Shown here: positions 1 to 64,000 of the stretch, in pieces
How the letters are laid out: the number at the start of each line of letters is the position of its first letter
How positions within the stretch are numbered: position 1 is the stretch's first letter
From: a virus
Lineage: Duplodnaviria; Heunggongvirae; Uroviricota; Caudoviricetes
Virus record (IMG/VR): IMGVR_UViG_3300009093_000042
Location: 1-64,000 of that record
Strand: one strand, 5' to 3'
Length of the DNA: 64,000 nucleotides
Program-made: the position numbers and the translations under genes
Notes under the pieces: model-generated
Told to the model about the DNA's origin: nothing
Seen by the model: only the letters and a program-made list of their open reading frames with translations
The model's database searches: none

Positions 1-311
1 CCGCCGCCTCGATAGGTAATCGCCAGCTTGGCCTGTTCGGCCAGAGGCTCCCAGTCGAGGATGGTGAATTCCTGCGGGGCCTTGCTCCGGTGAAGGGCGA
101 CGATCTGCGCGCAGATTTTCATCATTGCGTCGATGCTGTTGGCCGGGCACATGAGCCATTCTTCGAACTGCTTCCAGCACTCCGCGCAGATGTGCTTCTT
201 CTTGACGTTGGGGTCAGCGGAGCCGTCCGGCAGCTCAGCGGGCGGCGAGAACGCCAGCCCGCCGTAGGTCATCAGTTCACGCCCGCAGTGATCGCACTTG
301 GGTTTGATCAT
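1..311 (-). CDS. partial CDS, 3' end beyond window start; zinc-ribbon protein (CDHCGRE...CAECWKQF)
   Basis: Minus-frame translation from ATG at 311 (MIKPKCDHCGREL...) runs open to position 1. ATGA overlap with stop of upstream gene 308..874. Confidence 0.5.
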   Translation of the reverse strand, partial: MIKPKCDHCGRELMTYGGLAFSPPAELPDGSADPNVKKKHICAECWKQFEEWLMCPANSIDAMMKICAQIVALHRSKAPQEFTILDWEPLAEQAKLAITYRGG

Positions 312-874
312 GCGCGTCCGGGGATGGAGCGTTCATGGCGTTCGAAGGACATTGGACTGGGCTTGTCCTCCATGTCCTTTTTCTTCTGCGCTTCGGTCAT
401 CTTTTTGATGGCCGGTCCGGTGAGACGGCGGATGTCAAAATCATGGCAGCGGACCATGCCGCCGCTTTTATCGCGCTCGCCCTGGGGTTGAACGTTGACG
501 TGTAGGCATCCGCTCATGAAAAGGACGAGGCCAATCGCGGTGCCCTTAAATCCGGTCGCGGTGTCTTCGACCTGCGTGCCGAGAATGTGCAGAGGGAGGT
601 CACTGGGAAGTGGAATAACTTCACCGCCCTTGATGCGCGTGGGCACGATCCAGTGCATCTTGATCGGTTCGCGTGTTTCTCTGTCCAGGCCCTTCGGCTG
701 GAAGCAATAGCTGTGGGTGAAGTCCATTCCGATTTCCATCAGCGTGATCATGCCTTTCATGTCGCTGGCGGTATCGGTGACCATGCCGCCGAGTTTGAAC
801 ATCGTGGCAGGAGTGACTGTGACTGGAGTTTCAGGAGTTTTAGGAGTTTTGGTGGTTGATGGTTTTGGAGGCAT
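308..874 (-). CDS. hypothetical protein (188 aa)
   Basis: Long minus ORF. Conserved TGTTTACA promoter-like motif abuts its ATG at 875-892. Overlapping plus ORF 90..491 looks antisense (R/A/L-rich). Confidence 0.55.
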   Translation of the reverse strand: MPPKPSTTKTPKTPETPVTVTPATMFKLGGMVTDTASDMKGMITLMEIGMDFTHSYCFQPKGLDRETREPIKMHWIVPTRIKGGEVIPLPSDLPLHILGTQVEDTATGFKGTAIGLVLFMSGCLHVNVQPQGERDKSGGMVRCHDFDIRRLTGPAIKKMTEAQKKKDMEDKPSPMSFERHERSIPGRA

Positions 875-892
875 AATGTTTACAATTTTGAG
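875..892 (-). promoter_or_regulatory. conserved TGTTTACA/TGTAAACA promoter-like element abutting ATG of 308..874
   Basis: Minus strand reads CTCAAAATTGTAAACATT directly before the ATG. Confidence 0.5.
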
Positions 893-932
893 ATGCTGTT
901 ATTGGCTTTATAGATTTGATTGTCAACAATTT

Positions 933-1343
933 TTATTTGGACTTCTTCACCGGAGTTTTTGGATCAGGCGCTGTCAATTTGAACGCCGGTGAGCGAATGC
1001 ACAGATTCTGAATCTGGTGGCTGCTGTAATTGCCGTAGAAGACCGAGACTTCATATCCAGGAACACGGCCATGGAGGACATTGAAGATCGTAGTCAATTC
1101 TTCGGTCGGGTCCGTGCTGATCGCCTGGATGTAGCCCTCCTGGTGACTGGAGGCCACAGTATTGATCCCGGCGTTGCGGAGCATACGGACCCATTCTCGT
1201 ACTCCTTCTTCCATCTTGCCGTAGAAGCTATTGTTTGCTTCCAGGCCGAAGCTGATGCTCGCACCGGCTTCATGGGCGGCGCGAACCATGGTTTCCAATG
1301 TAAGGTTTGGTTTTTGCTTTTGTTTAGTTGGTGGCTTTTTCAT
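933..1343 (-). CDS. hypothetical protein (~136 aa, trimmed from ORF 933..1577)
   Basis: ORF 933..1577 overlaps the upstream gene by 185 nt and has a low-complexity N-terminus. Internal ATG at 1343 follows a GGGAAAGGGAAA SD-like stretch and a GC hairpin after the stop of gene 1393..2052. Confidence 0.45.
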   Translation of the reverse strand: MKKPPTKQKQKPNLTLETMVRAAHEAGASISFGLEANNSFYGKMEEGVREWVRMLRNAGINTVASSHQEGYIQAISTDPTEELTTIFNVLHGRVPGYEVSVFYGNYSSHQIQNLCIRSPAFKLTAPDPKTPVKKSK

Positions 1344-1392
1344 TTTCCCTTTCCCGTGCGCGGTCGCTTCCCGTCCGGCGACCGCGTTGAAA

Positions 1393-2052
1393 TCAAGCAG
1401 CTTTTTGGAGCCGTGCCAGGCGCTTTTCCTCGTGCTGAGCGCAGATGGACTCTGGCTTGGGTTTGTCCATGCGGATGACGGCCCAGAAGTGGGTGAGGTA
1501 GCGTTTGGCATCAGCTTCGGTCCAAGCGTGGATGTAAACGCTATTGCTGTCCTGTTCGCCTTTGGTGACATTCTCATCTTTTACTTTTTCTAAGAACGTG
1601 TCGATCTGCTCACGTCGGAGATCGTGCAGGCTCATGTGATAAACTCGCTTGCGACTGCCGACTTTAAGCTTTGGAACGTAACCCAGGTAGTTGATGAAGT
1701 ACCAGTCAGTGCCCCAGGCCCCGCCGTACTCGTTGGGAATCTTTTTCCAGTCGAAGGGAATCATGTCTTCCGGCTCGGTCATTAGCAGGTACCACATGCC
1801 GGTTTCCTTCATGGAGAGATGACCTTCGTAACAGGTCTTATGGACCCACTCGTCGAGCATTCGCACCATGTACTGGTTGCGGAAAGATTCGGCGGTTACG
1901 TCCCATCCCTTTTTACAGATGGGGCATGTTTGACCACGCATGTCGGAGATGATCGTGGAGACAGTTCTCCCGTGTTCGTCCCAACACACGTTTAATTGTC
2001 CGTAGTCATCGAACCCGAGATTGTGAGCGAGGGGTCTTACGATTTGGTTCAT
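1393..2052 (-). CDS. hypothetical protein (219 aa), Cys/His-containing
   Basis: Long ORF with non-repetitive composition (CPICKKGW..HKTCYEGH). Confidence 0.55.
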   Translation of the reverse strand: MNQIVRPLAHNLGFDDYGQLNVCWDEHGRTVSTIISDMRGQTCPICKKGWDVTAESFRNQYMVRMLDEWVHKTCYEGHLSMKETGMWYLLMTEPEDMIPFDWKKIPNEYGGAWGTDWYFINYLGYVPKLKVGSRKRVYHMSLHDLRREQIDTFLEKVKDENVTKGEQDSNSVYIHAWTEADAKRYLTHFWAVIRMDKPKPESICAQHEEKRLARLQKAA

Positions 2053-2272
2053 GTTTGGTGGTTTTAGGTTTGGTAAAATAGCCGAAGCCCTTGGCGCGAA
2101 GCGTGGCCATGGGTGCGCCTTTTGGTTTCACGCTGGCTGAGCCGCCACGCACGAAAAAGTCATGCAGCGCGGTCAGAAACTTCTGTTGCTCCGGGTCATC
2201 GGTTTTGATTTCGAGCAGGCGGCAGCCGTCACTCATGCAGCCCTTGCGGGGCGCTTTGGCGTAAATTTCCAT
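2006..2272 (-). CDS. hypothetical small basic protein
   Basis: 88-aa ORF filling the gap between flanking genes. Overlaps the downstream gene by 47 nt. Confidence 0.3.
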   Translation of the reverse strand: MEIYAKAPRKGCMSDGCRLLEIKTDDPEQQKFLTALHDFFVRGGSASVKPKGAPMATLRAKGFGYFTKPKTTKHEPNRKTPRSQSRVR

Positions 2273-2274
2273 AA

Positions 2275-2730
2275 TTAGAAAGGGATAGGGACTTTGAAAT
2301 TCGCGAGCGTGAACATCACCAGGGCCAGCGGGATGGTTTCGTAGTGGTCCTTCTGAGGATCGCCGTAGCAGTAGCCGTCTTCGAACTTCCAGAGCTGAAG
2401 CGGGTGCTGGTCATCGACCGTAAGCGACATCTCCATGATCTCAACCACGTAATCGTCATCCTTGTGGTAGGCCGGGATGTCAGCGTCGATTTCGTCGTCC
2501 GGGTGCGGGTGGTCCACGCGGATCATGCCGTGACGCTTCTGGTGCTCTGCGGGCACCTGGAGGGAACAGAATGGCTTCACGGCTGGCCGCCAGTTCTTGT
2601 CGCCCTTGGGAATGCCTTTCGTTTCCTCCTGGCCGGGGAAGTAAAACCAAGCGTAGCCAAACAGGTGAATGGCCACTAACTTGTCGATCTCTTTTAGCTG
2701 CTCGTCCGTGAACTTCTTTATGGCTTGCAT
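2275..2730 (-). CDS. hypothetical protein (151 aa)
   Basis: Uninterrupted minus ORF, acidic and non-repetitive. Confidence 0.5.
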   Translation of the reverse strand: MQAIKKFTDEQLKEIDKLVAIHLFGYAWFYFPGQEETKGIPKGDKNWRPAVKPFCSLQVPAEHQKRHGMIRVDHPHPDDEIDADIPAYHKDDDYVVEIMEMSLTVDDQHPLQLWKFEDGYCYGDPQKDHYETIPLALVMFTLANFKVPIPF

Positions 2731-2924
2731 CTTATTTCAGGCCCAACGTTCAGCCCGGCAAATGCCCACTGTGGCGGATTCTTGACTTCGTGCATCACCG
2801 CACGCGCTTCTGCTTCGCGACGGTCTTCGCACTCGGCCACTCGTCTCCAAACCGTCTCGGTAACATCCGAGGGTTTGGTGACCAGGGTCGCGTACACAGC
2901 CCAGGGCAACGGTTCAGCCTTCAC
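2718..2924 (-). CDS. hypothetical small protein
   Basis: 68-aa ORF in gene-dense minus array with 13-nt overlap to the next gene. Confidence 0.3.
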   Translation of the reverse strand: MKAEPLPWAVYATLVTKPSDVTETVWRRVAECEDRREAEARAVMHEVKNPPQWAFAGLNVGPEIRCKP

Positions 2925-3304
2925 GCTACTTCGAGATCAAATAGTGTAACGGCAAATCTGCTTATGGCGTAATTGATATTCCGGTCGATCACGAGGAGGC
3001 GCTTGGCCACCGGGTGATGCCCGTTTATGTGAACTCTGTTTTGGTCGTCCAACTCCATCGCGAGTTCGTATCCCATCTCGCGAGCTTTTTCCATGCACCG
3101 GAGCCACACCATCTGGGAGGCAATCGGGTTGGCAGTCGGATAAAAAAGTTTTACGTGTTGAAATTTCCAGCCGCTGTCAACGCGGCTGTACCAGTCGTCA
3201 TTCCACAAGGTCCAGCCCATGACCTTTTCAGCAATCACTTTGTCCATTTTTCGATTAGGGCTGTCTTCCACAGGCTTGCTAAAATCTAAGGTCAAAACTG
3301 GCAT
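2921..3304 (-). CDS. hypothetical protein (trimmed; ORF-track start at 3343 is TTG inside the promoter motif)
   Basis: Codon at 3343 is TTG lying within the TTGTTTACAA motif. First ATG is at 3304 (MPVLTLDF...). Confidence 0.45.
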   Translation of the reverse strand: MPVLTLDFSKPVEDSPNRKMDKVIAEKVMGWTLWNDDWYSRVDSGWKFQHVKLFYPTANPIASQMVWLRCMEKAREMGYELAMELDDQNRVHINGHHPVAKRLLVIDRNINYAISRFAVTLFDLEVA

Positions 3305-3330
3305 GTCAGAGATATTTACCTGACGTGACG

Positions 3331-3348
3331 AAATTGTAAACAATTTTT
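3331..3348 (-). promoter_or_regulatory. conserved palindromic promoter-like element
   Basis: AAATTGTAAACAATTTTT. It overlaps the TAA stop of the upstream gene. Confidence 0.5.
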
Positions 3349-3811
3349 ATTTAACTTCGCGATATTCTTTTACCTTAACAAAGGCAAGGACTTCCGAGTC
3401 GTCATTGAAATCGCTTAAGTTGCCGTTGCTACCTGGCAGCTTCTCCCAGATATTACCGTCCTTTTCGAACAGTCCGCCATCAGGAATATCACGGACGGCA
3501 CAAACGCGTCCGGTCGGCACGCATTTCAAGGGCGAACCATCCGGCAGCGTGATCAGACGCATTTCTTTTTTGTTTTTGCGTGCCGCCTGCCTGAGCGTGA
3601 TCGGCACGTAGCAAAACTGATTCGGATCATCGGTGACTGGATCAAACTTCTGCTTCGTGAATCTGCCGTGCCAGGTGCCGGTGTGGCACTCCGAACACAG
3701 GATCATGCCGCTGCTTTTCTTCTTACCGGAGTCAACCAGGCGCGTCCAGTAGTTGCCGTGGAGCGCGGTGTTGTCGATACCGTGGCATTTGTCGCAAACG
3801 AACAGTGGCAT
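3347..3811 (-). CDS. Cys-rich putative zinc-binding protein
   Basis: CDKCHG...CSECHTG...FCY pattern. Ends with TAA overlapping the promoter motif at 3331-3348. Confidence 0.5.
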   Translation of the reverse strand: MPLFVCDKCHGIDNTALHGNYWTRLVDSGKKKSSGMILCSECHTGTWHGRFTKQKFDPVTDDPNQFCYVPITLRQAARKNKKEMRLITLPDGSPLKCVPTGRVCAVRDIPDGGLFEKDGNIWEKLPGSNGNLSDFNDDSEVLAFVKVKEYREVK

Positions 3812-4131
3812 TAGTCAACAATCAGAGTTTTTGAAACAGCGTATTCTCGAAAATCCGGTTTTGGTCGCTTCAGCACCATCTTGCGAAAATTGTCACCGTA
3901 CTCGCCTTCCTCCTCCCATTTCATGGTGCCTTCGGCCAGGCCGACGACGTTCCTGAAAAAGTCGATACCGTGCGTGGTGGACGTGGTCAGTCCGCGTGAA
4001 TACTTCTTCGAGAACCACATCTTCAGGTCCACGAACAGATCGGGGAAGCGCCACGGTGGGGCCAGGTTGAGGATGTGCTCGCACGCTTTTGCGCATTCGA
4101 GCATCGGGTCTGGCGGGGTGGATTCAGTCAT
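3811..4131 (-). CDS. hypothetical protein (trimmed to ATG at 4131)
   Basis: ATG at 4131 forms ATGA overlap with the stop of 4128..4355. GTAAACAT motif lies 4 nt upstream of the ATG. Confidence 0.4.
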   Translation of the reverse strand: MTESTPPDPMLECAKACEHILNLAPPWRFPDLFVDLKMWFSKKYSRGLTTSTTHGIDFFRNVVGLAEGTMKWEEEGEYGDNFRKMVLKRPKPDFREYAVSKTLIVD

Positions 4132-4355
4132 AAGATGTTTACGCTTTGAGCGAAGGTCAGCCTGCCCTTGGAGCGCCCGGTGATCTGGCGTGCGAATGCT
4201 TTTGTTACCAGGCCCTTCGACGTACGATCGAGAGCGATCCATTTCACTTCATTACGCACGTCGGTCATTGTGGGACATTGAAAAGCGCGCACCTGGTTGC
4301 GCTCGCCCGTTACCACAACGGACCAGTGCCCGACCTTATCGCTGTTGTCGATCAT
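4128..4355 (-). CDS. hypothetical small protein
   Basis: 75-aa ORF coupled by ATGA to the downstream gene. Confidence 0.4.
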   Translation of the reverse strand: MIDNSDKVGHWSVVVTGERNQVRAFQCPTMTDVRNEVKWIALDRTSKGLVTKAFARQITGRSKGRLTFAQSVNIL

Positions 4356-4786
4356 GCGCGCTCAAATGCGTGCCAGACGAGCCGACCGCCGAGCTGTTGA
4401 AATGTTCCGATGTAGCGACGATTGGCTTCTTCCGTAGGATTGCCTGTGCCGATGATCTCAATCTCCCGGCGCTGTTTCGGCGCTTTGGGATTAACCATTG
4501 CCCAGATGGCCGGGGTTTCGCCCTGTACTTGAACGGTCAGGATTTTTGCCCCCTCCGGCATCATCACGTTTTGGATGCCTGTTATTTCAAGAGGAAATTT
4601 CCAGATGGTTTTCGCATCGCCTGCGGGCGATTCTTCTTCCTGGTTCCAGAAATCACTGAGCCATTGCATCTCCTTGGAGTACATGTCGGCCCAAGTAGAA
4701 AGACCCGGCTGAGCGTCATCAAGCAGTGATTTGAGCCGGTTTACGTGCTCACGTATGGTATCGAGGTTTGGGGTGGATGAGTTCAT
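4352..4786 (-). CDS. hypothetical protein (144 aa)
   Basis: Minus ORF with 4-nt overlap to the next gene. Confidence 0.5.
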   Translation of the reverse strand: MNSSTPNLDTIREHVNRLKSLLDDAQPGLSTWADMYSKEMQWLSDFWNQEEESPAGDAKTIWKFPLEITGIQNVMMPEGAKILTVQVQGETPAIWAMVNPKAPKQRREIEIIGTGNPTEEANRRYIGTFQQLGGRLVWHAFERA

Positions 4787-4788
4787 AG

Positions 4789-5058
4789 TTAGGTTTCTTC
4801 AGTTTCTTCAGTTTTCATGGAAACGTCGGTTGGCGTTTCTTTTTCTTCGTGCTTGAGATCGCGGGCGTAGATCGCGTAATCGACACCTTGTTGCAGACCG
4901 ACGTGGTTGATGAACCCAGTCAGCACGGCGTCCACGATTTCCTGGGAAGGCGCTTCTTTCAGGTCGTGCATGTGGGAATTGCGCTGGTAGTGGTCTGCGT
5001 CCTTGCGGAATTGACGGGCGTTCTTCGTCAGCATCTCAAGCAGTTCTATCTTTGTCAT
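4789..5058 (-). CDS. hypothetical small acidic protein
   Basis: 89-aa ORF. Confidence 0.4.
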   Translation of the reverse strand: MTKIELLEMLTKNARQFRKDADHYQRNSHMHDLKEAPSQEIVDAVLTGFINHVGLQQGVDYAIYARDLKHEEKETPTDVSMKTEETEET

Positions 5059-5302
5059 GGTGTTCCTGGGCTTTCTGTTTTAGTTCCTTCACTGTTTTGG
5101 CGTGGGCCTTGAACCGGCCCTTCCAGAAAAGATCATATCCGTGCTCCGGCTTATGGATGCCGCGAAACGGTCGGCAATCCATGATCACGTACAAGCGGGC
5201 GAACCGCTTGCCGTAATACTGGCCGTCCTCCACCCAGTGGCGGTGCTGGTTCCGGCTGTAGCGCCAGTCCAGGGGTTTACTGCTTGGCGCGGTCTTCGAC
5301 AT
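5036..5302 (-). CDS. hypothetical basic protein (trimmed from ORF 5036..5569)
   Basis: Only the C-terminal 88 aa from ATG at 5302 look protein-like. The upstream part is low-complexity S/K/R and overlaps the ACP gene in another frame. Confidence 0.3.
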
Positions 5303-5531
5303 ACTTTTGGAGCTTCCCGAACGTCTGGAGCTTTTCCGCGTCCTCGTCCGAGATTTCGAAACCAAATTCTTCCTCAATGGCCATGAGGACTTCAACGGCG
5401 TCGAGGGAGTCCGCTCCGAGATCGTCAATGAAGTTGGTTTCGGGTTTGAGCTGCGATTCATCGACGCTAAGCTGCTCGACGATGACTTCTTTAAGGCGCT
5501 GTTCGACAGTTTTATTAGTAGAATTTGACAT
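5277..5531 (-). CDS. acpP: acyl carrier protein
   Basis: [22 protein letters not shown] is the canonical ACP phosphopantetheine-attachment motif (DSL). 84 aa and acidic. Promoter motif lies 9 nt upstream. Confidence 0.8.
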
Positions 5532-5535
5532 AGGT

Positions 5536-5553
5536 GAAAATGTTTACGTTTTG
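5536..5553 (-). promoter_or_regulatory. promoter-like element upstream of ACP gene
   Basis: Minus strand reads TTGACC-N17-CGTAAACATTTTCACCT-ATG. Confidence 0.5.
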
Positions 5554-5573
5554 TCTTTCGGTTGGTCAAGCGC

Positions 5574-5975
5574 TCATTGACGGGGTGGCCTCATTTTCTT
5601 TTCGGTCCACGCGGCGTGCATCCCGTCAACGTCCTTTTTCATTCTTTCCACGGTCTCATTGAGCGAGTCCATGGCGGCCTTCTGTGCTTTAGCGCGGTCG
5701 CCTTCAAGGAAATAAACGTTCCGTCCGACTTCATCTGGGCGATCGTACATGCGGACTCGGCGCACCTGCATGATCTCGTCCGCTTTCACGCGTTCGTGCA
5801 GGCCGACAGAAAATCCCTGCTGACGCAGCTCGTGCGTGACCATCTGCGGAAGGTAGTTTTTACCTGTGAACTTGACCGCGTACTTGCGGATGCTGGCTGC
5901 GATGCCAGTCGGATCGACCGCGACGACAAACTCGTACAGGGTGATGATTTCAGTTTTTGGCGCGGCGGTTTTCAT
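5574..5975 (-). CDS. hypothetical protein (133 aa)
   Basis: Minus ORF. Confidence 0.5.
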   Translation of the reverse strand: MKTAAPKTEIITLYEFVVAVDPTGIAASIRKYAVKFTGKNYLPQMVTHELRQQGFSVGLHERVKADEIMQVRRVRMYDRPDEVGRNVYFLEGDRAKAQKAAMDSLNETVERMKKDVDGMHAAWTEKKMRPPRQ

Positions 5976-6240
5976 CTTTCCATTTCAGGTATTTTTCCAA
6001 GTTTGCGATCCCGTCCAGCATGGCTTCACGGATCATCGTGTCATCACATCGACTGGCATCCCATTTCCATTTGGTTATGACGTGAGCCACATCTTCCAGG
6101 GGCTGAGTCTTGATCCAAGCCACGGCGCGCTTCACGTTGTGCATCGCCCACCAGAGGCGGACGCGCAGCACCGTGTAAGTCCAGAACCACACCAGGTGGT
6201 CACTCAACGACTTCCGCTTGTTCGATTTGCTTTTTATCAT
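5950..6240 (-). CDS. hypothetical basic protein
   Basis: 96-aa ORF overlapping both neighbours by 26 and 41 nt. Confidence 0.35.
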   Translation of the reverse strand: MIKSKSNKRKSLSDHLVWFWTYTVLRVRLWWAMHNVKRAVAWIKTQPLEDVAHVITKWKWDASRCDDTMIREAMLDGIANLEKYLKWKDENRRAKN

Positions 6241-6982
6241 TTTTCGGTACGGGTGGCAGCAGGGCGACTCCAGCCAGATTAGTAAGCGTCTGCATGATTC
6301 TCTCTGGCGTCAGGAACTCCGCCAGGCGCTTGCGCAGCTCGTCGATGCGCTTGGAAAATTCATCCAGGGCAGCACGATTCATCTCATTATCTTCGATGCA
6401 CGCGATGATTTTGCCGCCGCTATCCGTAAACGCGCCCGGCCAGACCTTGATTTTCATCTCGTGGCCGGACCATTCCTTCATGAGGAATTTTCCGTCCCAG
6501 GTGGTGCCGCGATAAACGCCCTTGTAGCTGAAGATGAGGCCGGTGCCGTCTCCGCCGCCCCAGGGGCGCTGCTGATCAATTTCTACCAGGAAGAAGTGTT
6601 CCCACTTCACTTCGAATTTTTTATCGAGCGCGCCCCACATTGCCTGGCGCAGGACTTCGATGTCAGTCCCCTCCATCTTGATGTCCAGTTCCTGGCAGAC
6701 CAGCTCAAAGCTCACGTTCCTGGTCGGATGCGGTGGTTCTTCAGACTGTTCAGTCTGTTTTTCCATGCGCAGCTCGATCTTGACGATTTTATTTTTGATG
6801 CGTTCTTTCCGGCGCTCATGCCGGTCGATGTGTTTGCGCTGGTCGCGTCCGCGCTCATCTTTGTCCTCGTCCTCGGGTGAGACGTAGTCCAGGCGCTCGA
6901 TCTCAACATCCTTGACTTTGTAAACCCAGGTGTCGATGAGCTTGTACGGGTTGTGACGAGACGATCCTAGTTCGCGTGGCAT
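6200..6982 (-). CDS. hypothetical protein (260 aa) with charged coiled-coil-like segment
   Basis: Long ORF containing a KDERGRDQRKHIDRHERRKERIK segment. Confidence 0.5.
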   Translation of the reverse strand: MPRELGSSRHNPYKLIDTWVYKVKDVEIERLDYVSPEDEDKDERGRDQRKHIDRHERRKERIKNKIVKIELRMEKQTEQSEEPPHPTRNVSFELVCQELDIKMEGTDIEVLRQAMWGALDKKFEVKWEHFFLVEIDQQRPWGGGDGTGLIFSYKGVYRGTTWDGKFLMKEWSGHEMKIKVWPGAFTDSGGKIIACIEDNEMNRAALDEFSKRIDELRKRLAEFLTPERIMQTLTNLAGVALLPPVPKNDKKQIEQAEVVE

Positions 6983-6985
6983 AAA

Positions 6986-7309
6986 TTAGCTTTTAGGGGT
7001 GAAGAACTGAGTCTGGGAAAAGTGGCAATGGCCGATGCGCCCTGGCCTGCCGACCGGACAGCCGAGCGTCCGGGCATGGTGTTCGCCCTTTACCTTTTTG
7101 CAGTGTTTGCACTTCACTGGCTTCGGGGCCAGGACACGAGGCTGAACGAGCGCGGTAGTGACTTCCTCAGCATCGCCGTAGTCGCCATTCTCTACAAATC
7201 TGACGAAGCAGTTGGTGCGTCCCATGCGGTAACTGACGAAAACACCGTTGCCACGGTTGGCGTGGGTGACGAGGTCGCCCGTCACGAATTGATGCTTCTT
7301 TTTTGCCAT
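6986..7309 (-). CDS. hypothetical protein (trimmed; ORF-track start 7315 is TTG)
   Basis: ATG at 7309 (MAKKKHQF...). Upstream intergenic carries the promoter motif and a terminator for the preceding gene. Confidence 0.45.
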   Translation of the reverse strand: MAKKKHQFVTGDLVTHANRGNGVFVSYRMGRTNCFVRFVENGDYGDAEEVTTALVQPRVLAPKPVKCKHCKKVKGEHHARTLGCPVGRPGRIGHCHFSQTQFFTPKS

Positions 7310-7335
7310 GCACAATACACTTACACTATTGACGT

Positions 7336-7354
7336 AAAATTGTAAACATTTTTT
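7336..7354 (-). promoter_or_regulatory. conserved palindromic promoter-like element
   Basis: AAAATTGTAAACATTTTTT, between the terminator of 7412..8431 and gene 6986..7309. Confidence 0.5.
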
Positions 7355-7360
7355 ATTACG

Positions 7361-7392
7361 AAAAAAGCGGCCTGGAATTGCTCCCAGGCCGC
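7361..7392 (-). terminator. rho-independent terminator after 7412..8431
   Basis: Minus strand GCGGCCTGG-GAGCAATT-CCAGGCCGC followed by TTTTTTCG. Confidence 0.7.
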
Positions 7393-7411
7393 TTGGTTTA
7401 ATCGAGTGATT

Positions 7412-8431
7412 TTAAGGAGCCGGATGGCCCGTCATCAGATCATTGGTGGTCATGCCGAACGCTTTCATCTGGTCTGCATCCATTTCCACCCACGGCTGGA
7501 CGGTGAAGGCTTTCTTGTTTACGAGCTGGCCAGCAATGTGCGGGCTAATGTCGTTGGTAGGTTGGAGGTAATTGCGGAAGTACAGCGGATACGGTTGATT
7601 GGTCGGGTAGGTCTTGAAGAAGACCGAGAAGCGCGCTCGCGTACCGTACAGCGGCGGATTGAGCGACGGATCATTCGTCCAGTTCACCGTATTTGTATTG
7701 CAGACGACATAACCGTAGTCGGTGAACAATTCCAAATGATTGGTCGGCTCCAACAGGTCTGTCGCGAGATGGTCGGTCGTGTTGGTGTTTGGTGTCAGGC
7801 CCCAGGTTGGCAGCGGCCAGGCCCAGTTGACGTAACCGTGGTACGTGCCGGGACAACCGCCAGAAGTGCCACCAATGAAACCGTTCGTGGCCGCGTGTAC
7901 CCACGCAACAAATCCCGGCTGCTGGACTGCCCGCCAGAATAAGTTTACGCCGGGGATGTTGGGGCCACCGACCATCTGCACGGTGTACTCGCTGTCGTTA
8001 GTCGTGCCGATGAAGATGCCGCCGAGATCATTCCAGTTGGTTGAACCGAGATCGGTTGTCCACTGAACGGTGTAGGCTCTCGTGGGGTCTGTGTTGGTTA
8101 CCGCGATGTTGTAGTAGAGATTTCCGTACGGGGCAGCCGTAGCAGCATCAAAGGGACTCGCGCCCGCGCTCACCAGTAGGTTGTTGCTGTCCACCATCCA
8201 GCCGTAGTTGGTGTACACCTGAACGAAGCCCGGTGTCAGAACGCTGGCCACGCGCACCAGCACGGCATCCAGCGGATACTCCTGAATGACTGGCGGTGGA
8301 TTGGTGTAAGGCGGACAATTCGTGCATGGTGGACAGTCCGGGCACGGTACCGGCTGAGCAGATGCGTTGATAGAAGTTACGGCGATCAGGGTAGCGACCG
8401 CCCCGGCAAATAGGTTTCGTAATTTAGTCAT
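7412..8431 (-). CDS. secreted Cys/Pro-rich protein with N-terminal signal peptide
   Basis: N-terminus MTKLRNLFAGAVATLIAVTSINASA, then PCPDCPPCTNCPPYTNPPP. Followed by a rho-independent terminator on the minus strand. Confidence 0.55.
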   Translation of the reverse strand: MTKLRNLFAGAVATLIAVTSINASAQPVPCPDCPPCTNCPPYTNPPPVIQEYPLDAVLVRVASVLTPGFVQVYTNYGWMVDSNNLLVSAGASPFDAATAAPYGNLYYNIAVTNTDPTRAYTVQWTTDLGSTNWNDLGGIFIGTTNDSEYTVQMVGGPNIPGVNLFWRAVQQPGFVAWVHAATNGFIGGTSGGCPGTYHGYVNWAWPLPTWGLTPNTNTTDHLATDLLEPTNHLELFTDYGYVVCNTNTVNWTNDPSLNPPLYGTRARFSVFFKTYPTNQPYPLYFRNYLQPTNDISPHIAGQLVNKKAFTVQPWVEMDADQMKAFGMTTNDLMTGHPAP

Positions 8432-8467
8432 CCACCAAAGAACGAAACCCGCAGAAAGGGAATTTGT

Positions 8468-8692
8468 TTACGCGGCGAAGGACTGTTCTTCGTGCTTCGG
8501 CTCTTTTGTCTTTTCGGATTTCGGGGGTTGACCAAGCGCGGAAAGCGGAATCGCGACCATTCCCAGGAGCTTCATCTGATGCTCGCTCATGGGCTTGCCG
8601 CAGGCTCCGCATTTTTCGTTTTTGGCACCGGTTCCAATGGTGAGCGTTTTGATTTTATCAATGAACGCCTTGTTAGCTGATTTCTTGCTCAT
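8468..8692 (-). CDS. hypothetical small protein with CxxC
   Basis: 74-aa ORF containing CGACGK. Confidence 0.4.
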   Translation of the reverse strand: MSKKSANKAFIDKIKTLTIGTGAKNEKCGACGKPMSEHQMKLLGMVAIPLSALGQPPKSEKTKEPKHEEQSFAA

Positions 8693-8736
8693 ACGGTTGG
8701 ACTTAACTATGACTTCAGTTTTTCCAAAAGCAAGTC

Positions 8737-8976
8737 TTAGCCTGCTTGTTTGAGGATTTTCTCTAGCGCGAGAAACCGGTTTAAGAGAGCGTCGCGGATC
8801 ACCGTGGCTTCGCGCCCGAGAGCTTCCTGGCCCAAGGAATGAGAGAGCTGTGCCAGTTCATGCAAAGACTTCGCTGCTGTTTCCATGGCATGACCCAGGA
8901 CAACAGCTTTAGCGGCAGGCGTTAGGTGCCTGCCGCTAAGTACGATCGGTCTTTCTGGCTTCTTCCTGGAGGCCAT
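8737..8976 (-). CDS. hypothetical small protein
   Basis: 79-aa ORF. Confidence 0.35.
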   Translation of the reverse strand: MASRKKPERPIVLSGRHLTPAAKAVVLGHAMETAAKSLHELAQLSHSLGQEALGREATVIRDALLNRFLALEKILKQAG

Positions 8977-8981
8977 CCGAT

Positions 8982-10187
8982 TTATTTGAGGACGGGTGCC
9001 GGAGTGGTTGCCGGAGTAACCGCAGGCGTGGTCTTGACGCCGACCATCATCTGTTCGACGGAGTCCATGAAGCTGGACGTGAGCAGGTTCACTTTCATGT
9101 CCTGCGGCAGCCAGCCCTTCACGCCCGAGAACGCGGGTGCGACCTGCTTGGCGATCTCGATGCGGGCGAACACGTCGGCACCGGCCACGGCGTAGGATTC
9201 GAGCTTCAGCTTGTTGGCTTGGGCTTCGGCTTCACCACGGGCGAGAATACCCTTGGATTCGGCGATGTCGGCATCACGTTTGCCTTCGGCTTCCAGCACG
9301 CGTTTCTGCTGCTCGGCTTTGGCGGCGATGATTGCCTTTTCGTTGTCGGCTTCCGCTTTCAAGATGGTGACCTGCTTGTCCCGGTCAGCCCCCACGATCT
9401 GGGTGTTGGCGTCGGCCTGGGCTTTGGCTTTGGCCACCAGCGCTTCTGCTTCAGCGGCCTTCTGCTCCTCCACGGCGCGCAACTGGCGCTGCACCGCGAC
9501 CTGTTTGCCTTTGATTTCCTCGATGTATTTCGGGTCCAGGGCAATGTGCTCGACCACGAAATTTTCCACGATGATGCCGCGCTGAGGCAGCTCCGCGCTG
9601 GCCTGGTCCTGGCCTTTGCCTTGCAGCGCGTTCTGGATGTTCTGCTGGAGCGTCACGAGGCCGGAGCCGGAGTAGGCGTCAAGAGCTTTCATCTTGGTGG
9701 CTTCGTCTTTGACGACGCGCATCACGACCGGGCGAATCAGCTTTTCCTCAATGTCCGTGCGGACGGTTTTGTGGATGCTGACCAGGTTGGTCGGATTCAG
9801 CCGCCAGCGGATGTTCATCGAGATCGTCATGTCTTGGCCCTCCTGGGACTGCACCAGGTAGGCGTCAGTGGCGCGGCCTTCGCCCTTTTCTTCAGGCGTG
9901 GTGTTGTTATTCATCACGAAGATGCGCGAGGAGGCGTCGTACGTGATGATCTTCTGGCTCCAGGCAGGGATCAGAACTTGCAGGCCGGGCTGATAGACTT
10001 TGTCTTCGACGCCGTCGTGCCAGGTTTCCTTGATGCCGAGTTCATTGCCTTTGATCATCTTGTAGTTCACGCACTGCAAAAGCAGGAACATTACGATGAT
10101 GACGGCGATAGCGCCGCCGATTAGTTTTCGTGGATTCATATTGGATTCTTCTGTTTTTGGTTTGGTGGTCCTTCGTCGTGCTGTCAT
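8982..10187 (-). CDS. SPFH/band-7 (stomatin/prohibitin/HflK-like) membrane protein
   Basis: N-terminal TM anchor, then a band-7-like core (IRPVVMRVVKDEATK...GIIVENFVVEHIALDP) and an Ala/Glu/Lys-rich coiled-coil tail. ATGA coupling to the upstream small membrane gene. Confidence 0.65.
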   Translation of the reverse strand: MTARRRTTKPKTEESNMNPRKLIGGAIAVIIVMFLLLQCVNYKMIKGNELGIKETWHDGVEDKVYQPGLQVLIPAWSQKIITYDASSRIFVMNNNTTPEEKGEGRATDAYLVQSQEGQDMTISMNIRWRLNPTNLVSIHKTVRTDIEEKLIRPVVMRVVKDEATKMKALDAYSGSGLVTLQQNIQNALQGKGQDQASAELPQRGIIVENFVVEHIALDPKYIEEIKGKQVAVQRQLRAVEEQKAAEAEALVAKAKAQADANTQIVGADRDKQVTILKAEADNEKAIIAAKAEQQKRVLEAEGKRDADIAESKGILARGEAEAQANKLKLESYAVAGADVFARIEIAKQVAPAFSGVKGWLPQDMKVNLLTSSFMDSVEQMMVGVKTTPAVTPATTPAPVLK

Positions 10188-10408
10188 AGCCGTTTCCAGA
10201 GAACGGAAAGCGTGGCGTAAATGAGGTAGCCGATGAAAATAAAGGTCACGAAGGGAAGCGCCACCCGCACTTCAGCTTCTCTTTCGATCACCATTACGAG
10301 AAACAACGCCACCCAGATCACGCCAATGATCGCCAGGATTTTAATGTGGCGTTTGAATTTTGGATCGGTTTCCTTGGGAGCGCCGTTTTTAGAGGGTTCT
10401 TTGGCCAT
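10184..10408 (-). CDS. small two-TM membrane protein, putative SPFH partner (NfeD-like role)
   Basis: 74 aa with two hydrophobic helices. Translationally coupled (ATGA) to the SPFH gene. Promoter motif upstream. Confidence 0.5.
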   Translation of the reverse strand: MAKEPSKNGAPKETDPKFKRHIKILAIIGVIWVALFLVMVIEREAEVRVALPFVTFIFIGYLIYATLSVLWKRL

Positions 10409-10429
10409 AATGGTGCAGTGTCAGTTTGG

Positions 10430-10470
10430 TTAATGTAAACAAAAGGACTTTAGCGCGGACAGCGCTGTCG
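10430..10470 (-). promoter_or_regulatory. promoter-like element plus small hairpin upstream of the SPFH operon
   Basis: AATGTAAACAAAAGG, then an AGCGCggacaGCGCT hairpin. Confidence 0.4.
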
Positions 10471-10495
10471 TCAGTTACAATCTGAGAACGATTTT

Positions 10496-10852
10496 CTACC
10501 GGCCCGGAATGTTCGGTCTCTGCTCCGTCAGGTAGCGGGTCATCGCAGGCCGATTCTTCGCGTTGAGAAAGCACATGGCGACCACGGTAATGACGAAAAC
10601 GATTGCCATCACCAGGAAGCCAGTTTCGAGGCGAGTCATCTTCTGCTGAAGTACATCGGTTCGAGCACGCTCGTCGTTCAGGCTGGCGCGCAGCGCACCG
10701 ATGGAACTCGCCAGGCTGTTGATTTGCAGCGTGCTGGAATTGGTCGTGTAGTCGGTGTTGGTGCTATTGGGCACAACCGGGGGCGTGACGATCTGGGCTT
10801 TCAGGTGGAAGGCCGCGAACAGCAGGAGCAGTGTAATGATAGTGGTTTTCAT
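10496..10852 (-). CDS. membrane protein with signal peptide and C-terminal TM helix
   Basis: N-terminus MKTTIITLLLLFAAFHLKAQ and a C-terminal FLVMAIVFVITVVAMCF stretch. Confidence 0.5.
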   Translation of the reverse strand: MKTTIITLLLLFAAFHLKAQIVTPPVVPNSTNTDYTTNSSTLQINSLASSIGALRASLNDERARTDVLQQKMTRLETGFLVMAIVFVITVVAMCFLNAKNRPAMTRYLTEQRPNIPGR

Positions 10853-10908
10853 GTGAGATCATGTTTGGGTTTAATGTTACCGCTCGGACTGTGGTAGCAG
10901 GCCAGCCG

Positions 10909-10926
10909 GAAAATGTAAACAATTTA
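10909..10926 (-). promoter_or_regulatory. conserved palindromic promoter-like element
   Basis: AAAATGTAAACAATTTAC in the intergenic region between 10948..11244 and 10496..10852. Confidence 0.45.
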
Positions 10927-10947
10927 CTGCTTCCCAGTCGAGAAAGC

Positions 10948-11244
10948 TCATATAAATTTCAGCTCGTGCGCGTAGGCCCCGCCGCGATCAACCTTCAATG
11001 GAAACTGCGGCTTCTCAATCAGGGCGTAGTGATTCGCGTGACAGCAAGGTTCGAACGTGGTCGGGCCGCCCTCTGGGGGAGACACGCGCCCCACTCGCTC
11101 GCCATTCCAGGTGTGGACGATGATGTCGAGGGAGACTCCGTGCTCATCGGACCAGACATCTTTGATAATGCCGAGGAGCGGACGCCGAGTGTCCTTTTCT
11201 GCGACCCACTTGCCTTTTTCAAATTTTACAGCACCAGCTTCCAT
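10948..11244 (-). CDS. hypothetical protein
   Basis: 98-aa ORF. Confidence 0.4.
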   Translation of the reverse strand: MEAGAVKFEKGKWVAEKDTRRPLLGIIKDVWSDEHGVSLDIIVHTWNGERVGRVSPPEGGPTTFEPCCHANHYALIEKPQFPLKVDRGGAYAHELKFI

Positions 11245-11471
11245 TTGGCCTTTTCGTGTTTGACCGGCACCAGGTTGTCGAGAATCGCCTGGGTGATCGG
11301 CACGTTCTCCCCGCGATCCTTCGGCTTTTTGGTGCGGTCGGATAGTTCCAGGGAGTGATTTTCACCGTTGATAAAATGTACGATCGTGTAAAGGAATTCC
11401 TCGCCGTCGATGACAACGAGAACCATGTCCCCCTGGAGCTGGCGCAGTGTGTTTTTGTCCGTGAGTTTCAT
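11226..11471 (-). CDS. hypothetical small protein (trimmed to ATG at 11471)
   Basis: TAATG overlap with the upstream gene stop. Confidence 0.35.
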   Translation of the reverse strand: MKLTDKNTLRQLQGDMVLVVIDGEEFLYTIVHFINGENHSLELSDRTKKPKDRGENVPITQAILDNLVPVKHEKAKWKLVL

Positions 11472-11570
11472 TAAAACATTGAGACTATTGGGTTGCGCGC
11501 CCGTTGCTGCTTCCACGTGCTCTTTATGTGAGCCATCACCTTATCGAATTGTTCCTCAGTTACGCCGTCT

Positions 11571-11933
11571 CTAAGCGCTAGGTCCTTCGCCTGCATCATC
11601 GACAGCTCCATCACGTCCGGTGACAGCGTGTGGTAGAACAGACTGAACAGCATGGCCGACATCACCGTTACGTTTTCTCTTGAGCAGTTCAGCTCGGTCG
11701 GGATTTCCGGGCGAGCAACACCCCGCTCCGAAGGCTGGAGCTGCCCACCACTCGGGGACGGGACGAGCGAGGATGTCGTTGTAGATTCCGCATTTGTTTT
11801 CATGAGTCAGATATTTGCAGGCTCGATTGGTTGGCGACGTGACTTCGCCGAACGGGCACGGAGCCTGTCGGCAGCAATAACCGGAGTTGATGCACATCCG
11901 AGCGCCAGGATGGAGAGGGAGAGGTTCATTCAT
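11571..11933 (-). CDS. Cys-rich small protein (7 Cys), possible metal-binding
   Basis: ATGA coupling with 11930..12307 supports this frame over the overlapping ORF 11471..11803. Confidence 0.4.
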   Translation of the reverse strand: MNEPLPLHPGARMCINSGYCCRQAPCPFGEVTSPTNRACKYLTHENKCGIYNDILARPVPEWWAAPAFGAGCCSPGNPDRAELLKRKRNGDVGHAVQSVLPHAVTGRDGAVDDAGEGPSA

Positions 11934-12307
11934 CCTACCAGAACCGCCCAGGCGGTGTGCAATCGTTCTTTCAGCCTTTTGACTGTCAGTTCGAGCCGTT
12001 CCAAATTATCAGACACGCGAGAAATTTCTTCCACGGCCTGGGCTTCGGTCATCGTGGACTGTTTTCTACCTGCAAGCGGGGTTGCCTTCTGAACGGCCAG
12101 GGCGTCCTTGCGGATAATCTCCCGGCACTTGCTGCACTCCACGTAGCTGTAATTCAGTCCGCTGCAACAGAATTGATATTCCGCCTTCGGATGGAACTTG
12201 GCTCCGCAAATCGGCTTTTGATCGCAGACCGCGTGAACCTTAGCCGTGGGGTTGTTCTGCCCCGGCATTCCCCACCAGCCCGTTGATGTGACGCGCAGCT
12301 TGCTCAT
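11930..12307 (-). CDS. Cys-rich zinc-finger-like protein
   Basis: CDQKPICG...CCSGLNYSYVECSKC pattern. Confidence 0.45.
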   Translation of the reverse strand: MSKLRVTSTGWWGMPGQNNPTAKVHAVCDQKPICGAKFHPKAEYQFCCSGLNYSYVECSKCREIIRKDALAVQKATPLAGRKQSTMTEAQAVEEISRVSDNLERLELTVKRLKERLHTAWAVLVG

Positions 12308-12660
12308 TAAAATGCTCGTTTCACTTTCAGTTTATCCTCGCCATCCTGGACGAAGAAGGCCACGTCAGCCGGGATGTCCTCACCGTCCCAGGGCAGGTCG
12401 TATTCGGGTTTGAGTGAGAGCTTGCACTCCGTCCACATGCCCTGTTCGACGATCTGCTTGGCGATCTTCTCAGCCTCGGCCACGGCGTCTTCGCGCTTCT
12501 CGAATCCCGTGGTGTGGTGGCCTTTCGATTTATGGCGCACCGGCTTGCTGTCCGATTCCGGGCCTGGCAGCGGCGACTCGTAATAAATGACTGGATGCCA
12601 GCGTTTCAGCTTCGCGTTGAAGATCATCGCGACAACAGGATTGACAAGAAGTGCGTTCAT
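12307..12660 (-). CDS. hypothetical protein (117 aa)
   Basis: Minus ORF. Confidence 0.5.
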   Translation of the reverse strand: MNALLVNPVVAMIFNAKLKRWHPVIYYESPLPGPESDSKPVRHKSKGHHTTGFEKREDAVAEAEKIAKQIVEQGMWTECKLSLKPEYDLPWDGEDIPADVAFFVQDGEDKLKVKRAF

Positions 12661-12703
12661 TGTAATGTGGATGGGTTCCTTGTAATGGTGGTTAGTTAGG
12701 TTC

Positions 12704-12734
12704 GGCGGCCCTGAGTGGGGCCGCCATTTTTATT
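12704..12734. terminator. GC hairpin plus T-run oriented on the plus strand inside a minus-strand gene array
   Basis: GGCGGCCC-tgagtg-GGGCCGCC followed by ATTTTTATT. May act bidirectionally or on antisense transcripts. Confidence 0.4.
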
Positions 12735-12960
12735 GCTCTCGCATCAAAGTTTCTACGCGTTCCATGAATTTGGCTTCGTTGGCGGCAGCTTCCATGTGAT
12801 CACGCCGGGTGAAAAAATCCATGCCGAAAATCTGGGTCATCGCTGATTTATCCGAACCCTCTCCTTCCAGGGATTCACGTTTGGCTTTCCAGTAGGCGTA
12901 GTCCTCGCGGGCCTTCCTGAGCTGGCGGGCTTTGAGCCATTTGACGAATCTTTCGATCAT
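12730..12960 (-). CDS. hypothetical small protein
   Basis: ATG at 12960 lies 8 nt downstream of a TTGACA-N16-TACATT promoter. Confidence 0.45.
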   Translation of the reverse strand: MIERFVKWLKARQLRKAREDYAYWKAKRESLEGEGSDKSAMTQIFGMDFFTRRDHMEAAANEAKFMERVETLMREQ

Positions 12961-12995
12961 GTGAAAAATGTAAACAATTTATTGTTGGTGTCAAT
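12961..12995 (-). promoter_or_regulatory. sigma70-like promoter with -35 TTGACA
   Basis: Minus strand TTGACA-N16-TACATT-TTTCAC-ATG. The core is AAATTGTTTACATTTTTCAC. Confidence 0.55.
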
Positions 12996-13000
12996 GCCTA

Positions 13001-13786
13001 TCAATCACGTTCAGCTCTTTCGTGATCATCCATCGCCCGATCCACCACGTAGCCCATCATCTCGTGCTCTTTGTCCATGTCCGCCTGGATGGTGTTGCGC
13101 AGGTGCTCGCGAAACTCCAGCGGGTTCATCGGGAGTTTGAGCTGCATCACCACGCTGATCGGTAGCAGCCGGGTGATCTCCCGGTGATACGACATCAGAT
13201 TGCTGTATTTTCGGTCGAGCCACTTGTCATAATGACGGATCGGCCAGAGTGCTTGCTCAGCTTCACGCCGCGATTTGAAAAAGTCTGCCAGCCAGAAAAG
13301 GATGCCATCTGAACCTTGCTCCATGTCCCAGTAGTAGAGAATTCCCCACGCGTGCGACCGTGGATTGTACGCCGGTTCGACGAACTCACAGCTTCCCCGG
13401 CTGCCATAATCCGGCTCCTGGCGCGCATACTCCTGGCAGGCGAGGCAGGTCTGGTGATAGCTGCGAGAGCCGAAATAGGCATCCATTTTCCTGATGCCGC
13501 AGCACATGCAGATGGCATCCAGTTCCAGGGGCTTTTTGGCCGCGTGAAAGAGGGCCAGGCGCAGGCACTGCTGATCCACCCAGTGCTCGTGCTCACGAAT
13601 GTCAGCTTCCACTAGCGGCTCGTAAGCCTTCAGCTTTTCCAAGGCACTCGCCTTCGTAATGACGCCCGAAGTCACGTCGCTGCGGATTTTATCCCAGTCG
13701 GTGGCGATGGGTTCGCGGTCAAAAAAGATGTCGGCCCTGATCTTATTCTCATCCAGCAGTTGAATATCAGTAGTCATCTTCGACAC
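13001..13786 (-). CDS. hypothetical protein (261 aa), Cys-containing
   Basis: Long ORF. Confidence 0.55.
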   Translation of the reverse strand: MSKMTTDIQLLDENKIRADIFFDREPIATDWDKIRSDVTSGVITKASALEKLKAYEPLVEADIREHEHWVDQQCLRLALFHAAKKPLELDAICMCCGIRKMDAYFGSRSYHQTCLACQEYARQEPDYGSRGSCEFVEPAYNPRSHAWGILYYWDMEQGSDGILFWLADFFKSRREAEQALWPIRHYDKWLDRKYSNLMSYHREITRLLPISVVMQLKLPMNPLEFREHLRNTIQADMDKEHEMMGYVVDRAMDDHERAERD

Positions 13787-15638
13787 CTTTCCATTCGACG
13801 AACGTGAAATTTTTCTTCTCCATGAAAGCCTTCAGCACGGCTTTATAGTTGACCATGAGCGGGACCGCCCACTGGTACTTCGACTTCCAATCCCGGTCGT
13901 CCAGAATCTCCTCCGACAGCGACGGCGGGAGCGGCATTCGCATGAAGTCTGAGTTTTTCAACACGAGCTTGATCGGCTCCTTTCGGCGCTGGCGGCTTCC
14001 CCAATCTGCTCCTGCGGCGCGGCGCTTCATCCAGGGGTAATAATTCACGACCGGCTTGCCGTCCTCGATGCTGAGCACTTCGAAGATGATGGGCTTTGAA
14101 TCCTTGTAGGTCGTACCGTTGCTGAAGGACGTAGGACCGGCGACCCATTCGTCCACGTAGGCCACGATCCAGTCTCCCCGGTGCGCTTTGCCATCCATGT
14201 AAGGTTCGATCTTCTTCGAAACGCCGTGCCACGGCAGCGCCTGGCGGTAGTCGTAGATGAGGTTGAAATACTTATCCACGTTCTCCCAGTTGAACAGATC
14301 GGTGCCCCTGGGAATGTTCAGCAGCTCGGTGTTATCGACGATGCCCTGGAGCAGCACAGCGAAAATCATCTGCTTCTTATTCACTTTGGTCAGATAATCT
14401 TGCACGGCCTGCCTGAGCTGTTTGTCCAGCAATTCCGGGTAGGAGGAACTGTCGAGCCACTTTTCAATAGTGGCGAAGCGCTCATGCACGATCTGGCGCG
14501 TGAAGTAAGGCTCCTCCTCTTTCAGTGGGCCATGCTTCAGTTCACCCATCACGTCGTCCTCGGCTTTGTCGCCGATGGTCTTCTCCCGTTTTTCCTTGAT
14601 GGCAAAGGAGCTTTCCCAGACGTGATTCTGGACCACGCGCACGGTACGATCGAACTGTTCCCGATCCGGGAACACCGCGTTTTGGAAGGTAAATTCCACG
14701 TCCACGTGGAATACGTTCTCGCCGTCGCGCACCCAGATCATGTTCTGCATGTTCAACATGTTGTTGTACAGATTCACGAAGGCGTCGCGCCCGTAGTCCT
14801 TGTCCTCTTTGCGAATGCGCGTCGCCAGGATGCAGCGTTCGAAAGGCAGGAATTTCCAAATCCGGCCTGACTTCACGAGCCACTTCTCCAGGGCCTCCAT
14901 GTTTTTGAAATCGAAGTCCTTGAAGTTGGCCAGGAGCGCGATCTCCTCGGACAGGTAAACCCTGTTTTGAAAGACTGCGTACTTGCCGGTGCCTTTGTTG
15001 CCCGAACAAATCTGTGTGCGATGACGCGTGCCGTGAAGGTAAGCGTCCAGGATGCTGAGCTTCTGCTTCATGTCCCGGACTTTTGCGCTGAGGTCCCCGC
15101 TCAGGCGCGACATCTCCCACTTCCGGCGCATCAGGCCCATCTGTTCGGCCTGGATTTCCATCTGCATGTCATGCCTGCGCGCCTGGAAATCCACCAGGCT
15201 CGCGCCCATCGGGCTGAGCACCACGTCGGTCGTCTCGTTCGTATTGGCCGGGGCTGCGATCTGCTTGTGCTCGGGATGAAGGTACTTGTTGATGTCAGTG
15301 ACTTTGATCTCCAGGTGCAGCCCAAAGTCCCGACCGTTTCCATTGTGCAGGCCGCCCTCCGCGTAGTGGCGATTCAGGAGTTTGCGTGTGCGCGCAACGA
15401 CTTCTGGCTCGTCGCTCCAGACCTGGATGACTTCGTAAGCTGAGACACCAGGGAGACTGACGGTGTCCAGGAAGAACTTTCTGCCGACCGGCTCAGCCGG
15501 AAAGGCCATCGCACCGAAAATGATCTTGAGGGCGTCCTCAACATTCTGGGCGGTAGCGTGCCAGTCGCCGTTGCCGTCGCGCTCTTTGTGGGAATTTTCG
15601 TACGGATTGACTCCGATGACGTACAGAAAAGCCTTCAT
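13767..15638 (-). CDS. large hypothetical protein (623 aa)
   Basis: Long uninterrupted ORF. No recognisable catalytic motif by eye. Confidence 0.6.
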   Translation of the reverse strand: MKAFLYVIGVNPYENSHKERDGNGDWHATAQNVEDALKIIFGAMAFPAEPVGRKFFLDTVSLPGVSAYEVIQVWSDEPEVVARTRKLLNRHYAEGGLHNGNGRDFGLHLEIKVTDINKYLHPEHKQIAAPANTNETTDVVLSPMGASLVDFQARRHDMQMEIQAEQMGLMRRKWEMSRLSGDLSAKVRDMKQKLSILDAYLHGTRHRTQICSGNKGTGKYAVFQNRVYLSEEIALLANFKDFDFKNMEALEKWLVKSGRIWKFLPFERCILATRIRKEDKDYGRDAFVNLYNNMLNMQNMIWVRDGENVFHVDVEFTFQNAVFPDREQFDRTVRVVQNHVWESSFAIKEKREKTIGDKAEDDVMGELKHGPLKEEEPYFTRQIVHERFATIEKWLDSSSYPELLDKQLRQAVQDYLTKVNKKQMIFAVLLQGIVDNTELLNIPRGTDLFNWENVDKYFNLIYDYRQALPWHGVSKKIEPYMDGKAHRGDWIVAYVDEWVAGPTSFSNGTTYKDSKPIIFEVLSIEDGKPVVNYYPWMKRRAAGADWGSRQRRKEPIKLVLKNSDFMRMPLPPSLSEEILDDRDWKSKYQWAVPLMVNYKAVLKAFMEKKNFTFVEWKGVEDDY

Positions 15639-16066
15639 TCCTTTTCTCCCTTGATCACCGAGTCATTGAATTCGTTCGTCGTCAGCGCACCTTTGGCAAG
15701 CTGCACCAGGAGCGACTTGCCGCGCTCAATGCCTGCTTCGTGCGACAGTTGGATCGCCTCCTGGATGGCCTTAAAGAGATCGTTGAGCGCCTGGCGTTGT
15801 TCCGGCGTGGCAATGCGGATGGCCGCGTCCAAGCCGCGTGGGTAAAAGGTCCCGTAATCCGGGACGATGGGACTCACGTCACGTTCAGCGTTGGCTGAAA
15901 GCGTGCGCTTATCCACCTGGGGGAACATCAGCTCGATGATGCGGTAGTAGGCCGCCGTCGCTTTCGGGTAAAGCGTGCCGTCGCCAGAGATAAACCTGGG
16001 ACGGAAGTGCGCCTGGGCAACCCAGAAGGAGTTTTCAGGAGCTTTTGGTTTGCGACGAGTGCCCAT
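15635..16066 (-). CDS. hypothetical protein (143 aa)
   Basis: ATGA coupling with the downstream gene. Promoter motif upstream. Confidence 0.5.
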   Translation of the reverse strand: MGTRRKPKAPENSFWVAQAHFRPRFISGDGTLYPKATAAYYRIIELMFPQVDKRTLSANAERDVSPIVPDYGTFYPRGLDAAIRIATPEQRQALNDLFKAIQEAIQLSHEAGIERGKSLLVQLAKGALTTNEFNDSVIKGEKE

Positions 16067-16070
16067 AATC

Positions 16071-16087
16071 GAAAATGTTTACAAATT
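16071..16087 (-). promoter_or_regulatory. conserved palindromic promoter-like element
   Basis: GAAAATGTTTACAAATT, 4 nt upstream of the ATG of 15635..16066. Confidence 0.45.
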
Positions 16088-16100
16088 CTGTCAGACTCAA

Positions 16101-16616
16101 TCAATGAAAATATCCGATATTAGAAATTCTCCTGCCGCCTTTCGGGGTGCGCCCGAAACGACTGAGGAATTCGAACTTGATGCTGTCTGACTCTGCCCTG
16201 TCCATCTCTGGCGTGGATCGGCTGCCGAGTGCTTCGAACACGGCGCACTGCGCCTGCATGTCTCGCACTTCGTCCCGGCCATCCACCTGAAATTTATCAG
16301 AAGGTTTCTGCGCGTAGCACTTGGGATCAGAGCAACCGGAGCTGAAGAAGTATTCGAAAGCCACGAGGAACGATGTCGCGCTGAGATCAGTCAGGTTCTC
16401 GACAAATTCCAGGAAGCAGGCTGCGTGCTCCGGGCTGTAATCCTTTTTGATGCCGTCATGGATCATCTCCAGGTGGGTTGGACCGAGGTCGCCGCGCTTG
16501 GGTCCCCGCCCGGCGTAATAGCCAGAGCGCGCCAGCAACCGGCCAGAGCACCAGGCGTCAATGGCTTCGTAAAAGCTGGCCGGTGGATTCGTGGGTTTGG
16601 GTAGTTCTTTTTTCAT
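16101..16616 (-). CDS. hypothetical protein (171 aa)
   Basis: Minus ORF. Confidence 0.5.
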   Translation of the reverse strand: MKKELPKPTNPPASFYEAIDAWCSGRLLARSGYYAGRGPKRGDLGPTHLEMIHDGIKKDYSPEHAACFLEFVENLTDLSATSFLVAFEYFFSSGCSDPKCYAQKPSDKFQVDGRDEVRDMQAQCAVFEALGSRSTPEMDRAESDSIKFEFLSRFGRTPKGGRRISNIGYFH

Positions 16617-16837
16617 TATGGGTATTGGGTGAGGGAGTCCCAGGTCGGCAGGTTATACTGCGCGTCCGCGCTGAGACGTTTGTTTTCTTCTTTCCGCCAC
16701 GCGATTTCATGGTAGTAGCACGCGTGACAAATAATCAGATTGCCGTGGTGCGGATTCTTGCCGAGGGGCAGAACTCGCACTTCGCCGGTCGCGCTTTGGC
16801 AATGAGACCCGTCGCAGTTGGGATTCAGGTTTGCCAT
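16616..16837 (-). CDS. Cys/His-rich zinc-finger-like small protein (trimmed)
   Basis: CDGSHCQ...CHACYYHE pattern. TGAtATG junction with the upstream GHKL gene. Confidence 0.4.
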   Translation of the reverse strand: MANLNPNCDGSHCQSATGEVRVLPLGKNPHHGNLIICHACYYHEIAWRKEENKRLSADAQYNLPTWDSLTQYP

Positions 16838-16838
16838 A

Positions 16839-18299
16839 TCACAGCTTTCGGTCGCGGATCGCCTGGGCCAGTTTGGAACCAATCATGGTCAGTGCCTTGT
16901 AGTACTCCTCGCTCAGGTGATTCTCGCTGTACTCGTGGCCGAACTCGTGGATGATCAGGTCATCAATTTCCTGCTGGTTCGTCTCACGATTGAACCAGTC
17001 GTAGCCGAGCCGACCGACGTTGAACACCAGGGTCCCGCTCGGGCCGTAAGTGGCACCGTAGGGCCAGGTTGCTTCCGCCGCAAAGACCACGCTGATACTT
17101 TTGCCGAGCACGATCCGGGCGAACGCTTTGGCGTAAGTTTCCACGTGCTGCATCCCGACCGTTACTTCCTTGACCAGCTTCAATGGCGCGCCGTCCGGGC
17201 TGTAGGGCTTGGGTGAAGGCGTGACCTGACCGGCAGGCAGCATCGCGCCCACGCTCTTGACGTTACTCCAGGCGGCCTTGCTGAGCTGATTGCCGGTGAC
17301 CACCGTGAAGCCAGCGGCAGCGGCACGGCTGTTGGATTCGATGTCGGACGGATCGTAGATGACGCGTTTCTCACCGAAGCGCTGAGTCATGCACGCCTCG
17401 ACCGCTGCGGGTGCGATGTCCGGTGAAGTCAAAGCTTCAGCGGCCCAGGACGTGTTGGCATCCTCGCTGTCGATGATTGTTGACATGTTATTCACAGCGG
17501 CTACTGCGAGCTGTTTTCGGAAGGAAGGCAGGACTTCTTCACGGTCCATCGTGAGCGGAACTTTCTGACCCACGTTGAAGATGTATTTGCCGTCGATCTC
17601 GCACACGGGTATCCCCATCTCGTAGATGGCAGCCGGGCAGCCTTCGCCGGGAACAGCGCGGTAAACTTCCACATTCGTCAGCCGGGTGGTTTTGACCATG
17701 TTGCCTTCACCGTCAGCGACCTCAGTGGCCAGGGCAGCTTTGAATCGCGTCATGCCCGGCGCACTGACGAGGGCTTTGCCGTTGATAGTCGTGATGATGG
17801 TCTTTTCGCCAACCGGAGGAATCAGCCGAGCGCAGGCATTTACAATCTGGTCGATCTCGTCCTTTTTCACGCGAATCATCATTGAGATCACCGAACCCTT
17901 TTCCCGCTTCAATCCTGGCGACCGTTGCCTGCCGTGTTTGGTAAAATTGACGGTGCCGGTGGTTGTGGAGACGCAGGCTTCTGAAGCGAGGGCCAGCACC
18001 AGCTTCTCGCCGAGGTTGAACCGACCGCGCTTTTCCGGGTTGGCCTTTTTCTTGGACTCAGCGAACAAGGTGTAGGCGTGCGTGAGGTCAGAGAATCCAT
18101 CCGGCGCATCGTCCGTCACACGCAGCATCGCCTGGCCAGGATACCCCGGCACCGACTCAAGCGTGACATCGACCTGAGTGACGCCTTCTTCGTCCCAGGC
18201 ATTCTGGATCAGTTCAAAGATAATGAACTCCTTGCCCTTGCGCTGGAGGATTTTCGCCAGCCCGTCTTTGTCTATTTCAAACCATGATGAAGTTTTCAT
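16839..18299 (-). CDS. GHKL (Bergerat-fold) ATPase fused to a C-terminal HExxH zincin-like motif
   Basis: N-box FELIQNAWDE, G1-like VTDDAPDGF, G2-like RGRFNLGEK, then IIHEFGHEYSENH near the C-terminus. ORF-track start 18317 is TTG inside the promoter. First ATG at 18299 sits 7 nt from a TACAAT -10 box. Confidence 0.6.
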   Translation of the reverse strand: MKTSSWFEIDKDGLAKILQRKGKEFIIFELIQNAWDEEGVTQVDVTLESVPGYPGQAMLRVTDDAPDGFSDLTHAYTLFAESKKKANPEKRGRFNLGEKLVLALASEACVSTTTGTVNFTKHGRQRSPGLKREKGSVISMMIRVKKDEIDQIVNACARLIPPVGEKTIITTINGKALVSAPGMTRFKAALATEVADGEGNMVKTTRLTNVEVYRAVPGEGCPAAIYEMGIPVCEIDGKYIFNVGQKVPLTMDREEVLPSFRKQLAVAAVNNMSTIIDSEDANTSWAAEALTSPDIAPAAVEACMTQRFGEKRVIYDPSDIESNSRAAAAGFTVVTGNQLSKAAWSNVKSVGAMLPAGQVTPSPKPYSPDGAPLKLVKEVTVGMQHVETYAKAFARIVLGKSISVVFAAEATWPYGATYGPSGTLVFNVGRLGYDWFNRETNQQEIDDLIIHEFGHEYSENHLSEEYYKALTMIGSKLAQAIRDRKL

Positions 18300-18349
18300 A
18301 CTCAGGATTGTAAACAATTACAGTCCAATGTCAATACACAAAGTGTATT
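18300..18349 (-). promoter_or_regulatory. promoter with -35 TTGACA, -10 TACAAT, near-leaderless start, plus upstream ATACAC-AAA-GTGTAT palindrome
   Basis: Minus strand CACTTTGTGTATTGACA-N16-TACAAT-CCTGAGT-ATG. Perfect 6-bp inverted repeat at 18335-18349. Confidence 0.55.
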
Positions 18350-18360
18350 TATTTTACCCT

Positions 18361-18699
18361 TTATTTAATAGGCTTTAATGCGTCATCGTGCGATTTGACT
18401 AGGCGCTTTAGTTTCAAGCTGAAGGGCGTATCACCGGAGCGTAGAGGCGGTAATTCCTCTGTCGTTTTCCTGTTCCTGGCCAGCGCCACGGCGGTCTTAA
18501 ATGGGTTGGGCAGCTTGAATCCGCCCACCCGGTTCAAGTGGACCCAGATCGCGGCCCAGTAGCCGAACATCTGGAACTTGTAGCGGGCCAGGGCGTCCCA
18601 GGCTTTCTTCTCCGCTTCTTCCAGGTCGGCTCGAAGGCGCGCCTCGATGTCGGTTACAGCGCTGCCACTTCGAATCTGCTTTTTTGTATCGGTTTCCAT
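18361..18699 (-). CDS. hypothetical protein (trimmed to internal ATG)
   Basis: The full ORF overlaps the UDG-like gene by 163 nt. An internal start reduces the overlap. Confidence 0.3.
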   Translation of the reverse strand: METDTKKQIRSGSAVTDIEARLRADLEEAEKKAWDALARYKFQMFGYWAAIWVHLNRVGGFKLPNPFKTAVALARNRKTTEELPPLRSGDTPFSLKLKRLVKSHDDALKPIK

Positions 18700-19103
18700 A
18701 CGATTGTTTTTCGGTCCTGGTATCCGGGCACCAGGAGCTTTTTGAATTCCATGTAGAGGTTGTTGCTGACACCGCGTGCAGCCGGGTGCGGCACTGACAG
18801 CATGGGTCCGCTCCATATCCAGGCCAGGGCGTTCTCGGCCTGCTTGCCGCAGGTGATCACGATCTCGGGGGCGCGCTCGGCCAGGACGTTGAGGATGTGC
18901 CCGTTGTCCGGCGCTACGACGCTGTTGGGAGCCTCGCCCACTATGGGGGTGGTGTTCTCGCAGATGGACAGGTCATCCACCAGGTAAATCAGGCGCTGAC
19001 CGGAGCGAGATCGGGCCAGAGCGCGCAGCCAGGACTCACGCGGCCAGCGGCGTCCGGCATAGACCGGCGACCAGGCGTTCTGGAGGAAGACTACGGCTTT
19101 CAT
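18654..19103 (-). CDS. uracil-DNA glycosylase superfamily protein (family 4-like)
   Basis: GEAPN (motif A-like) and HPAARG (motif B-like). Start trimmed to MKAVVFLQNAW, which gives ATGA coupling with 19100..19621. Confidence 0.45.
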   Translation of the reverse strand: MKAVVFLQNAWSPVYAGRRWPRESWLRALARSRSGQRLIYLVDDLSICENTTPIVGEAPNSVVAPDNGHILNVLAERAPEIVITCGKQAENALAWIWSGPMLSVPHPAARGVSNNLYMEFKKLLVPGYQDRKTIVWKPIQKSRFEVAAL

Positions 19104-19621
19104 ATCGCTTCTTTCGCTAGAACCAGCTCCACTTTCTCGACGCCGATTTTGCGTTGATCTCTCCACCAGCTTTCACGCCCCCAGTTGATGGCTAGGAGCT
19201 GCGCTTTCGCGGGGTCGTTGGCATACACTCCAATGCTGACTTTGGGAGCGGAGTCGCCCCACAGCGTGACATGATAGTCAAACGCACCGGACCCGATATG
19301 AAGCAGGTCGCGGCGTTCGGCTTCCTCCGCTGTGATCGTCGGGAAATCGGTAGGCGCTGGAATTGTGCTCCAGGACTGTGAGGTCGGGAGCGACTTGATT
19401 CCCTGCGGGCGCTTCCGACTGCAATACTTTCCATCCTTGGCGACCATTTTACCGGAGAGCAGATCAATCACGACGCCTTTGAATTTAGCCGTGTATTCGC
19501 ACGCTGATTTTATATCAAAGTGCCGGTCGCGGGCGACCCAGTGATTGAATCGTCCGATCCAGGAGAAGACGAGATAGTTGCAGGGGCGTTTGTCGGTGAT
19601 GGTTTGGGTGATAGTGTTCAT
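19100..19621 (-). CDS. hypothetical protein (173 aa)
   Basis: Minus ORF coupled to both neighbours. Confidence 0.5.
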   Translation of the reverse strand: MNTITQTITDKRPCNYLVFSWIGRFNHWVARDRHFDIKSACEYTAKFKGVVIDLLSGKMVAKDGKYCSRKRPQGIKSLPTSQSWSTIPAPTDFPTITAEEAERRDLLHIGSGAFDYHVTLWGDSAPKVSIGVYANDPAKAQLLAINWGRESWWRDQRKIGVEKVELVLAKEAI

Positions 19622-20622
19622 TATGCTGGCGGGTTGAAGTTTTCGTAAACAAATCGTTCAGTGTCGTCCACAGATAGTCCGGCTGCGGTAGCTGCTTTCC
19701 AGAGAGCCGAGCTGCGTTGGTCTTCTGCGCTGATGTCGCGGCGTTCGCGGAGACCTGGATTGGCTGCGAAGATCGCTTCCCATCTGGCAACGTCTTCGGG
19801 GTTGTGCTTCGTAATGGTGAATTTGGCCGGGCGTTTCCAGAAGCCGAATAGCTCGTCGTTTTTGCTTGGCTCGAACGTGGCGGTAAATTCCACTTCATCA
19901 CCCTTGCGCGGGAACATCACCTGGCCAGCGGCGTTGTATTCAGGAGCATTGCCGAAGGCGCGCACACCGTTGCCGAAGTCGATGGTGAGCTTGGTGACCA
20001 TTTTCCGAGGATCGAAGCCAGGAATAGTTTTGGTGGACAGGACAGTGCCTTTGACTGTGTGGCGGCCACTGAGAGCTTTGCCGGTCGCGGAGGCACGGCG
20101 CGCTTCGTCTTTTTCGCGGATGCTTTCGAGGGTGGTGATCTGCTTCTCGGACAGCTCACCGAAACGGCGCATCTTTTCCAGCATGTCCTTGGCGATCTTG
20201 GGAGCACGGGCCAGGCGGCACCAGCCGATGATGCTCATCGCCTCGGGGTGCGCGGTCAAGAAATCAGCTTCGCGCTTATTGCAAGCCAGGCGCTCGGCGA
20301 GGGCCACAGTGTGCTGTGCGATCATTCTGTCGAACCGGCGCAGATTTTCCACCTTGGCGGCACAGTCACGGCCAACCCAGTAGCCGGTGCCCGTGGGCGC
20401 GTGGACAATGGCGCAGGCGTACTTGAGAGTGTGGCCGCAACAGCCGCAGCGATTGGGTTGGTTTTGAGCTTTGAAAGTCTGCCAGAGCGGTTCGTCGATG
20501 ACATCCATCTCAGCCTCGACTGATCCATTTTCTCCTGCGTCCGGGTTGAAGCCGAGGACCACGCAGACAGCAACGAGCCGGAGTTCGTTCACCGGCAGTC
20601 CTTTAATAGATTCGTTTGTCAT
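19621..20622 (-). CDS. hypothetical protein (333 aa)
   Basis: Leaderless-type promoter (TTGACA-N16-TACATT-N6-ATG) upstream. Confidence 0.55.
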   Translation of the reverse strand: MTNESIKGLPVNELRLVAVCVVLGFNPDAGENGSVEAEMDVIDEPLWQTFKAQNQPNRCGCCGHTLKYACAIVHAPTGTGYWVGRDCAAKVENLRRFDRMIAQHTVALAERLACNKREADFLTAHPEAMSIIGWCRLARAPKIAKDMLEKMRRFGELSEKQITTLESIREKDEARRASATGKALSGRHTVKGTVLSTKTIPGFDPRKMVTKLTIDFGNGVRAFGNAPEYNAAGQVMFPRKGDEVEFTATFEPSKNDELFGFWKRPAKFTITKHNPEDVARWEAIFAANPGLRERRDISAEDQRSSALWKAATAAGLSVDDTERFVYENFNPPA

Positions 20623-20675
20623 GCCAGAAATGTAAACGAAATAGAATTGTTGTCAATACCCAAAGTGTAAATAGT
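20623..20675 (-). promoter_or_regulatory. promoter with -35 TTGACA, -10 TACATT, near-leaderless start
   Basis: Minus strand CACTTTGGGTATTGACA-N16-TACATT-TCTGGC-ATG. Shares GTATTGACA upstream context with the promoter at 18300-18349. Confidence 0.55.
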
Positions 20676-20744
20676 GAGAAATTTAATACCTCGTTGTAAG
20701 TGGCCTAACGACCGTAGTTAATGCGTGGTAATAGTGGATCGGGT

Positions 20745-20782
20745 GGGTGCCCGGCCCTCTTAGGGTTGGAGGGCCGGGTTTG
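20745..20782. other. strong GC hairpin (CCCGGCCCTC-ttagggttg-GAGGGCCGGG) followed by TTTGTTGG
   Basis: 10-bp perfect stem. Its role as a terminator versus a leader structure of the small plus ORF is unclear. Confidence 0.4.
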
Positions 20783-20793
20783 TTGGAGTGCGT

Positions 20794-20988
20794 ATGAAAT
20801 TTCGCTTAATAGCAGCACCGGTTGAGCGAGGGGACCTAAACAGGATTTTCTCTCTGTTCGAAGTCGCGCAATTCCTCGAAATAGCTGTTGAAGACCTGGC
20901 CCTGCGCGGAAAACTCTCGGGAAACGTCAGCCTGGATGGCTATACTTTCGAGGTTGTTCGCAGCGTGCAGGGTTCAAGTTTCAAATAG
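20794..20988 (+). CDS. hypothetical small protein (plus strand)
   Basis: GGAG sits 5 nt upstream of the ATG. Preceded by a strong GC hairpin. Convergent with the HerA-like gene. Confidence 0.25.
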   Translation: MKFRLIAAPVERGDLNRIFSLFEVAQFLEIAVEDLALRGKLSGNVSLDGYTFEVVRSVQGSSFK

Positions 20989-22734
20989 CGTTGCGCTGGC
21001 TCGGATTCTCAGCTCGCGATCCTGTTCCATCAGGTCGGGAGCGCGCAGGGCTGTTAGCGCGTTTCCAAACGTGCTGGAGTTCACGCTGTATCCCGTCGCG
21101 TCTGAAATCTCCTGGCGCGTGGCAAACTCCGGGAAGCGCGTCAGCAGGTAACTGAAAATCTTTCCCGCTGCGCCGCTCAGCTTATTCACCCAGAGATTTC
21201 TCAGAGCTTCACCTTTTGGCAACGGTTCAAAGTTTTTCAACAGGGCGCGAGCCTCGGGTATTGCAGTCAGCGTGTCGCCGCTGCGGATGATCGCGTTGTT
21301 TTTGGAAAGCTCGGTCAGCCCGTTGCCGAACGTGCTTGAAGTCACGCTGTAGCCGGATAGAAGCGCGGCCTGGCTGCGGGTCCGCCCTTCGGGATAACTG
21401 AGCAGCACGGTCAGAATCGCTGACGCACACTTGGAAAGTCCACCCGAGGATGGATCATGCACCGGCGATGAAAAATCGTGCCGAGTGGCGACAACTGGAG
21501 CCGGGATCGCCTTGGGTGCTACCGGTGTCGCAACCGCCATACTCGTCTTCTGGATCACGATCAATTTGTTTACAATATCGGTGCGTAGCGCTACCGCCTG
21601 ATTGGCCAGCTCAGAGAAGTTCACCACCGTCTTGCTGAAAGTAGTGCAGGCTTCCTCGATTCGCTTCAGAGTTTTTTCCTGCTCGGGCGTTAGCACGGGA
21701 ACTTCGACCTTTTCGATTCGCGTGTCCACGACCGTCACCGGCCTGGGCGCGACAGCGGCCTGTTCCGCTTTTACCAGCTTTTGTTTCAAAACAGCCACTT
21801 GTTGTTTCAAATGGGCCGGATCATTCTCGTTGGCGCGCTCAATCGTTTCACGAATCTCATTTCCCAGGCGCACGAGATCGACCTTGGCCAGCTTTTGCGG
21901 GATGATGACTTTTTCACCTGCCTTGGGCGTGGCTGATGAGTTGAAGGTCCGGCGCTGCCGGATGGTGATCCGTTGAAAGATGCGCAGCCAGCCGGGCGAC
22001 CATATCCAGCCCTCGCCGGTGTGAAGCGATGCCAGGGACTGCATCATGATGTCGCGCTGTTCCTTCGTGCCGTTGCGCTTCACCCAATCGTCGATGGCGT
22101 CCTGGTCCTGGGGCGAGTTGAGCTGAAGTACGATCAACAGTTCGGTCTGAGTGAAGACATTCTTATTGAGCACAGCCGGGCGCTGCGTGATCAGCGTCGT
22201 GCCAATCCCACGGATGCCTCCCCGGCGCACCAGGGCTTCGAAGGCTCCGAGCATTCGCTGCTGGCCGTCCTGGGGTTTCTGGGGAGCGAAAGAGTCGGCT
22301 TCGTCCACGAACAGGTGCAGCGGATTGCGGTTTTGATTTTTACGCCGGTAGAGGCGTTCGGCAAAGTCAGTGGCGAAGCGATCCTGCTGTGCGTTGCTTT
22401 CGGTCGAGGAGAGGTCGATGACGTAGTAGCCAGGATGGTCAACCACCATGTCGGCGATGACCCGGCCTGCCGTATATTCCAGTGGAACGTCCGCGTGCTC
22501 ACCGCCGATGATCACCACTGGCAAACCTTCGCGCAGACCGTTTGCTGATGAACGCAGGCCCCACCAGGCACCGGTCGGATCGAGCACGGCAAACGGCTGT
22601 GACGCCGCCACCAGCTCCTCGGCGATCACCGATCCTGTGTAGGTCTTACCGACCCGGCGCATGGCCATGATGGAACACGTCTGGGTGACGAAATCCAACG
22701 GCAGCGTCAGTTCCTTTGAGATTTTGAGGCTCAT
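20974..22734 (-). CDS. HerA/FtsK-superfamily P-loop NTPase (DUF87-like) with tandem C-terminal winged-helix-like repeats
   Basis: Walker A MAMRRVGKTY, AVLDPTGAWWGL, Walker B LHLFVDEADSF, and GIRGIGTTLITQRP. Two C-terminal repeats GYSV(T/N)SSTFGN(G/A)LT. Confidence 0.6.
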   Translation of the reverse strand: MSLKISKELTLPLDFVTQTCSIMAMRRVGKTYTGSVIAEELVAASQPFAVLDPTGAWWGLRSSANGLREGLPVVIIGGEHADVPLEYTAGRVIADMVVDHPGYYVIDLSSTESNAQQDRFATDFAERLYRRKNQNRNPLHLFVDEADSFAPQKPQDGQQRMLGAFEALVRRGGIRGIGTTLITQRPAVLNKNVFTQTELLIVLQLNSPQDQDAIDDWVKRNGTKEQRDIMMQSLASLHTGEGWIWSPGWLRIFQRITIRQRRTFNSSATPKAGEKVIIPQKLAKVDLVRLGNEIRETIERANENDPAHLKQQVAVLKQKLVKAEQAAVAPRPVTVVDTRIEKVEVPVLTPEQEKTLKRIEEACTTFSKTVVNFSELANQAVALRTDIVNKLIVIQKTSMAVATPVAPKAIPAPVVATRHDFSSPVHDPSSGGLSKCASAILTVLLSYPEGRTRSQAALLSGYSVTSSTFGNGLTELSKNNAIIRSGDTLTAIPEARALLKNFEPLPKGEALRNLWVNKLSGAAGKIFSYLLTRFPEFATRQEISDATGYSVNSSTFGNALTALRAPDLMEQDRELRIRASATLFET

Positions 22735-22754
22735 GCCTCAAAGAACGGAATCGT

Positions 22755-22994
22755 TTACTTTACTTCCAGGACGACGCGAAATTGGGCCAGACCACAGTTG
22801 GTGCAGCGCCGGAACTGGATGAATTGAGCGTTTTTGCCGTTGTTCTCGTCCGGGTCAGGATCGCCCCATTGACCCCATTCGTGGGTGTGGACGACTTCAG
22901 GATTTGCGGGGTGGACGTGGACGGCGAGGAGCGCGGTTCCTCCGACCACCAGGATTAGGGCCGCCAGAAGCGGCAGAAAGACTTTTTTCTTCAT
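22755..22994 (-). CDS. small membrane-anchored protein with CxxC
   Basis: N-terminus MKKKVFLPLLAALILVVGG and a CTNCG motif. Confidence 0.4.
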   Translation of the reverse strand: MKKKVFLPLLAALILVVGGTALLAVHVHPANPEVVHTHEWGQWGDPDPDENNGKNAQFIQFRRCTNCGLAQFRVVLEVK

Positions 22995-23403
22995 TTTTAC
23001 GTTTGCCCGTAGCTGCTGCGATTATGGGCAGAAGCTCGTCATGATATTTTAGAACGTAATCACGATGCTTTTGATCCAATTTTTCGGCGCGCCCACGCAT
23101 GTAGCCCAGTATCCAGAGGACAAAATCAATCTGTTCCTTGGTTAAACTTACGTTGGGGTGCTCGTGGCGAAGATCGCGGTCAATACCCAAGCTCTCAATT
23201 CCCAGATTCTTCGCCAGGATGTCGCGCATTCGAACGGCGGCATCGGCATAGACGAAGTCTGATCCAACAGTGGTGAAGTTAAAAACGCCATCGCGGTGCC
23301 AGGTCACCAGCACGGTTACGTCCTGACCGTGCTTTGCGGCGAGGGCGCGCAGTGTTTCAATGGGTACCGGTACCGGCGTCTTTTTCCATTTTGGAATCGG
23401 CAT
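22897..23403 (-). CDS. hypothetical protein (trimmed); C-terminus overlaps the next gene by about 98 nt
   Basis: The C-terminal 30 aa are low-complexity (GGRRNRAPRRPRPPRKS), so the true extent is uncertain. Confidence 0.35.
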   Translation of the reverse strand: MPIPKWKKTPVPVPIETLRALAAKHGQDVTVLVTWHRDGVFNFTTVGSDFVYADAAVRMRDILAKNLGIESLGIDRDLRHEHPNVSLTKEQIDFVLWILGYMRGRAEKLDQKHRDYVLKYHDELLPIIAAATGKRKNEEKSLSAASGGPNPGGRRNRAPRRPRPPRKS

Positions 23404-23662
23404 AAACTTGAGCGAGTTGTCGGTTGGCTTCTTCAATAGTTTTTCGAGTCGCGGGGGTCTCATGCTCCGGGTAGCAGTTCACGTAGATGCGGTCGTAAAC
23501 GCGCCAGAATTTTCCACCGAAACCAAGCGTGCCGATGAAGCGCCACTCGGTCGGGTGATTCCTCTTGCTCTGATTGTACACAAAGCTGTCGCGATCACCT
23601 TCAGAGGCCCCGCAGACCTTTACCAGGATGTCGTAGATGCGGTTGAGAGTGGCTTCTGACAC
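23357..23662 (-). CDS. hypothetical protein (101 aa)
   Basis: Globular-looking sequence (FIGTLGFGGKFWRVYD). Confidence 0.4.
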   Translation of the reverse strand: MSEATLNRIYDILVKVCGASEGDRDSFVYNQSKRNHPTEWRFIGTLGFGGKFWRVYDRIYVNCYPEHETPATRKTIEEANRQLAQVYADSKMEKDAGTGTH

Positions 23663-23663
23663 G

Positions 23664-24371
23664 TTATCCCCAGTAAACCAGCGGGTCTCTCCAGCTCGGG
23701 AACTTCTGGGTCAGCCACACATTGGCCGCTTCTTTGGCCTCATCAATGGCTTTGGATCGCGCCATAGCTTCTTCGCGTTTGTCCCAGTTCGCTTCCGGCA
23801 ATGGGTCGGATGAGTGCAGGACTTCTTTAGTAGCGGTGTCGATGACATCCACTCGCACGAATTTTGAGCTGACGCCCATTTTGTCTGCTTTATGCTCGCC
23901 GGTGGCGCGGTCGTAAATCTCCTCCTTCTTTTCGTCGAGGTAGGTGCTTCTGAAAGTGTAGCGCGGATTGAGACCGATGTGTGCGTTGTAATCGTAAAAA
24001 GCGGCTTTGAAGAAAATGCTACCGCGTTTGCGACCTTTGTCGTCCAGCAGATCACTCCACATGGAATGGCCGCTCGGACGTTTGGTCCAGCCTTTTGGGA
24101 AACTGCATTTCCAGAAAATACGGTCGGTCTTTTCGCCGAAGGTGAAGCCCAGTTTTTCGAAGTCCTTCACGGTGCAACCCTGCATGTCGATGGGCAGTGT
24201 CTCAAGCTTGGCCTGGGCCTGCTGGCCTTCCCGCTCCTGGGCTTCGATGCCGCCCGGCGTGGCAGCACGAATAGAGTTTGGTATATCTCCGACAGCGGCG
24301 GCGGCCATGGACGCCATGTTCGGTCCGCCCCGATGGACGTGGGTGAATCCTCGTTCTTTGCGTGTTTTCAT
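23664..24371 (-). CDS. hypothetical protein (235 aa)
   Basis: Minus ORF. Confidence 0.5.
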   Translation of the reverse strand: MKTRKERGFTHVHRGGPNMASMAAAAVGDIPNSIRAATPGGIEAQEREGQQAQAKLETLPIDMQGCTVKDFEKLGFTFGEKTDRIFWKCSFPKGWTKRPSGHSMWSDLLDDKGRKRGSIFFKAAFYDYNAHIGLNPRYTFRSTYLDEKKEEIYDRATGEHKADKMGVSSKFVRVDVIDTATKEVLHSSDPLPEANWDKREEAMARSKAIDEAKEAANVWLTQKFPSWRDPLVYWG

Positions 24372-24405
24372 TGATTGGTTGGTTAGGTGGTTAGGTGGTT
24401 AATTC

Positions 24406-24834
24406 TTACTCAAACGCGCCGCTGGCCTGTAATTGCAGGGCGGCAGCAGCTCCTCTCATGAGCATGTCCACATCTTCGGCGGTGGCTTTGCCGTTTGTCC
24501 ATTCGGACAGATTGACCAGCATTTTGCGATACTGGCGATCACTGTAATCCTTGCACCACTTCTCGAAGACTTCCTGGAAGTTGGCGCTGGTACGCAATGG
24601 CGTGAAGTGTTCGCCGAGGTCGGCGGCCATCAAATCGAGTTTTGTCTTGTAGTCGGTGTCGGGCAGCAAGAGAGTTTTTGTCTCCCGCGCCATGACCTCA
24701 TCCAGGACATCTTGCGGGTCTCGCGACGGGTCTTTTGCTTTGGCAGTTTCCAGGAAGATGTCATTTATTTTTCCGGCCTTCTCCATCACTTCTTCCAACT
24801 GCCTCATTGCTTTGAGTTTATTTAGTGCGCTCAT
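24406..24834 (-). CDS. hypothetical protein (142 aa)
   Basis: Minus ORF. Confidence 0.5.
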   Translation of the reverse strand: MSALNKLKAMRQLEEVMEKAGKINDIFLETAKAKDPSRDPQDVLDEVMARETKTLLLPDTDYKTKLDLMAADLGEHFTPLRTSANFQEVFEKWCKDYSDRQYRKMLVNLSEWTNGKATAEDVDMLMRGAAAALQLQASGAFE

Positions 24835-25127
24835 GGTTTGTTTAATCGGTCAACTCGCCAGACTTGGTCCTGTCCACAATAGAAAGTCCAGTCATTGGCT
24901 CCTACATAAGAACCGTGATCGTCGCGGCCTATAACCACCACGGCGATATGCGTCTTCCAGGCGTTGCTTGGGACAGGCAGCGTCTGACCTGGAGGTAAAT
25001 TGAGGCAGAGGAGCTGATTCTCTGAAATGACATCGAGATTAGCGGTCGTGTTATTGACCACGGTCAACTGCTGCGAGGCACAGCCGCACAACAGGGACAA
25101 GAAGATGACCATCTTCACCAGCTTCAT
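24831..25127 (-). CDS. putative lipoprotein
   Basis: N-terminus MKLVKMVIFLSLLCGCAS, a signal peptide with a lipobox-like LLCGC. Confidence 0.5.
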   Translation of the reverse strand: MKLVKMVIFLSLLCGCASQQLTVVNNTTANLDVISENQLLCLNLPPGQTLPVPSNAWKTHIAVVVIGRDDHGSYVGANDWTFYCGQDQVWRVDRLNKP

Positions 25128-25188
25128 TGAGTGAAAAATGTAAACAATTTTTTGCTTACGTCAACGACGAAGTTCGTTCTTTAAGGAT
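25128..25188. promoter_or_regulatory. divergent intergenic region with a single palindromic motif serving the minus lipoprotein gene and the plus gene 25189..25449
   Basis: GAAAAATGTAAACAATTTTTT. Minus strand reads TTGACG-N16-TACATT-TTTCACTCA-ATG. The plus gene has an AAGGA SD. Confidence 0.5.
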
Positions 25189-25449
25189 ATGGCACTGAAT
25201 AAAGCACAAAAGTTTACGAAAACATCGTTCAAGGCGCAGGCGGATGCGATTGGAAATATCCTCCGTACCAATACCCTCCTGAGCGATGAGGAGAAGGCGT
25301 CCCTGAATGAAACGTTTGGCGTTCTGACCTGGATGAACCAGTACCAGTTGCACCAGGAAGCAGGCAACAAGGACATCCCGGAAAATATCCGGGCGCAGAT
25401 TTTCGATGGTCGCCCCGGCGTGAAGCCGGTGCCTCCGACCGTCGATTAA
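25189..25449 (+). CDS. hypothetical protein (plus strand, 86 aa)
   Basis: AAGGA SD sits 4 nt before the ATG. It shares a 61-nt divergent intergenic region with one palindromic promoter motif. The minus-strand ORFs overlapping it are antisense. Confidence 0.5.
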   Translation: MALNKAQKFTKTSFKAQADAIGNILRTNTLLSDEEKASLNETFGVLTWMNQYQLHQEAGNKDIPENIRAQIFDGRPGVKPVPPTVD

Positions 25450-25817
25450 CCTTCGCAGAGCGGCAGCAGCTCGTCAGCGCGCTGCTGCACCCATACCGAT
25501 TCCATTTGGCCCATCAGCTCCATCGCCTCGCGTTTCAGTGAGGCGATCCGGGCTTGATTTTGTTTGTGGGGTGGCTGTTCTTCTTCCGCTCGAATGCGGG
25601 CAATCAAAGCGTCGAGGTCCTGCTGCGTGGCGTACGCTACGTCCGGCTGCTCGGTCTTGGCGAAGGAGAAACGCGATGTGTTGTTCTTCTTGATCGGAAC
25701 GGCGTTCGGCTCCTCCGGGTTCCAGCCCATGCGCTGCGCCCCTGGTCCAACGGGCCTGCGCTGCTGCGGCTCCGGGAAGTCGTTGCTCAAAATTTCGTTG
25801 ATACGCCGTGTTGCCAT
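25446..25817 (-). CDS. hypothetical protein (123 aa)
   Basis: Convergent 4-nt overlap with the plus-strand gene. Confidence 0.45.
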   Translation of the reverse strand: MATRRINEILSNDFPEPQQRRPVGPGAQRMGWNPEEPNAVPIKKNNTSRFSFAKTEQPDVAYATQQDLDALIARIRAEEEQPPHKQNQARIASLKREAMELMGQMESVWVQQRADELLPLCEG

Positions 25818-25824
25818 ATTTTAA

Positions 25825-26517
25825 CTACGCGAACTGCACGACGGCGATGTCGCTGATCTTGAAAACCGGATTCGTATGGTTCCAGTTGATGTTCAGGTGA
25901 TCGAGCACGCCATAGGTGCTTTCTCGCATAATTCCCCAGTCATTTAATGGGGTAAAGCTGTGGCCTGCCAACGAGGCTATTTCATTCACCACTTGGGCGT
26001 CAAAAGTGGCCTTATCAACATCAGTGCAGGCGGTGTCGGTATTTCTGAAAAGCTGGATGTGCCAGTCAGGATTGCCTTTGATGATGTCCACGAAGAACAG
26101 TGTGCGGTTAGCATCTGTTGCTCCGATGTTCCACGTGCTCGGCTCCAAATCTCCGCCGCCGCCCGTTCCGGCCAGTAGAACACCGTTCCCCCATTCTTCA
26201 GCCGCTCCAAAGGAACAGCCGTAGCGTGTCGGCCCGGTGGCCCGAACGAACGTGTTGAAATTGCCCACCATGTTTGCTCCAAAAAAGTGCGTCGGAGCTA
26301 AGCCGGAATCACCAAAGATGCTGGTATCTCCGGTGCAGATGCCTACGTGAAGACTGCACGAACTTACATCTGCGCCCGAGTCAGCCATGCACAAGCGCAT
26401 TCCGATCCGCAGCTTTTGCCACGTGCTGTTGAGCATGAAAAACGGCTGGCGAGCGAACCGACTGGCATCAAGAATGAGCCGATTCTCGCCGCTAATGCTG
26501 GAAATGATGGCGGACAT
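25825..26517 (-). CDS. virion-associated protein, tandem paralog A
   Basis: About 60% identical to 26521..27207 (MSAIISS.GENRLILD.SRFARQPFFM ... KISD.AVVQ.A). Confidence 0.55.
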   Translation of the reverse strand: MSAIISSISGENRLILDASRFARQPFFMLNSTWQKLRIGMRLCMADSGADVSSCSLHVGICTGDTSIFGDSGLAPTHFFGANMVGNFNTFVRATGPTRYGCSFGAAEEWGNGVLLAGTGGGGDLEPSTWNIGATDANRTLFFVDIIKGNPDWHIQLFRNTDTACTDVDKATFDAQVVNEIASLAGHSFTPLNDWGIMRESTYGVLDHLNINWNHTNPVFKISDIAVVQFA

Positions 26518-26520
26518 GAC

Positions 26521-27207
26521 TTAGGCGAGTTGAACCACCGCGAGATCGCTGATCTTGAAAACCGGAACGCCAAAGTTCCAACTGACGTTGATGTGGTCCA
26601 TGATTCCATTGGCAGCTTCGTTCACCAGCAGGTTTCCTGGCGTCTGAAAGCCGTGACCCGCGATAACGGGATTACCACTGACCACCTGGGCGTCAAAAGT
26701 AGCTTTGCTAACATCGACGCAGTTGTTGTCAGTGTTTCTGAAATAGCTCAGCGTCCACTGCGTGGGTCCCTTCTGGATGTCCACGAACAGCACCGTTCGA
26801 TTATTATCAGTCGCACCGATGCACCAGGTCGAAGGCTCCATATCGACGCCGACGCTGGAAACGTTCACGCCGTTGACAAAGCAGCTTCCTGATGAGAAGG
26901 AGCACCCGTACTGAGTGACGGGACTTGTCGCTCGGATAAACGTTGCGAAGTTCCCGACCCAGTTCATGCCCACAGCGTGGTGCGGGGCGGCTCCAGGATC
27001 ACCCCAGATGCTCGTATCGCCATTGCACGCTAGAACATTGAAACTGGCCGGGTTTATATTTCCTCCTGAGTCAGACATGCAAAGCCGCATCCCGATGCGC
27101 AATTTCTGCCACGCTTGGCCGACCATGAAAAAGGGTTGCCGAGCAAAACGACTGCTATCGAGGATGAGCCGATTTTCTCCGCCGACACTTGAGATAATTG
27201 CTGACAT
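26521..27207 (-). CDS. virion-associated protein, tandem paralog B
   Basis: Paralog of 25825..26517. Confidence 0.55.
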   Translation of the reverse strand: MSAIISSVGGENRLILDSSRFARQPFFMVGQAWQKLRIGMRLCMSDSGGNINPASFNVLACNGDTSIWGDPGAAPHHAVGMNWVGNFATFIRATSPVTQYGCSFSSGSCFVNGVNVSSVGVDMEPSTWCIGATDNNRTVLFVDIQKGPTQWTLSYFRNTDNNCVDVSKATFDAQVVSGNPVIAGHGFQTPGNLLVNEAANGIMDHINVSWNFGVPVFKISDLAVVQLA

Positions 27208-27211
27208 AGTA

Positions 27212-30190
27212 TTATGGTCTGCTGACGTAGTTGCTGGACCAGCCGCTGCCTCCGCTTAAGCCGTCCAAGGCCGATCCAGGGGTGTAAGATTCAAAACTGT
27301 CCGTAGCCACAGTATTTCCGCTGCGCGCTGCATAGGCGGCTTTCCAGATGCTGCCGCCGTTCAGGCCGTCCAGGAAAGCGTTATTCGCGTACGTTTCAAA
27401 GTCATCGAAGGCAAAACCTGTATTTGGCAGGTCAGGGACCGGATTCTCAAGGCCGCCAGGAGGGATGAAATTTCCGTCTGGCGAGTCAAAGTCGTTGGCA
27501 GCCGCGTAAAATCCTTGTTCGATCATCCACGGCTGGATGGCTTGATGGGTCGGATATGACGCATAAGATGGGTACCATCCGTGGACCGTGCCGGTACCCG
27601 CCACGCGAATGTATTCTATGCCAGCCGGGATTAAGCCGGTTTTGCCGACATCACCTGGCTGCGAAAGACGGTAGGCTCCGACCTGCGTGACAATCGGGTT
27701 GCCGCTTTGGGAAAAGCTTTGAGTGCCGCTGATGCCATAGAATGTTTGGCCGTTGGCAAAAGTGCCGTTGCTGTAAATGACATAGCCTCCGTTCGGTGTT
27801 GCCACCTTGTACTGACGACCGGGCAGGATACCGCCGCTAAAGACCTGGCCGGTCTGCCGTAGGCGCGGAGAAAAAACCTCCATGAACGACATCCATGACC
27901 CAGTGGATGCCATCGTCCATGAATCATTTGCGTCGCGAAATTCCGGCAGGATAGTGCCGTTGCGAGAGAGCGCCAGAGTGTAGGCGTCTTCAGTAGTGCG
28001 CAGAGCACGTTCCAGCATGTCTTGCCGGAATCCTTGGAATCCGACCGCGTCCGGCGTGGGCGCGGTGGCAATCAGTTTCATGAGCTGAACCTGTTCGAAG
28101 ACGAGAGGAATCTGTGGCTCAGAGCCGAGCTGGAACCAGGCTGAAGATTGACCGGGGATGTCGGTCGCGGCAGTGATAATGCTGGCCTGCCAGTAGATCA
28201 AATTGTAGATCACCTGGTCACCAGGGTTATAGGATTTTGCCTGCCAGGCTGAAGCCGCCTTCGGAAGCCACGAGATGTTGATCACGGGCGCGAGGTCCTG
28301 CTTCACGAGATTGAAGACGAACGGCATTACATCCGGCTGGTTGGCCTGACCGATCACGTCCAGGCTGGAATGAGCGTCGAGATTGGTTCCCGCTGCGCCA
28401 ATCCATGTTGCCTGCATGATGTAGTGGCTGGTGTCCGGTCCGTTGACCTGAACGAAGCGCAGCTTGCGCACATGGAACTGCCCGTTGCCTGCCGTCCATT
28501 GAACGCTGAAATTGTACACCTGGCCGGTGGACTGGATGTCAATGCCAGGGCTTTCAATCACTGTGTTTTCAGGAAGGGCGTTGCCGTTGCTGTCGGTGTA
28601 ATAGAGCGGCAGCGTGTTTGCGAGAATGGAAACGCTCCCCTGGCTCGCTTTGATACCGAAGGAGGTTGTCGGCGTCGCTGAGATGTTCGCGAAGTCGATG
28701 AACATTTTCCAGCCGCCCGCAGGCAGTGGAATTTCCCAGTTCCGCACGTCGCCGATCGTACTGTAGTCGGTTCCACCGTTATCCGGGTCTAGCGAGCCTT
28801 GGTCATTATCTCCGCCTGCGACCTCGACCGAAGGGGAAGGGCGAATCAGGCAGTTGAGTGCGTACGTGCCTGAATTACAGATTAGGCGCTCCAGATTAAA
28901 TGTGATTGAGTCTGGCATCATCAGCGTCACGTCTTTACCGTTTGGAGCCAGGGTGCTGATGCCTCCGTTGACAAAGGTGGTAAAGGACGAGCTATCCCGG
29001 TTACCCGTGGGTGCGAACACCTGCTGGCTGGAATACGTGCCTTCGGAAATGCAGAGGCGCGCCGCTTTCTGGCGGAAAAATTGCGCGTCCTTCTGCTCCG
29101 GTACCGCAGGCACCGTCTGGATGGTCTGGCCGGGCAGGATGCCGGGAATCAGGAAGCCCACGATCTGCGGCACGTGAATGGTGTCGAGCGTTTCCTTAAA
29201 CCATTGAAGCGTTTTTGCCTGAGTGTCGTAGATGATCCGGTTACGGGAATCCAGCGACGGCTCGGCCAGAAATTGAAGTTTCGTCGGAGCCGGGATGGAA
29301 TTCCAATTCGTGGACGGCGGAATGTCTGAAGTCGTGTTGATGGCCGTGTACCACACACCCTGGTACAAAACTTCGTCGCCTGCGGCGTACACCGCGCCTT
29401 GAACAAAAACATTGTTCGTCAGGACGTAGGTGTCGCTCTCACGGGTGTTGCCACTGCTGTCCGAATCGACTTGAACATAAATGCGACTGGCGTATGCGAA
29501 CGGGTTCTTCAACGCCTGGACCACACGCGAAACGTAACCGGCCACCTGGTTGTCGCGGTCGGCGAGATAGAGGTCAGGGTCTTTTAGGGTCGCTTGGCTC
29601 AACGGCTCGGAGGCGTTCGGCAGCTTAGGCCGATTCGTTCCTTGCGCTGTAGCCCAGACCGAGGTTGAACCTATGTAATTGCCTGCCGGATCGAGTTGGT
29701 TGATGGGCGCGTTGTCACTGAAAATGGATGCCGCTCTCGCCAGTGTTTCGTACAAAAGCAGGTCGCGGTTGTAGAGATTGACATCCGTCACTTTGACGGC
29801 GGCGTAGGGAATATCTGAATTCAGCACGTACTGAACAGCGGTGCTGTTATTCGGCAGGCTGGCTCCGACCTGGCTTGGGTCGAGCGGCATGAAGATGTTC
29901 GTGCCCGATTGATCCGTGACGGCGGTAACGCCCTGCAAGACTGGCTGCACGACGGTTCCGTTCCAGACCGTGCGAGAATGAATTGCCACTTTGGCAACAG
30001 CGGCGGCGGCCACCATGTCGCGGTGCTGGAACTCACGGTCTCGCCGGGCATAGGTGGTGATGTCCAGAGGTTTCCCTGGATCAACGGCGGTCAGCGTGCC
30101 CGAGAATTCGTTGACTGGAGGCAGCGCGGCACTCCAGTTCAGCGTTCCGGCCAACTGAATAATCAGGGCTGATTCTAAGGAATCGGGCAT
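27212..30190 (-). CDS. large structural protein (992 aa) with carbohydrate-binding-like W-rich repeats; tail or baseplate-fibre candidate
   Basis: Repeated GDxV.YQGVWYTA..TTSDIPPSTNW and GDQVIYNLIYWQA..ATDIPGQSSAW modules. Confidence 0.6.
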   Translation of the reverse strand: MPDSLESALIIQLAGTLNWSAALPPVNEFSGTLTAVDPGKPLDITTYARRDREFQHRDMVAAAAVAKVAIHSRTVWNGTVVQPVLQGVTAVTDQSGTNIFMPLDPSQVGASLPNNSTAVQYVLNSDIPYAAVKVTDVNLYNRDLLLYETLARAASIFSDNAPINQLDPAGNYIGSTSVWATAQGTNRPKLPNASEPLSQATLKDPDLYLADRDNQVAGYVSRVVQALKNPFAYASRIYVQVDSDSSGNTRESDTYVLTNNVFVQGAVYAAGDEVLYQGVWYTAINTTSDIPPSTNWNSIPAPTKLQFLAEPSLDSRNRIIYDTQAKTLQWFKETLDTIHVPQIVGFLIPGILPGQTIQTVPAVPEQKDAQFFRQKAARLCISEGTYSSQQVFAPTGNRDSSSFTTFVNGGISTLAPNGKDVTLMMPDSITFNLERLICNSGTYALNCLIRPSPSVEVAGGDNDQGSLDPDNGGTDYSTIGDVRNWEIPLPAGGWKMFIDFANISATPTTSFGIKASQGSVSILANTLPLYYTDSNGNALPENTVIESPGIDIQSTGQVYNFSVQWTAGNGQFHVRKLRFVQVNGPDTSHYIMQATWIGAAGTNLDAHSSLDVIGQANQPDVMPFVFNLVKQDLAPVINISWLPKAASAWQAKSYNPGDQVIYNLIYWQASIITAATDIPGQSSAWFQLGSEPQIPLVFEQVQLMKLIATAPTPDAVGFQGFRQDMLERALRTTEDAYTLALSRNGTILPEFRDANDSWTMASTGSWMSFMEVFSPRLRQTGQVFSGGILPGRQYKVATPNGGYVIYSNGTFANGQTFYGISGTQSFSQSGNPIVTQVGAYRLSQPGDVGKTGLIPAGIEYIRVAGTGTVHGWYPSYASYPTHQAIQPWMIEQGFYAAANDFDSPDGNFIPPGGLENPVPDLPNTGFAFDDFETYANNAFLDGLNGGSIWKAAYAARSGNTVATDSFESYTPGSALDGLSGGSGWSSNYVSRP

Positions 30191-30193
30191 ACG

Positions 30194-30802
30194 TTAAATC
30201 TGTTCTCCGCGCTTGCTGGCTTTTATTCTTGCGATTACTTTTTCGACTTCGGCCACGATCTCATTAGCGTGGTCTTCGAGACCGAACTGTTCTGCGTACG
30301 CCGCAATTTTAGCCAAACGCTCTTGTGGCGGCATGTTTTCCCACTCTGGTATCCATTCCCGTCCAAGCTCATTGTCTATGAAGCCTGCGGCAGCGCTTGC
30401 GGAATTGTTTGGATCGCCTTCACCAAACTCAAATGCTTCAGAACCGGTTTCCCAGGGGTTCTCTGTTATGAAATATCCCATCCGATTCACAAAGTGAAAT
30501 CCAGCCACGATAATATCTTGATTGTCGTCGCCGGTCACGTACGTCCAGACGTATTTTTCATTCGTGTTCTGAACGCGTTGCAGCTCCGGTCCGTAGGTCT
30601 CGAACATGGTGCCGTTAAACGGGGCGTCTTCCCCTTCGTTCGTGACATCGTTTTGGATCGGCTTGTACTTTTCCCACCATATCTCGTACGGGTCCTCAAC
30701 GGATGGTTCCGGGAAATCGGCAGAAGTAAGCCCCTTCAGATCGAGATCATCATCTTCAGGTGACTCGTTCAGAACGAATTTGATGATTTTTTCAGCGCTC
30801 AT
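30194..30802 (-). CDS. acidic hypothetical protein (202 aa)
   Basis: Minus ORF rich in D/E. Confidence 0.5.
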   Translation of the reverse strand: MSAEKIIKFVLNESPEDDDLDLKGLTSADFPEPSVEDPYEIWWEKYKPIQNDVTNEGEDAPFNGTMFETYGPELQRVQNTNEKYVWTYVTGDDNQDIIVAGFHFVNRMGYFITENPWETGSEAFEFGEGDPNNSASAAAGFIDNELGREWIPEWENMPPQERLAKIAAYAEQFGLEDHANEIVAEVEKVIARIKASKRGEQI

Positions 30803-31221
30803 CCGTTGATAATTTTGGCGACGCCAGTCATGGCCACCGTCACGTCCACATTCCGTGTATTGTTGCTAACTCCGAAATAGTAGGTGCCGGGCACGGCGAA
30901 GTCCCGGTACTGAAAGTTGTTGAATCCGACTACGCCAGGTGATGAGCACTTCATCAGCACGCCTGCTGAGCACAGCATGGGGCTGGTGAACACTCCGGCG
31001 CTGACCAGACCGAGAGACGTGCTGAAAATGTTGGGCGTGTTTTCCGGCGTAATGATGTTGATCAGGTGAAGGTTGAAGCACCGGACCCGGAGGATTTGCC
31101 CCAGGACGATGCTGATCGCACCAGAAACGATATAACGACCGCGCCTCAACTCCGTCTGCGGGAGCTGGATCGGCAGATCGTAAATCGTCTGAAATCGCTC
31201 GTTGGTTACGAAACCCTTCAT
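30799..31221 (-). CDS. small virion-module protein, paralog of 33899..34381
   Basis: Shared motifs YDLPIQLPQTELRRGRYIV versus LDIPINLPTTEIKMGDWIV, and VPGTYYFGVSNN versus APGTYSWLAVNN. Confidence 0.5.
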   Translation of the reverse strand: MKGFVTNERFQTIYDLPIQLPQTELRRGRYIVSGAISIVLGQILRVRCFNLHLINIITPENTPNIFSTSLGLVSAGVFTSPMLCSAGVLMKCSSPGVVGFNNFQYRDFAVPGTYYFGVSNNTRNVDVTVAMTGVAKIING

Positions 31222-31233
31222 GCTTTACATACG

Positions 31234-33564
31234 TTAATCTTCGTCCCAACCCATTTCCCGGCGAATCTCTCGATAGCCCTCGTCGGGAGGGATATAATCG
31301 TTATCTTTGTCCCAGAACCCGAGGTCAAGGATGTCAACGCGATCTCCGTCTTCGATGACGCGATTGGGGTAGTAGCGCCGCCATTCACCCAGATCGAATT
31401 TAGCAATCTGGCTCAGTGGCAGCGTGTCTTCTTCTGGCGGCGCGGGCGGCGGGTCTTTGAGCGTAACAGACAGGACCATCCCGTCGTCCGTGCGCGCCGT
31501 AAGCTCTCCCCAGGAGGAAGTGATCGTGAAGACCGCATCGGGTGGCGGGGTGCCGTGGACTTCTTTGAAGTCGTCATCCTCAGACTCACCAAGCCCAAGC
31601 TCCTTTTTGCTGTCCCCGATCTTCATCATGGTCATGTCGTCGAGCGCCCCGTAGTTGGCGTAGTACATGCAGTCCGAACAAATCTTATAGTCTTGTACTT
31701 CACGCGTGGTCGGATTGAATCCGTCTGCGTAGTAGCGCTCTCCGCCCAGGGCACGATGGCAGCAGTCACACGGGGTCCAGCTAAATCCAAGCTCATCGCC
31801 CGTGCTGAGATTGTTAATGCCTTCACGTTCCATGAATTCCTGAAAGCGGGCCTCGAACTCAGCGTAGTCATGAGCATTATCAATGTGCTTGAGGGATTGA
31901 CGGTTGGTGCCGTACACGTCCTTGGCGTCCTGGGCCTCGTCTTCCTCCGACTCGTGAACTGGATTGTTTTCCTCGCCGTAGAAAAGGCAGTCGCGCCTGA
32001 ATTCAGCGACCGGAGGCTCATAGCTGCCGTTCTTGTTCCAACACCCAAAATCCAGTATGTCCAGGTCAGTGCCTGGTTTTATGTCCTCTTTCCAGTACGA
32101 TCGCCACTCATTCACGTCAAATCGGTCGATATTTTTGAGATTTTCGCCGTCTGCGTCCACCGGAGGATAGATTTCTGTCTTGAGCACTTGTCCGTCTTCA
32201 ACGCGAACCACGAACTCACCGAGTGATGACATCACCTTAAAAGTTTCAGCGGGCGGCGGTTCTCCCAGGACATCCTTAAAATCAGAATCTTCCACGGCTT
32301 CGTCGATCTGCTCGCGATCCGTTTCAGGAAATTCCAGCGGGTCAGGGAACTTCTTGAAGCGAGTAAAATCAAATGAGTCGGCGGTGAAGGAAGCACCATC
32401 GCCCTGGCTTGAGAAGCCGCTCCAGCTAATATCCGCGTCGTCAAAACCCTTATTCTTCAGCAGCCACTTCCATTCGGCCACGACCGGCTCCGCGTAGTAG
32501 TTCTGGCCCATGGCGTCTTCGCCCTGGACCCACCATTCACGCGCTTTCTGTTTCGCACGGTCGTTGAGCTGGCTGTACAGCAGATTGCCTTCATCATACT
32601 CGCCGTCTTCACTGAACCGGTAGTCGTTGGACTCGATGGTCTCGGCTACGACCTCCTCACTGACGGACCAGTCGTAGGCAGCTTCCAGCTCTTTGTAAAT
32701 TTTTCTGTTCCAATCAACCATGCGCTCGTCGATGTCTTTTTCGAGCCGGTCGAGCAACTTTCCAATTCTCAGCTCAATTTCCTGCTGCTCATCGCGGGGA
32801 ATTTCATCCGTCCAATACCACTCATCTCGGAGAGTAAAAGTTGTGCTGCGCTCGTGAACATAGTGGTGGTCAGTGCGCTTGACGTTTCCGTAGAGACTCA
32901 GAATACCACGCTCAACGTAATTCCCGATGTCATCCAGATAGTCACCGGCATAAACTTCTTTGCTATCGAAGTCGTCCTCCATGCCTTCCTTGACCGGTTT
33001 TTCACCGAGTTCGTTCAGAACCTCAATGAGTCCATTTTCATCAACGTCCTGCTTCGAAACGCATTTCCAAGCATTATCGACCAGGTCCCAAAAACGAACC
33101 GCGAACTGACGCTCCCCGAAACCTTCGATGCTGACGGCGAGTTTTCCCATCCGCTTTTCCCACGGGAACGGGGCCAGTGTGGACTGTCTGAAGCCGTACC
33201 TTTTGAGGAAGTCGAGTGTCATGTCACCTGCCACTTCCTTGGTGTCAAAGTCTTCGGACTCCTGCACAGGAACAGCGGCGTAGTCTCTCAGCATACGCCT
33301 GACAGCGTTTTCGCCTCCTTCAGTCCGGTGATCAGGTATCCACCCGGTTTGACCCCTTTTATGAAATCCGATGGAATAAAAATCGTTCGGGATGCGGGCT
33401 ACGGTTACGGCTTCGTTGGCCATTCGTTTGATCCAAACGCCTTCTTCGGTCGCGAAACCGGCAGCACTGAGCGCCGCGTCCAGAGGTTCACCGGAGACTT
33501 CTTTGGTATCGAAGTCATCAGCTTCCAGAACGGCTTCAACCAGTTGATTTACTTCGTCGCTCAT
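31234..33564 (-). CDS. large acidic protein (~777 aa) with five internal (E/D)DFD(T/S)KEV repeats
   Basis: Repeats such as EDFDTKEVAGD and DDDFKEVHGTPPP. ORF-track start 33579 is GTG. The ATG at 33564 gives ATGA coupling. Confidence 0.6.
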   Translation of the reverse strand: MSDEVNQLVEAVLEADDFDTKEVSGEPLDAALSAAGFATEEGVWIKRMANEAVTVARIPNDFYSIGFHKRGQTGWIPDHRTEGGENAVRRMLRDYAAVPVQESEDFDTKEVAGDMTLDFLKRYGFRQSTLAPFPWEKRMGKLAVSIEGFGERQFAVRFWDLVDNAWKCVSKQDVDENGLIEVLNELGEKPVKEGMEDDFDSKEVYAGDYLDDIGNYVERGILSLYGNVKRTDHHYVHERSTTFTLRDEWYWTDEIPRDEQQEIELRIGKLLDRLEKDIDERMVDWNRKIYKELEAAYDWSVSEEVVAETIESNDYRFSEDGEYDEGNLLYSQLNDRAKQKAREWWVQGEDAMGQNYYAEPVVAEWKWLLKNKGFDDADISWSGFSSQGDGASFTADSFDFTRFKKFPDPLEFPETDREQIDEAVEDSDFKDVLGEPPPAETFKVMSSLGEFVVRVEDGQVLKTEIYPPVDADGENLKNIDRFDVNEWRSYWKEDIKPGTDLDILDFGCWNKNGSYEPPVAEFRRDCLFYGEENNPVHESEEDEAQDAKDVYGTNRQSLKHIDNAHDYAEFEARFQEFMEREGINNLSTGDELGFSWTPCDCCHRALGGERYYADGFNPTTREVQDYKICSDCMYYANYGALDDMTMMKIGDSKKELGLGESEDDDFKEVHGTPPPDAVFTITSSWGELTARTDDGMVLSVTLKDPPPAPPEEDTLPLSQIAKFDLGEWRRYYPNRVIEDGDRVDILDLGFWDKDNDYIPPDEGYREIRREMGWDED

Positions 33565-33902
33565 CGGATGATTCCCCACGTTCTCAACTGCGCCAGCACT
33601 TCGTCCCCGTATTCAGCGGTCACGCTTGTTTCCTGCTGCCACCGACCGGTGGAGGTACGCCGGTAAAGCACCAAAAGTCCTTTTCCCTGGGTGGTGGATG
33701 CGCCCACGGATGCCATCCTGCTCCCGACAGACTTCTCCCACCCACGACAGCCCATTTCCCGGTATTTGAAACCGAGAGGCTTAAGCGTGTGCTCCGTCCA
33801 GCTATCGCCTTCCGTCCAGTGATTCGAGTGAACAACATCCTTCCAATCGGAGTCATCCTCCTCGGTCACAAACGCCACGATCTTGTTGATTGCTTCGATC
33901 AT
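33561..33902 (-). CDS. hypothetical protein (trimmed)
   Basis: ATGA coupling at both ends. Confidence 0.4.
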   Translation of the reverse strand: MIEAINKIVAFVTEEDDSDWKDVVHSNHWTEGDSWTEHTLKPLGFKYREMGCRGWEKSVGSRMASVGASTTQGKGLLVLYRRTSTGRWQQETSVTAEYGDEVLAQLRTWGIIR

Positions 33903-34381
33903 TGAAGGTCGAGTTCCAGGCGCGCCTGGCCCACACAGTTTAGCGTGAAGTCGGCACTGTCTCCGGTAGTCAGCAGCACGTTCTGGTCGCTGAACTGGAT
34001 GTTGTTCACGGCCAGCCACGAATATGTTCCCGGCGCTACCGTCACGATGGGAGTCGCGGTGCGTGCGACGATGCCAAAGCTGGTTGCCTGCACCACATCC
34101 AGAGCCGGGAGTGCGCTCGGGTCACCGGACGTGTAATTGAAAAACAGGCCCACGTAGCACATGCCGAAGTTCGGCACGATGCGGTTGTCGGGTGTGATGT
34201 TGCTCAGAGCAATCGTGGAGCTGACGAAATCCAGGTTGAGCATCCGGTAAGTCAAGCGCGTCGGTGTTTCGATTTTCACGGTGGCCACGACAATCCAATC
34301 TCCCATTTTGATCTCGGTCGTCGGGAGGTTGATCGGGATGTCCAGCGTGTTCGATAATTTACGTTCGGTTAGGTAGGCCAT
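33899..34381 (-). CDS. small virion-module protein, paralog of 30799..31221 (trimmed)
   Basis: See the paralog entry. TGAtATG junction upstream. Confidence 0.5.
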   Translation of the reverse strand: MAYLTERKLSNTLDIPINLPTTEIKMGDWIVVATVKIETPTRLTYRMLNLDFVSSTIALSNITPDNRIVPNFGMCYVGLFFNYTSGDPSALPALDVVQATSFGIVARTATPIVTVAPGTYSWLAVNNIQFSDQNVLLTTGDSADFTLNCVGQARLELDLQ

Positions 34382-34382
34382 A

Positions 34383-35030
34383 TCAAATTTTGGTGACGAC
34401 CATGCTGGCGGTCCGGTTTTGCCGGGCGACGTGCCCGACATACTTCGACGGCAGCGCTGATTCCAGGATTTGTTTTACCCTGGTCACGCCAGAGTGCAAC
34501 ACATTCATGCTATCCGCAGGCCAGCTTACGGTCATGGAATCAGCCTGGTTCTCCACGCAGAATCCAGCGCTGGTCAGCGCGTTGACAGCTTCTTCGAATT
34601 CATTAACTGTCTGAGCCACTTCCACGTCGTCGTTCTCAACCACGAGATCGACAAGCGCGGCGGCCTTCTGACGGATGCTCTCGTAGTGATCCGGGTCGTC
34701 GGGAGGCGCAACAAGCGGGTCGTACTGGTGGGGAAGTTCAGGGATTTCGATTTGGCCCTCATGCGACTGCCACAGCATCTCTGCACCCTGCTGCTGGCTT
34801 TCCACGGGAACGTAGGTGTGCATACTGCGCCCGGCGACGTACGCGATAAACCACTTCTCCTCCGCCCACTCTGATCCCGGAGAGGCAACCATCTTCTTCA
34901 GCAAAGTGCCGATAAATTCCCCGTTCACGGAGACGACGAAAAAATGGCTGCCGTTGGCCGAACCAAAGCGTTCGATCTTGAATTCCGGGTACGTGTCGCC
35001 GATGTCTTTGGTCATAAAATCATCAGACAT
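34383..35030 (-). CDS. hypothetical protein (215 aa)
   Basis: Minus ORF. Confidence 0.5.
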   Translation of the reverse strand: MSDDFMTKDIGDTYPEFKIERFGSANGSHFFVVSVNGEFIGTLLKKMVASPGSEWAEEKWFIAYVAGRSMHTYVPVESQQQGAEMLWQSHEGQIEIPELPHQYDPLVAPPDDPDHYESIRQKAAALVDLVVENDDVEVAQTVNEFEEAVNALTSAGFCVENQADSMTVSWPADSMNVLHSGVTRVKQILESALPSKYVGHVARQNRTASMVVTKI

Positions 35031-35376
35031 TTAAGATGCCGAGGCTGGCAAGGCGAAGTTTTGTAGGCACCTGGATCACGTCGGCGATATTCGGTCCGAC
35101 CATCGGGTCCATGCCGGGATTACAGTCTGCGATGGCCCACCACAATTCAGGTGTTCCGTAAAGCTTCTGGGAAATGAGATCGAGGCGTCCCTCGCCGCCT
35201 GTCGGCACTGTAAACAAAGTGTCGCTTGGGTCGGGGACGACCACGTTACGTTTCAAGCCGAAGACAGCAACGTTTTGTTCGCTGCCATCTACTTCGGCCT
35301 GAATCTGATACGCCGGTGTTCCCGCAAACTTGCTGTACGGGACCAACTGGACGCGGATTGATGCGGCGTCTGCCAT
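35023..35376 (-). CDS. hypothetical protein (117 aa)
   Basis: Minus ORF. Confidence 0.45.
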   Translation of the reverse strand: MADAASIRVQLVPYSKFAGTPAYQIQAEVDGSEQNVAVFGLKRNVVVPDPSDTLFTVPTGGEGRLDLISQKLYGTPELWWAIADCNPGMDPMVGPNIADVIQVPTKLRLASLGILNV

Positions 35377-35410
35377 GCCCTAACTACAGACTCCGGCTTA
35401 GCCGTTTACT

Positions 35411-35917
35411 TCAGCTTGGGGAGGCTGGTGAGGTTGATGCGACCGGTGGCGGTAATTCGCCCGGTTGGTCTTCCGGTAAGGGCATAGCCGCCATTACTGC
35501 CACCTGCCGCCGCGTGACTCCCTGGCGCGCCCAGATTGCCGTGGCCAGGAGATTGTTGATGGCGATGGTCTGTTCCTTGCCTTCCGGCACTTCCTCCGCG
35601 ATGGCGAGCGCCAGTTCGCGGCAGGCGTTTTGGATTCGTTCGCATGATGCTAGGGTTTGACTGGACATCGGGGCGTTGAAAACGAAAACGTCGTTTACTT
35701 CGGCTTTGATGTCTTCCGGGGTTATGGGTGTTCGGGCGGTTTCAGTATTCATATTGGATAGAACCATTTTCAATCCGAAAAAGTTCTCCAGGTGGATGAT
35801 TTTTTCAGTTTTCGTGTCCGCGATGACCAGGTGGATGCTTTCGAAGGCTCCTTCTCCGATGGAAAGGAAGCTGGCTTCAACTGTTTCTGACAGAGGAATT
35901 TTTCCAATGAGTTTCAT
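35411..35917 (-). CDS. hypothetical protein (168 aa)
   Basis: 4-nt overlap with the terminase gene. Confidence 0.5.
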   Translation of the reverse strand: MKLIGKIPLSETVEASFLSIGEGAFESIHLVIADTKTEKIIHLENFFGLKMVLSNMNTETARTPITPEDIKAEVNDVFVFNAPMSSQTLASCERIQNACRELALAIAEEVPEGKEQTIAINNLLATAIWARQGVTRRQVAVMAAMPLPEDQPGELPPPVASTSPASPS

Positions 35918-37986
35918 GTGACTTTGAAGGTTTTGATGCGTTCGTAGCCGGGCGGCAGGTTAATTTCGACGGGCGGTTTTTCCAGGATAATAGATTCGAA
36001 CTCGCGGTTGAGATGCACGCGAGGGTTGTTCGACGCCATCATCGTCGCCTTTTCCTCAGAATTGATGGCGTTGTAATAAGAACCAGCGCAGGCGTCGGTC
36101 GTGTCTTTGCTGCCCTTGTCCGGGTGATCCACCTTTTTGTCGCCATCGAGCAGCTTTTCCGCTTCCTGCATCATGTGCCGGTGAGCGTAGGGGCGCAGGC
36201 GGTGTTCTTCAATGGCCATTCTCCAGGCGATGTACGCGTCTTTATTGCGGTCCACGCTCTGCTTGTCCACTTTGAACCCACGCGCTTCAAGCATCTGGAG
36301 CTGTTGATCGCTCTGGTATTGATCGTACGTGATCAGGCCAAAGTTGTAGCCACATTCGTCGCGCAACCAGATCAGGAAATTCTGGACCTTTTCCAGCGAT
36401 ATGGGCTTTACCTGACCGGCGATGACCGTGAGGATGAAATCGTATTCCACGATCAGTCGATACTCGGAATAGGGCATCACGTCGCCGGGCCGGATGGTGT
36501 TCTCGATGAGCTGCGTCCCTACCAGATGAGAGATGGCGATACCGGCCATGCTGGTGGTCGCCAAGTCGATGTGTGCGTAGCGAAGCTGGCCGGGGTGGCG
36601 CTTGGGCATCGTCTGGGAGGCGATGCGGTGGCAGAAGGCGCGGTGCTCCAGGTAATGCCAGAGCTGCTTGGTGTCCTCGGTCGAGAGCGGTAGGAGTTCC
36701 ATTCCGTTTTCGCCCTTTTCCACTGGGTTTACGACGCCGTCCTTTTCGGCCAACTCCACGCACATTTCAAAATCGACCATGGACGCAAACCAGCGGTTGG
36801 TGCCTCCGGTTGAGATTCCGCACACATCCCGCAAGGCGTTTAGCGGTCGTCGCTTGAACTCATCCAGGTACATGACTGGCACCAATTCAACAGACGCGCC
36901 ACGCGGCGGGTCTTCCCACGGGCCTTCACCGATCTGTTTGGCATCCTCGTTGTAGTATCCCTTGAGGATCATCGGGATCATGTTCTTGAGGCCGTAGCTG
37001 ACCTTGAACCATTTCGGACCAAGCTGAAGGGTGTGCCGCTTAATTTTGTAAACAGAATTGCGATAGACCTTCTGGCAAGAGGGATCGTTCGCTTTGTTGA
37101 TTTCGGTGATGACGGTTTCCGTGAAGGAGGACTCGTCCTTCGCCGACGATGCCAGGATCGAGATCGCGGGCAGGTAACCGGCGACCTTACGAAAGCGGTT
37201 ATTGATACGATTGCGGACTTCGTTGAAAAGCTCGTATGCCTTGTTGTCCGGCTCCGCTTCCAAGCGCCAGTTACCTTCGTCCAGTCCGACGCCGATGATG
37301 TTACGACCGAGCAAGTGCTGGCCCCGCGAACCTGCGGTCAAGATGATAGACCCTTTCAGCGGGATGCGAAATCCGCTGTACTGCGAATCAGGGTTGTACT
37401 TGCACTGTTCCAGAAAGTACGGCGAGTTGGCCATGAAATTCATGGCATCACCAAATGCTGTTTCAGTCACGGCGGCCTTCGTGACAGACAGAAGGTTGAA
37501 AATGATCTTGGTGCCTTTGGTGAGGCCGAAGAAATTGTGCGGGTTGCGCAGCAGCGTGGCGATCAGCACCCGGTAAAGGAGGATGGTCACCATGATGAAC
37601 GTTTTGCCGATACCCAGTGATCCAGTGATGACGCAGTTGTGGATGGCACTGTCGTAATTGAAATCGCGGCAAAGGATTTCTTTCCAGGCCGGGAACATGC
37701 CTTCGCTGTCCTGGCTCTTGGTCATCAGGCTCCCGAGATAGTACGGGTCGTCGAGGAACTGCTGCATGGTGGGAGGAATCTCAGTGTAGTCCACCATCTT
37801 GAGCTGGTCATTGATCTCCGACTTGCCGGACGCCCGATACTGATTGAGCATGTCTTCCCACACCTGACGTGCGTACGGCGACAATGACGAAAGCATCGGG
37901 TCAATGTTTTCCCCCTCAAGTCCGCGAGAGAGAATATCTTCCAACGTTTCCGTCAACGTTTTTTTGTTTACATTTACTTCAGGCAT
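35914..37986 (-). CDS. terL: terminase large subunit
   Basis: Walker A GSLGIGKT and Walker B IIGVGLDEGNW in the N-terminal half. RNaseH-like nuclease half (YAHIDLATTSMAGIA ... YDFILTV). 690 aa. Confidence 0.65.
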   Translation of the reverse strand: MPEVNVNKKTLTETLEDILSRGLEGENIDPMLSSLSPYARQVWEDMLNQYRASGKSEINDQLKMVDYTEIPPTMQQFLDDPYYLGSLMTKSQDSEGMFPAWKEILCRDFNYDSAIHNCVITGSLGIGKTFIMVTILLYRVLIATLLRNPHNFFGLTKGTKIIFNLLSVTKAAVTETAFGDAMNFMANSPYFLEQCKYNPDSQYSGFRIPLKGSIILTAGSRGQHLLGRNIIGVGLDEGNWRLEAEPDNKAYELFNEVRNRINNRFRKVAGYLPAISILASSAKDESSFTETVITEINKANDPSCQKVYRNSVYKIKRHTLQLGPKWFKVSYGLKNMIPMILKGYYNEDAKQIGEGPWEDPPRGASVELVPVMYLDEFKRRPLNALRDVCGISTGGTNRWFASMVDFEMCVELAEKDGVVNPVEKGENGMELLPLSTEDTKQLWHYLEHRAFCHRIASQTMPKRHPGQLRYAHIDLATTSMAGIAISHLVGTQLIENTIRPGDVMPYSEYRLIVEYDFILTVIAGQVKPISLEKVQNFLIWLRDECGYNFGLITYDQYQSDQQLQMLEARGFKVDKQSVDRNKDAYIAWRMAIEEHRLRPYAHRHMMQEAEKLLDGDKKVDHPDKGSKDTTDACAGSYYNAINSEEKATMMASNNPRVHLNREFESIILEKPPVEINLPPGYERIKTFKVT

Positions 37987-38028
37987 TTCCTCTAAAAAGA
38001 ACCGGTACCGCTGTGTTCTTAGTTAGGA

Positions 38029-38592
38029 ATGTATCGCTGGAAGAAACGAACACGGGTAGCGCCCAAGGCACGAAGCAAGGAAGAAAAGTGCATCAGTCCG
38101 CGCTGCCGTAATCGTAAGGCGGAGAAGTACACCTACTATAAAAGTCCCCGAACCGGCCTGGTCATAAAGTACGTCAACTACCTCAGCCACTGCTGGAAAT
38201 GCCGGGCCAGGATGCTCAAAGCGCGGCAGCCTGCCACGTACGTTCTCAACGCTGTTCGCCAGCGCGCCAAGGCACGCAAACTTCCGTTTACAATCACGCT
38301 TGAGGAGTTCAAAAAGTGGTGCGAAGACACCGGTTATTTGGAGAAGCGCGGGCGTGACCCGGACAGTTACACCATCGACCGGATCGACCACGACAAGGGT
38401 TACCACATCTGGAACATCCAGATCAAAACGTTTCTGGAAAACTGCACCAGCGGCCACACGGTGCCTGGGCGTGAAACCATGCAGAATGAGCGCAAGCCTG
38501 AGTCGTTCGATTATGATTTCAACGGACCCGCACCGGCAGATAGTTCGGAGCCAGAGTCTGTCGCTCCAGTAGAAGAAGGCGATCCGTTTTAA
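38029..38592 (+). CDS. HNH endonuclease with N-terminal Cys cluster
   Basis: DRIDHDKGYHIWNIQI..ENCTSGH His-Asn-His motif. CISPRC...CWKC zinc finger. Divergent from terL. Confidence 0.55.
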   Translation: MYRWKKRTRVAPKARSKEEKCISPRCRNRKAEKYTYYKSPRTGLVIKYVNYLSHCWKCRARMLKARQPATYVLNAVRQRAKARKLPFTITLEEFKKWCEDTGYLEKRGRDPDSYTIDRIDHDKGYHIWNIQIKTFLENCTSGHTVPGRETMQNERKPESFDYDFNGPAPADSSEPESVAPVEEGDPF

Positions 38593-39032
38593 GTGAGACT
38601 TTTCCAGCGCCCGGCGCGCCAGCAGGGAATTCTCCGGTCGAACCGAGCGTGAAGGTGAGGAAGCGTTTCAATCCGGCTCAGCGCTCGATTGTGCCTTTCC
38701 TGACAGGCTTCTTTTCCTTCCCGTGTCGGCTGAGCGTTGATCTCGCGCAGGAACGCTTTCTCACTGGGCGTCAGGAGCCTTCCGTAAGTGCGCGCCAAAG
38801 TGTAGGCGCAGTGGCGTTTGGCCTGGCGAAAATAGTTGGTGCTACAGTTGGTGAAATAGGGGTAGTTGTTATCGAATCCGGTCGTGGTGCCTGGACGATA
38901 ATTCGCGTAGCCGATGACTCCCATAGTGGACTGGGACATCGCTGCCGCAACAACAGCGGTGCTGTCGTCGTGACCATAGTCGTACCCAACGACGAGGATG
39001 TTCGGTCCTTTAACTTGGCGGGATGGTACCAT
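38589..39032 (-). CDS. hypothetical protein (147 aa)
   Basis: Convergent 4-nt overlap with the HNH gene. Confidence 0.35.
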   Translation of the reverse strand: MVPSRQVKGPNILVVGYDYGHDDSTAVVAAAMSQSTMGVIGYANYRPGTTTGFDNNYPYFTNCSTNYFRQAKRHCAYTLARTYGRLLTPSEKAFLREINAQPTREGKEACQERHNRALSRIETLPHLHARFDRRIPCWRAGRWKSLT

Positions 39033-40071
39033 CGGGTGCCTGCACGATTTCCACCGTCTCGGTGGTGGTCTTGGTTATCCTGGCAGCCAGGGCGCGCTCC
39101 ATCTTGAATCCTAGTTTGCGAAGAATTTCACGTTCCTGCGGCGTGGCAAGATCGAATTTACGCTGAAGCTCTTTCTGTTGGAGCTGCGTCGGCACGTTGA
39201 TCTTCGAGACCAAATCCAGCGGATCACGTCCAGAAGATGGCTCGCCTTTGGCCTGCTTGCGTTCAATGCGACCGAAAATTCTTTCGAGCTGACTGTTGAA
39301 ATATCCGGTGAGCGCCATGCCTTCGATAATGTTCAAGTCCGACCGGCGCATACACCCGTGCCAGAAGTCTTCCATCTTCGAGCGGGATTTTAGAATCTCG
39401 TTGGCGCGCTCGCGGTCCACAGAGTCATGCAGGCGCATCAGCAGCTCGTTGTGCTCGTCACCGCTCATGATGTGAACAGCGATCTGGTTGGCCAGCGAAG
39501 TCACGTCTTCACCGTTTTTAATGCCCTGCTCGATCTTGTCGATCATGGCGACGGCACCGCTGCTCGTGTCCGGCATGGGGCCTTCCATGTCGTGAAGCTG
39601 GCGCAGCATCACCGTGGCGACGGCGGGGTTGGCAGACGAAAGCGCAGTCAGGACATCGACCGGCTGAAAAACGGGAGGTATTCCGTCAATCTTTTCGGCT
39701 TCATCTGGCAACGGAAGATGCTGTCTTTTTCGCGCTTCATTTCTGGGCGGAACATTGATTTCCTCAGCTTTAGCGGTCTTTTCGGCGGTTCTTCCTGGTT
39801 TCGTTTCCGTTTCATTTCCACCTGGTTTTCCAACCAGCTCTTTGACCTTGGTAGGGAGAGAGGAAGAAGGAACTTGCACCAGGGGCTTCAAGTCCGCTTT
39901 CTTCTTGCGCGGAAATGGCCCTATCTTCGGCTCGGGGATTGCCCTTAACGCCATCTTATCCAAGGAGATTCTGGACAACCTTGGGTTCCGGCTGACTGGC
40001 CTGACCCTCTTGTACGGGGCGCGCCTGCTTGGCTTTGTCAGCCTCGGCTTGCGCACCGGCCTGCGTTTCAT
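39010..40071 (-). CDS. basic hypothetical protein (353 aa); small-terminase role possible by position only
   Basis: Lys/Arg-rich N-terminus. Lies upstream of terL in the transcription direction. No diagnostic motif. Confidence 0.45.
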   Translation of the reverse strand: MKRRPVRKPRLTKPSRRAPYKRVRPVSRNPRLSRISLDKMALRAIPEPKIGPFPRKKKADLKPLVQVPSSSLPTKVKELVGKPGGNETETKPGRTAEKTAKAEEINVPPRNEARKRQHLPLPDEAEKIDGIPPVFQPVDVLTALSSANPAVATVMLRQLHDMEGPMPDTSSGAVAMIDKIEQGIKNGEDVTSLANQIAVHIMSGDEHNELLMRLHDSVDRERANEILKSRSKMEDFWHGCMRRSDLNIIEGMALTGYFNSQLERIFGRIERKQAKGEPSSGRDPLDLVSKINVPTQLQQKELQRKFDLATPQEREILRKLGFKMERALAARITKTTTETVEIVQAPDGTIPPS

Positions 40072-40164
40072 GCAGGTTGCTGGACACCCGCTGGTTGCCC
40101 TGAACCGCTACGAATTTTCCATCTTCAGGATGTTTCATAAACACTAGAACTGAATTTAACTGAT

Positions 40165-40896
40165 TTAACTATCCACGTCGAGAGCATCGGTCAACACGGC
40201 CTGGATGATGGCGTCAATATCCTCCTGTACGTCGCCTTGGCGCTTCAGCTCGTTGAAACGGTCCCAGTACTCTGAAGAATACGCTTCGCGCTTTTTATCA
40301 TCGAAACGGTCGCGAAGATATTGCGCGGCTTCTTCCTTCGTGCGGTGTCTGCCTGCTCGGTCGGAATGCGCAGGCATGGTCACCCATGGAAACTCGATTG
40401 ATAGCGTTCTCAGCGTCGTGGAGCTGGTCTTCGTGTTAGGAACGTCTTTGTAGATGGAGCCAAGAAACCGGCCATCCAGATCGACGTGGTAGTAGTCGGC
40501 CATCCCGTGCCCCTTTTGAAGCACCACGTTAGGCTCCAGGTCTTTGAAATCGGAATCGTCATCCATCTCACGCAGTATGGGACGGCGACGGCGTTTAGTG
40601 GTGCGCCTCAAAATAGCCATTTCCTCCGGGCTGAGACGCTGTTCCTGAATAGATTCGGCCTGTGAGCGCATCTGCGCATCCCATGGAACTTTTGATACAC
40701 CGTCAGGATCGCGGCGCTGCATCAAGGCGCGAAGTTTCTCATGACGCTTTTTAAGACGCTCGTTGTACTTGTAATCGGGCACTCCCACAGTCGTCCCGGT
40801 GTCACCGACCGCCCGGCCTGGCGCGCTCGGTTCACCGTTGGTGCCGTCCGAGAAATCCGACGTGCAGTTCGAAAGATATTCTTCGAGACGTTTCAT
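40165..40896 (-). CDS. hypothetical protein (243 aa)
   Basis: Minus ORF. Confidence 0.5.
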   Translation of the reverse strand: MKRLEEYLSNCTSDFSDGTNGEPSAPGRAVGDTGTTVGVPDYKYNERLKKRHEKLRALMQRRDPDGVSKVPWDAQMRSQAESIQEQRLSPEEMAILRRTTKRRRRPILREMDDDSDFKDLEPNVVLQKGHGMADYYHVDLDGRFLGSIYKDVPNTKTSSTTLRTLSIEFPWVTMPAHSDRAGRHRTKEEAAQYLRDRFDDKKREAYSSEYWDRFNELKRQGDVQEDIDAIIQAVLTDALDVDS

Positions 40897-41591
40897 GGCG
40901 TCAGCCTGGTGGGAGGAATGGGCACTGGGTGATCGGTTGGGATGGGAATCTGAGGAATCACTGGCGAGGGTGAAGGCGTAACCACCGGCGCGGTCGTCAT
41001 CAGCTCGTTGATATTGTCGATCATCCCGCGCACGGTCTGAAGTTTACCCTGCATCTGCTGCGTCAATACCTGACCATTGGATGCTACGTAACCGCGTCGG
41101 AACAAGTCCAGTTGCTGTTGAAAGTTGGTGCCGAGCACAACGCCCACCGTGCTGGAACACGCCTGCTCCAGGCATTGCACGAATTCATTTCCGGTGTTGA
41201 GAATGTCGTTCACACTGGCCTGCACTTTGTTCATTTGCGCCTGGAGCGCGCCGAGACGAATGAACGGGTGCAGATTGAGTTTTTGAATCAGCCTGGCGTA
41301 CGCCGATGAAACCATCGCCTGAAGTTCTGCCGTGCTGGTGTTGCTCGGAGTCTTGGGAAGATTCAAAAAGGGACATGCGTTTACCAGATCGGTGTAAACG
41401 TCCAGATTGATGGCGTATAGCGGGATCAATGCCGATGGGTTGATACCTTCCAGTAGCGCGCTCACGTCGCCAAGCTGCTCCAGGAGTTCAGCCAGTCTTT
41501 GGAGAGCGTTGAACTTGCGGTTGACCGCTGTCACCGCATTCTGGTAATCGGCGGCCAAAACACCGGTCACATCACATGCGCTGGCGCTCAT
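40893..41591 (-). CDS. hypothetical protein (232 aa)
   Basis: The promoter motif occupies the entire 13-nt gap before its ATG. Confidence 0.5.
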   Translation of the reverse strand: MSASACDVTGVLAADYQNAVTAVNRKFNALQRLAELLEQLGDVSALLEGINPSALIPLYAINLDVYTDLVNACPFLNLPKTPSNTSTAELQAMVSSAYARLIQKLNLHPFIRLGALQAQMNKVQASVNDILNTGNEFVQCLEQACSSTVGVVLGTNFQQQLDLFRRGYVASNGQVLTQQMQGKLQTVRGMIDNINELMTTAPVVTPSPSPVIPQIPIPTDHPVPIPPTRLTP

Positions 41592-41604
41592 AAATGTTTA
41601 CAAA
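41592..41604 (-). promoter_or_regulatory. promoter-like motif filling the 13-nt gap between stop and start
   Basis: Minus strand TAA-TTTGTAAACATTT-ATG. Confidence 0.4.
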
Positions 41605-41916
41605 TTATTTCCACCGACCGGGGTTTTCGCTCGCCATTTGGTCGATCTGGGCGACTACCGCAACTGGGTCAGCCGTCAGGCCGTACTTCGTCAGGTACTG
41701 TTGAACCATGGCAACCACGTCGCGTTTTCCTCGGACAACTGACCAGTTATTCACCCAGTCGAAGCGACCGATCTCATTTTCCACGAAATCAGCCGCAATA
41801 TCTGCGACATCTTCGGTATCATCCAGAACGACTTCCACGATCAGGGCAGCCGCTTTTTGAAGGCCGGGATCATTCACGGCTTCCTCAATTCGGGACCTTT
41901 TTTCGTTCTGTTCCAT
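41605..41916 (-). CDS. hypothetical acidic protein (trimmed to avoid the plus-strand lipoprotein gene)
   Basis: Starts at internal ATG MEQNEKRS. The longer ORF would overlap the signal-peptide gene on the plus strand. Confidence 0.4.
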   Translation of the reverse strand: MEQNEKRSRIEEAVNDPGLQKAAALIVEVVLDDTEDVADIAADFVENEIGRFDWVNNWSVVRGKRDVVAMVQQYLTKYGLTADPVAVVAQIDQMASENPGRWK

Positions 41917-41947
41917 CGTAGATAGATACTGAACAGCAAAACAACCT

Positions 41948-42550
41948 ATGAAAAACATCAAAAAGTTCACGACATGGGTCACTGCCGGTCTTTTGGCCGT
42001 CTCGACCCCTCTTATCATCGCCCTTTGCGTCAGCGCGCCTGTTGCCTTTACCGGCTGCGGAGCACTCTCTGGCGGGGGAACCGGCACAAATAACCAGGCT
42101 CAAATCGACGCCACGGCGTTGATCCTGCAAAACAGCGCACGCGTCGGGGCTATTGCCGCCATCACGCCTCCGACCGGCGATACCAACAACGCTGCTTATT
42201 TCAAGCTGGCGTCTCAATCCATCGGCGCGTTCCTGACCGGCACGAACTACAGCCCGGCTGCGTTCCAGCAGGCGCTCCTTCAGATCAATGTGCCGCAGGC
42301 CAAGAACGTCTGGGTACAGCTCGGCATTGGCGCTGTGATCGACCTTTACCAGGTCTATTTCTCACAGTATGTCCAGGGCCAGCTCAACGGCAACATGGCG
42401 GCAGGAACGTTCCTACTCGCGGTCCAGAATGGGTTTAACCAGGCCCTCGGACAGCCGGTCGCTCCGACGCCGCCTGAATTCGCCCACCAGAATCTTCAAC
42501 TGGGACACGGAGTTAGTTCGTCAGTGCTGCCACGGCCTCTGAAGAAGTAG
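41948..42550 (+). CDS. putative lipoprotein (plus strand)
   Basis: N-terminus MKNIKKFTTWVTAGLLAVSTPLIIALCVSAPVAFTGCG, a signal peptide with a lipobox. Confidence 0.5.
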   Translation: MKNIKKFTTWVTAGLLAVSTPLIIALCVSAPVAFTGCGALSGGGTGTNNQAQIDATALILQNSARVGAIAAITPPTGDTNNAAYFKLASQSIGAFLTGTNYSPAAFQQALLQINVPQAKNVWVQLGIGAVIDLYQVYFSQYVQGQLNGNMAAGTFLLAVQNGFNQALGQPVAPTPPEFAHQNLQLGHGVSSSVLPRPLKK

Positions 42551-42578
42551 TTAGTCTGCCCAAACCGGGCTAACAACT

Positions 42579-43016
42579 ATGAAAACATTCAGAAAAATCG
42601 CGGTAATCGTGCTGGTCGCTGCGGCCTTTGTGTCCTTGTCCCTCGTGGCCATGGCTCAAGCCACCAATGCTCCGGCTGGTAATACCGGTGGTTCGACGGC
42701 CCCGATCACTGATCCGACGCCTTTGTGGAACGCGCTCATCGCAGTCCTGGTGCCGGTCGCGGTCTGGGGGATTAAGAAGATCGTGCCCAGGATTCCGCCT
42801 GTGCTGCTGCCTATTGGGGCTACGGCGCTCGGTGTTCTGTCCAACTATCTTTTGACGCTGGCACACGCGTTGCCTCACACGTCATTGATGCTTGGCGCGC
42901 TCGCGGGTGCAGCAGGTGTCGGTGTTCGTGAAATCACGGACCAGGTGAAGCAAGTGACGGCAGGGCCTACCCCGCCTCCGATGCCACCGACTCCTCCGAC
43001 TCCTCCTGCATCGTAA
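42579..43016 (+). CDS. multi-TM membrane protein (holin-like or superinfection-exclusion candidate) with Pro-rich tail
   Basis: Three or four hydrophobic helices. Followed by a strong intrinsic terminator. Confidence 0.5.
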   Translation: MKTFRKIAVIVLVAAAFVSLSLVAMAQATNAPAGNTGGSTAPITDPTPLWNALIAVLVPVAVWGIKKIVPRIPPVLLPIGATALGVLSNYLLTLAHALPHTSLMLGALAGAAGVGVREITDQVKQVTAGPTPPPMPPTPPTPPAS

Positions 43017-43042
43017 TGAATTGCGGTATCGGTTCGGTAGAA

Positions 43043-43075
43043 GCGCCGGGGTGACTCCCCGGCGCTTTCTTTTAT
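43043..43075 (+). terminator. rho-independent terminator after plus-strand membrane-protein gene
   Basis: GCGCCGGGG-tgac-TCCCCGGCGC followed by TTTCTTTTAT. Confidence 0.7.
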
Positions 43076-43297
43076 ATGCTTCCTAAAAAGGTTTTTGACG
43101 AACGGATGCAGAAGTGTCTCGGCTGCTCCGAGTGGAATAAAACCTATGCCGTGTGTCTGCGTGGCCACAAAGGAAACAGCCCCACAGGGTGCCCGCTTAA
43201 GAGATTTCCTCCGATCTTCAATGCGGCGTATGACGCTGATGCTGGAAGGGTTCTCTTTCTTCGTGACCTTCCCGCGTGCGACGGATGTGGAAAATGA
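43076..43297 (+). CDS. Cys-rich small protein
   Basis: CLGCSEW...CLRGH...CPLK...CDGCGK pattern. Confidence 0.3.
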   Translation: MLPKKVFDERMQKCLGCSEWNKTYAVCLRGHKGNSPTGCPLKRFPPIFNAAYDADAGRVLFLRDLPACDGCGK

Positions 43298-45112
43298 TCA
43301 AGGCACTTTGACGCCGTATTTGAACTTCAAATAGTTCTCGACGTTGGTGATCTGCACAGTGGTCAGATTGCTGTGGTAAACGAGGAGTTCAGCGAGGTAC
43401 CCGAACCCTTCAAAATTCGCTCCGTTGTAGTCTGAACCAACTACCCACCGTGTCGGAGCTTGAGTTCCGGCGTTTCCTTGTACGGCCAAAACTCCGTTTG
43501 TTCTTATGATCGAGGTCGTGCTGTTTTCACAAAATGAGAATATGCGCCATTCGTAAATGGGAGATTGGGGCGTAGGGGCGTTCAAGCTTGTTCCTGCGTA
43601 TATTTGAGTAACGATACCGCCTTCGCCCAGAGCGCAGCCAAAGCGGTTACCTTCTGCGTTACCATCCAGAAACACGAATCGGCCAGGTCTCCCGTACCAG
43701 ACAATGAAAGCCCAGTTTGGCTGCGCTACAACAGAAAATGTTGGTGACGATAGAGTGTCTGCACCCGTGGCGGGTGAAGGTGTCCAATTCAAAGAAGGAA
43801 TGTTTCCAGGAACGTTATTTGGGTTTGCGTTGTAAATTGCGCTAGAAAGCCCGGCGTTCGTCATGCGCGGTACAAACAGTGATAGATCATTCCACCATCG
43901 AACCGGCTGTCCAAAAGGCGCAGGAGTGGTGTTCGTCAGTTCTTCGGAGTATTTTCCGTTGGAGCCTTCAAGCCACAGCACGCATCCTCCCTGGCTATTT
44001 GTTGGATTGAACCCTCCCACGGTAAGAGTGTAGTTGGTGCTGATCGGGTAATCGTCAACACGCGCAGTGAAAACCACGTTGCTGTCGCCCTGACCAAAAA
44101 CTTGAAAATAAAATTTAGCTCCGTATCCGGTTGGTATTCCGCTGATCGACTGGTGGGCCTCTTGCCAGTTTGTAGAGGTTCCGATGTAATAAACATGCCG
44201 GTAATAATTGGTCGCAGGAACCCATACGTTCACAACCCGGCTGGTATTAGCTAATCCCCAGTTTGTGGCGTAGTTGAAGTAAATCGCACCGGTCGGATTA
44301 AACACTTGAGCCGGGTACGTGAAATCGACGTAATAGTTGGTTGCTCCGTCGAAGGGAGCCACATTGGTCTGGCTTAAATCAATGCCGCTGGCTCCGCCAC
44401 CACTGTTCGCGGCTGAAATTGTAACGCTCGTGCCATTGTCAGTCAGCGTCACGTTTCCACCTGCACGCAAGCCTTTAATACCTGCGATTGGTGCATTTGA
44501 TGATCCGACCATGGAAATATCGGTGGGAGTTGTTGCCCAAGCTGAGTTAGTAATGCTCAGCAAGTACTGACTCAAAGTGGGGATGTCGCCTGCAACCAGG
44601 CTCCGAAAGGTTGGCAGCCCGCTTCCTGATGTCGGCCCGGCGAATACGGCATTTTGACTTTGAGAGGACAGCGTGTAAGAAAGCGCGGGCGTGGTTGTGG
44701 GAGTGCCGACTGAGGTCGTAAATAGCGGTGAAAGGTTACCTGACGAAAAACTGGTAACTGTGCCACCACTCCCTGCGGGCAGATCAGAAGACACGAGCGC
44801 ACGAAAAGAGGGCGGTCCCGTGCCGCCGACCGGACTGGCGAACACGAGGCCCGGCGATTGCAGTTGAAGCTGGAAGCTCAAGTGAGGCGTGGTCGTAGGC
44901 GTTGTCACCGTGACGCCAAACAGTCCGGCAAGCGGGTCCGCTGAAAAAGAGCTGACGCCTCCGCCGTTCGTATTGATCTCAAGGTAAGCTCTGGCGGAGG
45001 CGGAGTTCACTGACTTGTTAAATCCCTGTGCCCAGGTGCTCATCTGCTGAGCGCGCAGTGAAAGCGGGAGGGTGGCCAGGAGTGCAGCGAGGATCAGGCG
45101 CAGGATTTTCAT
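43298..45112 (-). CDS. tail fibre protein with signal-peptide-like N-terminus and Phage_fiber_2-like repeats
   Basis: Repeats VFASPVGGTGPPSFRALVSSDLP and VFAGPTSGSGLPTFRSLVAGDIP. Confidence 0.55.
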   Translation of the reverse strand: MKILRLILAALLATLPLSLRAQQMSTWAQGFNKSVNSASARAYLEINTNGGGVSSFSADPLAGLFGVTVTTPTTTPHLSFQLQLQSPGLVFASPVGGTGPPSFRALVSSDLPAGSGGTVTSFSSGNLSPLFTTSVGTPTTTPALSYTLSSQSQNAVFAGPTSGSGLPTFRSLVAGDIPTLSQYLLSITNSAWATTPTDISMVGSSNAPIAGIKGLRAGGNVTLTDNGTSVTISAANSGGGASGIDLSQTNVAPFDGATNYYVDFTYPAQVFNPTGAIYFNYATNWGLANTSRVVNVWVPATNYYRHVYYIGTSTNWQEAHQSISGIPTGYGAKFYFQVFGQGDSNVVFTARVDDYPISTNYTLTVGGFNPTNSQGGCVLWLEGSNGKYSEELTNTTPAPFGQPVRWWNDLSLFVPRMTNAGLSSAIYNANPNNVPGNIPSLNWTPSPATGADTLSSPTFSVVAQPNWAFIVWYGRPGRFVFLDGNAEGNRFGCALGEGGIVTQIYAGTSLNAPTPQSPIYEWRIFSFCENSTTSIIRTNGVLAVQGNAGTQAPTRWVVGSDYNGANFEGFGYLAELLVYHSNLTTVQITNVENYLKFKYGVKVP

Positions 45113-45113
45113 A

Positions 45114-46685
45114 TTAGCTCAGTGTGATTTGCATCAGTCCCGTCAAAGGAACTGAGGACCGATAGACGTTGTACAGAACCGAATTAAATTCCTGGACCGT
45201 AAGCAGCCAGTCGGTGGACACGACGCCGTCTGTGACGATGTTGATGACTGCCGTTCCGAACGAAGCCGGATAAACGAAATAGATGTAGGATGCGGTCGGG
45301 ATGAACTGCTCGCTGATGTTGCGCGAGCTGGAAAAATCGCTCGTAAACAATAGCAGATCGTCGCTTGAGATCGCCTGGTTGAGCGAGGTTCCCCAGTAGC
45401 GCTTCTGAAGCGTCGTGGAGCCGGTGCCGCTGGTCTGCGGGCTGACCTGGGTATTCGGCCAGACCAGCGTCGTGATGAACTGTTGAAGCGACACAGACGT
45501 TGTTTTGCCAAAGCGGTCGGAGGCGGTCACCTGGCCAGTGATCGGTAGCGGGCCGGTACCGGGGTCAGTGCCGTTGCCTTCCAGGACCGTCTCATCGAAC
45601 ACCGAGTAGTCTGACGGTCTCAGCATCACTTCGCGACCGTAAAGCGTCACCAGCGGCTGACTGAAGTCCCACCGGTAATTGAGCAACGCGTTGTTCGGGT
45701 CGGCTGCCGTGGCTGAGAAATGGACAAAGCCAGCCTGGCTGACGGCATATCCGCCATTGATGACCGGAGCATCGGCGCTGATCGAGTTAATGACGGGTGT
45801 CTCTGCGCTGACCAGGGTGACCGTCGTATCGAAACCGATCGTACCGTTGGTGGTCAGGTTCGTGACTGTGCAAAGGACCGATTTCAGCCCTGGTGTCTCT
45901 GCGCTGACATCACGGGTGATCTGGCTCTTGTAAAGCCCGTTGGGAAGCTGGCTCGGCGTCTGGGTGATGACCGTGCCGGTGCTCCATCCGTTCAGCGTAC
46001 CGGCGCTCCAGAGGAATTGAAGCTGGCCGGGAGTCGTATCTTGGGCGTAAGCCGTGAACGTCGCGTGCTGGCCAGGGCCGATGATGATCTGCGAGAGGTT
46101 GTTCGCCGAGCTGACCAGGGAATTTCCGACCGATGAGCTGGAACCTTGCAGGCCGGACGGCGTGAACCCACGAATCGAGTAGTTGAACGAAAGGGAGCTG
46201 TTTGACGTGTCGGTGATGACCTGTGTCAGCGTTTCATTCGCAGTCACTCCGTTCACGTTCAGAAAATTCTGGTAGGTGCCGGTGCTGACCACGACGGTCG
46301 TTCCCGCGCCAATTAGCGTCGGTCCGTTATACCAGGCGAAACTCAGTTCTGTGCCGCCTGGATGGTCAGGATCGTAGGAGATTGACGAGAGCACCGTGTT
46401 GAAAGGAAAGGCAGCGTCATTCTGGCTGATGGTCGGCGACCCGATGATCGTCGGAGGGAAGTTGACGACAATCGTGTCAGTGTACTCGTGGCTGCGGCCA
46501 TAGGCGTCTGTTTGCAGGAGCGTGTAGCTCAGCGTGCCGCCTACGTTCAGCGTTTTATTCACCGTGGGCACGCTGGTCACGTCCACGGTGCCGTCCCACC
46601 ATTTCCAGACGTACACGTATCCGCCTCCGTCCGCTGGCGCGTTCTGGAGCGTAAACGTCTCTGTGTCGCCTACATTACAGGGCAT
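45114..46685 (-). CDS. structural protein (523 aa), Thr/Ser-rich beta-type
   Basis: Long ORF with fibre-like composition. Confidence 0.5.
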   Translation of the reverse strand: MPCNVGDTETFTLQNAPADGGGYVYVWKWWDGTVDVTSVPTVNKTLNVGGTLSYTLLQTDAYGRSHEYTDTIVVNFPPTIIGSPTISQNDAAFPFNTVLSSISYDPDHPGGTELSFAWYNGPTLIGAGTTVVVSTGTYQNFLNVNGVTANETLTQVITDTSNSSLSFNYSIRGFTPSGLQGSSSSVGNSLVSSANNLSQIIIGPGQHATFTAYAQDTTPGQLQFLWSAGTLNGWSTGTVITQTPSQLPNGLYKSQITRDVSAETPGLKSVLCTVTNLTTNGTIGFDTTVTLVSAETPVINSISADAPVINGGYAVSQAGFVHFSATAADPNNALLNYRWDFSQPLVTLYGREVMLRPSDYSVFDETVLEGNGTDPGTGPLPITGQVTASDRFGKTTSVSLQQFITTLVWPNTQVSPQTSGTGSTTLQKRYWGTSLNQAISSDDLLLFTSDFSSSRNISEQFIPTASYIYFVYPASFGTAVINIVTDGVVSTDWLLTVQEFNSVLYNVYRSSVPLTGLMQITLS

Positions 46686-46688
46686 AAA

Positions 46689-49600
46689 TCAGTGATATAC
46701 CAAAAATGGATTCGTGACGAAATCGCGCTGGAGGAAGTAAATGTCCCCGCTCGAATAGTCGATGGCGATGGAGCTGATATTCGCTCCCGTCGTGAACTCA
46801 CACACAATGGTTTTTCCGACCGGGTCGATCACCGTGACTTCGCCATTCTGGGCCGCTGCAATGATCAGTCCCGACACCGGGTTGTACTTGACATAAACTT
46901 TGTTGAAGACGTTGGAGACGTTCGTGAACGTGTCCACCACAGCGTAGGTGTTGGGATCGAACGAAACAATCGGGTTCGTTGATCCGTCCACCAGGCAGAA
47001 GTAAACCAGCCCTGTCGCCGGGACATAATCCACTTCAAAGTTCGAGTTGACCAGGAAGCTGTTGTTGTTGAGGGTCAGCGCAGGGAGCGCATAAAACAAC
47101 GTGGAGTTGGTCGGCTTCAGGATCAACTGACCAGGCAATCCGAATACGCCGGGCGTTGTTGCAGCAGAAATGGTCGTGGCAACGTCGTTGGTGATCGTGT
47201 TAGTGTGCGGGTCGATCTCGATGATGTGGATTTTGTGATCGCTGTTATTTCCCGCCACGCCGTATATCTTGTCCTGCGCCGCGCTGTAGTAGTAATTCGT
47301 GAGGAAGAACGAGTTGACTGGTTGACCGATCTCAGTGACCACGTTTCCACTGGTGTCGAATACCAACACACCTGCGGACCCGGTGACGAAGAACGTTTGG
47401 GTCGTCGGTGCAAAGGCGCTTCCATCACCGTCCATGTCCCATTCCACGTCGCACGCTGTTTGGGCGAGGACAGTGTTGGTCGATGAGTCGATGAACGTCA
47501 TGATTCCATCATTGGACCGCGTGACGCCGATGATTCTCACTGCGGCATTACGGCTCATCAGGATTTCGCCGTCAACGTTTCCAGTATTATCGAATTGTGT
47601 CACGAACACCGGACACGTCGGCGTGGGCGGAGCGGGCGAGGAGGAGCATGGACTCATAATGGTTCCGTAGGTTACGAAAGCAGGCAGCGTTCCGTCAGAC
47701 ACGGTGAACGATCCATTGAGGATAATGTCTTCGGTCCGATAGGACGTGGTTGCGGTTAGTTTGTTTGAAAACGGCTGAGGATTGCTCAGCGTGTCGTTGG
47801 AGCTGTAAATCTGTGACTCGTGCTGATAGCCGTAGGCCGTTCCCCAACTGCTCATGGTCGCCATCCAGCCGCCCGGAGTGGTTGGATAATCGGTGCCGGA
47901 GGTACCGAACTTCGTGGTCACGACGGAGCCTGCGCCGACTGTCAAACGATACAGTGACGTGTGGAATCGAGTGAGATTCACTTCGCTGATGAACAACTGG
48001 CGCGCCGTTCCCTTCTGGTTGTCACGGATGGCATTGCTCCAGTCAAACAGCAACAGCCAGGAACTCGGGCTGCCGGGCAGTGTGTGCGGCAGATAGAAAT
48101 CGAACGTGTCGGTCTGGCTGAAGTTCGCGCCGGTCTGGTCTGCACAGAGCTTGCCCTGGAAGACGATGTCGCCAACCGTGATGACCACGTTGAACCCAAC
48201 GAAGCTCGTATCGACTTTGCCGATGTTGCCAGACGTGACGCTCAATCGGTAAAAGCCGGGGAGCATCTGGTTGTTGATCTCGAACGCGATTTGGCCGTTG
48301 TTCTTCAGCGCCACCACTGGAGGCGTCTGGGCCAGGCCGAACGTGTTGGGCTGCACCCACGCGTTCACCGTGTTCGTCCCGGACAGGTCAATCACCGTTT
48401 CCTCATTTGCGTAAAGATAGATCGGCGCTGAGGTCGCGGTGCCGGTGTAGGTGCCTGAGTAAACCACGCCGCTGGTATTGACCGAGAGCTGTTTGTGCAG
48501 CGTTGCATCGCTTAGTTCCACTTCCGCGCCAGTCGGCTGGTACGACCCGTTCAAGCTGAAAATCTTTTCCGTGACGAAGGACACGTTTCCGGCCTCGGTG
48601 TTGGCCAAACTGATCTGCCAGACAAAGCCGTCGTCCCCCTTTCTCCAGATGCGATCTCGGCAGGGGTTGGTGGCTTGCAGGGGATTGGGCCACGGAGAGC
48701 CAGTGCCGGTCGAGGCGAGGGTGCCTGCGATGCCAGAGATGGTGCTGCCACTTTCGATCAGCGTCAGCACAAAGCCTGACGGATTGTCAAAGAGCCAGAC
48801 CTTGTTGACGCCAGGATAGTTTCCCTGCCAGGTGGACACTGCCACCGTCCCGTCCGCCGTGAGGGTGTCCCAGACACTTCCCAGAACTTGTTTTGGAGGC
48901 AGCGTGTTGCCGCCGCCTACGCCGGTTTCTTTGTAGCGTGATTGCGCGTCGTAGCGCGCCAGGTAATCGTAGCGCTGAACCCACGCGAGATTGTCCGTAA
49001 TGATCGAAGTGGGCAGTTGGTCAGGGATCACGTAACCGCTCGGCAGCACTTTGACTGCGTAGTGATCGTACGTGTTGACCGATTGCAACCACGTGGGCCG
49101 GTAAAGGCAGGCGGTTGGGCTTGGATTGTGATAGCGCGCCAGCGTCAATTCGTCCTGGGCTTTCGTCACATTCCACAGGCGCAGGTCCTGGATGTCAAAA
49201 GGCGAATTCTGGCAGCTCACTGTCAGATGGTACGGCGTTTCAAAGTCGATCAAGCTGGTCACTGAGATCGTTTGCACCGTGAGGCTGCCGGTCGAGTTCC
49301 AGTAATAAACCGTGAGCGTTTGAACGCCGTCGAATGACCACGCGAAGTAGCTCCATTTCTGGTCGAACACCTGGAACGCTTTGAGATTCACCGTCCCATC
49401 AGAGTAGGTCAGATAGAAATTCAAACGAGGCGTCGTGATTGCTCCCGAGAGTGTGATCTTCAGCGGGCCGGACAAAAGGATGGTCTGTTCGCTGGTGTAG
49501 CTGTTCAAGCCGCGAATCCAGAAACCACCGGAGAACATTTGGCCGAAGCCACGGGCCACCGGGCTGTTCAATAGCAATCCCGGTTGAGCTGCGAGATAAT

Positions 49601-51989
49601 TGCCGCGAACCGGATCAAACTTACGGTCGCCCGAAGCCAGCCCGTCGATGAAAGCGTTTCCAGCGTAGATCGAGTGATCTTCCACCAGAATGGCGTCGAG
49701 CGGCTGCTCATTGAAAGGATACCAGAGCGCCAGACCGTTGCGGTGATGTTTTCCAAAGAACTTCGGAGCGTCCGCCACCAGAACGCCTTGAACCAATCCG
49801 AAATGGTAAAGCTGCCAGCCCGGCTGCATCACACCGTCGAGACCGCCCTGTAATGTGCCGCTGGACGGACGAGTACCGGCGAGATTCAAAAATGTGCCGC
49901 TGAAGGCGATAGCGCGTTGGCCGGGAACGTAATCGTCCAGACTGCGCTCGGCAGTGACAAAGCGAGGAGGATAAGGTCCAGGTACCACGACCTGCACGTC
50001 GTACTGCGCGCCGGTCTGACTGACGACCGAAGCCGTCTGACCCAACCGAATGGTTTCCAGGTCCGGCACTGCCGGGCTGTAGTCGTTCAGGTCAACCAGC
50101 TCGCCGCCGCCCACCAGGCTGCGTCGCCATGGATACTCGTCCGGCATATCCATGGCTGGATCATCCAGAAAATCTTCCGGGCGCTCCTGATAACCGATCT
50201 GGATGCAGTTGGTTCCCGGATTCGAGCGAACGACTTCGGTCGAAGTCGGTTCGAAGACGACGTTGACGATGGTGCCTGTCTGAACCGTGCCGGGGAATCG
50301 AAGTATCCAGCTCGCGTTGCGATAGTCGAATGTGCCGGAAGCCAGCAGGTCGCTGGTCTTCAGCGTCAGGAAGCCGGAGTTCGTGATCGACTGTTCCTGA
50401 TACATGTCAATCGTCCCGGTCTGGAATTGGACGCTGTACGGAGGCGTCGGAAAGTCCGTGATCGTACCGCTGTAAATCGAAGTGCCGCTGTGGGTGATGA
50501 ACAGTTGATCCTTCTCGCAGAAGGCAGCGTAGCCGACCTGGTCTTCGATGAGATAGCCGACGTTGACTTGGCGCGGCGTACGGGTCGCGGGCCGGACTTC
50601 TTCCATCGCGGCCACCACTTGCGCGCCTGCCGCGCTGAGCGCGTCCTGGTCAAATTGACGGCTGGTCAGGTCGGCCTGCACGCGGGGAGAAACAATCGTC
50701 AGGTTGCCGTTCGTGTTGGTGCGCGTGATCCAATCGGCGGTGATCAGTTCCTGTCTGATGGACCCGGACATCCACGGACGAAACGGAGAAACGGCGGTTG
50801 CGCCGAAGTTCGCCGAGGTCGGGTTGTTCACCAGGTCCTTGTTGGCCGTGGCCACGACCGTTCCGAACTGCTCCAGCGCGTGGTCGAAATCCATCGTCAA
50901 CCCGAGATCGAAATAGCTGGTGCGGTATTTGATTGCCGAGAGCCGGTCGGTGATGGAGATGATGCGCGACGTGCCATTGTCGATGGACGTGAAGTTGATT
51001 TCCAGGCCGTTGAAGCTCGACCCAGACGAGATTGCCTTGAACAGCAGCCCGCTGCCGGGCGGTTCAACTGACGCCTGCTTTTCCGGGCCGCCGCCCACCA
51101 GGATGTAAGGCGCGCCTGCCGGATCGGGATCGGTTGGTGCCGTTCCCACCACGCTGACACTGACAAACGGATTGAACCCGTTCACAATATCGGTGTAAAA
51201 ACGCGTGTCGCTTTGTCCAAAGCGCGCTGAGGCAGTGCCGGTCCAAGTGAAAAAGGGACCGTCGTTCAGTACCCACGGATCGTAAAAGTTGTCGCGGGCC
51301 TGCTTCGGGAAATAGTCAGGAATCGTGGCGAAGTCCTGGTTGTTTCGCGGATCACCGATGTCGTTGGCGATACGCGGGCTGAGTCGCCCCCAAAGCGGAC
51401 TCATTCGCACGTCGTCAAAACCCAGAAGCCTGCCGAGCGTTTCGAAGGATTGCGCCGTGCCTTTGAACTGCAAACGCGGGAACCAGGTCGCCAGGAGACG
51501 GCGCGCATCACTCTGCGCGTTGTCCGGGTCCATCGCGGCTGTCTGGTAAAGCACCGCGCCAACGGTTTCAGCCAAGTAACCCAGGATGTTGGCGTCAACC
51601 AGCCGGAGCATGTCCACTCCGTACGCTGCCGAGATCAGGACGTGGTTTTCGTCAAGCTGGAGCTGGTCGGCAGCCCAGGTGAGAAGTGCTGGATCGTTCG
51701 CAGCCGGAGTATCGCTCTGGAAATCCAGCGAGCGGTTGTAAACTTTTCCCTGCGGCGACTGCACCTGGCAGAGGACCACGTTGTTGACGGGAGTACCGGA
51801 ATTGTCAGTCTCCGGCAGTCCGTTTGCCGTGACCAGAAGTTCGAGCTTGGAGACGTACGATCGCGTGTCGTCGATGCGATCCTGATAGCCGCCAATGACC
51901 GCCTGAATCAACCCTTGTTCATCAAGGTCGATTATGCCTTCGGGCAGAAGGTCATACAGGTAATCCTCAATTAGATTCTGCAAGCTCAC
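46689..51989 (-). CDS. giant virion protein (1766 aa); internal-core or baseplate-fibre candidate
   Basis: Uninterrupted 5.3-kb ORF. Its position before the fibre genes resembles T7 gp16-gp17 order. Confidence 0.65.
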   Translation of the reverse strand: MSLQNLIEDYLYDLLPEGIIDLDEQGLIQAVIGGYQDRIDDTRSYVSKLELLVTANGLPETDNSGTPVNNVVLCQVQSPQGKVYNRSLDFQSDTPAANDPALLTWAADQLQLDENHVLISAAYGVDMLRLVDANILGYLAETVGAVLYQTAAMDPDNAQSDARRLLATWFPRLQFKGTAQSFETLGRLLGFDDVRMSPLWGRLSPRIANDIGDPRNNQDFATIPDYFPKQARDNFYDPWVLNDGPFFTWTGTASARFGQSDTRFYTDIVNGFNPFVSVSVVGTAPTDPDPAGAPYILVGGGPEKQASVEPPGSGLLFKAISSGSSFNGLEINFTSIDNGTSRIISITDRLSAIKYRTSYFDLGLTMDFDHALEQFGTVVATANKDLVNNPTSANFGATAVSPFRPWMSGSIRQELITADWITRTNTNGNLTIVSPRVQADLTSRQFDQDALSAAGAQVVAAMEEVRPATRTPRQVNVGYLIEDQVGYAAFCEKDQLFITHSGTSIYSGTITDFPTPPYSVQFQTGTIDMYQEQSITNSGFLTLKTSDLLASGTFDYRNASWILRFPGTVQTGTIVNVVFEPTSTEVVRSNPGTNCIQIGYQERPEDFLDDPAMDMPDEYPWRRSLVGGGELVDLNDYSPAVPDLETIRLGQTASVVSQTGAQYDVQVVVPGPYPPRFVTAERSLDDYVPGQRAIAFSGTFLNLAGTRPSSGTLQGGLDGVMQPGWQLYHFGLVQGVLVADAPKFFGKHHRNGLALWYPFNEQPLDAILVEDHSIYAGNAFIDGLASGDRKFDPVRGNYLAAQPGLLLNSPVARGFGQMFSGGFWIRGLNSYTSEQTILLSGPLKITLSGAITTPRLNFYLTYSDGTVNLKAFQVFDQKWSYFAWSFDGVQTLTVYYWNSTGSLTVQTISVTSLIDFETPYHLTVSCQNSPFDIQDLRLWNVTKAQDELTLARYHNPSPTACLYRPTWLQSVNTYDHYAVKVLPSGYVIPDQLPTSIITDNLAWVQRYDYLARYDAQSRYKETGVGGGNTLPPKQVLGSVWDTLTADGTVAVSTWQGNYPGVNKVWLFDNPSGFVLTLIESGSTISGIAGTLASTGTGSPWPNPLQATNPCRDRIWRKGDDGFVWQISLANTEAGNVSFVTEKIFSLNGSYQPTGAEVELSDATLHKQLSVNTSGVVYSGTYTGTATSAPIYLYANEETVIDLSGTNTVNAWVQPNTFGLAQTPPVVALKNNGQIAFEINNQMLPGFYRLSVTSGNIGKVDTSFVGFNVVITVGDIVFQGKLCADQTGANFSQTDTFDFYLPHTLPGSPSSWLLLFDWSNAIRDNQKGTARQLFISEVNLTRFHTSLYRLTVGAGSVVTTKFGTSGTDYPTTPGGWMATMSSWGTAYGYQHESQIYSSNDTLSNPQPFSNKLTATTSYRTEDIILNGSFTVSDGTLPAFVTYGTIMSPCSSSPAPPTPTCPVFVTQFDNTGNVDGEILMSRNAAVRIIGVTRSNDGIMTFIDSSTNTVLAQTACDVEWDMDGDGSAFAPTTQTFFVTGSAGVLVFDTSGNVVTEIGQPVNSFFLTNYYYSAAQDKIYGVAGNNSDHKIHIIEIDPHTNTITNDVATTISAATTPGVFGLPGQLILKPTNSTLFYALPALTLNNNSFLVNSNFEVDYVPATGLVYFCLVDGSTNPIVSFDPNTYAVVDTFTNVSNVFNKVYVKYNPVSGLIIAAAQNGEVTVIDPVGKTIVCEFTTGANISSIAIDYSSGDIYFLQRDFVTNPFLVYH

Positions 51990-52009
51990 GCTTTAACTAC
52001 GCGACCGGC

Positions 52010-54598
52010 TTAACTGACATAGATTTTTCGACCTTTGGCGATGAACCAGGTCGAACCGGCGTTTCCGTAGGTGGTGGAGTAAAGCCGATAGAGCTTTCCG
52101 TTAAAAGCAATTCTGTAACCGGTGTTGAGTTTTGCCCCGTAACCGGTGGCCGTTTGCTGAAGTCCCCGTTTCTGCCATGGTGTCGGATCGTGAATCAATT
52201 CCTTTCGGTCCGCATAAATCCGTGGAAATTGACCGTTGGGAGAAGTTTCCACGTCCGCATCAGTAAAAAGCTTGTAACCATTTCCGTCGCTCGCAACGTC
52301 TTTGGCATCGTCAGCTTCCGCCTCCTCGTCGAACCCTTCCTGCACTTGAGCCAGCTTTCCGTGATACAGGCTGCCTTTGGGCAACGCGGTGGCTTCGTCA
52401 CTGTAGGCTTCTTCATCGAGCAACGGTTGAAGTCCCGAAAACCAGAATTCCACAATGTGGCCATCCGGCAGCACCGCATTGAACAAATCCTCGTCAGCCC
52501 GCCCCCACCACTTGCTGTTCTCGGCCAGGACGTGCATCGCGGCAGCAACGTTGTGACCGTCGCCCAGGGGCGTTAGGAGGATGTCGAGGTCTTTTTCTGA
52601 TTCACCGTGCCGATCCACACTTCCGACGATTTCTGCTTCATAGCCTACCGCTTCCAGCGCCGGGCGAACCATTTGAAGCCACGTTTCCGCCTGCTGGCGC
52701 GTCCACGGTGTAGCTTCATGCGTTCCCGGAGCTTTATTAGCCGTGTAGTCAGAAAGAGAGGACTCTCCAACAGATTTTGAAGCGTTCATCATGTACTGAT
52801 AAGCGTACTTCAAAAATTGCTTTTGGTTTTCCGGGGTTAAGCTATTCCAGAAAACTGGACGACTCGACGGTGACTGTAAAATTTTCATCGCTCCGTCAAA
52901 GCCGTGTTTTTCTATTTTTCTTGCAATAAAACCCTTGGCAAAAGCCATCACTTCATGAGGATCGTTGAAATAGCCTTTTTCGCGAAAATCCGGCTTCTGC
53001 TTTTGTTTATGATAGCTGGCCACCATCTTAGGAATGCTGCCCGGTCTCATGCGGCCCATCTGGCCTCGGTGTACAAGTTCATGCTGGATCATCCGCCGCA
53101 GATAGGATAGGAGGGTATCATCATTGCCTCGGGCCATCCATTGCGGCATACGGATGAGGATTCGGTTATGCACGAAGCCAAAAGCGGCGGCGGGAGAGCT
53201 GGACGGGAGAAAGCTTAATTCTTCCGTTTTCACTTTTTTCAGCGCACTCAGCCAGTTAATTTTTCCTTCGCTGTTATCAACTTCCTGCTGAGCTTTTTTA
53301 ATCTGCTGGAGAGCGAGCTGAGAAAGCCTTTCCACTTCTTCCTCTTTGGGTTCCACAACGTCTTCTGTGATCTGTTCCATCTCGATGTTTGGCTTACCGA
53401 GAAACAGTTTCGTTTTGGCTTTAGTTAGGCTGCTGAAGATCACAGACTTCACCAGGAATCGGGCATTGGTGTGCTCATCTGGTGCCATGAGGCGTTTGCC
53501 AACCAACTCGCGGCAGGTGCCCTTGGTCACGTAGGCCACGGTCATGTGCGGGTGGTATTCCGGGTACGTGTCCGTGCATTCCAGTTCCGCACTGATGCGA
53601 GCATTCAATTTGAAAAGCCCTTCGCCGGAGATGTCGAATTTCACCACATCGAACTTCTCATTTTCAAACAGCGAGATTGCTCCCACTTCGATCTCGAACG
53701 GCTCGGTTTGTTCGATGATCTTCAGAAGTTCCGGGCTTGGGTCTTTTTCGTGGAGTCCGAATTTAACCGTCACGTGGACTTCGTCCTCGCGCCCAAAACC
53801 CTCCGGGTCCTCCGGGTCGGTGTAGAGCTTATCGTCGGTGATGAACATCCGGCTGAACTGCTGCACTGCGTCCACGATGTCTGGCGACGCCGGGGCCATG
53901 ACACAGGAAAACTTCCGGGCCTCCATGATGCTCTCGATCTGCGCGTCCACGCCGCCCTGGTCGGGGTAAAGCCATTCGCTCAGCATCTCAGGAGTAATCC
54001 TTTCGACAATGCCGGAGGTATCGACCGCCTGATCAGCGCCAGTATCTTCAAACCATTCCGCGCCGCTCATATCGCGGGCGTCTTCAAACAGACCGCGCAA
54101 GCGCTCGTCTTCAATGAACTCCTCGTCGAGATCGGGAAACTTTTGCTTCAGGTTGACGAGGAATTCCTGGCGGTAGTGGTGCTTCCAGGCTTCGTCGCGT
54201 TTCAGCGATTCCACTGTGCGGTATTCTTCTTCGTCCAGCAGGCCGGAGGTTTTCAGCTTCTTGATCTGTTCGAACAGGCTGGCCGCCATGTCCGAATCCA
54301 ACTGGCCGAGTGACGATTCCGGTATGCCGACGATGACTGCGTTGAAGTTGGGGCCGGTGCTTGGGACGATGACGGGATAGTTCTTGATGAGGTAGCGGGC
54401 GTTGGCGCGGTCGGCGGTGTTGCCGGTATAGTCACTGAACTCGACGAGCTTCCAGACTTTGTGCTCGGGATCGTAAATCAGATTCTCATCCAGGAAGGCG
54501 CGCACTTTTTCCGGGTCCACGTCCCGAAGTTCACGCATGAAATCCGCGCTTTCTTGGTCGTCGCTTTCAATCAGTCGCCGCTTGGTAAGGTTTTTCAT
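52010..54598 (-). CDS. multidomain protein with 2H phosphoesterase (LigT-like) signature, HExxH motif and Pol-beta-type nucleotidyltransferase motif
   Basis: EVHVTVKFGLH and HPHMTVAYV form a pair of H-x-T-x motifs. MIQHELVHRGQ is the HExxH motif. IVGSVDRHGESEKDLDILL is a G[SG]..DhDh NTase motif. Confidence 0.6.
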   Translation of the reverse strand: MKNLTKRRLIESDDQESADFMRELRDVDPEKVRAFLDENLIYDPEHKVWKLVEFSDYTGNTADRANARYLIKNYPVIVPSTGPNFNAVIVGIPESSLGQLDSDMAASLFEQIKKLKTSGLLDEEEYRTVESLKRDEAWKHHYRQEFLVNLKQKFPDLDEEFIEDERLRGLFEDARDMSGAEWFEDTGADQAVDTSGIVERITPEMLSEWLYPDQGGVDAQIESIMEARKFSCVMAPASPDIVDAVQQFSRMFITDDKLYTDPEDPEGFGREDEVHVTVKFGLHEKDPSPELLKIIEQTEPFEIEVGAISLFENEKFDVVKFDISGEGLFKLNARISAELECTDTYPEYHPHMTVAYVTKGTCRELVGKRLMAPDEHTNARFLVKSVIFSSLTKAKTKLFLGKPNIEMEQITEDVVEPKEEEVERLSQLALQQIKKAQQEVDNSEGKINWLSALKKVKTEELSFLPSSSPAAAFGFVHNRILIRMPQWMARGNDDTLLSYLRRMIQHELVHRGQMGRMRPGSIPKMVASYHKQKQKPDFREKGYFNDPHEVMAFAKGFIARKIEKHGFDGAMKILQSPSSRPVFWNSLTPENQKQFLKYAYQYMMNASKSVGESSLSDYTANKAPGTHEATPWTRQQAETWLQMVRPALEAVGYEAEIVGSVDRHGESEKDLDILLTPLGDGHNVAAAMHVLAENSKWWGRADEDLFNAVLPDGHIVEFWFSGLQPLLDEEAYSDEATALPKGSLYHGKLAQVQEGFDEEAEADDAKDVASDGNGYKLFTDADVETSPNGQFPRIYADRKELIHDPTPWQKRGLQQTATGYGAKLNTGYRIAFNGKLYRLYSTTYGNAGSTWFIAKGRKIYVS

Positions 54599-55068
54599 GG
54601 CCAGTTAGTCCCCGGAGGCACGTACTGCGGCGGAACAGAGGTCACTGTCTCCGCGAAGTATTCGGGTCGGTTCACCGTGCCCCACATCGCTATAAAAGCA
54701 TTTCTCCACCGAATCACGTCGTTCGTCCCGATGTAAACGTATTCCGAAAAGGAATCAGGACCGCCCACGTCCACGGAGAATCGTCCCCATGGATATGCGT
54801 CCATGTACAACTGGATGGTATCAAGATCGGATACACCTTGACCAGCAAAGACGTTCGAATCGCCATCGCCCAACTCCGGTCCTAGTGGAGCCATCCGTAA
54901 CTCAGCGTTAATGATCCAGGAACCTCTCCCCACGAGGAAGTTGATCTGAGCGGTCGAGAGAGGTTTGTACTGTCCCGTCTGGATCAGCTTTTCAATGTAG
55001 CTGGCCGCGAGACCGAAAACTTGTAAATTGACTGCCATTATTGTTGTCCCAATATCCGCTGACGCCAC
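54595..55068 (-). CDS. hypothetical protein (157 aa)
   Basis: Minus ORF. Confidence 0.5.
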   Translation of the reverse strand: MASADIGTTIMAVNLQVFGLAASYIEKLIQTGQYKPLSTAQINFLVGRGSWIINAELRMAPLGPELGDGDSNVFAGQGVSDLDTIQLYMDAYPWGRFSVDVGGPDSFSEYVYIGTNDVIRWRNAFIAMWGTVNRPEYFAETVTSVPPQYVPPGTNWP

Positions 55069-55448
55069 GATCTGAAGTCCCTGCTCTTGATCATTTTCTT
55101 GGCATCGGCCAGCTCAGTGGTGTCCCCGCGTTTTACTAGCACTCCGTCCGGGCTGTCAGGAGTGACCTTAAATTCATAAATGACGTATTCATCCACGGTT
55201 GACTTCTGACCCCACCCAAGATGATGAACCTTGTGGTTGTAAACCACGATGAAGTTTCCGTATTTGTAGATTTTCTTGGTGCCGTGGAATCGCGTGGCCC
55301 TGCGGTTGAAGAAAAGAGGTTCGGCTGCCTTGATCTCATCCAGAGTGTAGATTCTGTCCTCTGGTTGAGCAGAGAGCATTTTCAAATCGTCTGAGCCAGA
55401 CATGTCATCGTCTGCTTCCGTGACGAACGCTAGAATTTCCCTTATCAC
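55038..55448 (-). CDS. hypothetical protein (136 aa)
   Basis: Minus ORF. Confidence 0.45.
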   Translation of the reverse strand: MIREILAFVTEADDDMSGSDDLKMLSAQPEDRIYTLDEIKAAEPLFFNRRATRFHGTKKIYKYGNFIVVYNHKVHHLGWGQKSTVDEYVIYEFKVTPDSPDGVLVKRGDTTELADAKKMIKSRDFRSWRQRILGQQ

Positions 55449-55456
55449 TGCCGTAA

Positions 55457-55699
55457 CTACGTTTCTCTGGAAGTCCGTGAGACCCTTGATCTCGCTAGGA
55501 GAGATTCAAAGAACTCCTGGGCCAGTCGGCAGGCGCAGGTAGGATGGTTCTTTTGAACTTCCTCTGCGCAGTCGATGCAGACCACCAGGACTGTTTCCAA
55601 ATCACTGAACTTGAGAGCGACCGCTTCTGACACTGGAACAGCGTTACGACATTTGTCGCATTTCAGCTCCGGTCTTCCGAATTCATTTTGCGTAAGCAT
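55457..55699 (-). CDS. zinc-ribbon small protein
   Basis: CDKC...CIDC...CAC pattern. A hairpin lies just upstream of its start. Confidence 0.45.
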   Translation of the reverse strand: MLTQNEFGRPELKCDKCRNAVPVSEAVALKFSDLETVLVVCIDCAEEVQKNHPTCACRLAQEFFESLLARSRVSRTSRET

Positions 55700-55705
55700 T
55701 TTACC

Positions 55706-55762
55706 AGCGACCGCCGTTAGGCGGTCCGCGAGACGCTTCGAGAATTTTGTTTTTCCAGGAAC
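55706..55762. promoter_or_regulatory. GC hairpin and AT-rich inverted repeat in the putative origin region
   Basis: GACCGCC-gtta-GGCGGTC hairpin, then TTTTGTT-tttccagg-AACAAAA inverted repeat. Confidence 0.4.
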
Positions 55763-55847
55763 AAAACTTTTCCCGTAACTGCGCTGTTAATACTGTTTCT
55801 AACTGACCAACTTCCAGAACAGCCTGAACGACTTAAGTATGAAAAGG

Positions 55848-55975
55848 CATCCGAGTTTGCAAATCAGCCATCCGACTTTGTAGTTCAACCATCCGACTTT
55901 GCGGATCAAGGGTCCGACTTTGCAGGTGAGCCATCCGAGTTTGCGGAACAAAGGTCCGAGTTTGCGGGTGACAGC
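55848..55975. repeat. six tandem 21-bp direct repeats (iteron-like), core TCCGA(G/C)TTTGC
   Basis: Core hexamer starts at about 55850, 55871, 55892, 55913, 55934 and 55955, an exact 21-bp period. The array abuts the stop of the winged-helix gene. Confidence 0.7.
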
Positions 55976-56695
55976 TCATACGTCTATGTCGTTGAGCACC
56001 TTAACGTCCGTGCATTGCCTCATATCCTGCTGAAGCACGGACTCAGGAAAGTAGGTCTCAGCGGTCACATCCAGGAGCCGATCCAAGGTGGATTTTGGTA
56101 AGCTCCAGACGGGAATCCGGCCACCTTTCCGACCGCATAAAATGATCTCTTTGGTGTCGATTAGGTGCTTGAACCCGCGCTCGACCGTCCACCGCGTCAG
56201 GTAATAGTGGCGTTCGGCCCATTTGCCCGGCGTGATGTAGTGGGTTGCTTTCTTGTTGGCATCCTCCAGGGATTCCTGCTTCTTCCAGTTTTCGATGATC
56301 CAGTGTGCCAGGTTGTGGTGGATGATTGCGGGGACTATGCCGTGAATCATGGTGAATTCGACCTCGAAGCAGAAGCGCGCCCCGTGGCTCACATCGTCCG
56401 GCAGGTTGAAGTCGGGGTTGTACTTGCCGATCATCCGGTAGGTGTAGTGCAACATCCCTCGTTGCTGCGACCGGGTAATGATGGGCAGTTCCTCGCCGTG
56501 GCCGCGCAAGAGCCGGTTGAGCGCGGAGCGCAGGCGCTGTTTGCCCATGTAGGGATAGCGCTTCAGGAGTTCGTCAAGGGTAATGGTCGTACTGCCGAAA
56601 TTTTCGTCGCGCCAGCTCAGGTAAGCGTACACGAGTGCGGCGTCGAGGCCATACAGCTTGGCCATCGCGGGTGAAAAGCGGTGAATTGTACTCAC
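55976..56695 (-). CDS. putative replication initiator or DNA-binding protein (winged-helix-like N-terminus)
   Basis: N-terminal LVYAYLSWRDENFGSTTITLDELLKRYPYMGKQRLRSALNRL resembles initiator winged-helix domains. The 21-bp iterons begin at its stop codon. A helicase gene is next upstream. Confidence 0.45.
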   Translation of the reverse strand: MSTIHRFSPAMAKLYGLDAALVYAYLSWRDENFGSTTITLDELLKRYPYMGKQRLRSALNRLLRGHGEELPIITRSQQRGMLHYTYRMIGKYNPDFNLPDDVSHGARFCFEVEFTMIHGIVPAIIHHNLAHWIIENWKKQESLEDANKKATHYITPGKWAERHYYLTRWTVERGFKHLIDTKEIILCGRKGGRIPVWSLPKSTLDRLLDVTAETYFPESVLQQDMRQCTDVKVLNDIDV

Positions 56696-56730
56696 TCAGT
56701 GCAGAACGGAAACCAGTTCTAAGCCGCTGG

Positions 56731-58542
56731 TCAGCCCAACTTTTCGTAAACTTTTGCTTGCGAAATACTGTCCGGTCCGAGCAGTGGATGGACGAAGGTG
56801 TAACCCCGGATGTTGAATAGTTTGTCGAAGACCCGTTTGCATCCGCGCCGGAGAATTTCGTGCTGGTTGTCGAAGAACCAGGTGATCTCCGCTTCATTGT
56901 TTACTTTTTTCTTACGAATGAAGCGACCGATAATCTGGTTGGCGCGCTCCCAGTCGCCAACGTAGTCAGCGATCACGCCGCCTCGAATTTCATTGATGGA
57001 AACGCCTTCCTGCACGAGTGGCGAGATCAGCACGCCGCCCGGTGTCTGCCGGAACCAATCGAAGCATTGGTCGCGCTGGCGTGGGCTGTGTTCACCGAGC
57101 AGTACCCGGACGTTGTGTTTGCCCACGGCGGCTTCAATCAGGCCCTGCAAGATGTAGATGTGGAGCGTGCGCGTGCAGACCACCAGCGTCGGATATTTCT
57201 TTTCGACGCTGTAGTAGCGCGTCCAATCCGTGATCATGTCATTGCGCTCGCCGAAGCGAATGAGCGCCCGGTCGTTGACTCGTTCCAGCAGGCAGTAAGT
57301 GGACTCGATTTCGTAAACAGATTCGTCACCGGGAAATTGGAACGTGTGAAAGCCGTCAATCGTCACCGGCACTTCCACGTCTTTCCAGCGCGCCGATTTC
57401 ACGGTCTCGGTGGCACCGTCTTCAGTCACCCTCTCACCTTCGTCCACGGTGTCTTCCAACACGCGTTTTTTCTGCGTCTTGATGTCGCCGTTTTTATCCA
57501 GCTCGTAAACCGGTCCAATGTAGGTTCCCTTTTTCCATTCGTTGCCGACGAGGGCGTAGCCGGGTGTGCCGGGAATGGCCTGGTGCGGCAGCGTCGAGAA
57601 GCGATTCCTCCAGGCCGGATTCTCGACAATGTAAATCTTGGGTTTGGCCGACCTGCCGATGTCGATGTAAACGCCGACCGGGACCGTGTAGCGGATCGGA
57701 CCGAGCAGCCCCTGGATGCGCGCCATGCTGTCAGGATCGTTGTCGCGCCGGGTGTCCGAGGCTCCCAGGCGAAAGAAGCACGGCAGCTTCATTAGGACCG
57801 CAGAGCTGGTCTTGGAGCAGGCGTGATGAGATTCGTCGTAGAGCACGCCGATAAACGAGCTGAACCAGTCTGTGCTCGCCAGTTTCGCGAAATGCTTCCA
57901 CAGCATCGCGGCGGTCGAGATGACCATGTCCTTTCCGGTGTTGTCCCCTTTACTTCCGCCGTACTGCGTGATGTCCCAGTCGGGCAGGAACTTCGTGATT
58001 TCCTGGTAAGCCTGGCGCACCAGGCGCTCTCGGTCGGCGATGTAGAGAAAGCGCGCTTCGTTGCCGTACCGGCGTTTGATCATGGCGGCAGCCGCTGCGA
58101 ACATGGCGGTTTTGCCACCGTTCACGGCGATTTTATTCACGCCCATGCCGCTGCGCAGCCAGAAGGCGATGGACTCGCGCTGATACTCATCGAGCGGGAA
58201 GTCAGCCTGGATGAGGTCATCAGGCAGGTCATCAGCGACGAGGCTGGCAAAAGGAGACTTAAGGCACTCTCTGGTATTGACCAGGAAGTTGAGGTTGCGC
58301 GCCGTCTGGATGACTTTGTCTTTGTGGCCGCGCAGGCAGTCGGCGCGCCCGATGTCGAGAATGCGGATCGGAGAAATGTAGCCGTCCCATCCTTCAGCTC
58401 CGTCCGTTAAGTCGTAAGCTTTGTAGCGAGGGGAATGGAAATAGCCCTTCGGATGATACCGAAGTTTGAAATGAATGGCCTTGATTTCGTTGTCTTCGCC
58501 GCTTAAGCGAAGGCGCGTTGGCCCCTCGACAATGTTTATCAT
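56731..58542 (-). CDS. SF2 DExH-box helicase
   Basis: Motif I AVNGGKTAMF, motif II VLYDESHH, motif III-like LGASDT. Promoter motif upstream. Confidence 0.6.
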   Translation of the reverse strand: MINIVEGPTRLRLSGEDNEIKAIHFKLRYHPKGYFHSPRYKAYDLTDGAEGWDGYISPIRILDIGRADCLRGHKDKVIQTARNLNFLVNTRECLKSPFASLVADDLPDDLIQADFPLDEYQRESIAFWLRSGMGVNKIAVNGGKTAMFAAAAAMIKRRYGNEARFLYIADRERLVRQAYQEITKFLPDWDITQYGGSKGDNTGKDMVISTAAMLWKHFAKLASTDWFSSFIGVLYDESHHACSKTSSAVLMKLPCFFRLGASDTRRDNDPDSMARIQGLLGPIRYTVPVGVYIDIGRSAKPKIYIVENPAWRNRFSTLPHQAIPGTPGYALVGNEWKKGTYIGPVYELDKNGDIKTQKKRVLEDTVDEGERVTEDGATETVKSARWKDVEVPVTIDGFHTFQFPGDESVYEIESTYCLLERVNDRALIRFGERNDMITDWTRYYSVEKKYPTLVVCTRTLHIYILQGLIEAAVGKHNVRVLLGEHSPRQRDQCFDWFRQTPGGVLISPLVQEGVSINEIRGGVIADYVGDWERANQIIGRFIRKKKVNNEAEITWFFDNQHEILRRGCKRVFDKLFNIRGYTFVHPLLGPDSISQAKVYEKLG

Positions 58543-58556
58543 CTCTGGAGAGAACC

Positions 58557-58576
58557 AAAAAAGTAAACAAATTATT
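58557..58576 (-). promoter_or_regulatory. conserved promoter-like element upstream of helicase gene
   Basis: Minus strand TAA-TTTGTTTACTTTTTTGG, then a 20-nt leader to the ATG. Confidence 0.45.
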
Positions 58577-59900
58577 TTGCTGGAGGCTCAGGAGTGGGGA
58601 TAATCTTTCTGAGCTGTTCGATCACATCCGCTGGACCGACAGCGCCCAGACACTCGCAAATTTGGCGGTCTTTGCGCGGCGGGCAGTATCTCGGGAACGT
58701 ACCCGCGTAAGCGAAGCACGGTGAAAATTGGCAGACTTCCTTTTTCCACACCGGGAAGTGATTTTTGTAGTACTTCACGCGGTTCATGGGATTGCACGGA
58801 CCCCAGAGGCCGACGCAAGGCGTTTCCAGCGACCCGGCGATGTGGACCATCATCGAGTCTGGACCGATCACGACCGCTGCCCGGCTGGCCACGGCCCATA
58901 GCTCGCGCAGGCTGGCCGCCTGGTAAATCTGGATGTTGTGCCGGAGGGTGCCGGAGCCTTTGCACTTGGGACAAATTTCTTGCTTTTTCCTGCCTGCTGC
59001 GGCGATGGACTCAGTGGCTTTCGTCACTTCGGCCAGGGCCTTGTCCGCTGATACGTTCGCCATGTCGTGTACGATCGGCACGGGCGGCGGTTCGACCACG
59101 TTGGATTCAAGGCGGCCCTTGCCGTTGCATTTCTGGCATTCGACGGCCTTTCGGTACTGTTCGGGAACGAACTTGTCGTAGAGTGCCAGCCAGTGAACGT
59201 TCGGGTAGGCTTCCGCGACTTTGCTCAGCAGGTAGGCGCTTTCGTTGGGCGGCATACAGCGCACCGGGTTGGCCGCTGAGAGTTGGTACATGCCGATGGG
59301 TTTTCCCTGGAACTGCATGGCGGCCTGCATCTCCAGGAAGGTGAAGTTCGGGTGATAGACTTTTAGTTTCGGGTCCACTGCGTCCGGGTTGATGCCGACG
59401 CGCCGGAGCATTTGGTCGAGCGGATGGAGCTGATCCACATGTTCTTCGGCATTGACGACAGTCTCGAAAATCACCCAGTAATCGTACATCTTAAACTGCT
59501 CGTACTGGATGGGGATGTTTTGGATGGACTTAACGAAAGGCATGTTCCACCAGCAGCTCACGTTGCCGGGATCGACCAGCACGTGGACTTCAAAGCCGTA
59601 GGACGCGAGGATGCGCGCAAACGGCCAGGTCATCACCTGGTCGCCGTAGCCGCCGCTGCCGTTGTAGAGTAGCAGCTTCTGGGTGCCGGGCTTCTTCGCG
59701 TTTGCGTTGAAATTGGGAATGCGGTTCTCGATGCGGCTCCACTTAAAGAGCCGGTCTTTCACTTCTTCCTTCGCGATCATGCGGTTGAAGTGAGATGCGG
59801 CGATCACGTAATCACGCCCGGCTTCGAAGACCATGTTGGTCGCGCCTGCGGATTTTTCCATCGTCAGTGAAACGTGTTCTGCAAAAGTGACAAGATTCAT
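58572..59900 (-). CDS. GT9-family (heptosyltransferase-like) glycosyltransferase with zinc-ribbon insertions
   Basis: IGPDSMMVHIAGSLETPCVGLWGPCNP matches the GT9 C-terminal D..H.A....P.V.LFGP motif. CQKCNGKG and CPKCKGSG inserts. ORF-track start 59906 is TTG, trimmed to ATG at 59900. Confidence 0.55.
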   Translation of the reverse strand: MNLVTFAEHVSLTMEKSAGATNMVFEAGRDYVIAASHFNRMIAKEEVKDRLFKWSRIENRIPNFNANAKKPGTQKLLLYNGSGGYGDQVMTWPFARILASYGFEVHVLVDPGNVSCWWNMPFVKSIQNIPIQYEQFKMYDYWVIFETVVNAEEHVDQLHPLDQMLRRVGINPDAVDPKLKVYHPNFTFLEMQAAMQFQGKPIGMYQLSAANPVRCMPPNESAYLLSKVAEAYPNVHWLALYDKFVPEQYRKAVECQKCNGKGRLESNVVEPPPVPIVHDMANVSADKALAEVTKATESIAAAGRKKQEICPKCKGSGTLRHNIQIYQAASLRELWAVASRAAVVIGPDSMMVHIAGSLETPCVGLWGPCNPMNRVKYYKNHFPVWKKEVCQFSPCFAYAGTFPRYCPPRKDRQICECLGAVGPADVIEQLRKIIPTPEPPAK

Positions 59901-59920
59901 GCCCAAAAGAACACGAACAA

Positions 59921-59939
59921 CTTTGTTTACAAATATGAG
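59921..59939. promoter_or_regulatory. single palindromic motif in divergent intergenic region (GT9 gene on minus, 59978..60388 on plus)
   Basis: CTTTGTTTACAAATATGAG, centred in the 77-nt gap. Confidence 0.45.
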
Positions 59940-59977
59940 ATCAGTCCGTTGGGTAGGTATTAGAAACGGCTTGAGCC

Positions 59978-60388
59978 ATGAGAATCCAAAAGATCAAAGA
60001 CACTTTTAACGATTATCGCGTGGAGCTGAGTTGGGGACAACTCAACGCGGTTTTCAAGGCGCTGGAGCAAGACCACGCCGATCCTCTTGCCGATGAGCTT
60101 TTTGCCGAGCTTGGCTGGTACCTTGAAAATGTGCCCGGCCCCGGCGAGGATGAAGACGAATATAAGGAAGCCAAGGAGGCTGAAAAGCAGTCCATTGAGG
60201 CCGGGGAGGAGGGCGCGGGCGGTGGAGCACCGAATCCCGACCTGGTCGGTCAGGAAGTCGGGCCTCCGGGAGAGCCGGAAGGTGCTGAGTCGCCGGTACC
60301 GCAAATGCAGCCGGGAGTTGAAGACGAAGCTGACCAGCACCTGGAACGTCCTCCTGGCCGCGAGGAGCAGGAGCCTCTGCCGGTTTAA
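59978..60388 (+). CDS. acidic hypothetical protein (plus-strand island)
   Basis: Glu/Asp-rich. Shares a divergent promoter region with the GT9 gene. Confidence 0.45.
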   Translation: MRIQKIKDTFNDYRVELSWGQLNAVFKALEQDHADPLADELFAELGWYLENVPGPGEDEDEYKEAKEAEKQSIEAGEEGAGGGAPNPDLVGQEVGPPGEPEGAESPVPQMQPGVEDEADQHLERPPGREEQEPLPV

Positions 60389-60404
60389 TTTGTTCTTTCC
60401 GTGA

Positions 60405-60932
60405 ATGAGCGCCAACACACCACTGCTCACCGATGCCTCTCGACTGGCATCGACGCAGAACGTGCAGAATTACAGCACGGGCGTTGCCGCGCACATCAAT
60501 GGTGACTGGGGACAGCACATTCAGATCGCTATCATCGACGAAAACTGGGTGGATTCTGCCGGGAACATTATCCCGAAAAGCAAACGTCTCCGGTTTCTGG
60601 CCAGCGTGGACGGCCAGGATGTGGCCTTGGTGATTCCGATCATTCCGTTCACTTCTGGTTCCCTTGGAAACGGACCTCAGATCACAAGCCAGCCGGTAAG
60701 CCAGTCGGTCAAAAAGGGAGGGTCGGTTACATTCTCGGTCACGGTCACCGGCGACCCAGTGCTGTCGTATCAGTGGCGACACAACAAGGTTGTCATTCCC
60801 GGTGCGATCTCGGCTCAGTTTGCCATCACCAACGTCCAGCAGATCAGTGGTGGAACATACGACTGTGTGGTGAGCAATCCTTTCGGTGTGGTGACGACGA
60901 ACGAGGTCAACTTGACCGTAACCTTGAAGTGA
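60405..60932 (+). CDS. Ig-like domain protein
   Basis: C-terminal PQITSQPVSQSVKKGGSVTFSVTV...YQWRHN...GTYDCVVSN is an I-set/Ig-like signature. Confidence 0.5.
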   Translation: MSANTPLLTDASRLASTQNVQNYSTGVAAHINGDWGQHIQIAIIDENWVDSAGNIIPKSKRLRFLASVDGQDVALVIPIIPFTSGSLGNGPQITSQPVSQSVKKGGSVTFSVTVTGDPVLSYQWRHNKVVIPGAISAQFAITNVQQISGGTYDCVVSNPFGVVTTNEVNLTVTLK

Positions 60933-60933
60933 T

Positions 60934-62568
60934 ATGGCGTCGAAAACCCTCGTAACCCAGGATGAGCTGAAGCAGACGATTGCCGGGCTGAACGCGCTGG
61001 CGGACAACCTGAACGAGCACGTCAATCAGTCGCTCTCTAAGGGACACGGGTGGAGCATCATAGACACCCCTTACCTGGATTCTGGCGGCATCTACCACAC
61101 GGATTTTGGCCAGTCTGGAGCGACGAGTATTCCTGGGATCGCCAATACCGGCGTGAATAACGACGGTACCTTGGCTTCGCCTGGAAGCATCGACCAGCAC
61201 TGGACCCTCATCCTCAGCCCTGATCCATCTTTCCCAGGTCCGAACGCTTTCGTCTCCAGCCCGAAAAAGGCTAATTGGTCGAGCAACGGTCCCATTTCAC
61301 AGTGGATTTCTCCAGCGGCGGACGCGACCAAAAACCGTAAAGGCGGCAGCTACAAGTACCGTCTTTCCTTCAATCTCTCTGGACTCAACCCGGCGTCGGC
61401 TGTCGTGAAGGGCAGTTGGGTCTCTGATAATAACACGACAGCGGTTTTGCTGAACGGCGTGACCACTGGGCTGACCGGACCAGCGAACTTCGGCAGCCAG
61501 CCCTCAGCCGGTTCGCAGTTTTATTTCAACAGTGGTTTCACCACTGGCGTCAACACGCTTGATTTCATTGTCAATAACGGTTCTGGCAGCCCTACCGGTA
61601 TCCGTGTGGAGATCACCGGCACTGCCTCAGCGGGTGGTGTCTTTGCGGTGCCGACCGTTTACGGAACAGGCTTGAATGACAATCGGACTCTCGCTACGCA
61701 AGGCGTGGCGGACCCGCACTGGACTCTCATTCTGAGCGCGTCCGGTTTGAATCCCGGCCCGACAGCGTACGTTCTTAAGGCTCCTCTTGATGGTTCGTGG
61801 CAGGGTAACACTTCGGCGTCACAGTGGATTGGCGTGCTGCCGAACGGCACCCAGTCTCCAGGTCTTGGTGCCTACGCATTTCGCACCACTTTTGATCTTA
61901 CTGGGTTCACTCCGAATACCGTTATTTTGAAGGGTCAGTTCAATGTGGACGATTCAGTGACGCAGGTCCTTTTGAATGGCATCGCGGTCGCCAGCTTTCC
62001 GAAGGGAAACAAGAAAACTATCAGCAGTTTTCTGATTAGTAGTGGCTTCGTTTCCGGTGTCAACACGCTCGATATTCATACCAAAAACACAGCCACTCAC
62101 ACGGGTCTTCGTGTGGATATGAGTGCGACCGGTTCCAAGAGTGGAAGCGGTCTCACCAGTCGGGTTCTGCGCTTGAACATCGGCGGGAACGTCTTCTATT
62201 TTCCGTGCCAGGCGTCAGGCGGGCTGGATGGAACGCCCGATCCGGCGATCCCAAGCTTCACCGGTATCATCTCACCACAGTCGGCTGATCCGGCGACCGA
62301 TCTCACCGTTGGTAGCCCCACGCCAGGGCAGTTGATAACGACTTTTTCTGACCAGTTGAATGCCATCTCCGGCGCGGCCAGTGACACGCTGGTTCAGCAC
62401 GCAGGTAGCGCGGCGGAGCACGTGCATGGCGGTTTGAGCTTCCAGCAGGACTCGGTTGTCACGTCGGCGGGTTACCTTGTCGGACGGCGCACCGTGAACA
62501 TTCTCATCGACGGTGTTCAGTACAAGATCGTTGGGGACTTCAATCCCAACGGCCCGATCAACTCTTAA
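60934..62568 (+). CDS. repeat-domain surface protein (three ~190-aa modules with D.HWTLILS motif)
   Basis: IDQHWTLILSPDPSFPGPNAFV and ADPHWTLILSASGLNPGPTAYV modules. Each module ends with NTLD(F/I) and a following hydrophobic stretch. Confidence 0.55.
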   Translation: MASKTLVTQDELKQTIAGLNALADNLNEHVNQSLSKGHGWSIIDTPYLDSGGIYHTDFGQSGATSIPGIANTGVNNDGTLASPGSIDQHWTLILSPDPSFPGPNAFVSSPKKANWSSNGPISQWISPAADATKNRKGGSYKYRLSFNLSGLNPASAVVKGSWVSDNNTTAVLLNGVTTGLTGPANFGSQPSAGSQFYFNSGFTTGVNTLDFIVNNGSGSPTGIRVEITGTASAGGVFAVPTVYGTGLNDNRTLATQGVADPHWTLILSASGLNPGPTAYVLKAPLDGSWQGNTSASQWIGVLPNGTQSPGLGAYAFRTTFDLTGFTPNTVILKGQFNVDDSVTQVLLNGIAVASFPKGNKKTISSFLISSGFVSGVNTLDIHTKNTATHTGLRVDMSATGSKSGSGLTSRVLRLNIGGNVFYFPCQASGGLDGTPDPAIPSFTGIISPQSADPATDLTVGSPTPGQLITTFSDQLNAISGAASDTLVQHAGSAAEHVHGGLSFQQDSVVTSAGYLVGRRTVNILIDGVQYKIVGDFNPNGPINS

Positions 62569-64000
62569 AACGATCGTACTCCAATGATCCCGACCGTCAC
62601 GCTGTTGGCGTCCGTGGTCGGTGCGTGAATGGTGATATTCGTTCCGTTTTGAATCGTCGCCAGGAAGTTTGCCACCACCGAGAAGGAGTAACCAGGCACC
62701 TTGGCCGGGCCACTGCTTTCCGTGACGAACGTTCCTGTGGTCGCGAATCCAGGAATAGTGCCGCTGCTGCTGATCAGCGTCGGAACGGTTCCATTGATGA
62801 CCTGTCCGGGCACCTGCACCGGTCCAGTAAACGAGGTTGGAATGCTTCCGTTGATGGTCAAAGCGCCTGCCGATTGGATCGACGTAACCACGTCAGTTCC
62901 GTTCCAGTTGAGCTGCGCGCCCTGGAGCTGCGAGGGCAGCGTCAAGGTGACATCCCCGATCCAGCGCGCCTGGAAGTTCGCCTTCAGGATGGCCATCCCG
63001 TGGCCGCTCGCTACGTCTTGAGAAATGATCTCCTGCAAACTGTAGGTCGTGGTGCCAGGGTAAGCCGGGATTCCGAGTGACGCGTATTGACCGCTGGTCG
63101 CCGCGAGCTGGTAGCTGGCTTCTGCGTAGATGTTGCTGGTGACTGAGTTGGTGCTGAACGCAGGCGACCCGGCGCTAAAGAGCTGGCTCCAGTCCGAGTT
63201 CGGCGGAGAGGTTGTTGGATTCGGCGGGTTCGCCGTTGCGATATAAGTCTGAGTGGCGGTTCCGTTGAACAGAATGTTGACCACGTCGTTTTGCAGATAG
63301 GAACCGAGGCCGTCCGCAGGAGGGTTGGCCCAGGGTCCGCGAAAACGAAAACCGGCACCGCTTTGAGCCACCAGAATCCAGGAGGAGGGGTTGCTCGGCG
63401 GAACCTTGTTGGTGTTCGTTGCCAGCGCACGGTAGGTGCTGCCCTGGTAGAGAACACCGTCGTCAAGAGCGTAGGTCTGCGCGCTGTTCCATGTGCCTTG
63501 CCATGTCACGCCTGCGTCACCCTTTTCAGCGACAAATTCCCAGAAGGCCGGGCTGATGTCGGGCTGATTGGCGGAGTTGGAATTCACCTTCGACTTGTAG
63601 GAAGACCCAAGCCAGAACACCACGTCAGTCGAGCTGTAGGTGCTGCCGATGTTCCAGGTGCTTTGCCACGTAAGGCCAGGGCTGCCGGGACCACCGGGAT
63701 TTCCTTGCGGACCCTGCTGGCCAGCCGGGCCTTGTGGTCCGGGAGGTCCAGGTTCGCCGACGATGGCAGAAGCGATCAAGATGCCAGCGGTCTCGGTCAA
63801 GGGGCGCATCGTGCTTTGGATCGACGCGATCATCTCGAACGTCGTGCCGCCGCGATTCTTCAGCGTGACGATGAATTCACCCTGGGAGAAAAATTCTGTG
63901 CCTGCGTTGAACTCGTCCGACGTGCTGACGATCAACTGGCCGGTGGAGTTGCCGTAGCCAGTGGAGTAATAGATGTCCAGTTCCGCGCTGGCTGACTGCG
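62565..64000 (-). CDS. collagen-like repeat fibre protein, 5' end beyond window
   Basis: GEPGPPGPQGPAGQQGPQGNPGGPGSPG forms nine or more Gly-X-Y triplets. The frame stays open upstream of the TTG at 63935 through to position 64000 (…YSTGYGNSTGQ). Confidence 0.55.
   Translation of the reverse strand, partial: QSASAELDIYYSTGYGNSTGQLIVSTSDEFNAGTEFFSQGEFIVTLKNRGGTTFEMIASIQSTMRPLTETAGILIASAIVGEPGPPGPQGPAGQQGPQGNPGGPGSPGLTWQSTWNIGSTYSSTDVVFWLGSSYKSKVNSNSANQPDISPAFWEFVAEKGDAGVTWQGTWNSAQTYALDDGVLYQGSTYRALATNTNKVPPSNPSSWILVAQSGAGFRFRGPWANPPADGLGSYLQNDVVNILFNGTATQTYIATANPPNPTTSPPNSDWSQLFSAGSPAFSTNSVTSNIYAEASYQLAATSGQYASLGIPAYPGTTTYSLQEIISQDVASGHGMAILKANFQARWIGDVTLTLPSQLQGAQLNWNGTDVVTSIQSAGALTINGSIPTSFTGPVQVPGQVINGTVPTLISSSGTIPGFATTGTFVTESSGPAKVPGYSFSVVANFLATIQNGTNITIHAPTTDANSVTVGIIGVRSF

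Follow-up and report, generated by a model that had tools for sequence, protein, structure and literature searches.

The stretch of DNA analysed here (64,000 nucleotides, hereafter the window) comes from the 245-kb contig of an uncultivated jumbo phage that is remotely T4-like, its T4-like traits being Portal_T4, gp25, an SbcD/gp47-like protein, Cpn10 and a UvsW-like helicase. The G+C content of the window was measured as about 55%, lower than the 57% given in a preliminary description of the sequence, and 3,977 bases (6.2%) are non-coding. The virion-gene (structural) block spans 26-58 kb. Shine-Dalgarno enrichment is absent, the signal being present in 14 of 82 upstream regions compared to 13.2 in random windows, and internal operon genes of the phage are also without a Shine-Dalgarno sequence.

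Frequency, placement and form of the TGTWWACA element

Exact copies of the 8-mer TGTWWACA number 15 in the window; dinucleotide-preserving shuffles gave 1.47 ± 1.30 and never reached 15, and the preliminary description was right that the motif is too frequent for chance. Non-coding DNA, 6.2% of the window, holds 11 of the 15 (877, 3335, 7341, 10434, 10914, 12969, 16076, 18309, 25139, 41595 and 59924; binomial p = 5.8e-11), which is the opposite of an element found as often inside coding sequence as upstream of starts. Five one-mismatch copies were identified at 4136, 5541 and 8465 (TGTTTACG), 20631 (TGTAAACG) and 58562 (AGTAAACA). All 16 positions listed previously are real, with the 8-mer or a one-mismatch copy 2-6 nt away, but the "about 16 full copies" reported there are 11 full and 5 partial ones, and four exact copies within coding regions (21567, 35209, 37047 and 37965) had been missed. 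The 21567 copy, located in the ATPase gene, was not counted as belonging to the element, since its bases code for a conserved peptide, IVNKLI, also present in relatives. Only one of the 11 intergenic exact copies (41595) lies in the structural block, the other 10 being outside it, and a scan of the window found no copy before the portal or gp25 genes. About 15 of the 82 genes bear the motif. Loci from bacterial genomes (45) and from unrelated phages (two) that share only the ATPase gene are free of it.

The core had been described as a palindrome; it is not a true one, as its centre is always AA or TT and never AT or TA (14 TT and 6 AA sites, no other dinucleotide). Conservation is nevertheless mirror-symmetric, G2/C7 and T3/A6 being invariant in all curated sites. 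The first core position has C in 7 sites out of 30 and the last has G in only 2. Upstream of the core the flank is A-rich and downstream it is T-rich; the AAAAT/ATTTT flanks reported earlier hold as a tendency but not as a fixed sequence. As had been claimed, the core is found either way round relative to the gene: among the 15 curated window sites, 8 read YGTTTACA and 7 read YGTAAACA in gene orientation.

Sites in the window

The sites, together with one terminator, are as follows.

18309-18345, minus strand: putative full composite promoter, with CACTTT (18340-18345), TTGACA (18329-18334), a 12-nt spacer and TGTTTACA (18309-18316)
20631-20667, minus strand: putative full composite promoter, with CACTTT (20662-20667), TTGACA (20651-20656), a 12-nt spacer and CGTTTACA (20631-20638)
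12969-12994, minus strand: predicted promoter, with TTGACA (12989-12994), a 12-nt spacer and TGTTTACA (12969-12976)
25139-25164, minus strand: predicted promoter, with TTGACG (25159-25164), a 12-nt spacer and TGTTTACA (25139-25146)
5541-5548, minus strand: flipped one-mismatch core, CGTAAACA in gene orientation, with TTGACC 15 nt upstream
16076-16083, minus strand: flipped core, TGTAAACA in gene orientation, with a weak TTGATT 15 nt upstream
3335-3342, minus strand: core TGTTTACA, 4 nt after the TAA of gene 3347-3811; ATG at 3304, 30 nt downstream
7341-7348, minus strand: core TGTTTACA, directly after the terminator at 7365-7394; ATG at 7309, 31 nt downstream
7365-7394, minus strand: intrinsic terminator, a 13-bp stem followed by U6, ending the upstream transcription unit before 7341
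10434-10441, minus strand: core TGTTTACA with no -35 match; ATG at 10408, 25 nt downstream
10914-10921, minus strand: core TGTTTACA with a weak TCGACT 14 nt upstream; ATG at 10852, 61 nt downstream
8465-8472, minus strand: flipped one-mismatch core CGTAAACA; ATG at 8431, 33 nt downstream
4136-4143, minus strand: flipped one-mismatch core CGTAAACA; the ATG is 4 nt away if taken at 4131, and 31 nt away if taken at 4104 with the gene caller
877-884, minus strand: flipped core TGTAAACA; the distance to the start is 2 nt for the first ATG in the ORF (874) and 74 nt for the ATG chosen by the gene caller (802)
41595-41602, minus strand: flipped core filling a 13-nt gap, with a TAA 2 nt before it and the ATG at 41591 3 nt after it
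59924-59931, minus strand: flipped core between divergent genes; ATG of the GT9-like gene (59900) at 23 nt, plus-strand ATG (59978) at 46 nt
58562-58569, minus strand: degenerate core, reading TGTTTACT in gene orientation; the UvsW-like helicase gene starts 19 nt downstream (ATG at 58542)

The site at 18309 matches sigma-70 better than any other in the window (TTGACA-16-TACAAT, 11 of 12 positions) and stands 9 nt upstream of the ATG (18299) of a 486-aa GHKL/HExxH protein, a start confirmed by N-terminal conservation. The 333-aa gene behind the 20631 site starts at 20622, 8 nt downstream, as confirmed by conservation with its L002 orthologue, and a GC-rich hairpin (20749-20778) lies upstream of the site. 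The 12969 site precedes a 76-aa gene by 8 nt (ATG at 12960) and has orthologous sites at L002:18234 and L003:13164; the 25139 site, in a divergent gap adjoining the plus-strand gene 25189-25449, precedes a 98-aa gene by 11 nt (ATG at 25127) and has orthologous sites at L004:7525 and L003:2017. An acyl-carrier-protein gene starts 9 nt downstream of the 5541 core (ATG at 5531), and a 143-aa gene at the same distance from the 16076 core (ATG at 16066), whose counterparts at L002:15070, L003:9470 and L058:10720 have the same orientation and again lie 9 nt from the start.

Several copies were thought to follow a TAA stop directly, which is true of only two, 3335 and 41595. The 3335 core may act as a -35 hexamer (TTTACA-N16-TAAATA-N8-ATG). 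The TTGACA at 921-926 lies 36 nt upstream of the 877 core. The 59924 site is conserved at L075:9970, and the same relative has an exact TGTTTACA 3 nt before its UvsW-like helicase gene. Strong hairpins are found upstream of motif sites; the terminator at 7365-7394 has a folding energy of -24.8 kcal/mol (z = -6.3). On the opposite strand, a TTGACG (7329-7334) lies 6 nt from the 7341 core.

Proposed promoter layout across related phages

A search of related phage genomes found the same element in eight related contigs, which together with the window gave a family set of 45 curated intergenic sites. The usual layout in this set is TTGAC(A/G)-N12/13-YGTTTACA-(T/A)T with the start codon 8-12 nt later, and the strongest sites add CACTTT 5 bases upstream of TTGACA. 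An ORF with ATG begins 8-12 nt downstream in 24 of the 45 sites and one with GTG 7-12 nt downstream in 3 more; five sites are 2-4 nt and 11 are 20-34 nt from the start codon, the distance classes being 2-4, 8-12, 20-25 and 26-34 nt. TTGACR at N12/13 was present in 20 of the 45 sites, 17 of these having the ATG at 8-12 nt, while the remaining 25 are without a -35 hexamer. The composite TTGACR-N12/13-YGTTTACR occurs four times in the window against 0.01 expected, and these four sites are its top sigma-70-type matches (TTGACA-16-TACAAT or TACATT, 9-11 of 12). In an alignment of ten promoter regions the blocks CACTTT, TTGACA and GTTTACA are invariant with free spacers between them, the footprint thus being kept in relatives while the spacers drift.

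The best explanation, and one that we regard as fairly probable, is that the element forms the -10 region of sigma-70-type promoters for early-type, non-structural genes of this jumbo phage. The predicted -10 hexamer, [T/A]ACA[T/A]T, would consist of the last four bases of the 8-mer and the next two, placing A at -11 and T at -7. In this register every site has the A, and 37 of the 45 have the final T; T at the predicted -7 was seen in 21 of 24 sites of the 8-12 nt class and in 16 of 21 elsewhere, a difference that is not significant. YGT(T/A) would lie just upstream of the hexamer, and the T-rich stretch after it is expected to melt easily. At strong sites the putative -35 hexamer TTGAC(A/G) is 16-17 nt upstream of the -10 hexamer (TACAWT), with CACTTT further up in the strongest. 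The reader of the sites would be the host sigma-70-type holoenzyme, the genes driven would be early ones, and we infer that the motif sites are transcription-unit starts.

The hexamer is 6-7 nt, occasionally 9-10 nt, from the ATG in most sites. Transcripts would thus begin at, or a few bases from, the A of the ATG, and the predicted mRNAs are therefore probably leaderless, which suits this genome since the Shine-Dalgarno signal is absent. For the five sites 2-4 nt from a start codon a -10 role for that gene is impossible, and the 41595 core was ruled out on these geometric grounds as the -10 of the ATG at 41591. Flipped sites count against the promoter reading in having only a weak -35-like TTG, two bases further away; the -12 base in these sites is A and not the consensus T because the centre allows nothing but TT and AA. 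The 25 sites without a -35 hexamer and the 11 sites 20-34 nt from the start codon also count against it.

Comparative sequence evidence supports the promoter reading well. The more distant relative L080 has TTGACA-N17-TATAGT-N5-ATG before the orthologous GHKL gene, and another, L079, has TTGACA-N17-TACTTT-N6-ATG and TTGACA-N18-TACATT-N6-ATG. Since these relatives keep TTGACA-N17/18-variable -10-N5/6-ATG, the promoter layout is family-wide and the fixed 8-mer is the form that the -10 region takes in one subclade. The earlier proposal of a core promoter is therefore retained as to the -10 slot of sigma-70-type sites, but not as a promoter of a phage polymerase, which was dropped because the geometry is that of the host sigma-70-type holoenzyme. 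The element is a new promoter consensus and not a new kind of system.

Alternative readings and known promoter classes

A sigma-70 -10 hexamer does not need C at -10 or GT at -15/-14, and the near-invariant, mirror-symmetric 8-mer exceeds what sigma-70 needs. The mirror symmetry, the AA/TT centre, the two orientations and the copies 2-4 or 20-34 nt from the start make a superimposed regulator possible, and that a dimeric DNA-binding protein also reads the 8-mer and shuts the promoters off is tentatively entertained, well behind the promoter function itself. Less likely is an operator in its own right, where a two-fold symmetric protein of phage or host binds TGT-WW-ACA with its A/T flanks and represses, or less likely activates, the promoters that it overlaps, the resemblance to -10 and -35 regions being incidental. 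The invariant, mirror-symmetric G2/C7 and T3/A6 with A-rich upstream and T-rich downstream flanks, the occurrence of both orientations with AA or TT centres only, and the several distances to start codons are all consistent with such an operator, as is the 877 core, which would be near +10 of the promoter with TTGACA at 921-926. That distant relatives have ordinary, variable -10 hexamers in this slot also speaks for an operator, the fixed 8-mer being an additional constraint of one subclade. Dyad-symmetric conservation (here around an asymmetric AA/TT centre), overlap with -10/-35 regions and orientation independence are shared with known symmetric operators overlapping promoters. However, the C and G variation at the outer core bases tracks gene direction and not core orientation, and a promoter, but not a freely placed operator, is expected to show the sharp peak 8-12 nt before the ATG and the fixed 12-13 nt to TTGACA. 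For a helix-turn-helix dimer a core of eight base pairs is also short. The about 82 window proteins showed no HTH, RHH or other DNA-binding domain, the flank contributed only an HU-like protein, and the candidate 86-aa product of the conserved opposite-strand small gene 25189-25449 has a plain helical hairpin fold to which no structure matched significantly. Half of the LacI/GalR-type consensus TGTAAACGTTTACA is identical to the 8-mer, but this 14-bp palindrome was rejected as no second half-site exists; the best 14-mer matches have 2-3 mismatches and are the 8-mer plus A/T flank.

Two readings involving a phage factor are both considered improbable. By the first, a symmetric transcription factor or sigma-like protein of the phage reads the duplex 8-mer either way and took over the -10 slot of ancestral sigma-70 promoters in one subclade. 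If true, this would be a private switch over the whole set of leaderless early genes, and a -10-side counterpart of the sigma appropriation by MotA/AsiA of T4, which acts at -35. By the second, the element is a promoter for a phage specificity factor, a gp55-like sigma or other factor on the host polymerase, and corresponds to a G+C-shifted T4 late promoter (TAT-AA-ATA versus TGT-AA-ACA) in no need of a -35. In T4, late promoters have a near-invariant 8-bp element at positions -13 to -6 (PMC1524935); its layout, TNT-AA-ANA, is shared by the core, and the phage is distantly T4-like. The many sites lacking a -35 hexamer agree with this reading, and a start 6 nt after the 8-mer would leave leaders of only 2-6 nt. 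The likeness to TATAAATA, which is served by gp55, gp33 and gp45, thus lies in an almost invariant 8-bp element of the -10 region; the core (TGTAAACA/TGTTTACA) deviates from it in two bases and, unlike the directional late promoters of T4, is found either way round. The element here is moreover usually paired with a -35 hexamer, and a gp55-type factor, having no region 4, would gain nothing from TTGACA at a fixed spacing. It is also almost absent from virion genes, as only 1 of 11 intergenic copies is in their block and none precedes portal or gp25. Neither gp55, gp33 nor a sigma homologue was found in the about 72 kb inspected (the window and about 8.5 kb of flank) of the 245-kb contig, and a sliding clamp was not detected in the same region.

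Very improbable is an RNA-level site, for translation initiation or an RNA-binding protein, replacing Shine-Dalgarno in the manner of a RegA-type translational operator: the element is 2-12 nt upstream of many start codons in a genome without a Shine-Dalgarno signal, five times exactly at the ribosome-binding-site position, but only about 15 of 82 genes carry it, its two orientations are two different RNA sequences, the conserved upstream TTGACA and CACTTT with free spacers are DNA-level signals, Rfam gave no match, and under the sigma-70-type promoter reading most copies would not be transcribed.

A layout close to that of the proposed sigma-70-type promoters is found in the leaderless promoters of Actinobacteria, Deinococcus and lambda PRM-cI, where a TANNNT-type -10 about 6-8 nt before the ATG sets both transcription and translation start. 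The -10-to-ATG arrangement is shared, whereas the hexamer here is inside a fixed mirror-symmetric 8-mer and the internal operon genes are Shine-Dalgarno-less as well. The Bacteroidota sigma-A promoter has TTTG at -33 and TAnnTTTG (TAHHTTTG, -12 to -5) with a near-invariant G-5, and Shine-Dalgarno-less translation is typical there (PMC6847099), leaderless mRNAs being rare at about 5% (PMC9723704). TACATTTn matches its T-12, A-11, T-8, T-7 and T-6, and the TTG-N19/20-TA spacing fits. This promoter type was ruled out by G-5 in 0 of 19 sites and a full E. coli-type TTGACA upstream. To our knowledge, Bacteroidota do not use this hexamer.

T4 early promoters, which are read by host sigma-70, likewise form dense arrays of strong near-consensus sites before small non-structural genes, with a phage-specific consensus over the -35/-10 framework and an A/T-rich upstream context. 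Their -35 consensus is GTTTAC at -36 to -31 (PMC1524935). This hexamer also lies inside the 8-mer here, mostly in the -10 and not in the -35 region, the -35 here being an ordinary TTGACA. The sites here differ further in that the core is also flipped and the start codon follows within 8-12 nt, so that a leader is probably absent and with it a Shine-Dalgarno sequence. While the majority of sites are at 8-12 nt, 6-7 of the 45 are at a T4-early-like 29-33 nt from the ATG, and at three of those (3335, 7341 and L002:21656) a TAnnnT-like hexamer is rightly placed for a T4-early reading.

Abundance and anatomy of the element

Across its 64 kb the window contains 15 copies of the 8-mer TGTWWACA, whereas dinucleotide-preserving shuffles contain 1.47 ± 1.30 and none attains 15; the preliminary description was right to call it too frequent for chance, although the G+C content put there at about 57% is about 55% as measured. 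The sixteen positions listed in that description are all real to within a few bases, but only eleven carry the exact 8-mer, the other five (4136, 5541, 8465, 20631 and 58562) being one-mismatch versions. The core had also been described as a palindrome, whereas all 15 exact copies are TGTAAACA or TGTTTACA, with a centre of AA or TT and never of AT or TA. Both core orientations relative to the gene were seen, as reported (YGTTTACA and the flipped YGTAAACA). A self-trained model with 82 genes assigns 93.8% of the window to coding sequence and places almost every gene from 1 to 60.4 kb on the minus strand. The remaining 3,977 non-coding bases contain 11 of the 15 exact copies (binomial p = 5.8e-11), which upholds the claimed preference for intergenic sequence. 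Ten of these eleven lie outside the virion-gene block at 26-58 kb, and the small-gene region at 0-26 kb holds nine. Among the four intragenic copies, the one at 21567 encodes a conserved peptide that is also carried by relatives.

Read in gene orientation, the 8-mer is preceded by an A-rich flank with a T immediately before it and followed by (T/A)TTT, the 18-bp form of the site being AAAATTGTTTACATTTT. All 30 curated sites agree at G2, T3, A6 and C7, while the first base is C in seven and the last base G in two. The exact composite TTGAC(A/G)-12 nt-YGTTTACA is present in four copies against 0.01 expected, and the same four sites top a generic sigma-70 scan (TTGACA/TTGACG-16 nt-TACAAT/TACATT, 9-11 of 12). 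The flipped-core sites have the same flanks as the TT-centre sites and the ATG stands exactly 9 nt downstream in five of them; their -35-like element, where present, is a weak TTGnnn lying 2 bases farther away. The composite sites and the neighbouring signals, among them strong RNA hairpins ahead of motif sites, are as follows.

12969, 18309, 20631 and 25139: exact composite, TTGAC(A/G)-12 nt-YGTTTACA, with ATG 8-11 nt later
18340-18345 and 20662-20667, minus strand: CACTTT exactly 5 nt upstream of TTGACA, at two of the four composite sites
7365-7394: textbook terminator, -24.8 kcal/mol, then U6, 16 nt before the 7341 copy
20749-20778: hairpin with a 10-bp GC stem, between the ATPase gene and the 20631 promoter
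12704-12725: hairpin with an 8-bp stem, after the gene of a 76-aa protein

The GC-rich hairpins at 12704-12725 and 43040-43068 have T-runs on the plus strand, and the former, in a region with minus-strand genes only, may be a bidirectional terminator. At 7317-7348 on the plus strand, the 7341 copy is preceded by ACACTTacactaTTGACGtaaaat, a composite-like arrangement with a spacer of 6 nt instead of 12 that faces the terminator at 7365-7394 and may represent a promoter that is antisense or vestigial.

Related genomes and the probable promoter layout

Relatives were found through homologues of window proteins (loci L002, with 49% G+C, L003, L004 and L075) and by scanning collections for CACTTT-N5-TTGACA-N12/13-YGTTTACA (L052, on a 238-kb IMG/VR contig, L056, L058-L060 and L069), chance matches in unrelated AT-rich contigs being discarded. 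The 8-mer is enriched 6-20 fold in these close relatives, so that the element does recur in related phage genomes. The subclade that has it comprises the window, L002-L004, L052, L058-L060 and L075; as a recurrent element it is lacking in L076, L079 and L080. It is absent from 45 bacterial-genome loci and 2 unrelated phage loci that have the ATPase gene alone in common with the window. The latter two, L077 and L078, were rejected as family members, having an ATPase of 47-53% identity without synteny or motif.

An ATG-ORF begins 8-12 nt downstream in 24 of 45 curated intergenic sites, and a GTG 7-12 nt downstream in three more. TTGACR stands at N12/13 in 20 of the 45, and 17 of these 20 have ATG at 8-12 nt. 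When ten promoter regions from five genomes were aligned, T.CACTTT, T.TTGACA and T.GTTTACA.T were invariant and the spacers had diverged freely. The start codons are real, for both the 333-aa and the 486-aa protein match their orthologues from the initial methionine onward. The CACTTT(G) before TTGACA in the strongest promoters, invariant across five genomes, is replaced by TTTATTTG or TTTAATG in more distant relatives; its possible roles are those of an activator site or a component of an UP-like element.

Two distant members were reached through the 486-aa GHKL/HExxH protein, L079 (58% identity, 50% G+C) and L080 (54% identity, 52% G+C), in which the 8-mer is not recurrent and the promoter layout is retained. 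L080 has TTGACA-N17-TATAGT-N5-ATG before the orthologous GHKL/HExxH gene; L079 has TTGACA-N17-TACTTT-N6-ATG and, at a second site, TTGACA-N18-TACATT-N6-ATG, with TACATT inside TGTCTACATT. The slot of the 8-mer is thus elsewhere in the family an ordinary variable -10 hexamer, with a canonical -35 and a start codon after 5-6 nt, which makes [T/A]ACA[T/A]T (motif bases 5-8 and two more) the most economical -10 register in the window. The 8-mer can in this way be traced through the family: distant members have free hexamers where the subclade has a fixed 8-mer.

The element therefore probably marks promoter-like starts of transcription units, serving for the most part as the -10 region of sigma-70-type promoters of leaderless genes, as the comparative sequence evidence suggests. 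The -10 hexamer [T/A]ACA[T/A]T would lie 16-17 bp from TTGACA and 6-7 nt from the ATG in either core orientation. The usual distance from -10 to start site in sigma-70 promoters puts the start at or next to the A of the ATG, and leaderless mRNAs are predicted for this reason. These would fit a genome in which Shine-Dalgarno-like tetramers precede 14 of 82 genes against 13.2 in random windows, that is, without enrichment. As a general TANNNT peak in front of all genes was not found, the predicted leaderless layout is restricted to the motif sites.

Among known elements it is nearest to phage early promoters such as those of T4, which the host sigma-70 holoenzyme reads and which have a consensus specific to the phage (PMC1524935). 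From the distribution of the copies and the host-type -35 hexamer, which resemble early promoters of T4-type phages, we infer the label "early". The small genes at 0-26 kb include those of an acyl carrier protein, an SPFH protein and an Acb2/Tad1-like protein. The small-gene region (5277-5531 and others) also encodes a DUF7352 protein, and the Acb2/Tad1 hairpin domain is an anti-CBASS/Thoeris sponge fold; these contents are consistent with a putative early, anti-defence block. What is new is a consensus, an unusual, symmetric and flippable variant of a known element, and not a new kind of system; literature searches in full text, which paired the 8-mer with phage and promoter, gave no description of it. 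Leaderless early mRNAs without Shine-Dalgarno sequences, as predicted, would be unusual for T4-type phages.

Misfits, rival readings and known systems

The preliminary description had offered a promoter or an operator for a dimeric regulator; the former has gained comparative evidence (the pairing with -35 and the -10 slot in relatives), the latter no candidate regulator. Some features of the 8-mer nevertheless sit badly with a plain -10 and leave room for a symmetric protein. The invariance of G2/T3 is mirrored by A6/C7, and sigma-70 needs neither C at -10 nor GT at -15/-14. Where an ATG-ORF lies 5-13 nt away from YGTNNACAWT, 14 sites have TT as the centre and 6 have AA, with no third variant, so that the 8-mer acts like a single duplex sequence insertable in both directions. 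Copies also stand at distances unsuited to a -10. Five sites are 2-4 nt from the start codon, two of them in the window where a public gene caller favours a downstream ATG, and the close ATG appears real at 41595 and at L075:11752; eleven sites lie 20-34 nt upstream. At three of these, 29-33 nt away, TTTACA could be a -35 (TTTACA-N16/17-TAAATA, TAAGTG or TAGGAT, then 8-9 nt to ATG), a reading that would resemble the T4 early -35 consensus GTTTAC (PMC1524935). T at the predicted -7 is not significantly commoner in the 8-12 nt class than in other sites.

An operator function superimposed on these promoters, with a symmetric DNA-binding protein recognising the 8-mer as well, is accordingly plausible, though at a probability well below even; that the 8-mer is solely an operator seems unlikely. 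Against both, no DNA-binding domain appeared in a search of the window proteins, about 72 kb of the 245-kb contig having been read in all. The conserved 86-aa gene on the opposite strand (25189-25449) was rejected as regulator, its product being modelled as a plain helical hairpin (mean pLDDT 68) with no structural match (best Foldseek E = 1.6). A LacI/GalR-type operator was dismissed as its 14-mer was not found. Promoters read by a phage sigma factor are less likely still, neither gp55, gp33 nor a sigma factor being found in the right flank. The T4 late promoter TATAAATA shares the T-N-T/AA/A-N-A layout of the 8-mer, but the 8-mer departs from it in sequence, in orientation, in having a conserved -35 hexamer and in hardly occurring at virion genes. 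The Bacteroidota -7 element TAHHTTTG, with its nearly invariant G-5, matches the 8-mer region in part; G-5 is missing, and upstream stands the E. coli-type TTGACA, a hexamer not used by Bacteroidota (PMC6847099). A role at the RNA level is discarded, with no Rfam match in the window, the element at about 15 of 82 genes only, and two orientations that would be different RNAs.

On the promoter reading, an 8-mer laid over an ordinary -10 slot would offer a tractable case of a phage adding its own control layer to host-type promoters. The model covers a clade of uncultivated phages of 170-260 kb from soil and fresh water, whose proteins are almost wholly unannotated, and may serve to delimit transcription units and early genes.

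The source phage and other elements of the window

The window DNA is bases 143,284-207,283 of the 245,196-bp metagenomic contig ena:ERZ27252312:k141_4270398, and locus L074 is 100% identical to the window. No near match was present among deposited phages (megablast of 50,697 phage records with 42 kb of the window as query), and an IMG/VR search seeded with the ATPase protein gave no match. Very few window proteins are recognised by Pfam and PHROGs: a baseplate wedge subunit, tail-fibre-like proteins, endonuclease VII, a holin, an RNA-ligase-like protein and a UvsW-like helicase, with Portal_T4, gp25, an SbcD/gp47-like nuclease and Cpn10 just beyond the window edge. Judged by these parts the phage is a remote T4-type myovirus, and a GT9-like protein and others common to many 170-260 kb contigs place it among uncultivated jumbo phages that form a clade. 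The host can be presumed not to depend on Shine-Dalgarno pairing, though the promoters carry an E. coli-type -35 hexamer; the leaderless prediction would narrow it to one with a sigma factor reading TTGACA and ribosomes independent of such pairing. Sources of homologues, bacterial genome contigs (only distant ATPase homologues from many phyla, all without motif), tRNA genes (none in the window) and tblastn with the portal protein (only Flavobacterium and Microcystis phages, 20-23% identity) were none of them decisive for the host.

Further elements and genes of the window are these.

25822-25828, 35381-35387, 51994-52000 and 55454-55460, minus strand: GTAGTTA, second recurrent start-proximal element
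upstream of the starts at 22734, 8431 and 59900, and of 20261 in related locus L073: GTTCTT(T/A), third element, 5-6 nt before ATG
55848-55971: array of 5.6 copies of a 21-nt unit, plus-strand consensus CATCCGACTTTGCAGATCAAC
24380-24401: 8-nt unit TGGTTAGG repeated 2.8 times, aaccacctaaccacctaacc in gene orientation
20974-22734, minus strand: 586-aa ATPase, HerA/DUF87-type P-loop, two C-terminal repeats (GYS..SGGF.NAL..LR)
16839-18299, minus strand: 486-aa GHKL/HExxH protein, behind the strongest promoter

GTAGTTA (6 copies against 1.36 expected) lies exactly 4 nt upstream of starts, once 5 and before the portal gene 9, mostly before virion genes and often with GTG as start. It also precedes the portal gene in L073 and the portal and giant-protein genes in L075 and L076, being kept at orthologous positions even in the distant L076, which is without TGTWWACA; it could be a late-gene signal of the family or a termination-reinitiation junction. 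GTTCTT(T/A) is present in 5 upstream regions where 0.21 are expected. L075 and L076 conserve it ahead of the GT9-like and portal genes, and at the portal gene it stands directly upstream of GTAGTTA.

The iteron-like array at 55848-55971, within a gap of the gene model (55404-55975) that also holds an unselected 80-aa ORF (55457-55699), may be an origin or regulatory site. The repeat at 24380-24401 occupies the gap immediately upstream of gene 23664-24371. The 586-aa ATPase, weakly called a large terminase by PHROGs, has homologues of 45-50% identity both in unrelated phages and in MAGs that span many bacterial phyla, and its gene is thus apparently mobile. Among close relatives the 486-aa protein keeps 69-91% identity; a GHKL-ATPase-like motif, ELIQNAWDE, stands in its N-terminal part (relatives match PF13589) and a HEFGHE metalloprotease motif in its C-terminal part.

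Follow-up and report, generated by a model that had tools for sequence, protein, structure and literature searches.

A conserved gene pair for an SPFH protein and a small membrane hairpin protein in large phages and Opitutaceae

All domains of life have SPFH cages, and their contents and purpose are still debated. In E. coli, HflK and HflC form a heteromeric pair around FtsH that protrudes into the periplasm. The dome of QmcA faces the cytoplasm, and in QmcA-YbbJ, as in FloA-NfeD and PH1511-PH1510, the gene of a small membrane protein adjoins the SPFH gene in the same orientation. The QmcA-YbbJ cage is built of 26 heterodimers at a ratio of 1:1, according to the portion of PMC13086221 that cites Tan et al. 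2024. SPFH genes were reported from T4-like phages in 2006 (PMC1524935); Erwinia jumbo phages (PMC6034870) and Vi01-like phages (PMC10892097) have been reported to carry them as well. No tested function was reported for any phage SPFH protein in the literature searched.

The window analysed here is a whole stretch of phage DNA of 64,000 nucleotides. The original prediction for this region was a cluster of membrane-targeted genes around an SPFH gene with a tightly coupled small partner. All six ORFs were found at the coordinates given, each on the minus strand (Table 1).

Table 1. Genes and putative regulatory elements around the SPFH gene of the window
Feature	Position	Strand	Basis or remark
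Promoter-like motif TTGTTTACA	10914..10922	-	upstream of the 118-aa gene
Gene of 118-aa bitopic membrane protein	10496..10852	-	hydropathy; lineage-specific passenger
Promoter-like motif TTGTTTACA	10434..10442	-	26 nt upstream of the hairpin ATG
Gene of 74-aa two-TM hairpin protein	10184..10408	-	hydropathy, alignment, HMM
SPFH/band-7 gene	8982..10187	-	401 aa, or 385 aa if the start is 10139
Gene of 79-aa soluble protein	8737..8976	-	putatively co-transcribed passenger
Gene of 74-aa soluble protein, CGACGKP motif	8468..8692	-	putatively co-transcribed passenger
Gene of 339-aa exported protein	7412..8431	-	lineage-specific
Intrinsic terminator (predicted)	7365..7394	-	13-bp stem, 8 G-C pairs, then T-run

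The product of the SPFH gene matched PF01145 (Band_7) in Pfam with E = 1.8e-19 and 70.9 bits against a cut-off of 23.6, and the match, at residues 44-249, covered the entire profile. It also matched phrog_200 in PHROGs (E = 1.8e-34), and its sequence matched QmcA and prohibitin in the PDB. Profile searches thus placed the protein clearly in the SPFH family, and the assignment stands. A basic N-terminal tail is followed by a single TM segment (residues 19-39), the SPFH domain (41-217) and a helix of 113 residues (219-331) in the AF2 model; the C-terminus contains a conserved GxKGWLPxDMKVNLLT motif and then a Pro/Thr-rich tail. The model, a monomer, had a pLDDT of 75.6 with low confidence for the C-terminal 70 residues. 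Foldseek searches with this model returned prohibitin, HflK/C, erlin, stomatin, QmcA and flotillin as full-length matches (ranks 1-35, E 4e-17 to 7e-09). The identity to HflK/HflC is only about 20%, but the predicted fold matched these proteins over the full length (Foldseek E 1e-15 to 1e-10), and the single N-terminal TM segment, the SPFH domain, the long coiled-coil helix and the conserved C-terminal closure motif are shared with them. As modelled, the protein shows the full architecture of the cage-forming scaffolds HflK/C, prohibitin and QmcA. At least 384 homologues were found.

The presence of an SPFH gene in a phage is not unusual, given the strong phrog_200 match and the reports since 2006; with phage SPFH genes known for two decades, the gene by itself does not indicate an unusual phage strategy. 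The phrog_200 proteins of T4-like phages (44RR, Aeh1, RB43), Vi01-like phages, Ackermannviridae and Erwinia jumbo phages are likewise phage band-7 proteins with an N-terminal TM segment. Searching cultured phages by tblastn, the SPFH protein matched one record only, with 26% identity over 55% of the query. This protein is short (266 aa) and the genes upstream of it encode no TM segments, so that only the present subfamily has the hairpin partner.

In the 74-aa hairpin protein, hydropathy analysis revealed two hydrophobic segments (residues 18-45 and 45-72). The first TM segment follows a basic N-terminal tail and carries a conserved Trp, the second carries conserved LP and YL, the loop between them is short and charged, and the C-terminal end is basic; the Trp, LP and YL positions were conserved across an alignment of 26 upstream hairpins. 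By inspection, 16 of 17 viral or metagenomic loci had a hairpin gene immediately ahead of the SPFH gene. Using an HMM trained on a subset of the same loci that were later scored, we detected a homologous hairpin gene as the immediate upstream neighbour of the SPFH gene in 46 of the 53 related loci, while in five of the 53 loci it was undetectable by the HMM (one of these is cut by the contig end). The predicted tight coupling of the SPFH gene to the gene of a small two-TM protein is confirmed, and the pairing is much more widely conserved than could be foreseen from the window alone. Pairwise identities of the hairpin and SPFH proteins were correlated both overall (r = 0.91, Mantel p <= 0.001) and among viral loci only (r = 0.72, Mantel p <= 0.001). 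In some relatives of the hairpin, soluble HTH-like domains or Cys-rich tails are fused at the termini. On sequence grounds, the hairpin is identified as a partner dedicated to the SPFH protein, and the pair appears to move and evolve as one unit.

The way in which the two genes are joined depends on the start codon of the SPFH gene. The ATGA overlap originally described is present if translation starts at ATG 10187, but with Met17 (10139) as the start it is replaced by a gap of 47 nt. In the closest homologues (P0001, P0002, P0004), gene callers set the start at the equivalent of Met17. The closest relative (L001), however, retains the ATGA overlap, with in-frame indels of -3 and +6 nt as the only differences, which makes the long form plausible. 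Overlaps of 4 nt between the hairpin and SPFH genes were also observed in L011, L014, L015 and L017, and the usual spacing of the two genes is a 4-nt overlap or a gap of less than 50 nt. The genes are tightly linked whichever start is used. The functional unit is best read as a two-gene operon, with the hairpin gene (10184-10408) preceding the SPFH gene (8982-10187).

The motif TTGTTTACA was found in 10 copies in the window, compared to 0.27 expected by chance, and these copies are mostly intergenic and a short distance upstream of start codons. The hairpin-SPFH transcription unit probably begins at the copy ahead of the hairpin gene and is predicted to end at the intrinsic terminator. Transcription would start at a TTGTTTACA-type promoter at about 10440 and proceed through the hairpin gene, the SPFH gene and three unrelated genes for small or exported proteins to the terminator at 7394-7365.

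In uncultivated huge phages, the conserved gene pair was identified amid replication genes, on contigs of 240-511 kb. PolA, DNA ligase and an array of 30 tRNA genes are encoded on L004; L058 and L059 (401 and 357 kb) carry ThyA, DHFR and ligase, and in both a gene of 74-86 aa is located just upstream of the SPFH gene. A genome search that used a two-peptide pre-filter found a chromosomal locus with the same two-gene architecture, unannotated so far, in about 30 Opitutaceae genomes, among them contigs of 1.8 and 3.3 Mb; the locus is syntenic across these genomes. A homologous hairpin is present in these loci, and their SPFH proteins are 47-50% identical to the protein of the window. The Opitutaceae sequences form one tight clade, with a mean SPFH identity of 86%. 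Unlike the phage pair, the Opitutaceae pair lies in a cellular setting with conserved neighbours: it is flanked by conserved cellular genes, and a gene for a 664-aa esterase-like protein is located upstream in 15 of the loci. The pair appears to be common to the Opitutaceae chromosome and to large and huge phages of a broad range, and it recurs among more than 380 retrieved homologues from hundreds of phage contigs and one bacterial family. Gene flow between huge phages and Opitutaceae is thereby documented, and it may hint at host range.

Our overall reading, to which we give slightly better than even chances, is that the two-gene operon is the unit and that the hairpin and SPFH proteins together form a self-contained cage at the inner membrane. 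On the inner membrane of the host, the SPFH protein would form a ring or dome, with the hairpin as an obligatory integral-membrane subunit whose helices may pack with the ring of SPFH anchor helices or sit inside it. The hairpin would thus fill the membrane-embedded role that NfeD has for QmcA, minus the OB-fold domain, and QmcA-YbbJ is the best available model for building a membrane partner into the ring. The partner here is a 74-aa hairpin and neither NfeD nor a protease, and with only two proteins the system is a compact one in which to study how SPFH rings incorporate small membrane subunits.

Both termini of the hairpin are predicted to be cytoplasmic, and the SPFH protein might be oriented N-in/C-out, which would place its dome in the periplasm as in HflK/C and not in the cytoplasm as in QmcA. 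We infer this topology from the soluble HTH-like and Cys-rich fusions at the hairpin termini and from the N-terminal extensions and flanking charges of the SPFH proteins. The SPFH TM segment is preceded by polar N-terminal stretches that reach about 47 aa, and the net charge is +1.5 in its N-flank and -0.4 in its C-flank. The positive-inside signal is modest: 24 of 60 SPFH sequences favoured N-in, 24 were tied and 12 favoured the opposite orientation, and therefore the dome may instead be cytoplasmic as in QmcA. The benefit for the phage might be that patches of the host inner membrane are fenced off or stabilised, so that the membrane stays intact and energised while a long infection proceeds; we speculate that lysis control or exclusion of other phages is less likely than such a stabilisation. 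A wider reading, which we regard as possible but doubtful, is that the pair represents an unrecognised, NfeD-independent class of two-component SPFH cages; this class would have diversified among large and huge phages, and the ancestor of the Opitutaceae would have acquired it in a single capture. In phages, its periplasm-facing domes would partition the host inner membrane, and in some lineages an HTH-fused hairpin might tether the cage to DNA or to a cytoplasmic factor.

It is unlikely that the phage cage mimics HflK/C, enclosing or sequestering host FtsH and thereby shielding phage proteins or redirecting membrane-protein quality control. The fold and the putative periplasmic orientation are as in HflK/C, which encloses FtsH in the structures 7vhq and 7wi3 among the Foldseek matches, and residues 29-291 gave a weak match to the hflC model TIGR01932. 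That match, however, reached 16.8 bits against a cut-off of 134.4, and NF008259 reached 11.7 bits against 427, so the protein fails the hflC and hflK equivalog models. In contrast to the heteromeric HflK/HflC pair, the phage system has one SPFH gene and the 74-aa hairpin gene: no hflK-hflC pair is present, the neighbouring genes gave no Band_7 match, and the conserved partner is the hairpin and not a protease. A trap for host FtsH also makes no obvious sense for the Opitutaceae chromosomal locus.

The stable chromosomal pair of the Opitutaceae likewise argues against phage-specific functions such as superinfection exclusion and lysis timing. We consider it quite improbable that the module blocks DNA entry of other phages or, as a counter-defence, buffers the membrane against pore-forming abortive-infection effectors. 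It is a predicted inner-membrane module in a region of small accessory genes, and a distant SPFH gene adjoins rIIB in an Ackermannviridae phage; however, PADLOC gave no match, and the vertical conservation in Opitutaceae is unlike the sporadic occurrence of defence genes.

A role in lysis timing, with the hairpin as a pore former similar to class II holins or pinholins that is kept inactive by the SPFH cage until late infection, is very improbable. Stomatin-type SPFH proteins are known to regulate channels, and from hydropathy and charge the small two-TM hairpin is predicted to be N-in/C-in like class II holins, but it almost lacks the charged C-terminal tail (it ends KRL). No lysozyme, amidase, endolysin or spanin family was found by Pfam and PHROGs among the ten ORFs scanned (6200-11516). 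Moreover, the pair is syntenic and conserved among metabolic genes on bacterial chromosomes, and its copies in huge phages lie amid genes for nucleotide metabolism and replication.

Least probable is a true NfeD-SPFH operon, with the 74-aa protein as a short, degenerate form of NfeD: a membrane-protein gene is tightly coupled immediately upstream in the order and orientation of nfeD-SPFH operons, but PF01957 gave no match at E <= 0.1 in Pfam, NCBIfam gave none either, the TM segments fill residues 18-72 of 74 and leave no room for an OB-fold, an exhaustive profile search with the hairpin returned only proteins of 71-101 aa, and the extensions of longer relatives are HTH-like or Cys-rich, never an OB-fold. 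We rejected the hairpin as an NfeD protein, as it has neither the OB-fold domain nor any sequence relationship to NfeD; a protease domain, too, is absent, in contrast to the SPFH-NfeD operons. One trait of NfeD is present, namely an integral membrane protein encoded next to the SPFH gene in the same orientation. The predicted NfeD-like partner is accordingly retained for its gene arrangement and not for its identity, in view of the unmatched PF01957 and OB-fold and the relatives of 71-101 aa only.

Apart from the hairpin-SPFH pair with its proposed cage, the region contains genes with a much narrower distribution. Homologues of the 118-aa, 79-aa and soluble 74-aa genes were found only in the collinear closest relative (L001), and in three other phage contigs the genes of 339-aa protein homologues are not located near an SPFH gene. 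As all four neighbour genes are linked to the pair only in this closest relative, the membrane-targeted cluster of four genes originally proposed is not a functional unit. The 79-aa protein has no TM segment by hydropathy and no family match in Pfam or PHROGs. For the 118-aa protein, without family match in Pfam, PHROGs, NCBIfam or PADLOC, hydropathy supported the expected layout of a signal peptide and a C-terminal TM segment: a signal-like N-terminus is followed by a helical periplasmic segment of about 50 aa, the TM segment at residues 72-100 and a short basic tail. The gene of the 339-aa protein, originally placed upstream of the SPFH gene, is downstream of it as transcribed. Instead of the expected Cys/Pro repeats, its product contains a single 20-residue motif with four Cys and no repeat array. 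It does appear to be secreted as predicted, with an N-terminal signal-like segment in the hydropathy profile followed by PVPCPDCPPCTNCPPYTNPPP. The signal peptide is likely cleaved after ASA, and it is followed by the nearly invariant motif PCPDCPPCTNCPPYTN and then by beta-sandwich domains.

Six co-oriented ORFs on the minus strand were recovered between 7412 and 10852 (see table), with coordinates identical to those of the original prediction, and simple hydropathy analysis reproduced the membrane features that it had assigned to the 118-, first 74-, 401- and 339-aa proteins. The 401-aa SPFH protein matched PF01145 (Band_7) with 70.9 bits (cut-off 23.6) and phrog_200 with E = 1.8e-34, and solved QmcA and prohibitin chains gave weak sequence matches. 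An AlphaFold2 model calculated from 60 homologues (pLDDT 75.6) contained a TM helix (residues 19-39), an alpha/beta SPFH domain (41-217) and a single 113-residue helix (219-331); the C-terminus was of low resolution, yet its sequence is conserved. Foldseek aligned the whole model to protomers of cage complexes (prohibitin, HflK/C, erlin, stomatin, QmcA and flotillin), with E-values of 4e-17 to 7e-09 for the cage-forming families (ranks 1-35). Profile and fold matches thus bore out the predicted placement and show that this is an SPFH protein of cage-type architecture. An HflC/HflK orthologue was ruled out (TIGR01932, 16.8 bits; 134.4 needed).

Features of the window and of related contigs, with coordinates
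Feature	Contig	Position	Strand	Remark
118-aa ORF	window	10496-10852	-	signal-like N-terminus, C-terminal TM (hydropathy)
Hairpin, 74-aa ORF	window	10184-10408	-	two TM segments (hydropathy)
SPFH protein, 401-aa ORF	window	8982-10187	-	one N-terminal TM (hydropathy)
79-aa ORF	window	8737-8976	-	
Second 74-aa ORF	window	8468-8692	-	
339-aa ORF	window	7412-8431	-	signal-like N-terminus (hydropathy)
Intrinsic terminator	window	7394-7365		
TTGTTTACA sites (6 of 10)	window	3335-3343, 10434-10442, 10914-10922, 12969-12977, 18309-18317, 25139-25147		
Acyl carrier protein	window	5277-5531	-	
862-aa protein	window	52010-54598	-	
444-aa protein	window	58572-59906	-	
Long hairpin	L011	3417-3950		divergent subclade
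Long hairpin	L015	3528-3998		divergent subclade
Long hairpin	L016	3426-3935		divergent subclade
Long hairpin	L017	3492-3962		divergent subclade
tRNA genes	L004	11817-21190		
Hairpin-SPFH pair region	L035	1-9089		
Ro60/TROVE protein	L055	9651-11330		
Band_7 gene region	L057	512-3286		

At least 384 homologues of the SPFH protein were found, with 50-94% identity. A small two-TM protein was encoded directly upstream of the SPFH gene in 16 of 17 inspected viral or metagenomic loci, the sole exception being locus L008. In the alignment of the hairpins, conservation falls on a Trp of TM1, a short loop with charged residues, an LP pair that opens TM2, a YL pair inside that helix and the basic C-terminal end. 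When a hairpin-core HMM was run over 53 loci, 46 gave a hit immediately before the SPFH gene; the figure is partly circular, since some of these loci had supplied the sequences for the model. The pairwise identities of both proteins were correlated (r = 0.91 overall, 0.72 for viral loci only, Mantel p ≤ 0.001), the hairpin evolving faster (mean identity among viral pairs 19%, compared to 47% for the SPFH protein), and both genes are therefore inherited as one unit. Together, these data show that the hairpin is a conserved, co-inherited partner encoded by a tightly coupled gene. In the closest database homologues, gene callers place the SPFH start at the equivalent of Met17, by which the ATGA overlap with the hairpin gene would be lost. 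The upstream ATG and the overlap are both retained in L001, the closest, collinear relative, which differs from the window by in-frame indels only; 4-nt overlaps also occur in several distant relatives, and we took the predicted coupling as real. Polar N-terminal extensions are common among SPFH family members, and the long form of the protein is plausible.

The hairpin had been proposed to be NfeD-like, as in bacterial NfeD-SPFH operons, a reading that was not upheld. Neither NfeD (PF01957) nor any other family matched it near gathering score at E ≤ 0.1, and its TM segments fill residues 18-72 of 74, leaving no space for the defining OB-fold domain of NfeD. Only ten proteins, all small (71-101 aa), emerged when 1.84 billion representative sequences were searched exhaustively with a profile. 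Longer relatives add other modules, either an HTH_17-like N-terminal domain, slightly under threshold (25.1 bits, Pfam cut-off 27), or Cys-rich C-terminal tails. Such modules are cytoplasmic as a rule, which supports an N-in/C-in hairpin. Four long hairpins of 156-177 aa, on contigs of 77-334 kb, combine an N-terminal HTH_17/excisionase-like domain with a C-terminal helical tail, and judging from sequence would anchor a DNA-binding-type domain to the membrane beside the predicted SPFH cage. The hairpin C-termini in loci L004, L005, L006 and L009 are Cys-rich (e.g., CGCSCS, CDEKCDC, CGDGCGC), which suggests a small cytoplasmic metal-binding module.

SPFH homologues sit on phage-like contigs, those from IMG/VR reaching 511 kb. 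The 243-kb contig L004, deposited as an Azonexus sp. MAG, encodes PolA, NAD-ligase and Tad5, and its SPFH gene is immediately followed by 30 tRNA genes in a 10-kb stretch; the contig resembles a huge phage mis-binned as a bacterium. On contigs of 357 and 401 kb, a 74-86-aa gene and the SPFH gene lie amid ThyA, DHFR and DNA-ligase genes. In a bacterial scan of one genome per species, pre-filtered with two peptide patterns and thus liable to miss other lineages, the same subfamily (47-50% identity) occurred almost only in Opitutaceae (Verrucomicrobiota), including contigs of 1.8 and 3.3 Mb. There, too, the hairpin gene immediately precedes the SPFH gene; the pair is surrounded by cellular genes, among them a SecA-like gene, PqiA and creatininase, and 15 loci share a syntenic esterase-like gene of 664 aa on the upstream side. 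The pair occurs in both phages and one bacterial family. In a midpoint-rooted neighbour-joining tree (no outgroup or support values), the Opitutaceae sequences formed one tight clade amid far more diverse viral and metagenomic ones, consistent with a single transfer in either direction. The pair was also seen on L035, a 737-kb contig binned as Thiotrichaceae, in a 9-kb region of 45% GC with only one other ORF ≥ 120 aa, which may belong to a bacterial chromosome or a megaphage or be degraded DNA.

By analogy with QmcA-YbbJ, for which PMC13086221 (citing Tan et al., 2024) gives 26 heterodimers, the hairpin and the SPFH protein probably assemble at the inner membrane into a hetero-oligomeric ring or dome. 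This dome would face the periplasm, as in HflK/C, judging from the polar N-terminal extensions and from a modest difference in charge between the SPFH TM flanks (N-flank +1.5, C-flank -0.4). Speculatively, the phage could benefit if the host inner membrane were stabilised or compartmented during infection. Capture of FtsH by the pair is less likely. Holin control and superinfection exclusion are less likely as well, and the stable presence of the pair in Opitutaceae chromosomes speaks against both of these phage-specific readings.

Phage SPFH genes as such are already known: they were listed in 2006 for the T4-like phages 44RR, Aeh1 and RB43 (PMC1524935) and noted in the Erwinia jumbo phage RisingSun (PMC6034870) and in Vi01-like phages (PMC10892097). 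No functional study of any phage SPFH protein turned up in the literature searched. The only cultured-phage match was a short Ackermannviridae protein (26% identity), and the subfamily with a hairpin partner appears to be so far undescribed. In this cultured phage, Acinetobacter phage SH-Ab 15599 (L057), the short Band_7 gene is placed two genes downstream of rIIB, and no TM segments were found in the genes upstream of it.

The 9-mer TTGTTTACA is present in 10 copies in the window (0.27 expected, ~37-fold excess), mostly intergenic and some tens of nucleotides ahead of a start codon. The hairpin ATG has one such copy 26 nt ahead of it, and another precedes the 118-aa gene; TTGAC(A) is found ~12 nt further upstream of several copies. 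The 9-mer probably acts as a promoter element, of either the phage or the host. Downstream of the 339-aa gene lies a strong intrinsic terminator.

The "membrane cluster" of four genes, as originally proposed, did not hold. Only L001 yielded homologues of the 118-, 79- and second 74-aa proteins. Those of the 339-aa protein number just 20, all hypothetical, and in three other phage contigs lie away from any SPFH gene. The genes of these four proteins are co-transcribed passengers outside any SPFH system. The PCPDCPPCTNCPPYTN motif after the signal peptide of the 339-aa protein is near-invariant even in homologues 30-40% identical overall. The mature N-terminus QPVPCPDCPPCTNCPPYTN (residues 26-44) is near-invariant in the 20 homologues, the rest falling to 30% identity; this hinge-like stretch contains four Cys residues and may serve disulfide-linked oligomers or periplasmic metal binding. 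The remainder is a predicted beta-sandwich with generic structural neighbours only. A vWA-containing Ro60/TROVE protein is encoded on the phage-like contig L055, which also carries a homologue of the 339-aa protein.

The window is a divergent phage. Comparison with 50,697 phage records gave no match at the DNA level, and no tRNA genes were found in the window; nearly all genes are on one strand, and their products include a large terminase subunit (phrog_2666), a helicase and an RNA-ligase-domain protein. A 444-aa protein combines a heptosyltransferase GT9 domain with a DnaJ-type CXXCXGXG motif, and the GT9 domain hints at a Gram-negative host whose LPS is modified by the phage. The 862-aa protein has an RNA ligase domain of the 2'-5' type. 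A phage acyl carrier protein (PF00550 PP-binding, E = 9.2e-16, DSL motif present) is also encoded in the window and is kept in L001 and in the related contig L056.

Follow-up and report, generated by a model that had tools for sequence, protein, structure and literature searches.

Probable sigma70-type promoters with near-leaderless geometry, conserved in an uncultured jumbo phage and its relatives

The early promoters of phage T4, those of T5, and A1–A3 of T7 combine near-consensus hexamers with conserved flanks, and capture the host polymerase. The leaderless promoters of phiYS40, a large phage of Thermus thermophilus, are not known to have a -35, and the phylum of its host is rich in leaderless genes. 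Many middle and late transcripts of phiYS40 are leaderless, and others are leadered (PMC3594737). In Deinococcus-Thermus, leaderless genes have a -10 that lies 6–7 bp upstream of the ORF and is invariant at T1, A2 and T6; where this ‘-10 motif adjacent to ORF’ pattern is accompanied by a -35, output is boosted (PMC12340547). Leaderless transcripts of phages themselves—PRM-cI of lambda, gene V of P2 and cI of 434—are also known (Shean and Gottesman 1992, as cited in PMC12340547). In Bacteroidota, sigmaA promoters have the form -33 TTTG / -7 TAnnTTTG in genomes poor in Shine-Dalgarno (SD) sequences, and leaderless mRNAs make up only ~5.5% of the total in F. psychrophilum (PMC9723704).

Here, we describe a group of promoter-like sites in a 64-kb stretch of DNA (‘the window’), part of the ~245-kb genome of an uncultured tailed jumbo phage with a GC content of 55%. 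Nearly all of the genes in the window are co-oriented, in long arrays. Four sites on the minus strand read as a first-pass annotation had described them, with TTGAC(A/G), a 16-nt spacer, TACATT or TACAAT, then 6–9 nt and an ATG. We term them class I:

12967..12994, minus strand: site 1, class I promoter; TTGACA, 16 nt, TACATT, 6 nt, ATG at 12960
18307..18334, minus strand: site 2, class I promoter; TTGACA, 16 nt, TACAAT, 7 nt, ATG at 18299
20629..20656, minus strand: site 3, class I promoter; TTGACA, 16 nt, TACATT, 6 nt, ATG at 20622
25137..25164, minus strand: site 4, class I promoter; TTGACG, 16 nt, TACATT, 9 nt, ATG at 25127

The pattern TTGAC-N17-TACAWT has exactly four matches in the 64 kb when both strands are searched, all on the minus strand; dinucleotide shuffles gave a mean of 0.02 and never reached four. 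These sites are the four best matches to the sigma70 consensus within 8–27 kb, and in the whole window only sites 1–3 match at least 10 of the 12 consensus positions on the coding strand. For ~70 genes, there are only four consensus sigma70 promoters. As also described earlier, the -10 hexamer lies inside a palindromic element, (A)ATTGTTTACAWTT, a dyad except for its central TT; the longer invariant core around the -10, YGTTTACAWT, is quasi-palindromic. Two of the sites have a further box immediately upstream:

18335..18349, minus strand: upstream box AATACACTTTGTGTA, abutting the -35 of site 2; consensus TTTRCACTTTnnnTA
20657..20672, minus strand: upstream box ATTTACACTTTGGGTA, abutting the -35 of site 3

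This box is kept at every orthologue of both sites, and in one related IMG/VR contig.

With a group-1 sigma factor, bacterial RNA polymerase holoenzyme normally starts transcription ~7 nt (range 6–9) past the -10 hexamer. We consider it probable that sites 1–4 form a conserved family of strong sigma70-type promoters giving leaderless or near-leaderless mRNAs. Such promoters would comprise a TTGAC(A/G) -35, a 16–17-nt spacer, and a TAC(A/G/T)(A/T)T -10 behind an invariant (Y)GTT. Their start codons lie 6–10 nt past the -10, and transcripts would thus be leaderless or have leaders of at most 4 nt, the start positions being extrapolated from E. coli-type rules. At gaps of 6–7 nt, the transcript would begin at the A of the ATG. 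At gaps of 9–10 nt (site 4 and some orthologues of site 3) it would begin 1–4 nt before the start codon, and a leader of this length is likelier there than a true 5′-terminal AUG. No SD motif is present between promoter and start codon at sites 1–4, nor is there room for one; ribosomes would presumably bind the 5′-terminal AUG directly, with no upstream ribosome-binding sequence. From the sequence we infer firing in vivo, the exact transcription start, the polymerase and sigma factor that read the sites, and the mode of translation of the mRNAs. Read-through from upstream operons could mean that class I genes are also expressed as internal cistrons.

The genes apparently served by the four sites, and a divergent neighbor, are these:

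12730..12960, minus strand: 76-aa gene, served by site 1; N-terminus kept in related contig L004
16839..18299, minus strand: 486-aa gene, served by site 2; N-terminus MKTSSWFEIDKDGLAKILQR; ELIQNAWDE motif inside
19621..20622, minus strand: 333-aa gene, served by site 3; synonymous changes in IKGLPV
24831..25127, minus strand: 98-aa predicted lipoprotein gene, served by site 4; begins MKLVKMVIFLSLLCGC
25189..25449, plus strand: conserved, divergent 86-aa gene beside site 4

A GC-rich hairpin lies beyond the 76-aa gene, at 12704–12725. The first-pass annotation had allowed that the starts might prove to be downstream internal ATGs with conventional ribosome-binding sites. Several features argue otherwise and show that the annotated ATGs are the true starts. 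Orthologues align from residue 1 with the N-termini of the proteins of class I genes. In L004 and L007 the site-2 gene is operon-internal and the promoter is absent, and the gene has the same MK..WFxIDK start. The signal peptide and lipobox of the 98-aa lipoprotein are kept in its orthologues, and the signal peptide requires the first ATG. Finally, the sole downstream alternative start with an SD-like motif, a GTG at codon 11 of the 333-aa gene, is not conserved, being GTA in L004.

Five related contigs retain both the -35/-10 architecture and the near-leaderless geometry at syntenic positions and, together with the window, give 15 class I sites in six genomes. At all 15, the -35 is TTGAC(A/G) and the -10 has A at position 2 and T at position 6 (TACATT, TACAAT, TACGTT or TACTAT); the spacer is within 17 ± 1 bp, 16 nt at 10 sites and 17 nt at five. 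All are intergenic, on the coding strand, and co-oriented with the downstream gene or operon. Only TTGAC and GTTTAC..T are invariant in every column; spacer and leader sequences vary. The gap between -10 and start codon is 6 nt at all three copies of site 1 (TTGACG-16-TACGTT-6-ATG in L004 and TTGACG-17-TACATT-6-ATG in L016), and 7 nt at all three copies of site 2, those of L005 and L016 included. At site 3, it is 6 nt in the window and in L005/L006, 10 in L004, 7 in L007 and 9 in L016. In L005, L007 and L016 the gene downstream of site 3 is a different one, and the promoter and its closeness to the start codon are kept nonetheless. At site 4, the gap is 9 nt in the window and in L005, and 10 nt in L008 and in L016, where the start is GTG. 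The start codon thus lies 6–10 nt past the -10 at 15 of 15 class I sites, versus an ATG 5–10 nt past the hexamer at 10 of 119 chance matches to this pattern (8%) in unrelated viral contigs. That hexamers, spacing and gap are kept while spacer, leader and sometimes even the gene change supports the promoter and near-leaderless readings. At each of the nine sites where the gap is 6–7 nt, a pyrimidine precedes the ATG, in keeping with transcription that begins at its A in a Y(-1)R(+1) context. In L072, which is more distantly related, the upstream box and a promoter resembling class I are present, and the leader behind them seems to be ~60 nt long.

The contrast originally drawn with SD-led genes elsewhere in the window does not hold. 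GGAG or AAGGA does precede a few of the other genes, though at chance frequency only: SD 4-mers occur upstream of 7 of 66 window genes (10.6%) against a background of 10.5%, and of 2/27, 1/15 and 0/9 genes in relatives. Across 142 starts, none of the SD k-mers is overrepresented in the upstream sequence; in the 30 nt before these starts, the words most in excess are 5-mers of the promoter core, ACATT occurring 21 times against 3.3 expected. Sequence upstream of starts is rich in A/U, with G underrepresented between -15 and -4. With SD 4-mers at background and G depleted, the second mode of initiation, that of the genes outside the class I set, appears to be SD-independent and leadered rather than SD-led.

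The core also occurs without a -35 (class II), in flipped orientation, and on the plus strand:

10912..10920, minus strand: class II core GTTTACATT, without the TTGACA -35; next start codon 59 nt downstream
10432..10440, minus strand: class II core GTTTACATT, without -35; start codon 23 nt downstream (gene 10184–10408)
7339..7347, minus strand: class II core GTTTACAAT, without -35; directly after a terminator-like hairpin and T-run
3333..3341, minus strand: class II core GTTTACAAT, without -35; ATG 28 nt downstream (gene 2921–3304)
16074..16082, minus strand: flipped core GTAAACATT, 7 nt before the ATG of a 143-aa gene, 15635–16066
37966..37974, plus strand: core GTTTACATT, upstream of plus-strand gene 38029–38592
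41596..41604, plus strand: core variant GTTTACAAA, heading plus-strand gene block 41708–43334

Starts lie 20–59 nt downstream of class II cores, and only A/T-rich sequence is found upstream of them. Leaderlessness is thus no inherent property of the promoter family, but in this clade accompanies the subclass that has a -35. The orientation of the flipped core is conserved in L004, L005, L007 and L016. Read on the plus strand, it is a forward-type core, perfect (ATGTTTACAAT) in these four contigs and lacking its final T in the window (ATGTTTACAAA). Over classes I and II, the core spans 9–12 bp and is dyad-like, exceeding what a sigma70 -10 needs. It has G at -15, where the canonical motif would be TG at -15/-14. 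The length of the core and the copies without a -35 hint at an extra or different reader, and such copies, with their more distant starts, leave room for an operator or a phage factor.

The first of these roles is compatible with the promoter reading, to which it would add a regulatory layer; we regard it as unlikely, but as the strongest of the alternatives. The dyad AATTGT-TT-ACAATT over the -10 would be the operator of a dimeric DNA-binding protein of phage or host that switches the promoters off or on, and the box TTTRCACTTTnnnTA of sites 2 and 3, kept at all of their orthologues, would be bound by a second protein or act like an UP element. Positions -19 to -13 (AAT(T/C)GTT), which mirror ACAWTT, are conserved well beyond the needs of a spacer, and the element stands upstream of genes in both orientations with only its central TT/AA flipped. 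Across the 15 sites, the pairs G-15/C-10 and T-14/A-11 never vary; conservation is only partial, however, at the outer positions on the left, and is weaker over the left half of the dyad than over the right. Flipped copies are, moreover, equally readable as forward-type promoters of the opposite strand. The ~70 window proteins, from about a quarter of the 245-kb genome, include no HTH or other DNA-binding family, and for the 86-aa divergent neighbor of site 4 the modeled structure was helical (pLDDT 69) and matched no fold or family.

We think it improbable, more so than an operator, that recognition of the invariant core, (T)YGTTTACAWT(T), falls to a factor encoded by the phage instead of the unmodified host holoenzyme. 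It could be a sigma factor, an activator or sigma-appropriator, or an RNA polymerase of the phage's own, and it would set timing; the TTGACA-bearing sites would be a subclass, usable, for example, by the host enzyme as well as by the phage factor. The core is near-invariant over its 9–12 bp in both classes, and in relatives down to 55% ATPase identity. Four consensus promoters for so many genes also imply that other signals must exist. The late promoters of T4 (TATAAATA/gp55) are -35-independent. Class II sites, A/T-rich upstream and without any -35, resemble -35-independent phage late promoters, and one relative carries T4-type portal and gp25 genes. Against this, an invariant TTGAC(A/G) at the canonical 16–17-nt spacing in 15 of 15 class I sites is the signature of sigma regions 4.2 and 2.4, and the same quarter of the genome encodes no recognizable sigma, RNA polymerase or HTH family.

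Very unlikely, in our view, is that the elements are no active promoters and that long read-through transcripts are the only templates for translation of the genes, the conserved U/A-rich stretch before the ATG acting as an SD-independent translation enhancer in the RNA: the lack of SD signals, the A/U-rich, G-poor upstream regions and the long arrays that hold nearly all genes in one orientation agree with it, but it leaves unexplained the invariant TTGAC exactly 16–17 nt before TACAWT, the class II copies right behind a terminator-like hairpin, the plus-strand copies heading plus-strand genes, and the disappearance of the entire element in contigs that have the site-2 gene inside an operon.

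Taking class I sites, then, as probable sigma70-type promoters of leaderless or near-leaderless mRNAs, their layout is conserved among related phages, yet is a known kind of gene organization. The likeness to Bacteroidota lies in an SD-free genome and in TTG-N19-TAnnTTT, an arrangement similar to the -33/-7 layout in which the -7 box spans -12 to -5. We considered identity with the Bacteroidota sigmaA promoter and rejected it: none of the 15 sites has G at -5, and TTGACR rather than TTTG stands at -33, the base before TTGAC being A, G or C. Near-consensus -35 and -10 hexamers with conserved flanking positions are shared with the T4 early, T5 and T7 A1–A3 promoters, which drive leadered, SD-containing mRNAs. 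The geometry of sites 1–3 is that of leaderless genes in Deinococcus-Thermus. There, the pattern is host-genome-wide and a degenerate TAnnnT; here, it is a near-invariant YGTTTACAWT, in a phage with 55% GC. Two modes of initiation within one phage, which the first-pass annotation had thought notable, are likewise on record, leaderless and leadered transcripts occurring together in phiYS40 (PMC3594737). This phage would resemble phiYS40 in that respect, and differs from it in that the near-leaderless sites are those with a consensus -35. PRM-cI of lambda, gene V of P2 and cI of 434 have a sigma70-type start at the A of the ATG and neither 5′UTR nor SD, as class I would. Those are single regulatory genes; class I comprises four or more promoters that lead operons and have an extended core in common, present clade-wide, in a genome without SD signals.

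Four promoter-like elements on the minus strand, sites 1 to 4, have the form listed here, with coordinates running from the start of the -35 hexamer to the end of the -10 hexamer.

12994-12967, minus strand, site 1, before a gene for a 76-aa protein: TTGACA-ccaacaataaattgtt-TACATT-tttcac-ATG
18334-18307, minus strand, site 2, before a gene for a 486-aa protein: TTGACA-ttggactgtaattgtt-TACAAT-cctgagt-ATG
20656-20629, minus strand, site 3, before a gene for a 333-aa protein: TTGACA-acaattctatttcgtt-TACATT-tctggc-ATG
25164-25137, minus strand, site 4, before a gene for a 98-aa predicted lipoprotein: TTGACG-taagcaaaaaattgtt-TACATT-tttcactca-ATG

The first-pass annotation had described a TTGAC(A/G)/TACAWT architecture here, and this is confirmed: TTGAC-N17-TACAWT has exactly four matches in the 64-kb window, the four sites, against a mean of 0.02 in dinucleotide shuffles, which never yielded four. 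Permitting two mismatches adds matches at chance level only. The sites are the top four of a generic sigma70 consensus scan (8-27 kb), and sites 1-3 alone, among coding-strand matches in the whole window, reach 10 or more of the 12 consensus positions. The -10 hexamer is embedded in a longer core, (A)A(T)T[T/C]GTTTACAWT(T), a dyad except for its central TT; the conserved palindromic element noticed earlier is real apart from these two bases.

Almost all genes of the window lie on the minus strand, and PHROG matches to tail fibre, baseplate wedge, tail tube, Hoc-like decoration and endonuclease VII proteins mark it as part of a tailed phage. A HerA/DUF87-like ATPase gene (20974-22734, minus strand) assigns the window to a metagenomic contig of 245,196 bp, and hence to a jumbo phage. 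In a syntenic but more distant relative, portal and gp25 genes of T4 type are present. The ATPase has a P-loop and two C-terminal repeats resembling winged-helix domains, some 2000 homologues—on contigs up to 250 kb and in a Nitrospira MAG—and a sole, weak phage annotation, terminase large subunit (phrog_2666). Searching deposited phages by DNA similarity gave no near match to the window and no close cultured relative; protein searches with the ATPase and helicase gave remote matches only, IMG/VR contained no confirmed relative of the ATPase, and Rfam and tRNA scans detected nothing. A genome-collection scan yielded nothing beyond small or unrelated MAG contigs (Omnitrophota, 36% GC, and others), and so was of no use for host assignment. 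Two adjacent paralogues of about 230 aa each (25825-26517 and 26521-27207, minus strand) have near-identical C-terminal ends, ...VFKISD(I/L)AVVQ(F/L)A.

Syntenic contigs were obtained via ATPase homologues: L005/L006 (81% identity), L008 (80%), L004 (70%), L007 (57%) and L016 (55%). Together with the window they contain 15 sites with the -35 sequence, termed class I, of the form TTGAC[A/G], 16-17 nt, TAC[A/G/T][A/T]T, 6-10 nt, ATG (GTG in one of the 15). TTGAC and GTTTAC..T are the sole invariant columns of their alignment; the 5' part of the spacer and the short stretch preceding the start codon vary freely.

Distance from the -10 hexamer to the start codon at class I sites

Site 1: 6, 6 and 6 nt (window, L004, L016)
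Site 2: 7, 7 and 7 nt (window, L005, L016)
Site 3: 6, 6, 10, 7 and 9 nt (window, L005/L006, L004, L007, L016)
Site 4: 9, 9, 10 and 10 nt (window, L005, L008, L016)

L005, L007 and L016 have a different gene at site 3, yet keep the promoter and its closeness to the start codon. The site-2 promoter is missing in L004 and L007, where the gene abuts its neighbour without a gap and retains the same MK..WFxIDK start; in L007, the 57%-identity relative, this operon-internal orthologue (L007:12726) has a canonical AGGAGGG 5 nt before its ATG. Scans of IMG/VR for a 19-mer and for a two-block pattern returned matches at chance level, one per contig, and these served as a negative control only: of 119 chance matches to TTGACR-N12/13-YGTTTACAWTT found on viral contigs that are unrelated, only 10 are followed by an ATG at 5-10 nt from the hexamer.

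On sequence evidence, the annotated ATGs appear to be the true starts. Upstream of them, at sites 1-4, there is no in-frame ATG or GTG, and the lone in-frame upstream TTG (site 2) falls within the -10 region. Orthologue N-termini can be aligned from their first residues, the gene calls that accompany the source contigs, made independently, have the same starts, and the site-4 product is a predicted lipoprotein precursor whose n-region would require the first ATG. The sole downstream alternative with a Shine-Dalgarno (SD)-like motif is a GTG, codon 11 in the site-3 gene; L004 has GTA there, and the codons before it (IKGLPV) differ from those of L004 only synonymously. The worry that internal ATGs with ribosome-binding sites had been mistaken for starts is answered by these N-termini, the signal peptide and the non-conserved GTG.

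At sigma70-type promoters, base seven or eight downstream of the -10 hexamer usually serves as the transcription start site (TSS). Where the gap is 6-7 nt, the predicted TSS is therefore the A of the ATG, and in nine of nine such sites a C or T precedes the ATG, the favoured Y(-1)R(+1) context. Where it is 9-10 nt, a leader of 1-4 nt would be expected. The sigma70-type promoter with a near-leaderless start proposed in the first-pass annotation is well supported by comparative evidence, its transcripts being predicted, and we regard it as fairly probable that class I sites are promoters giving near-leaderless mRNAs.

The core also occurs without a -35 (class II). The coding strand of the window has 14 copies of the 9-mer GT[TT/AA]AC[A/G][A/T]T, 12 of them no more than 60 nt ahead of a start. 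Class II cores are followed by a start codon at 20-59 nt, versus 6-10 nt for all copies bearing TTGACR, and plus-strand copies precede the few plus-strand genes.

10920, start of a class II core with A/T-rich sequence upstream
10440, start of a class II core with A/T-rich sequence upstream
7347, start of a class II core with A/T-rich sequence upstream
3341, start of a class II core with A/T-rich sequence upstream
16082, start of a flipped core, GTAAACATT, 5-11 nt before the start of a 143-aa gene in five of five genomes

One class II core comes after a terminator-like hairpin. On its opposite strand, the flipped core reads as a perfect forward core in four relatives and as ATGTTTACAAA, which lacks the final T, in the window; it may serve either strand. 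A further box, TTTRCACTTTnnnTA, abuts the -35 at sites 2 and 3 and at each of their orthologues. It recurs in an IMG/VR contig (L072) that probably belongs to the more distant relative with T4-type portal and gp25 genes; there the start of the gene is apparently some 60 nt further downstream. Inside the ATPase gene, and antisense to it, is a perfect forward-type core, AATTTGTTTACAAT (window 21566-21576, plus strand), which is kept in the two closest relatives (L005:11110 and L008:7520, both minus strand); it may simply follow from conservation of the peptide IVNKLIV and not be an antisense promoter.

The 76-aa gene of site 1 is immediately followed by a strong GC hairpin (12704-12725; 9 bp, 8 of them G-C pairs) with a T-run only on its plus-strand side and an A-run on its minus-strand upstream side; it could terminate the short site-1 transcript or block antisense transcription. 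The 486-aa site-2 product (16839-18299, minus strand) has no Pfam or PHROG match at E<=1e-3, and contains FELIQNAWDEEG, like the N-box (ExxxNxxD) of GHKL/Bergerat-fold ATPases. Site 3 and the ATPase gene are 351 nt apart, and between them is an uncalled ORF of about 62-66 aa (~20788-20988, plus strand) with GGAG placed 5 nt ahead of an ATG; the hairpin GGCCCTC...GAGGGCC is nearby.

The earlier contrast between leaderless genes and SD-led ones does not hold. GGAG, GAGG or AGGA occurs at -20 to -4 in 7 of 66 window genes (10.6%), versus 10.5% at random same-strand positions, and SD 4-mers precede 2 of 27, 1 of 15 and 0 of 9 source-called genes of close relatives; upstream of genes in the window, L004, L005 and L008 there is no SD signal above background. 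L007 alone, unlike these closer relatives, has some excess (8 of 25, against a 15% background). Among 5-mers counted in the 30 nt before each of 142 starts, fragments of the promoter core are the most enriched (ACATT, 21 versus 3.3 expected) and no SD word appears, and G is depleted at -15 to -4 (0.13-0.23 versus 0.27). These results together indicate that most of the genome is translated by SD-independent initiation, on cistrons that are leadered or internal; the host is probably from an SD-poor lineage. Leaders are A/C-rich, with recurring CCTAACTAACC-like strings (window, L004, L005 and L008), and two further motifs recur before starts.

(TTYS)GTTCT, window: minus-strand gene starts 22734, 56695, 8431 and 58542; plus-strand starts 25189 and 60405
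(TTYS)GTTCT, relatives: L004:10001, L008:6342, L016:6376 and L007:9756
(G)TAGTTA, window: minus-strand gene starts 25817, 35376, 51989 and 55448
(G)TAGTTA, relatives: L004:1920, L007:7967 and L007:19293

Upstream of 172 genes GTTCT occurs 20 times, and in 12 of these cases its end lies 7-8 nt short of the start codon. It is kept before the HerA-like ATPase gene in several relatives, and frequently has a GT[TT/AA]AC core 6-7 nt upstream; it could mark the +1 region of transcripts with a short leader, or stand in for an SD as a signal. Of 12 occurrences of TAGTTA, 6 have their end 4 nt ahead of the start codon, and GTAGTTA occurs 6 times in the window (1.2 expected). Because it holds stop codons in two frames (TAG and TAA), the motif may serve termination-reinitiation coupling in this SD-free genome.

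The long core, the class II and flipped copies, and the upstream box exceed the needs of a plain sigma70 promoter, and leave room for an operator or a phage factor. A clade running on largely non-canonical signals, with the lineage-specific, dyad-like YGTTTACAWT read or gated by a phage-encoded factor and giving leaderless mRNAs in combination with a -35, and with the sharply positioned GTTCT and TAGTTA acting as alternative signals for translation initiation or reinitiation, seems to us unlikely. No sigma, RNA polymerase or DNA-binding family was found among the window proteins, which represent about a quarter of the genome. The conserved, divergent 86-aa gene adjoining site 4 was rejected as a candidate regulator: its predicted model is helical (pLDDT 69), with no fold match at E<1 and no Pfam family. 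A Bacteroidota -33/-7 promoter was tested because TTG-N19-TAnnTTT in the sites resembles that layout; it was ruled out, since the sites never have G at -5 and read TTGACR instead of TTTG around -33. GTTTACA as a T4-early-like -35, with its -10 inside the gene, has by eye no consistent -10 about 17 nt downstream, and the half-sites of a LacI/GalR-type operator (TGTAAAC-GTTTACA) are arranged otherwise.

If mapping confirms these predictions, the sites would be clean, phylogenetically supported heads of leaderless or near-leaderless operons in an uncultured jumbo phage without SD signals. They would aid the correction of start-codon annotation in the clade, supply a compact signature (TTGACR-N13/14-GTTTACAWT) for locating transcription units in relatives, and hint at host translation initiation without SD pairing.

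The first-pass annotation held two modes of initiation in one phage to be noteworthy; leaderless genes beside leadered ones are already documented in lambda, phiYS40 and whole bacterial phyla, and the sites show no new principle. The mRNA for lambda cI from PRM, whose promoter abuts the start codon, is a classical leaderless example. In phiKZ, by contrast, no such transcripts were detected, and the leaders of AR9 are long. Leaderless transcripts are frequent among phiYS40 middle and late genes (PMC3594737). They are also frequent in Deinococcus-Thermus and Actinobacteria generally, and leaderless genes of Deinococcus-Thermus have the same 6-7 bp geometry, with experimental support (PMC12340547). 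The sites described here would work like the lambda, phiYS40 and Deinococcus-Thermus precedents, with a promoter abutting the start codon, but differ from them in forming a conserved family with a consensus -35 and a long dyad-like core, in a jumbo-phage genome free of SD signals.
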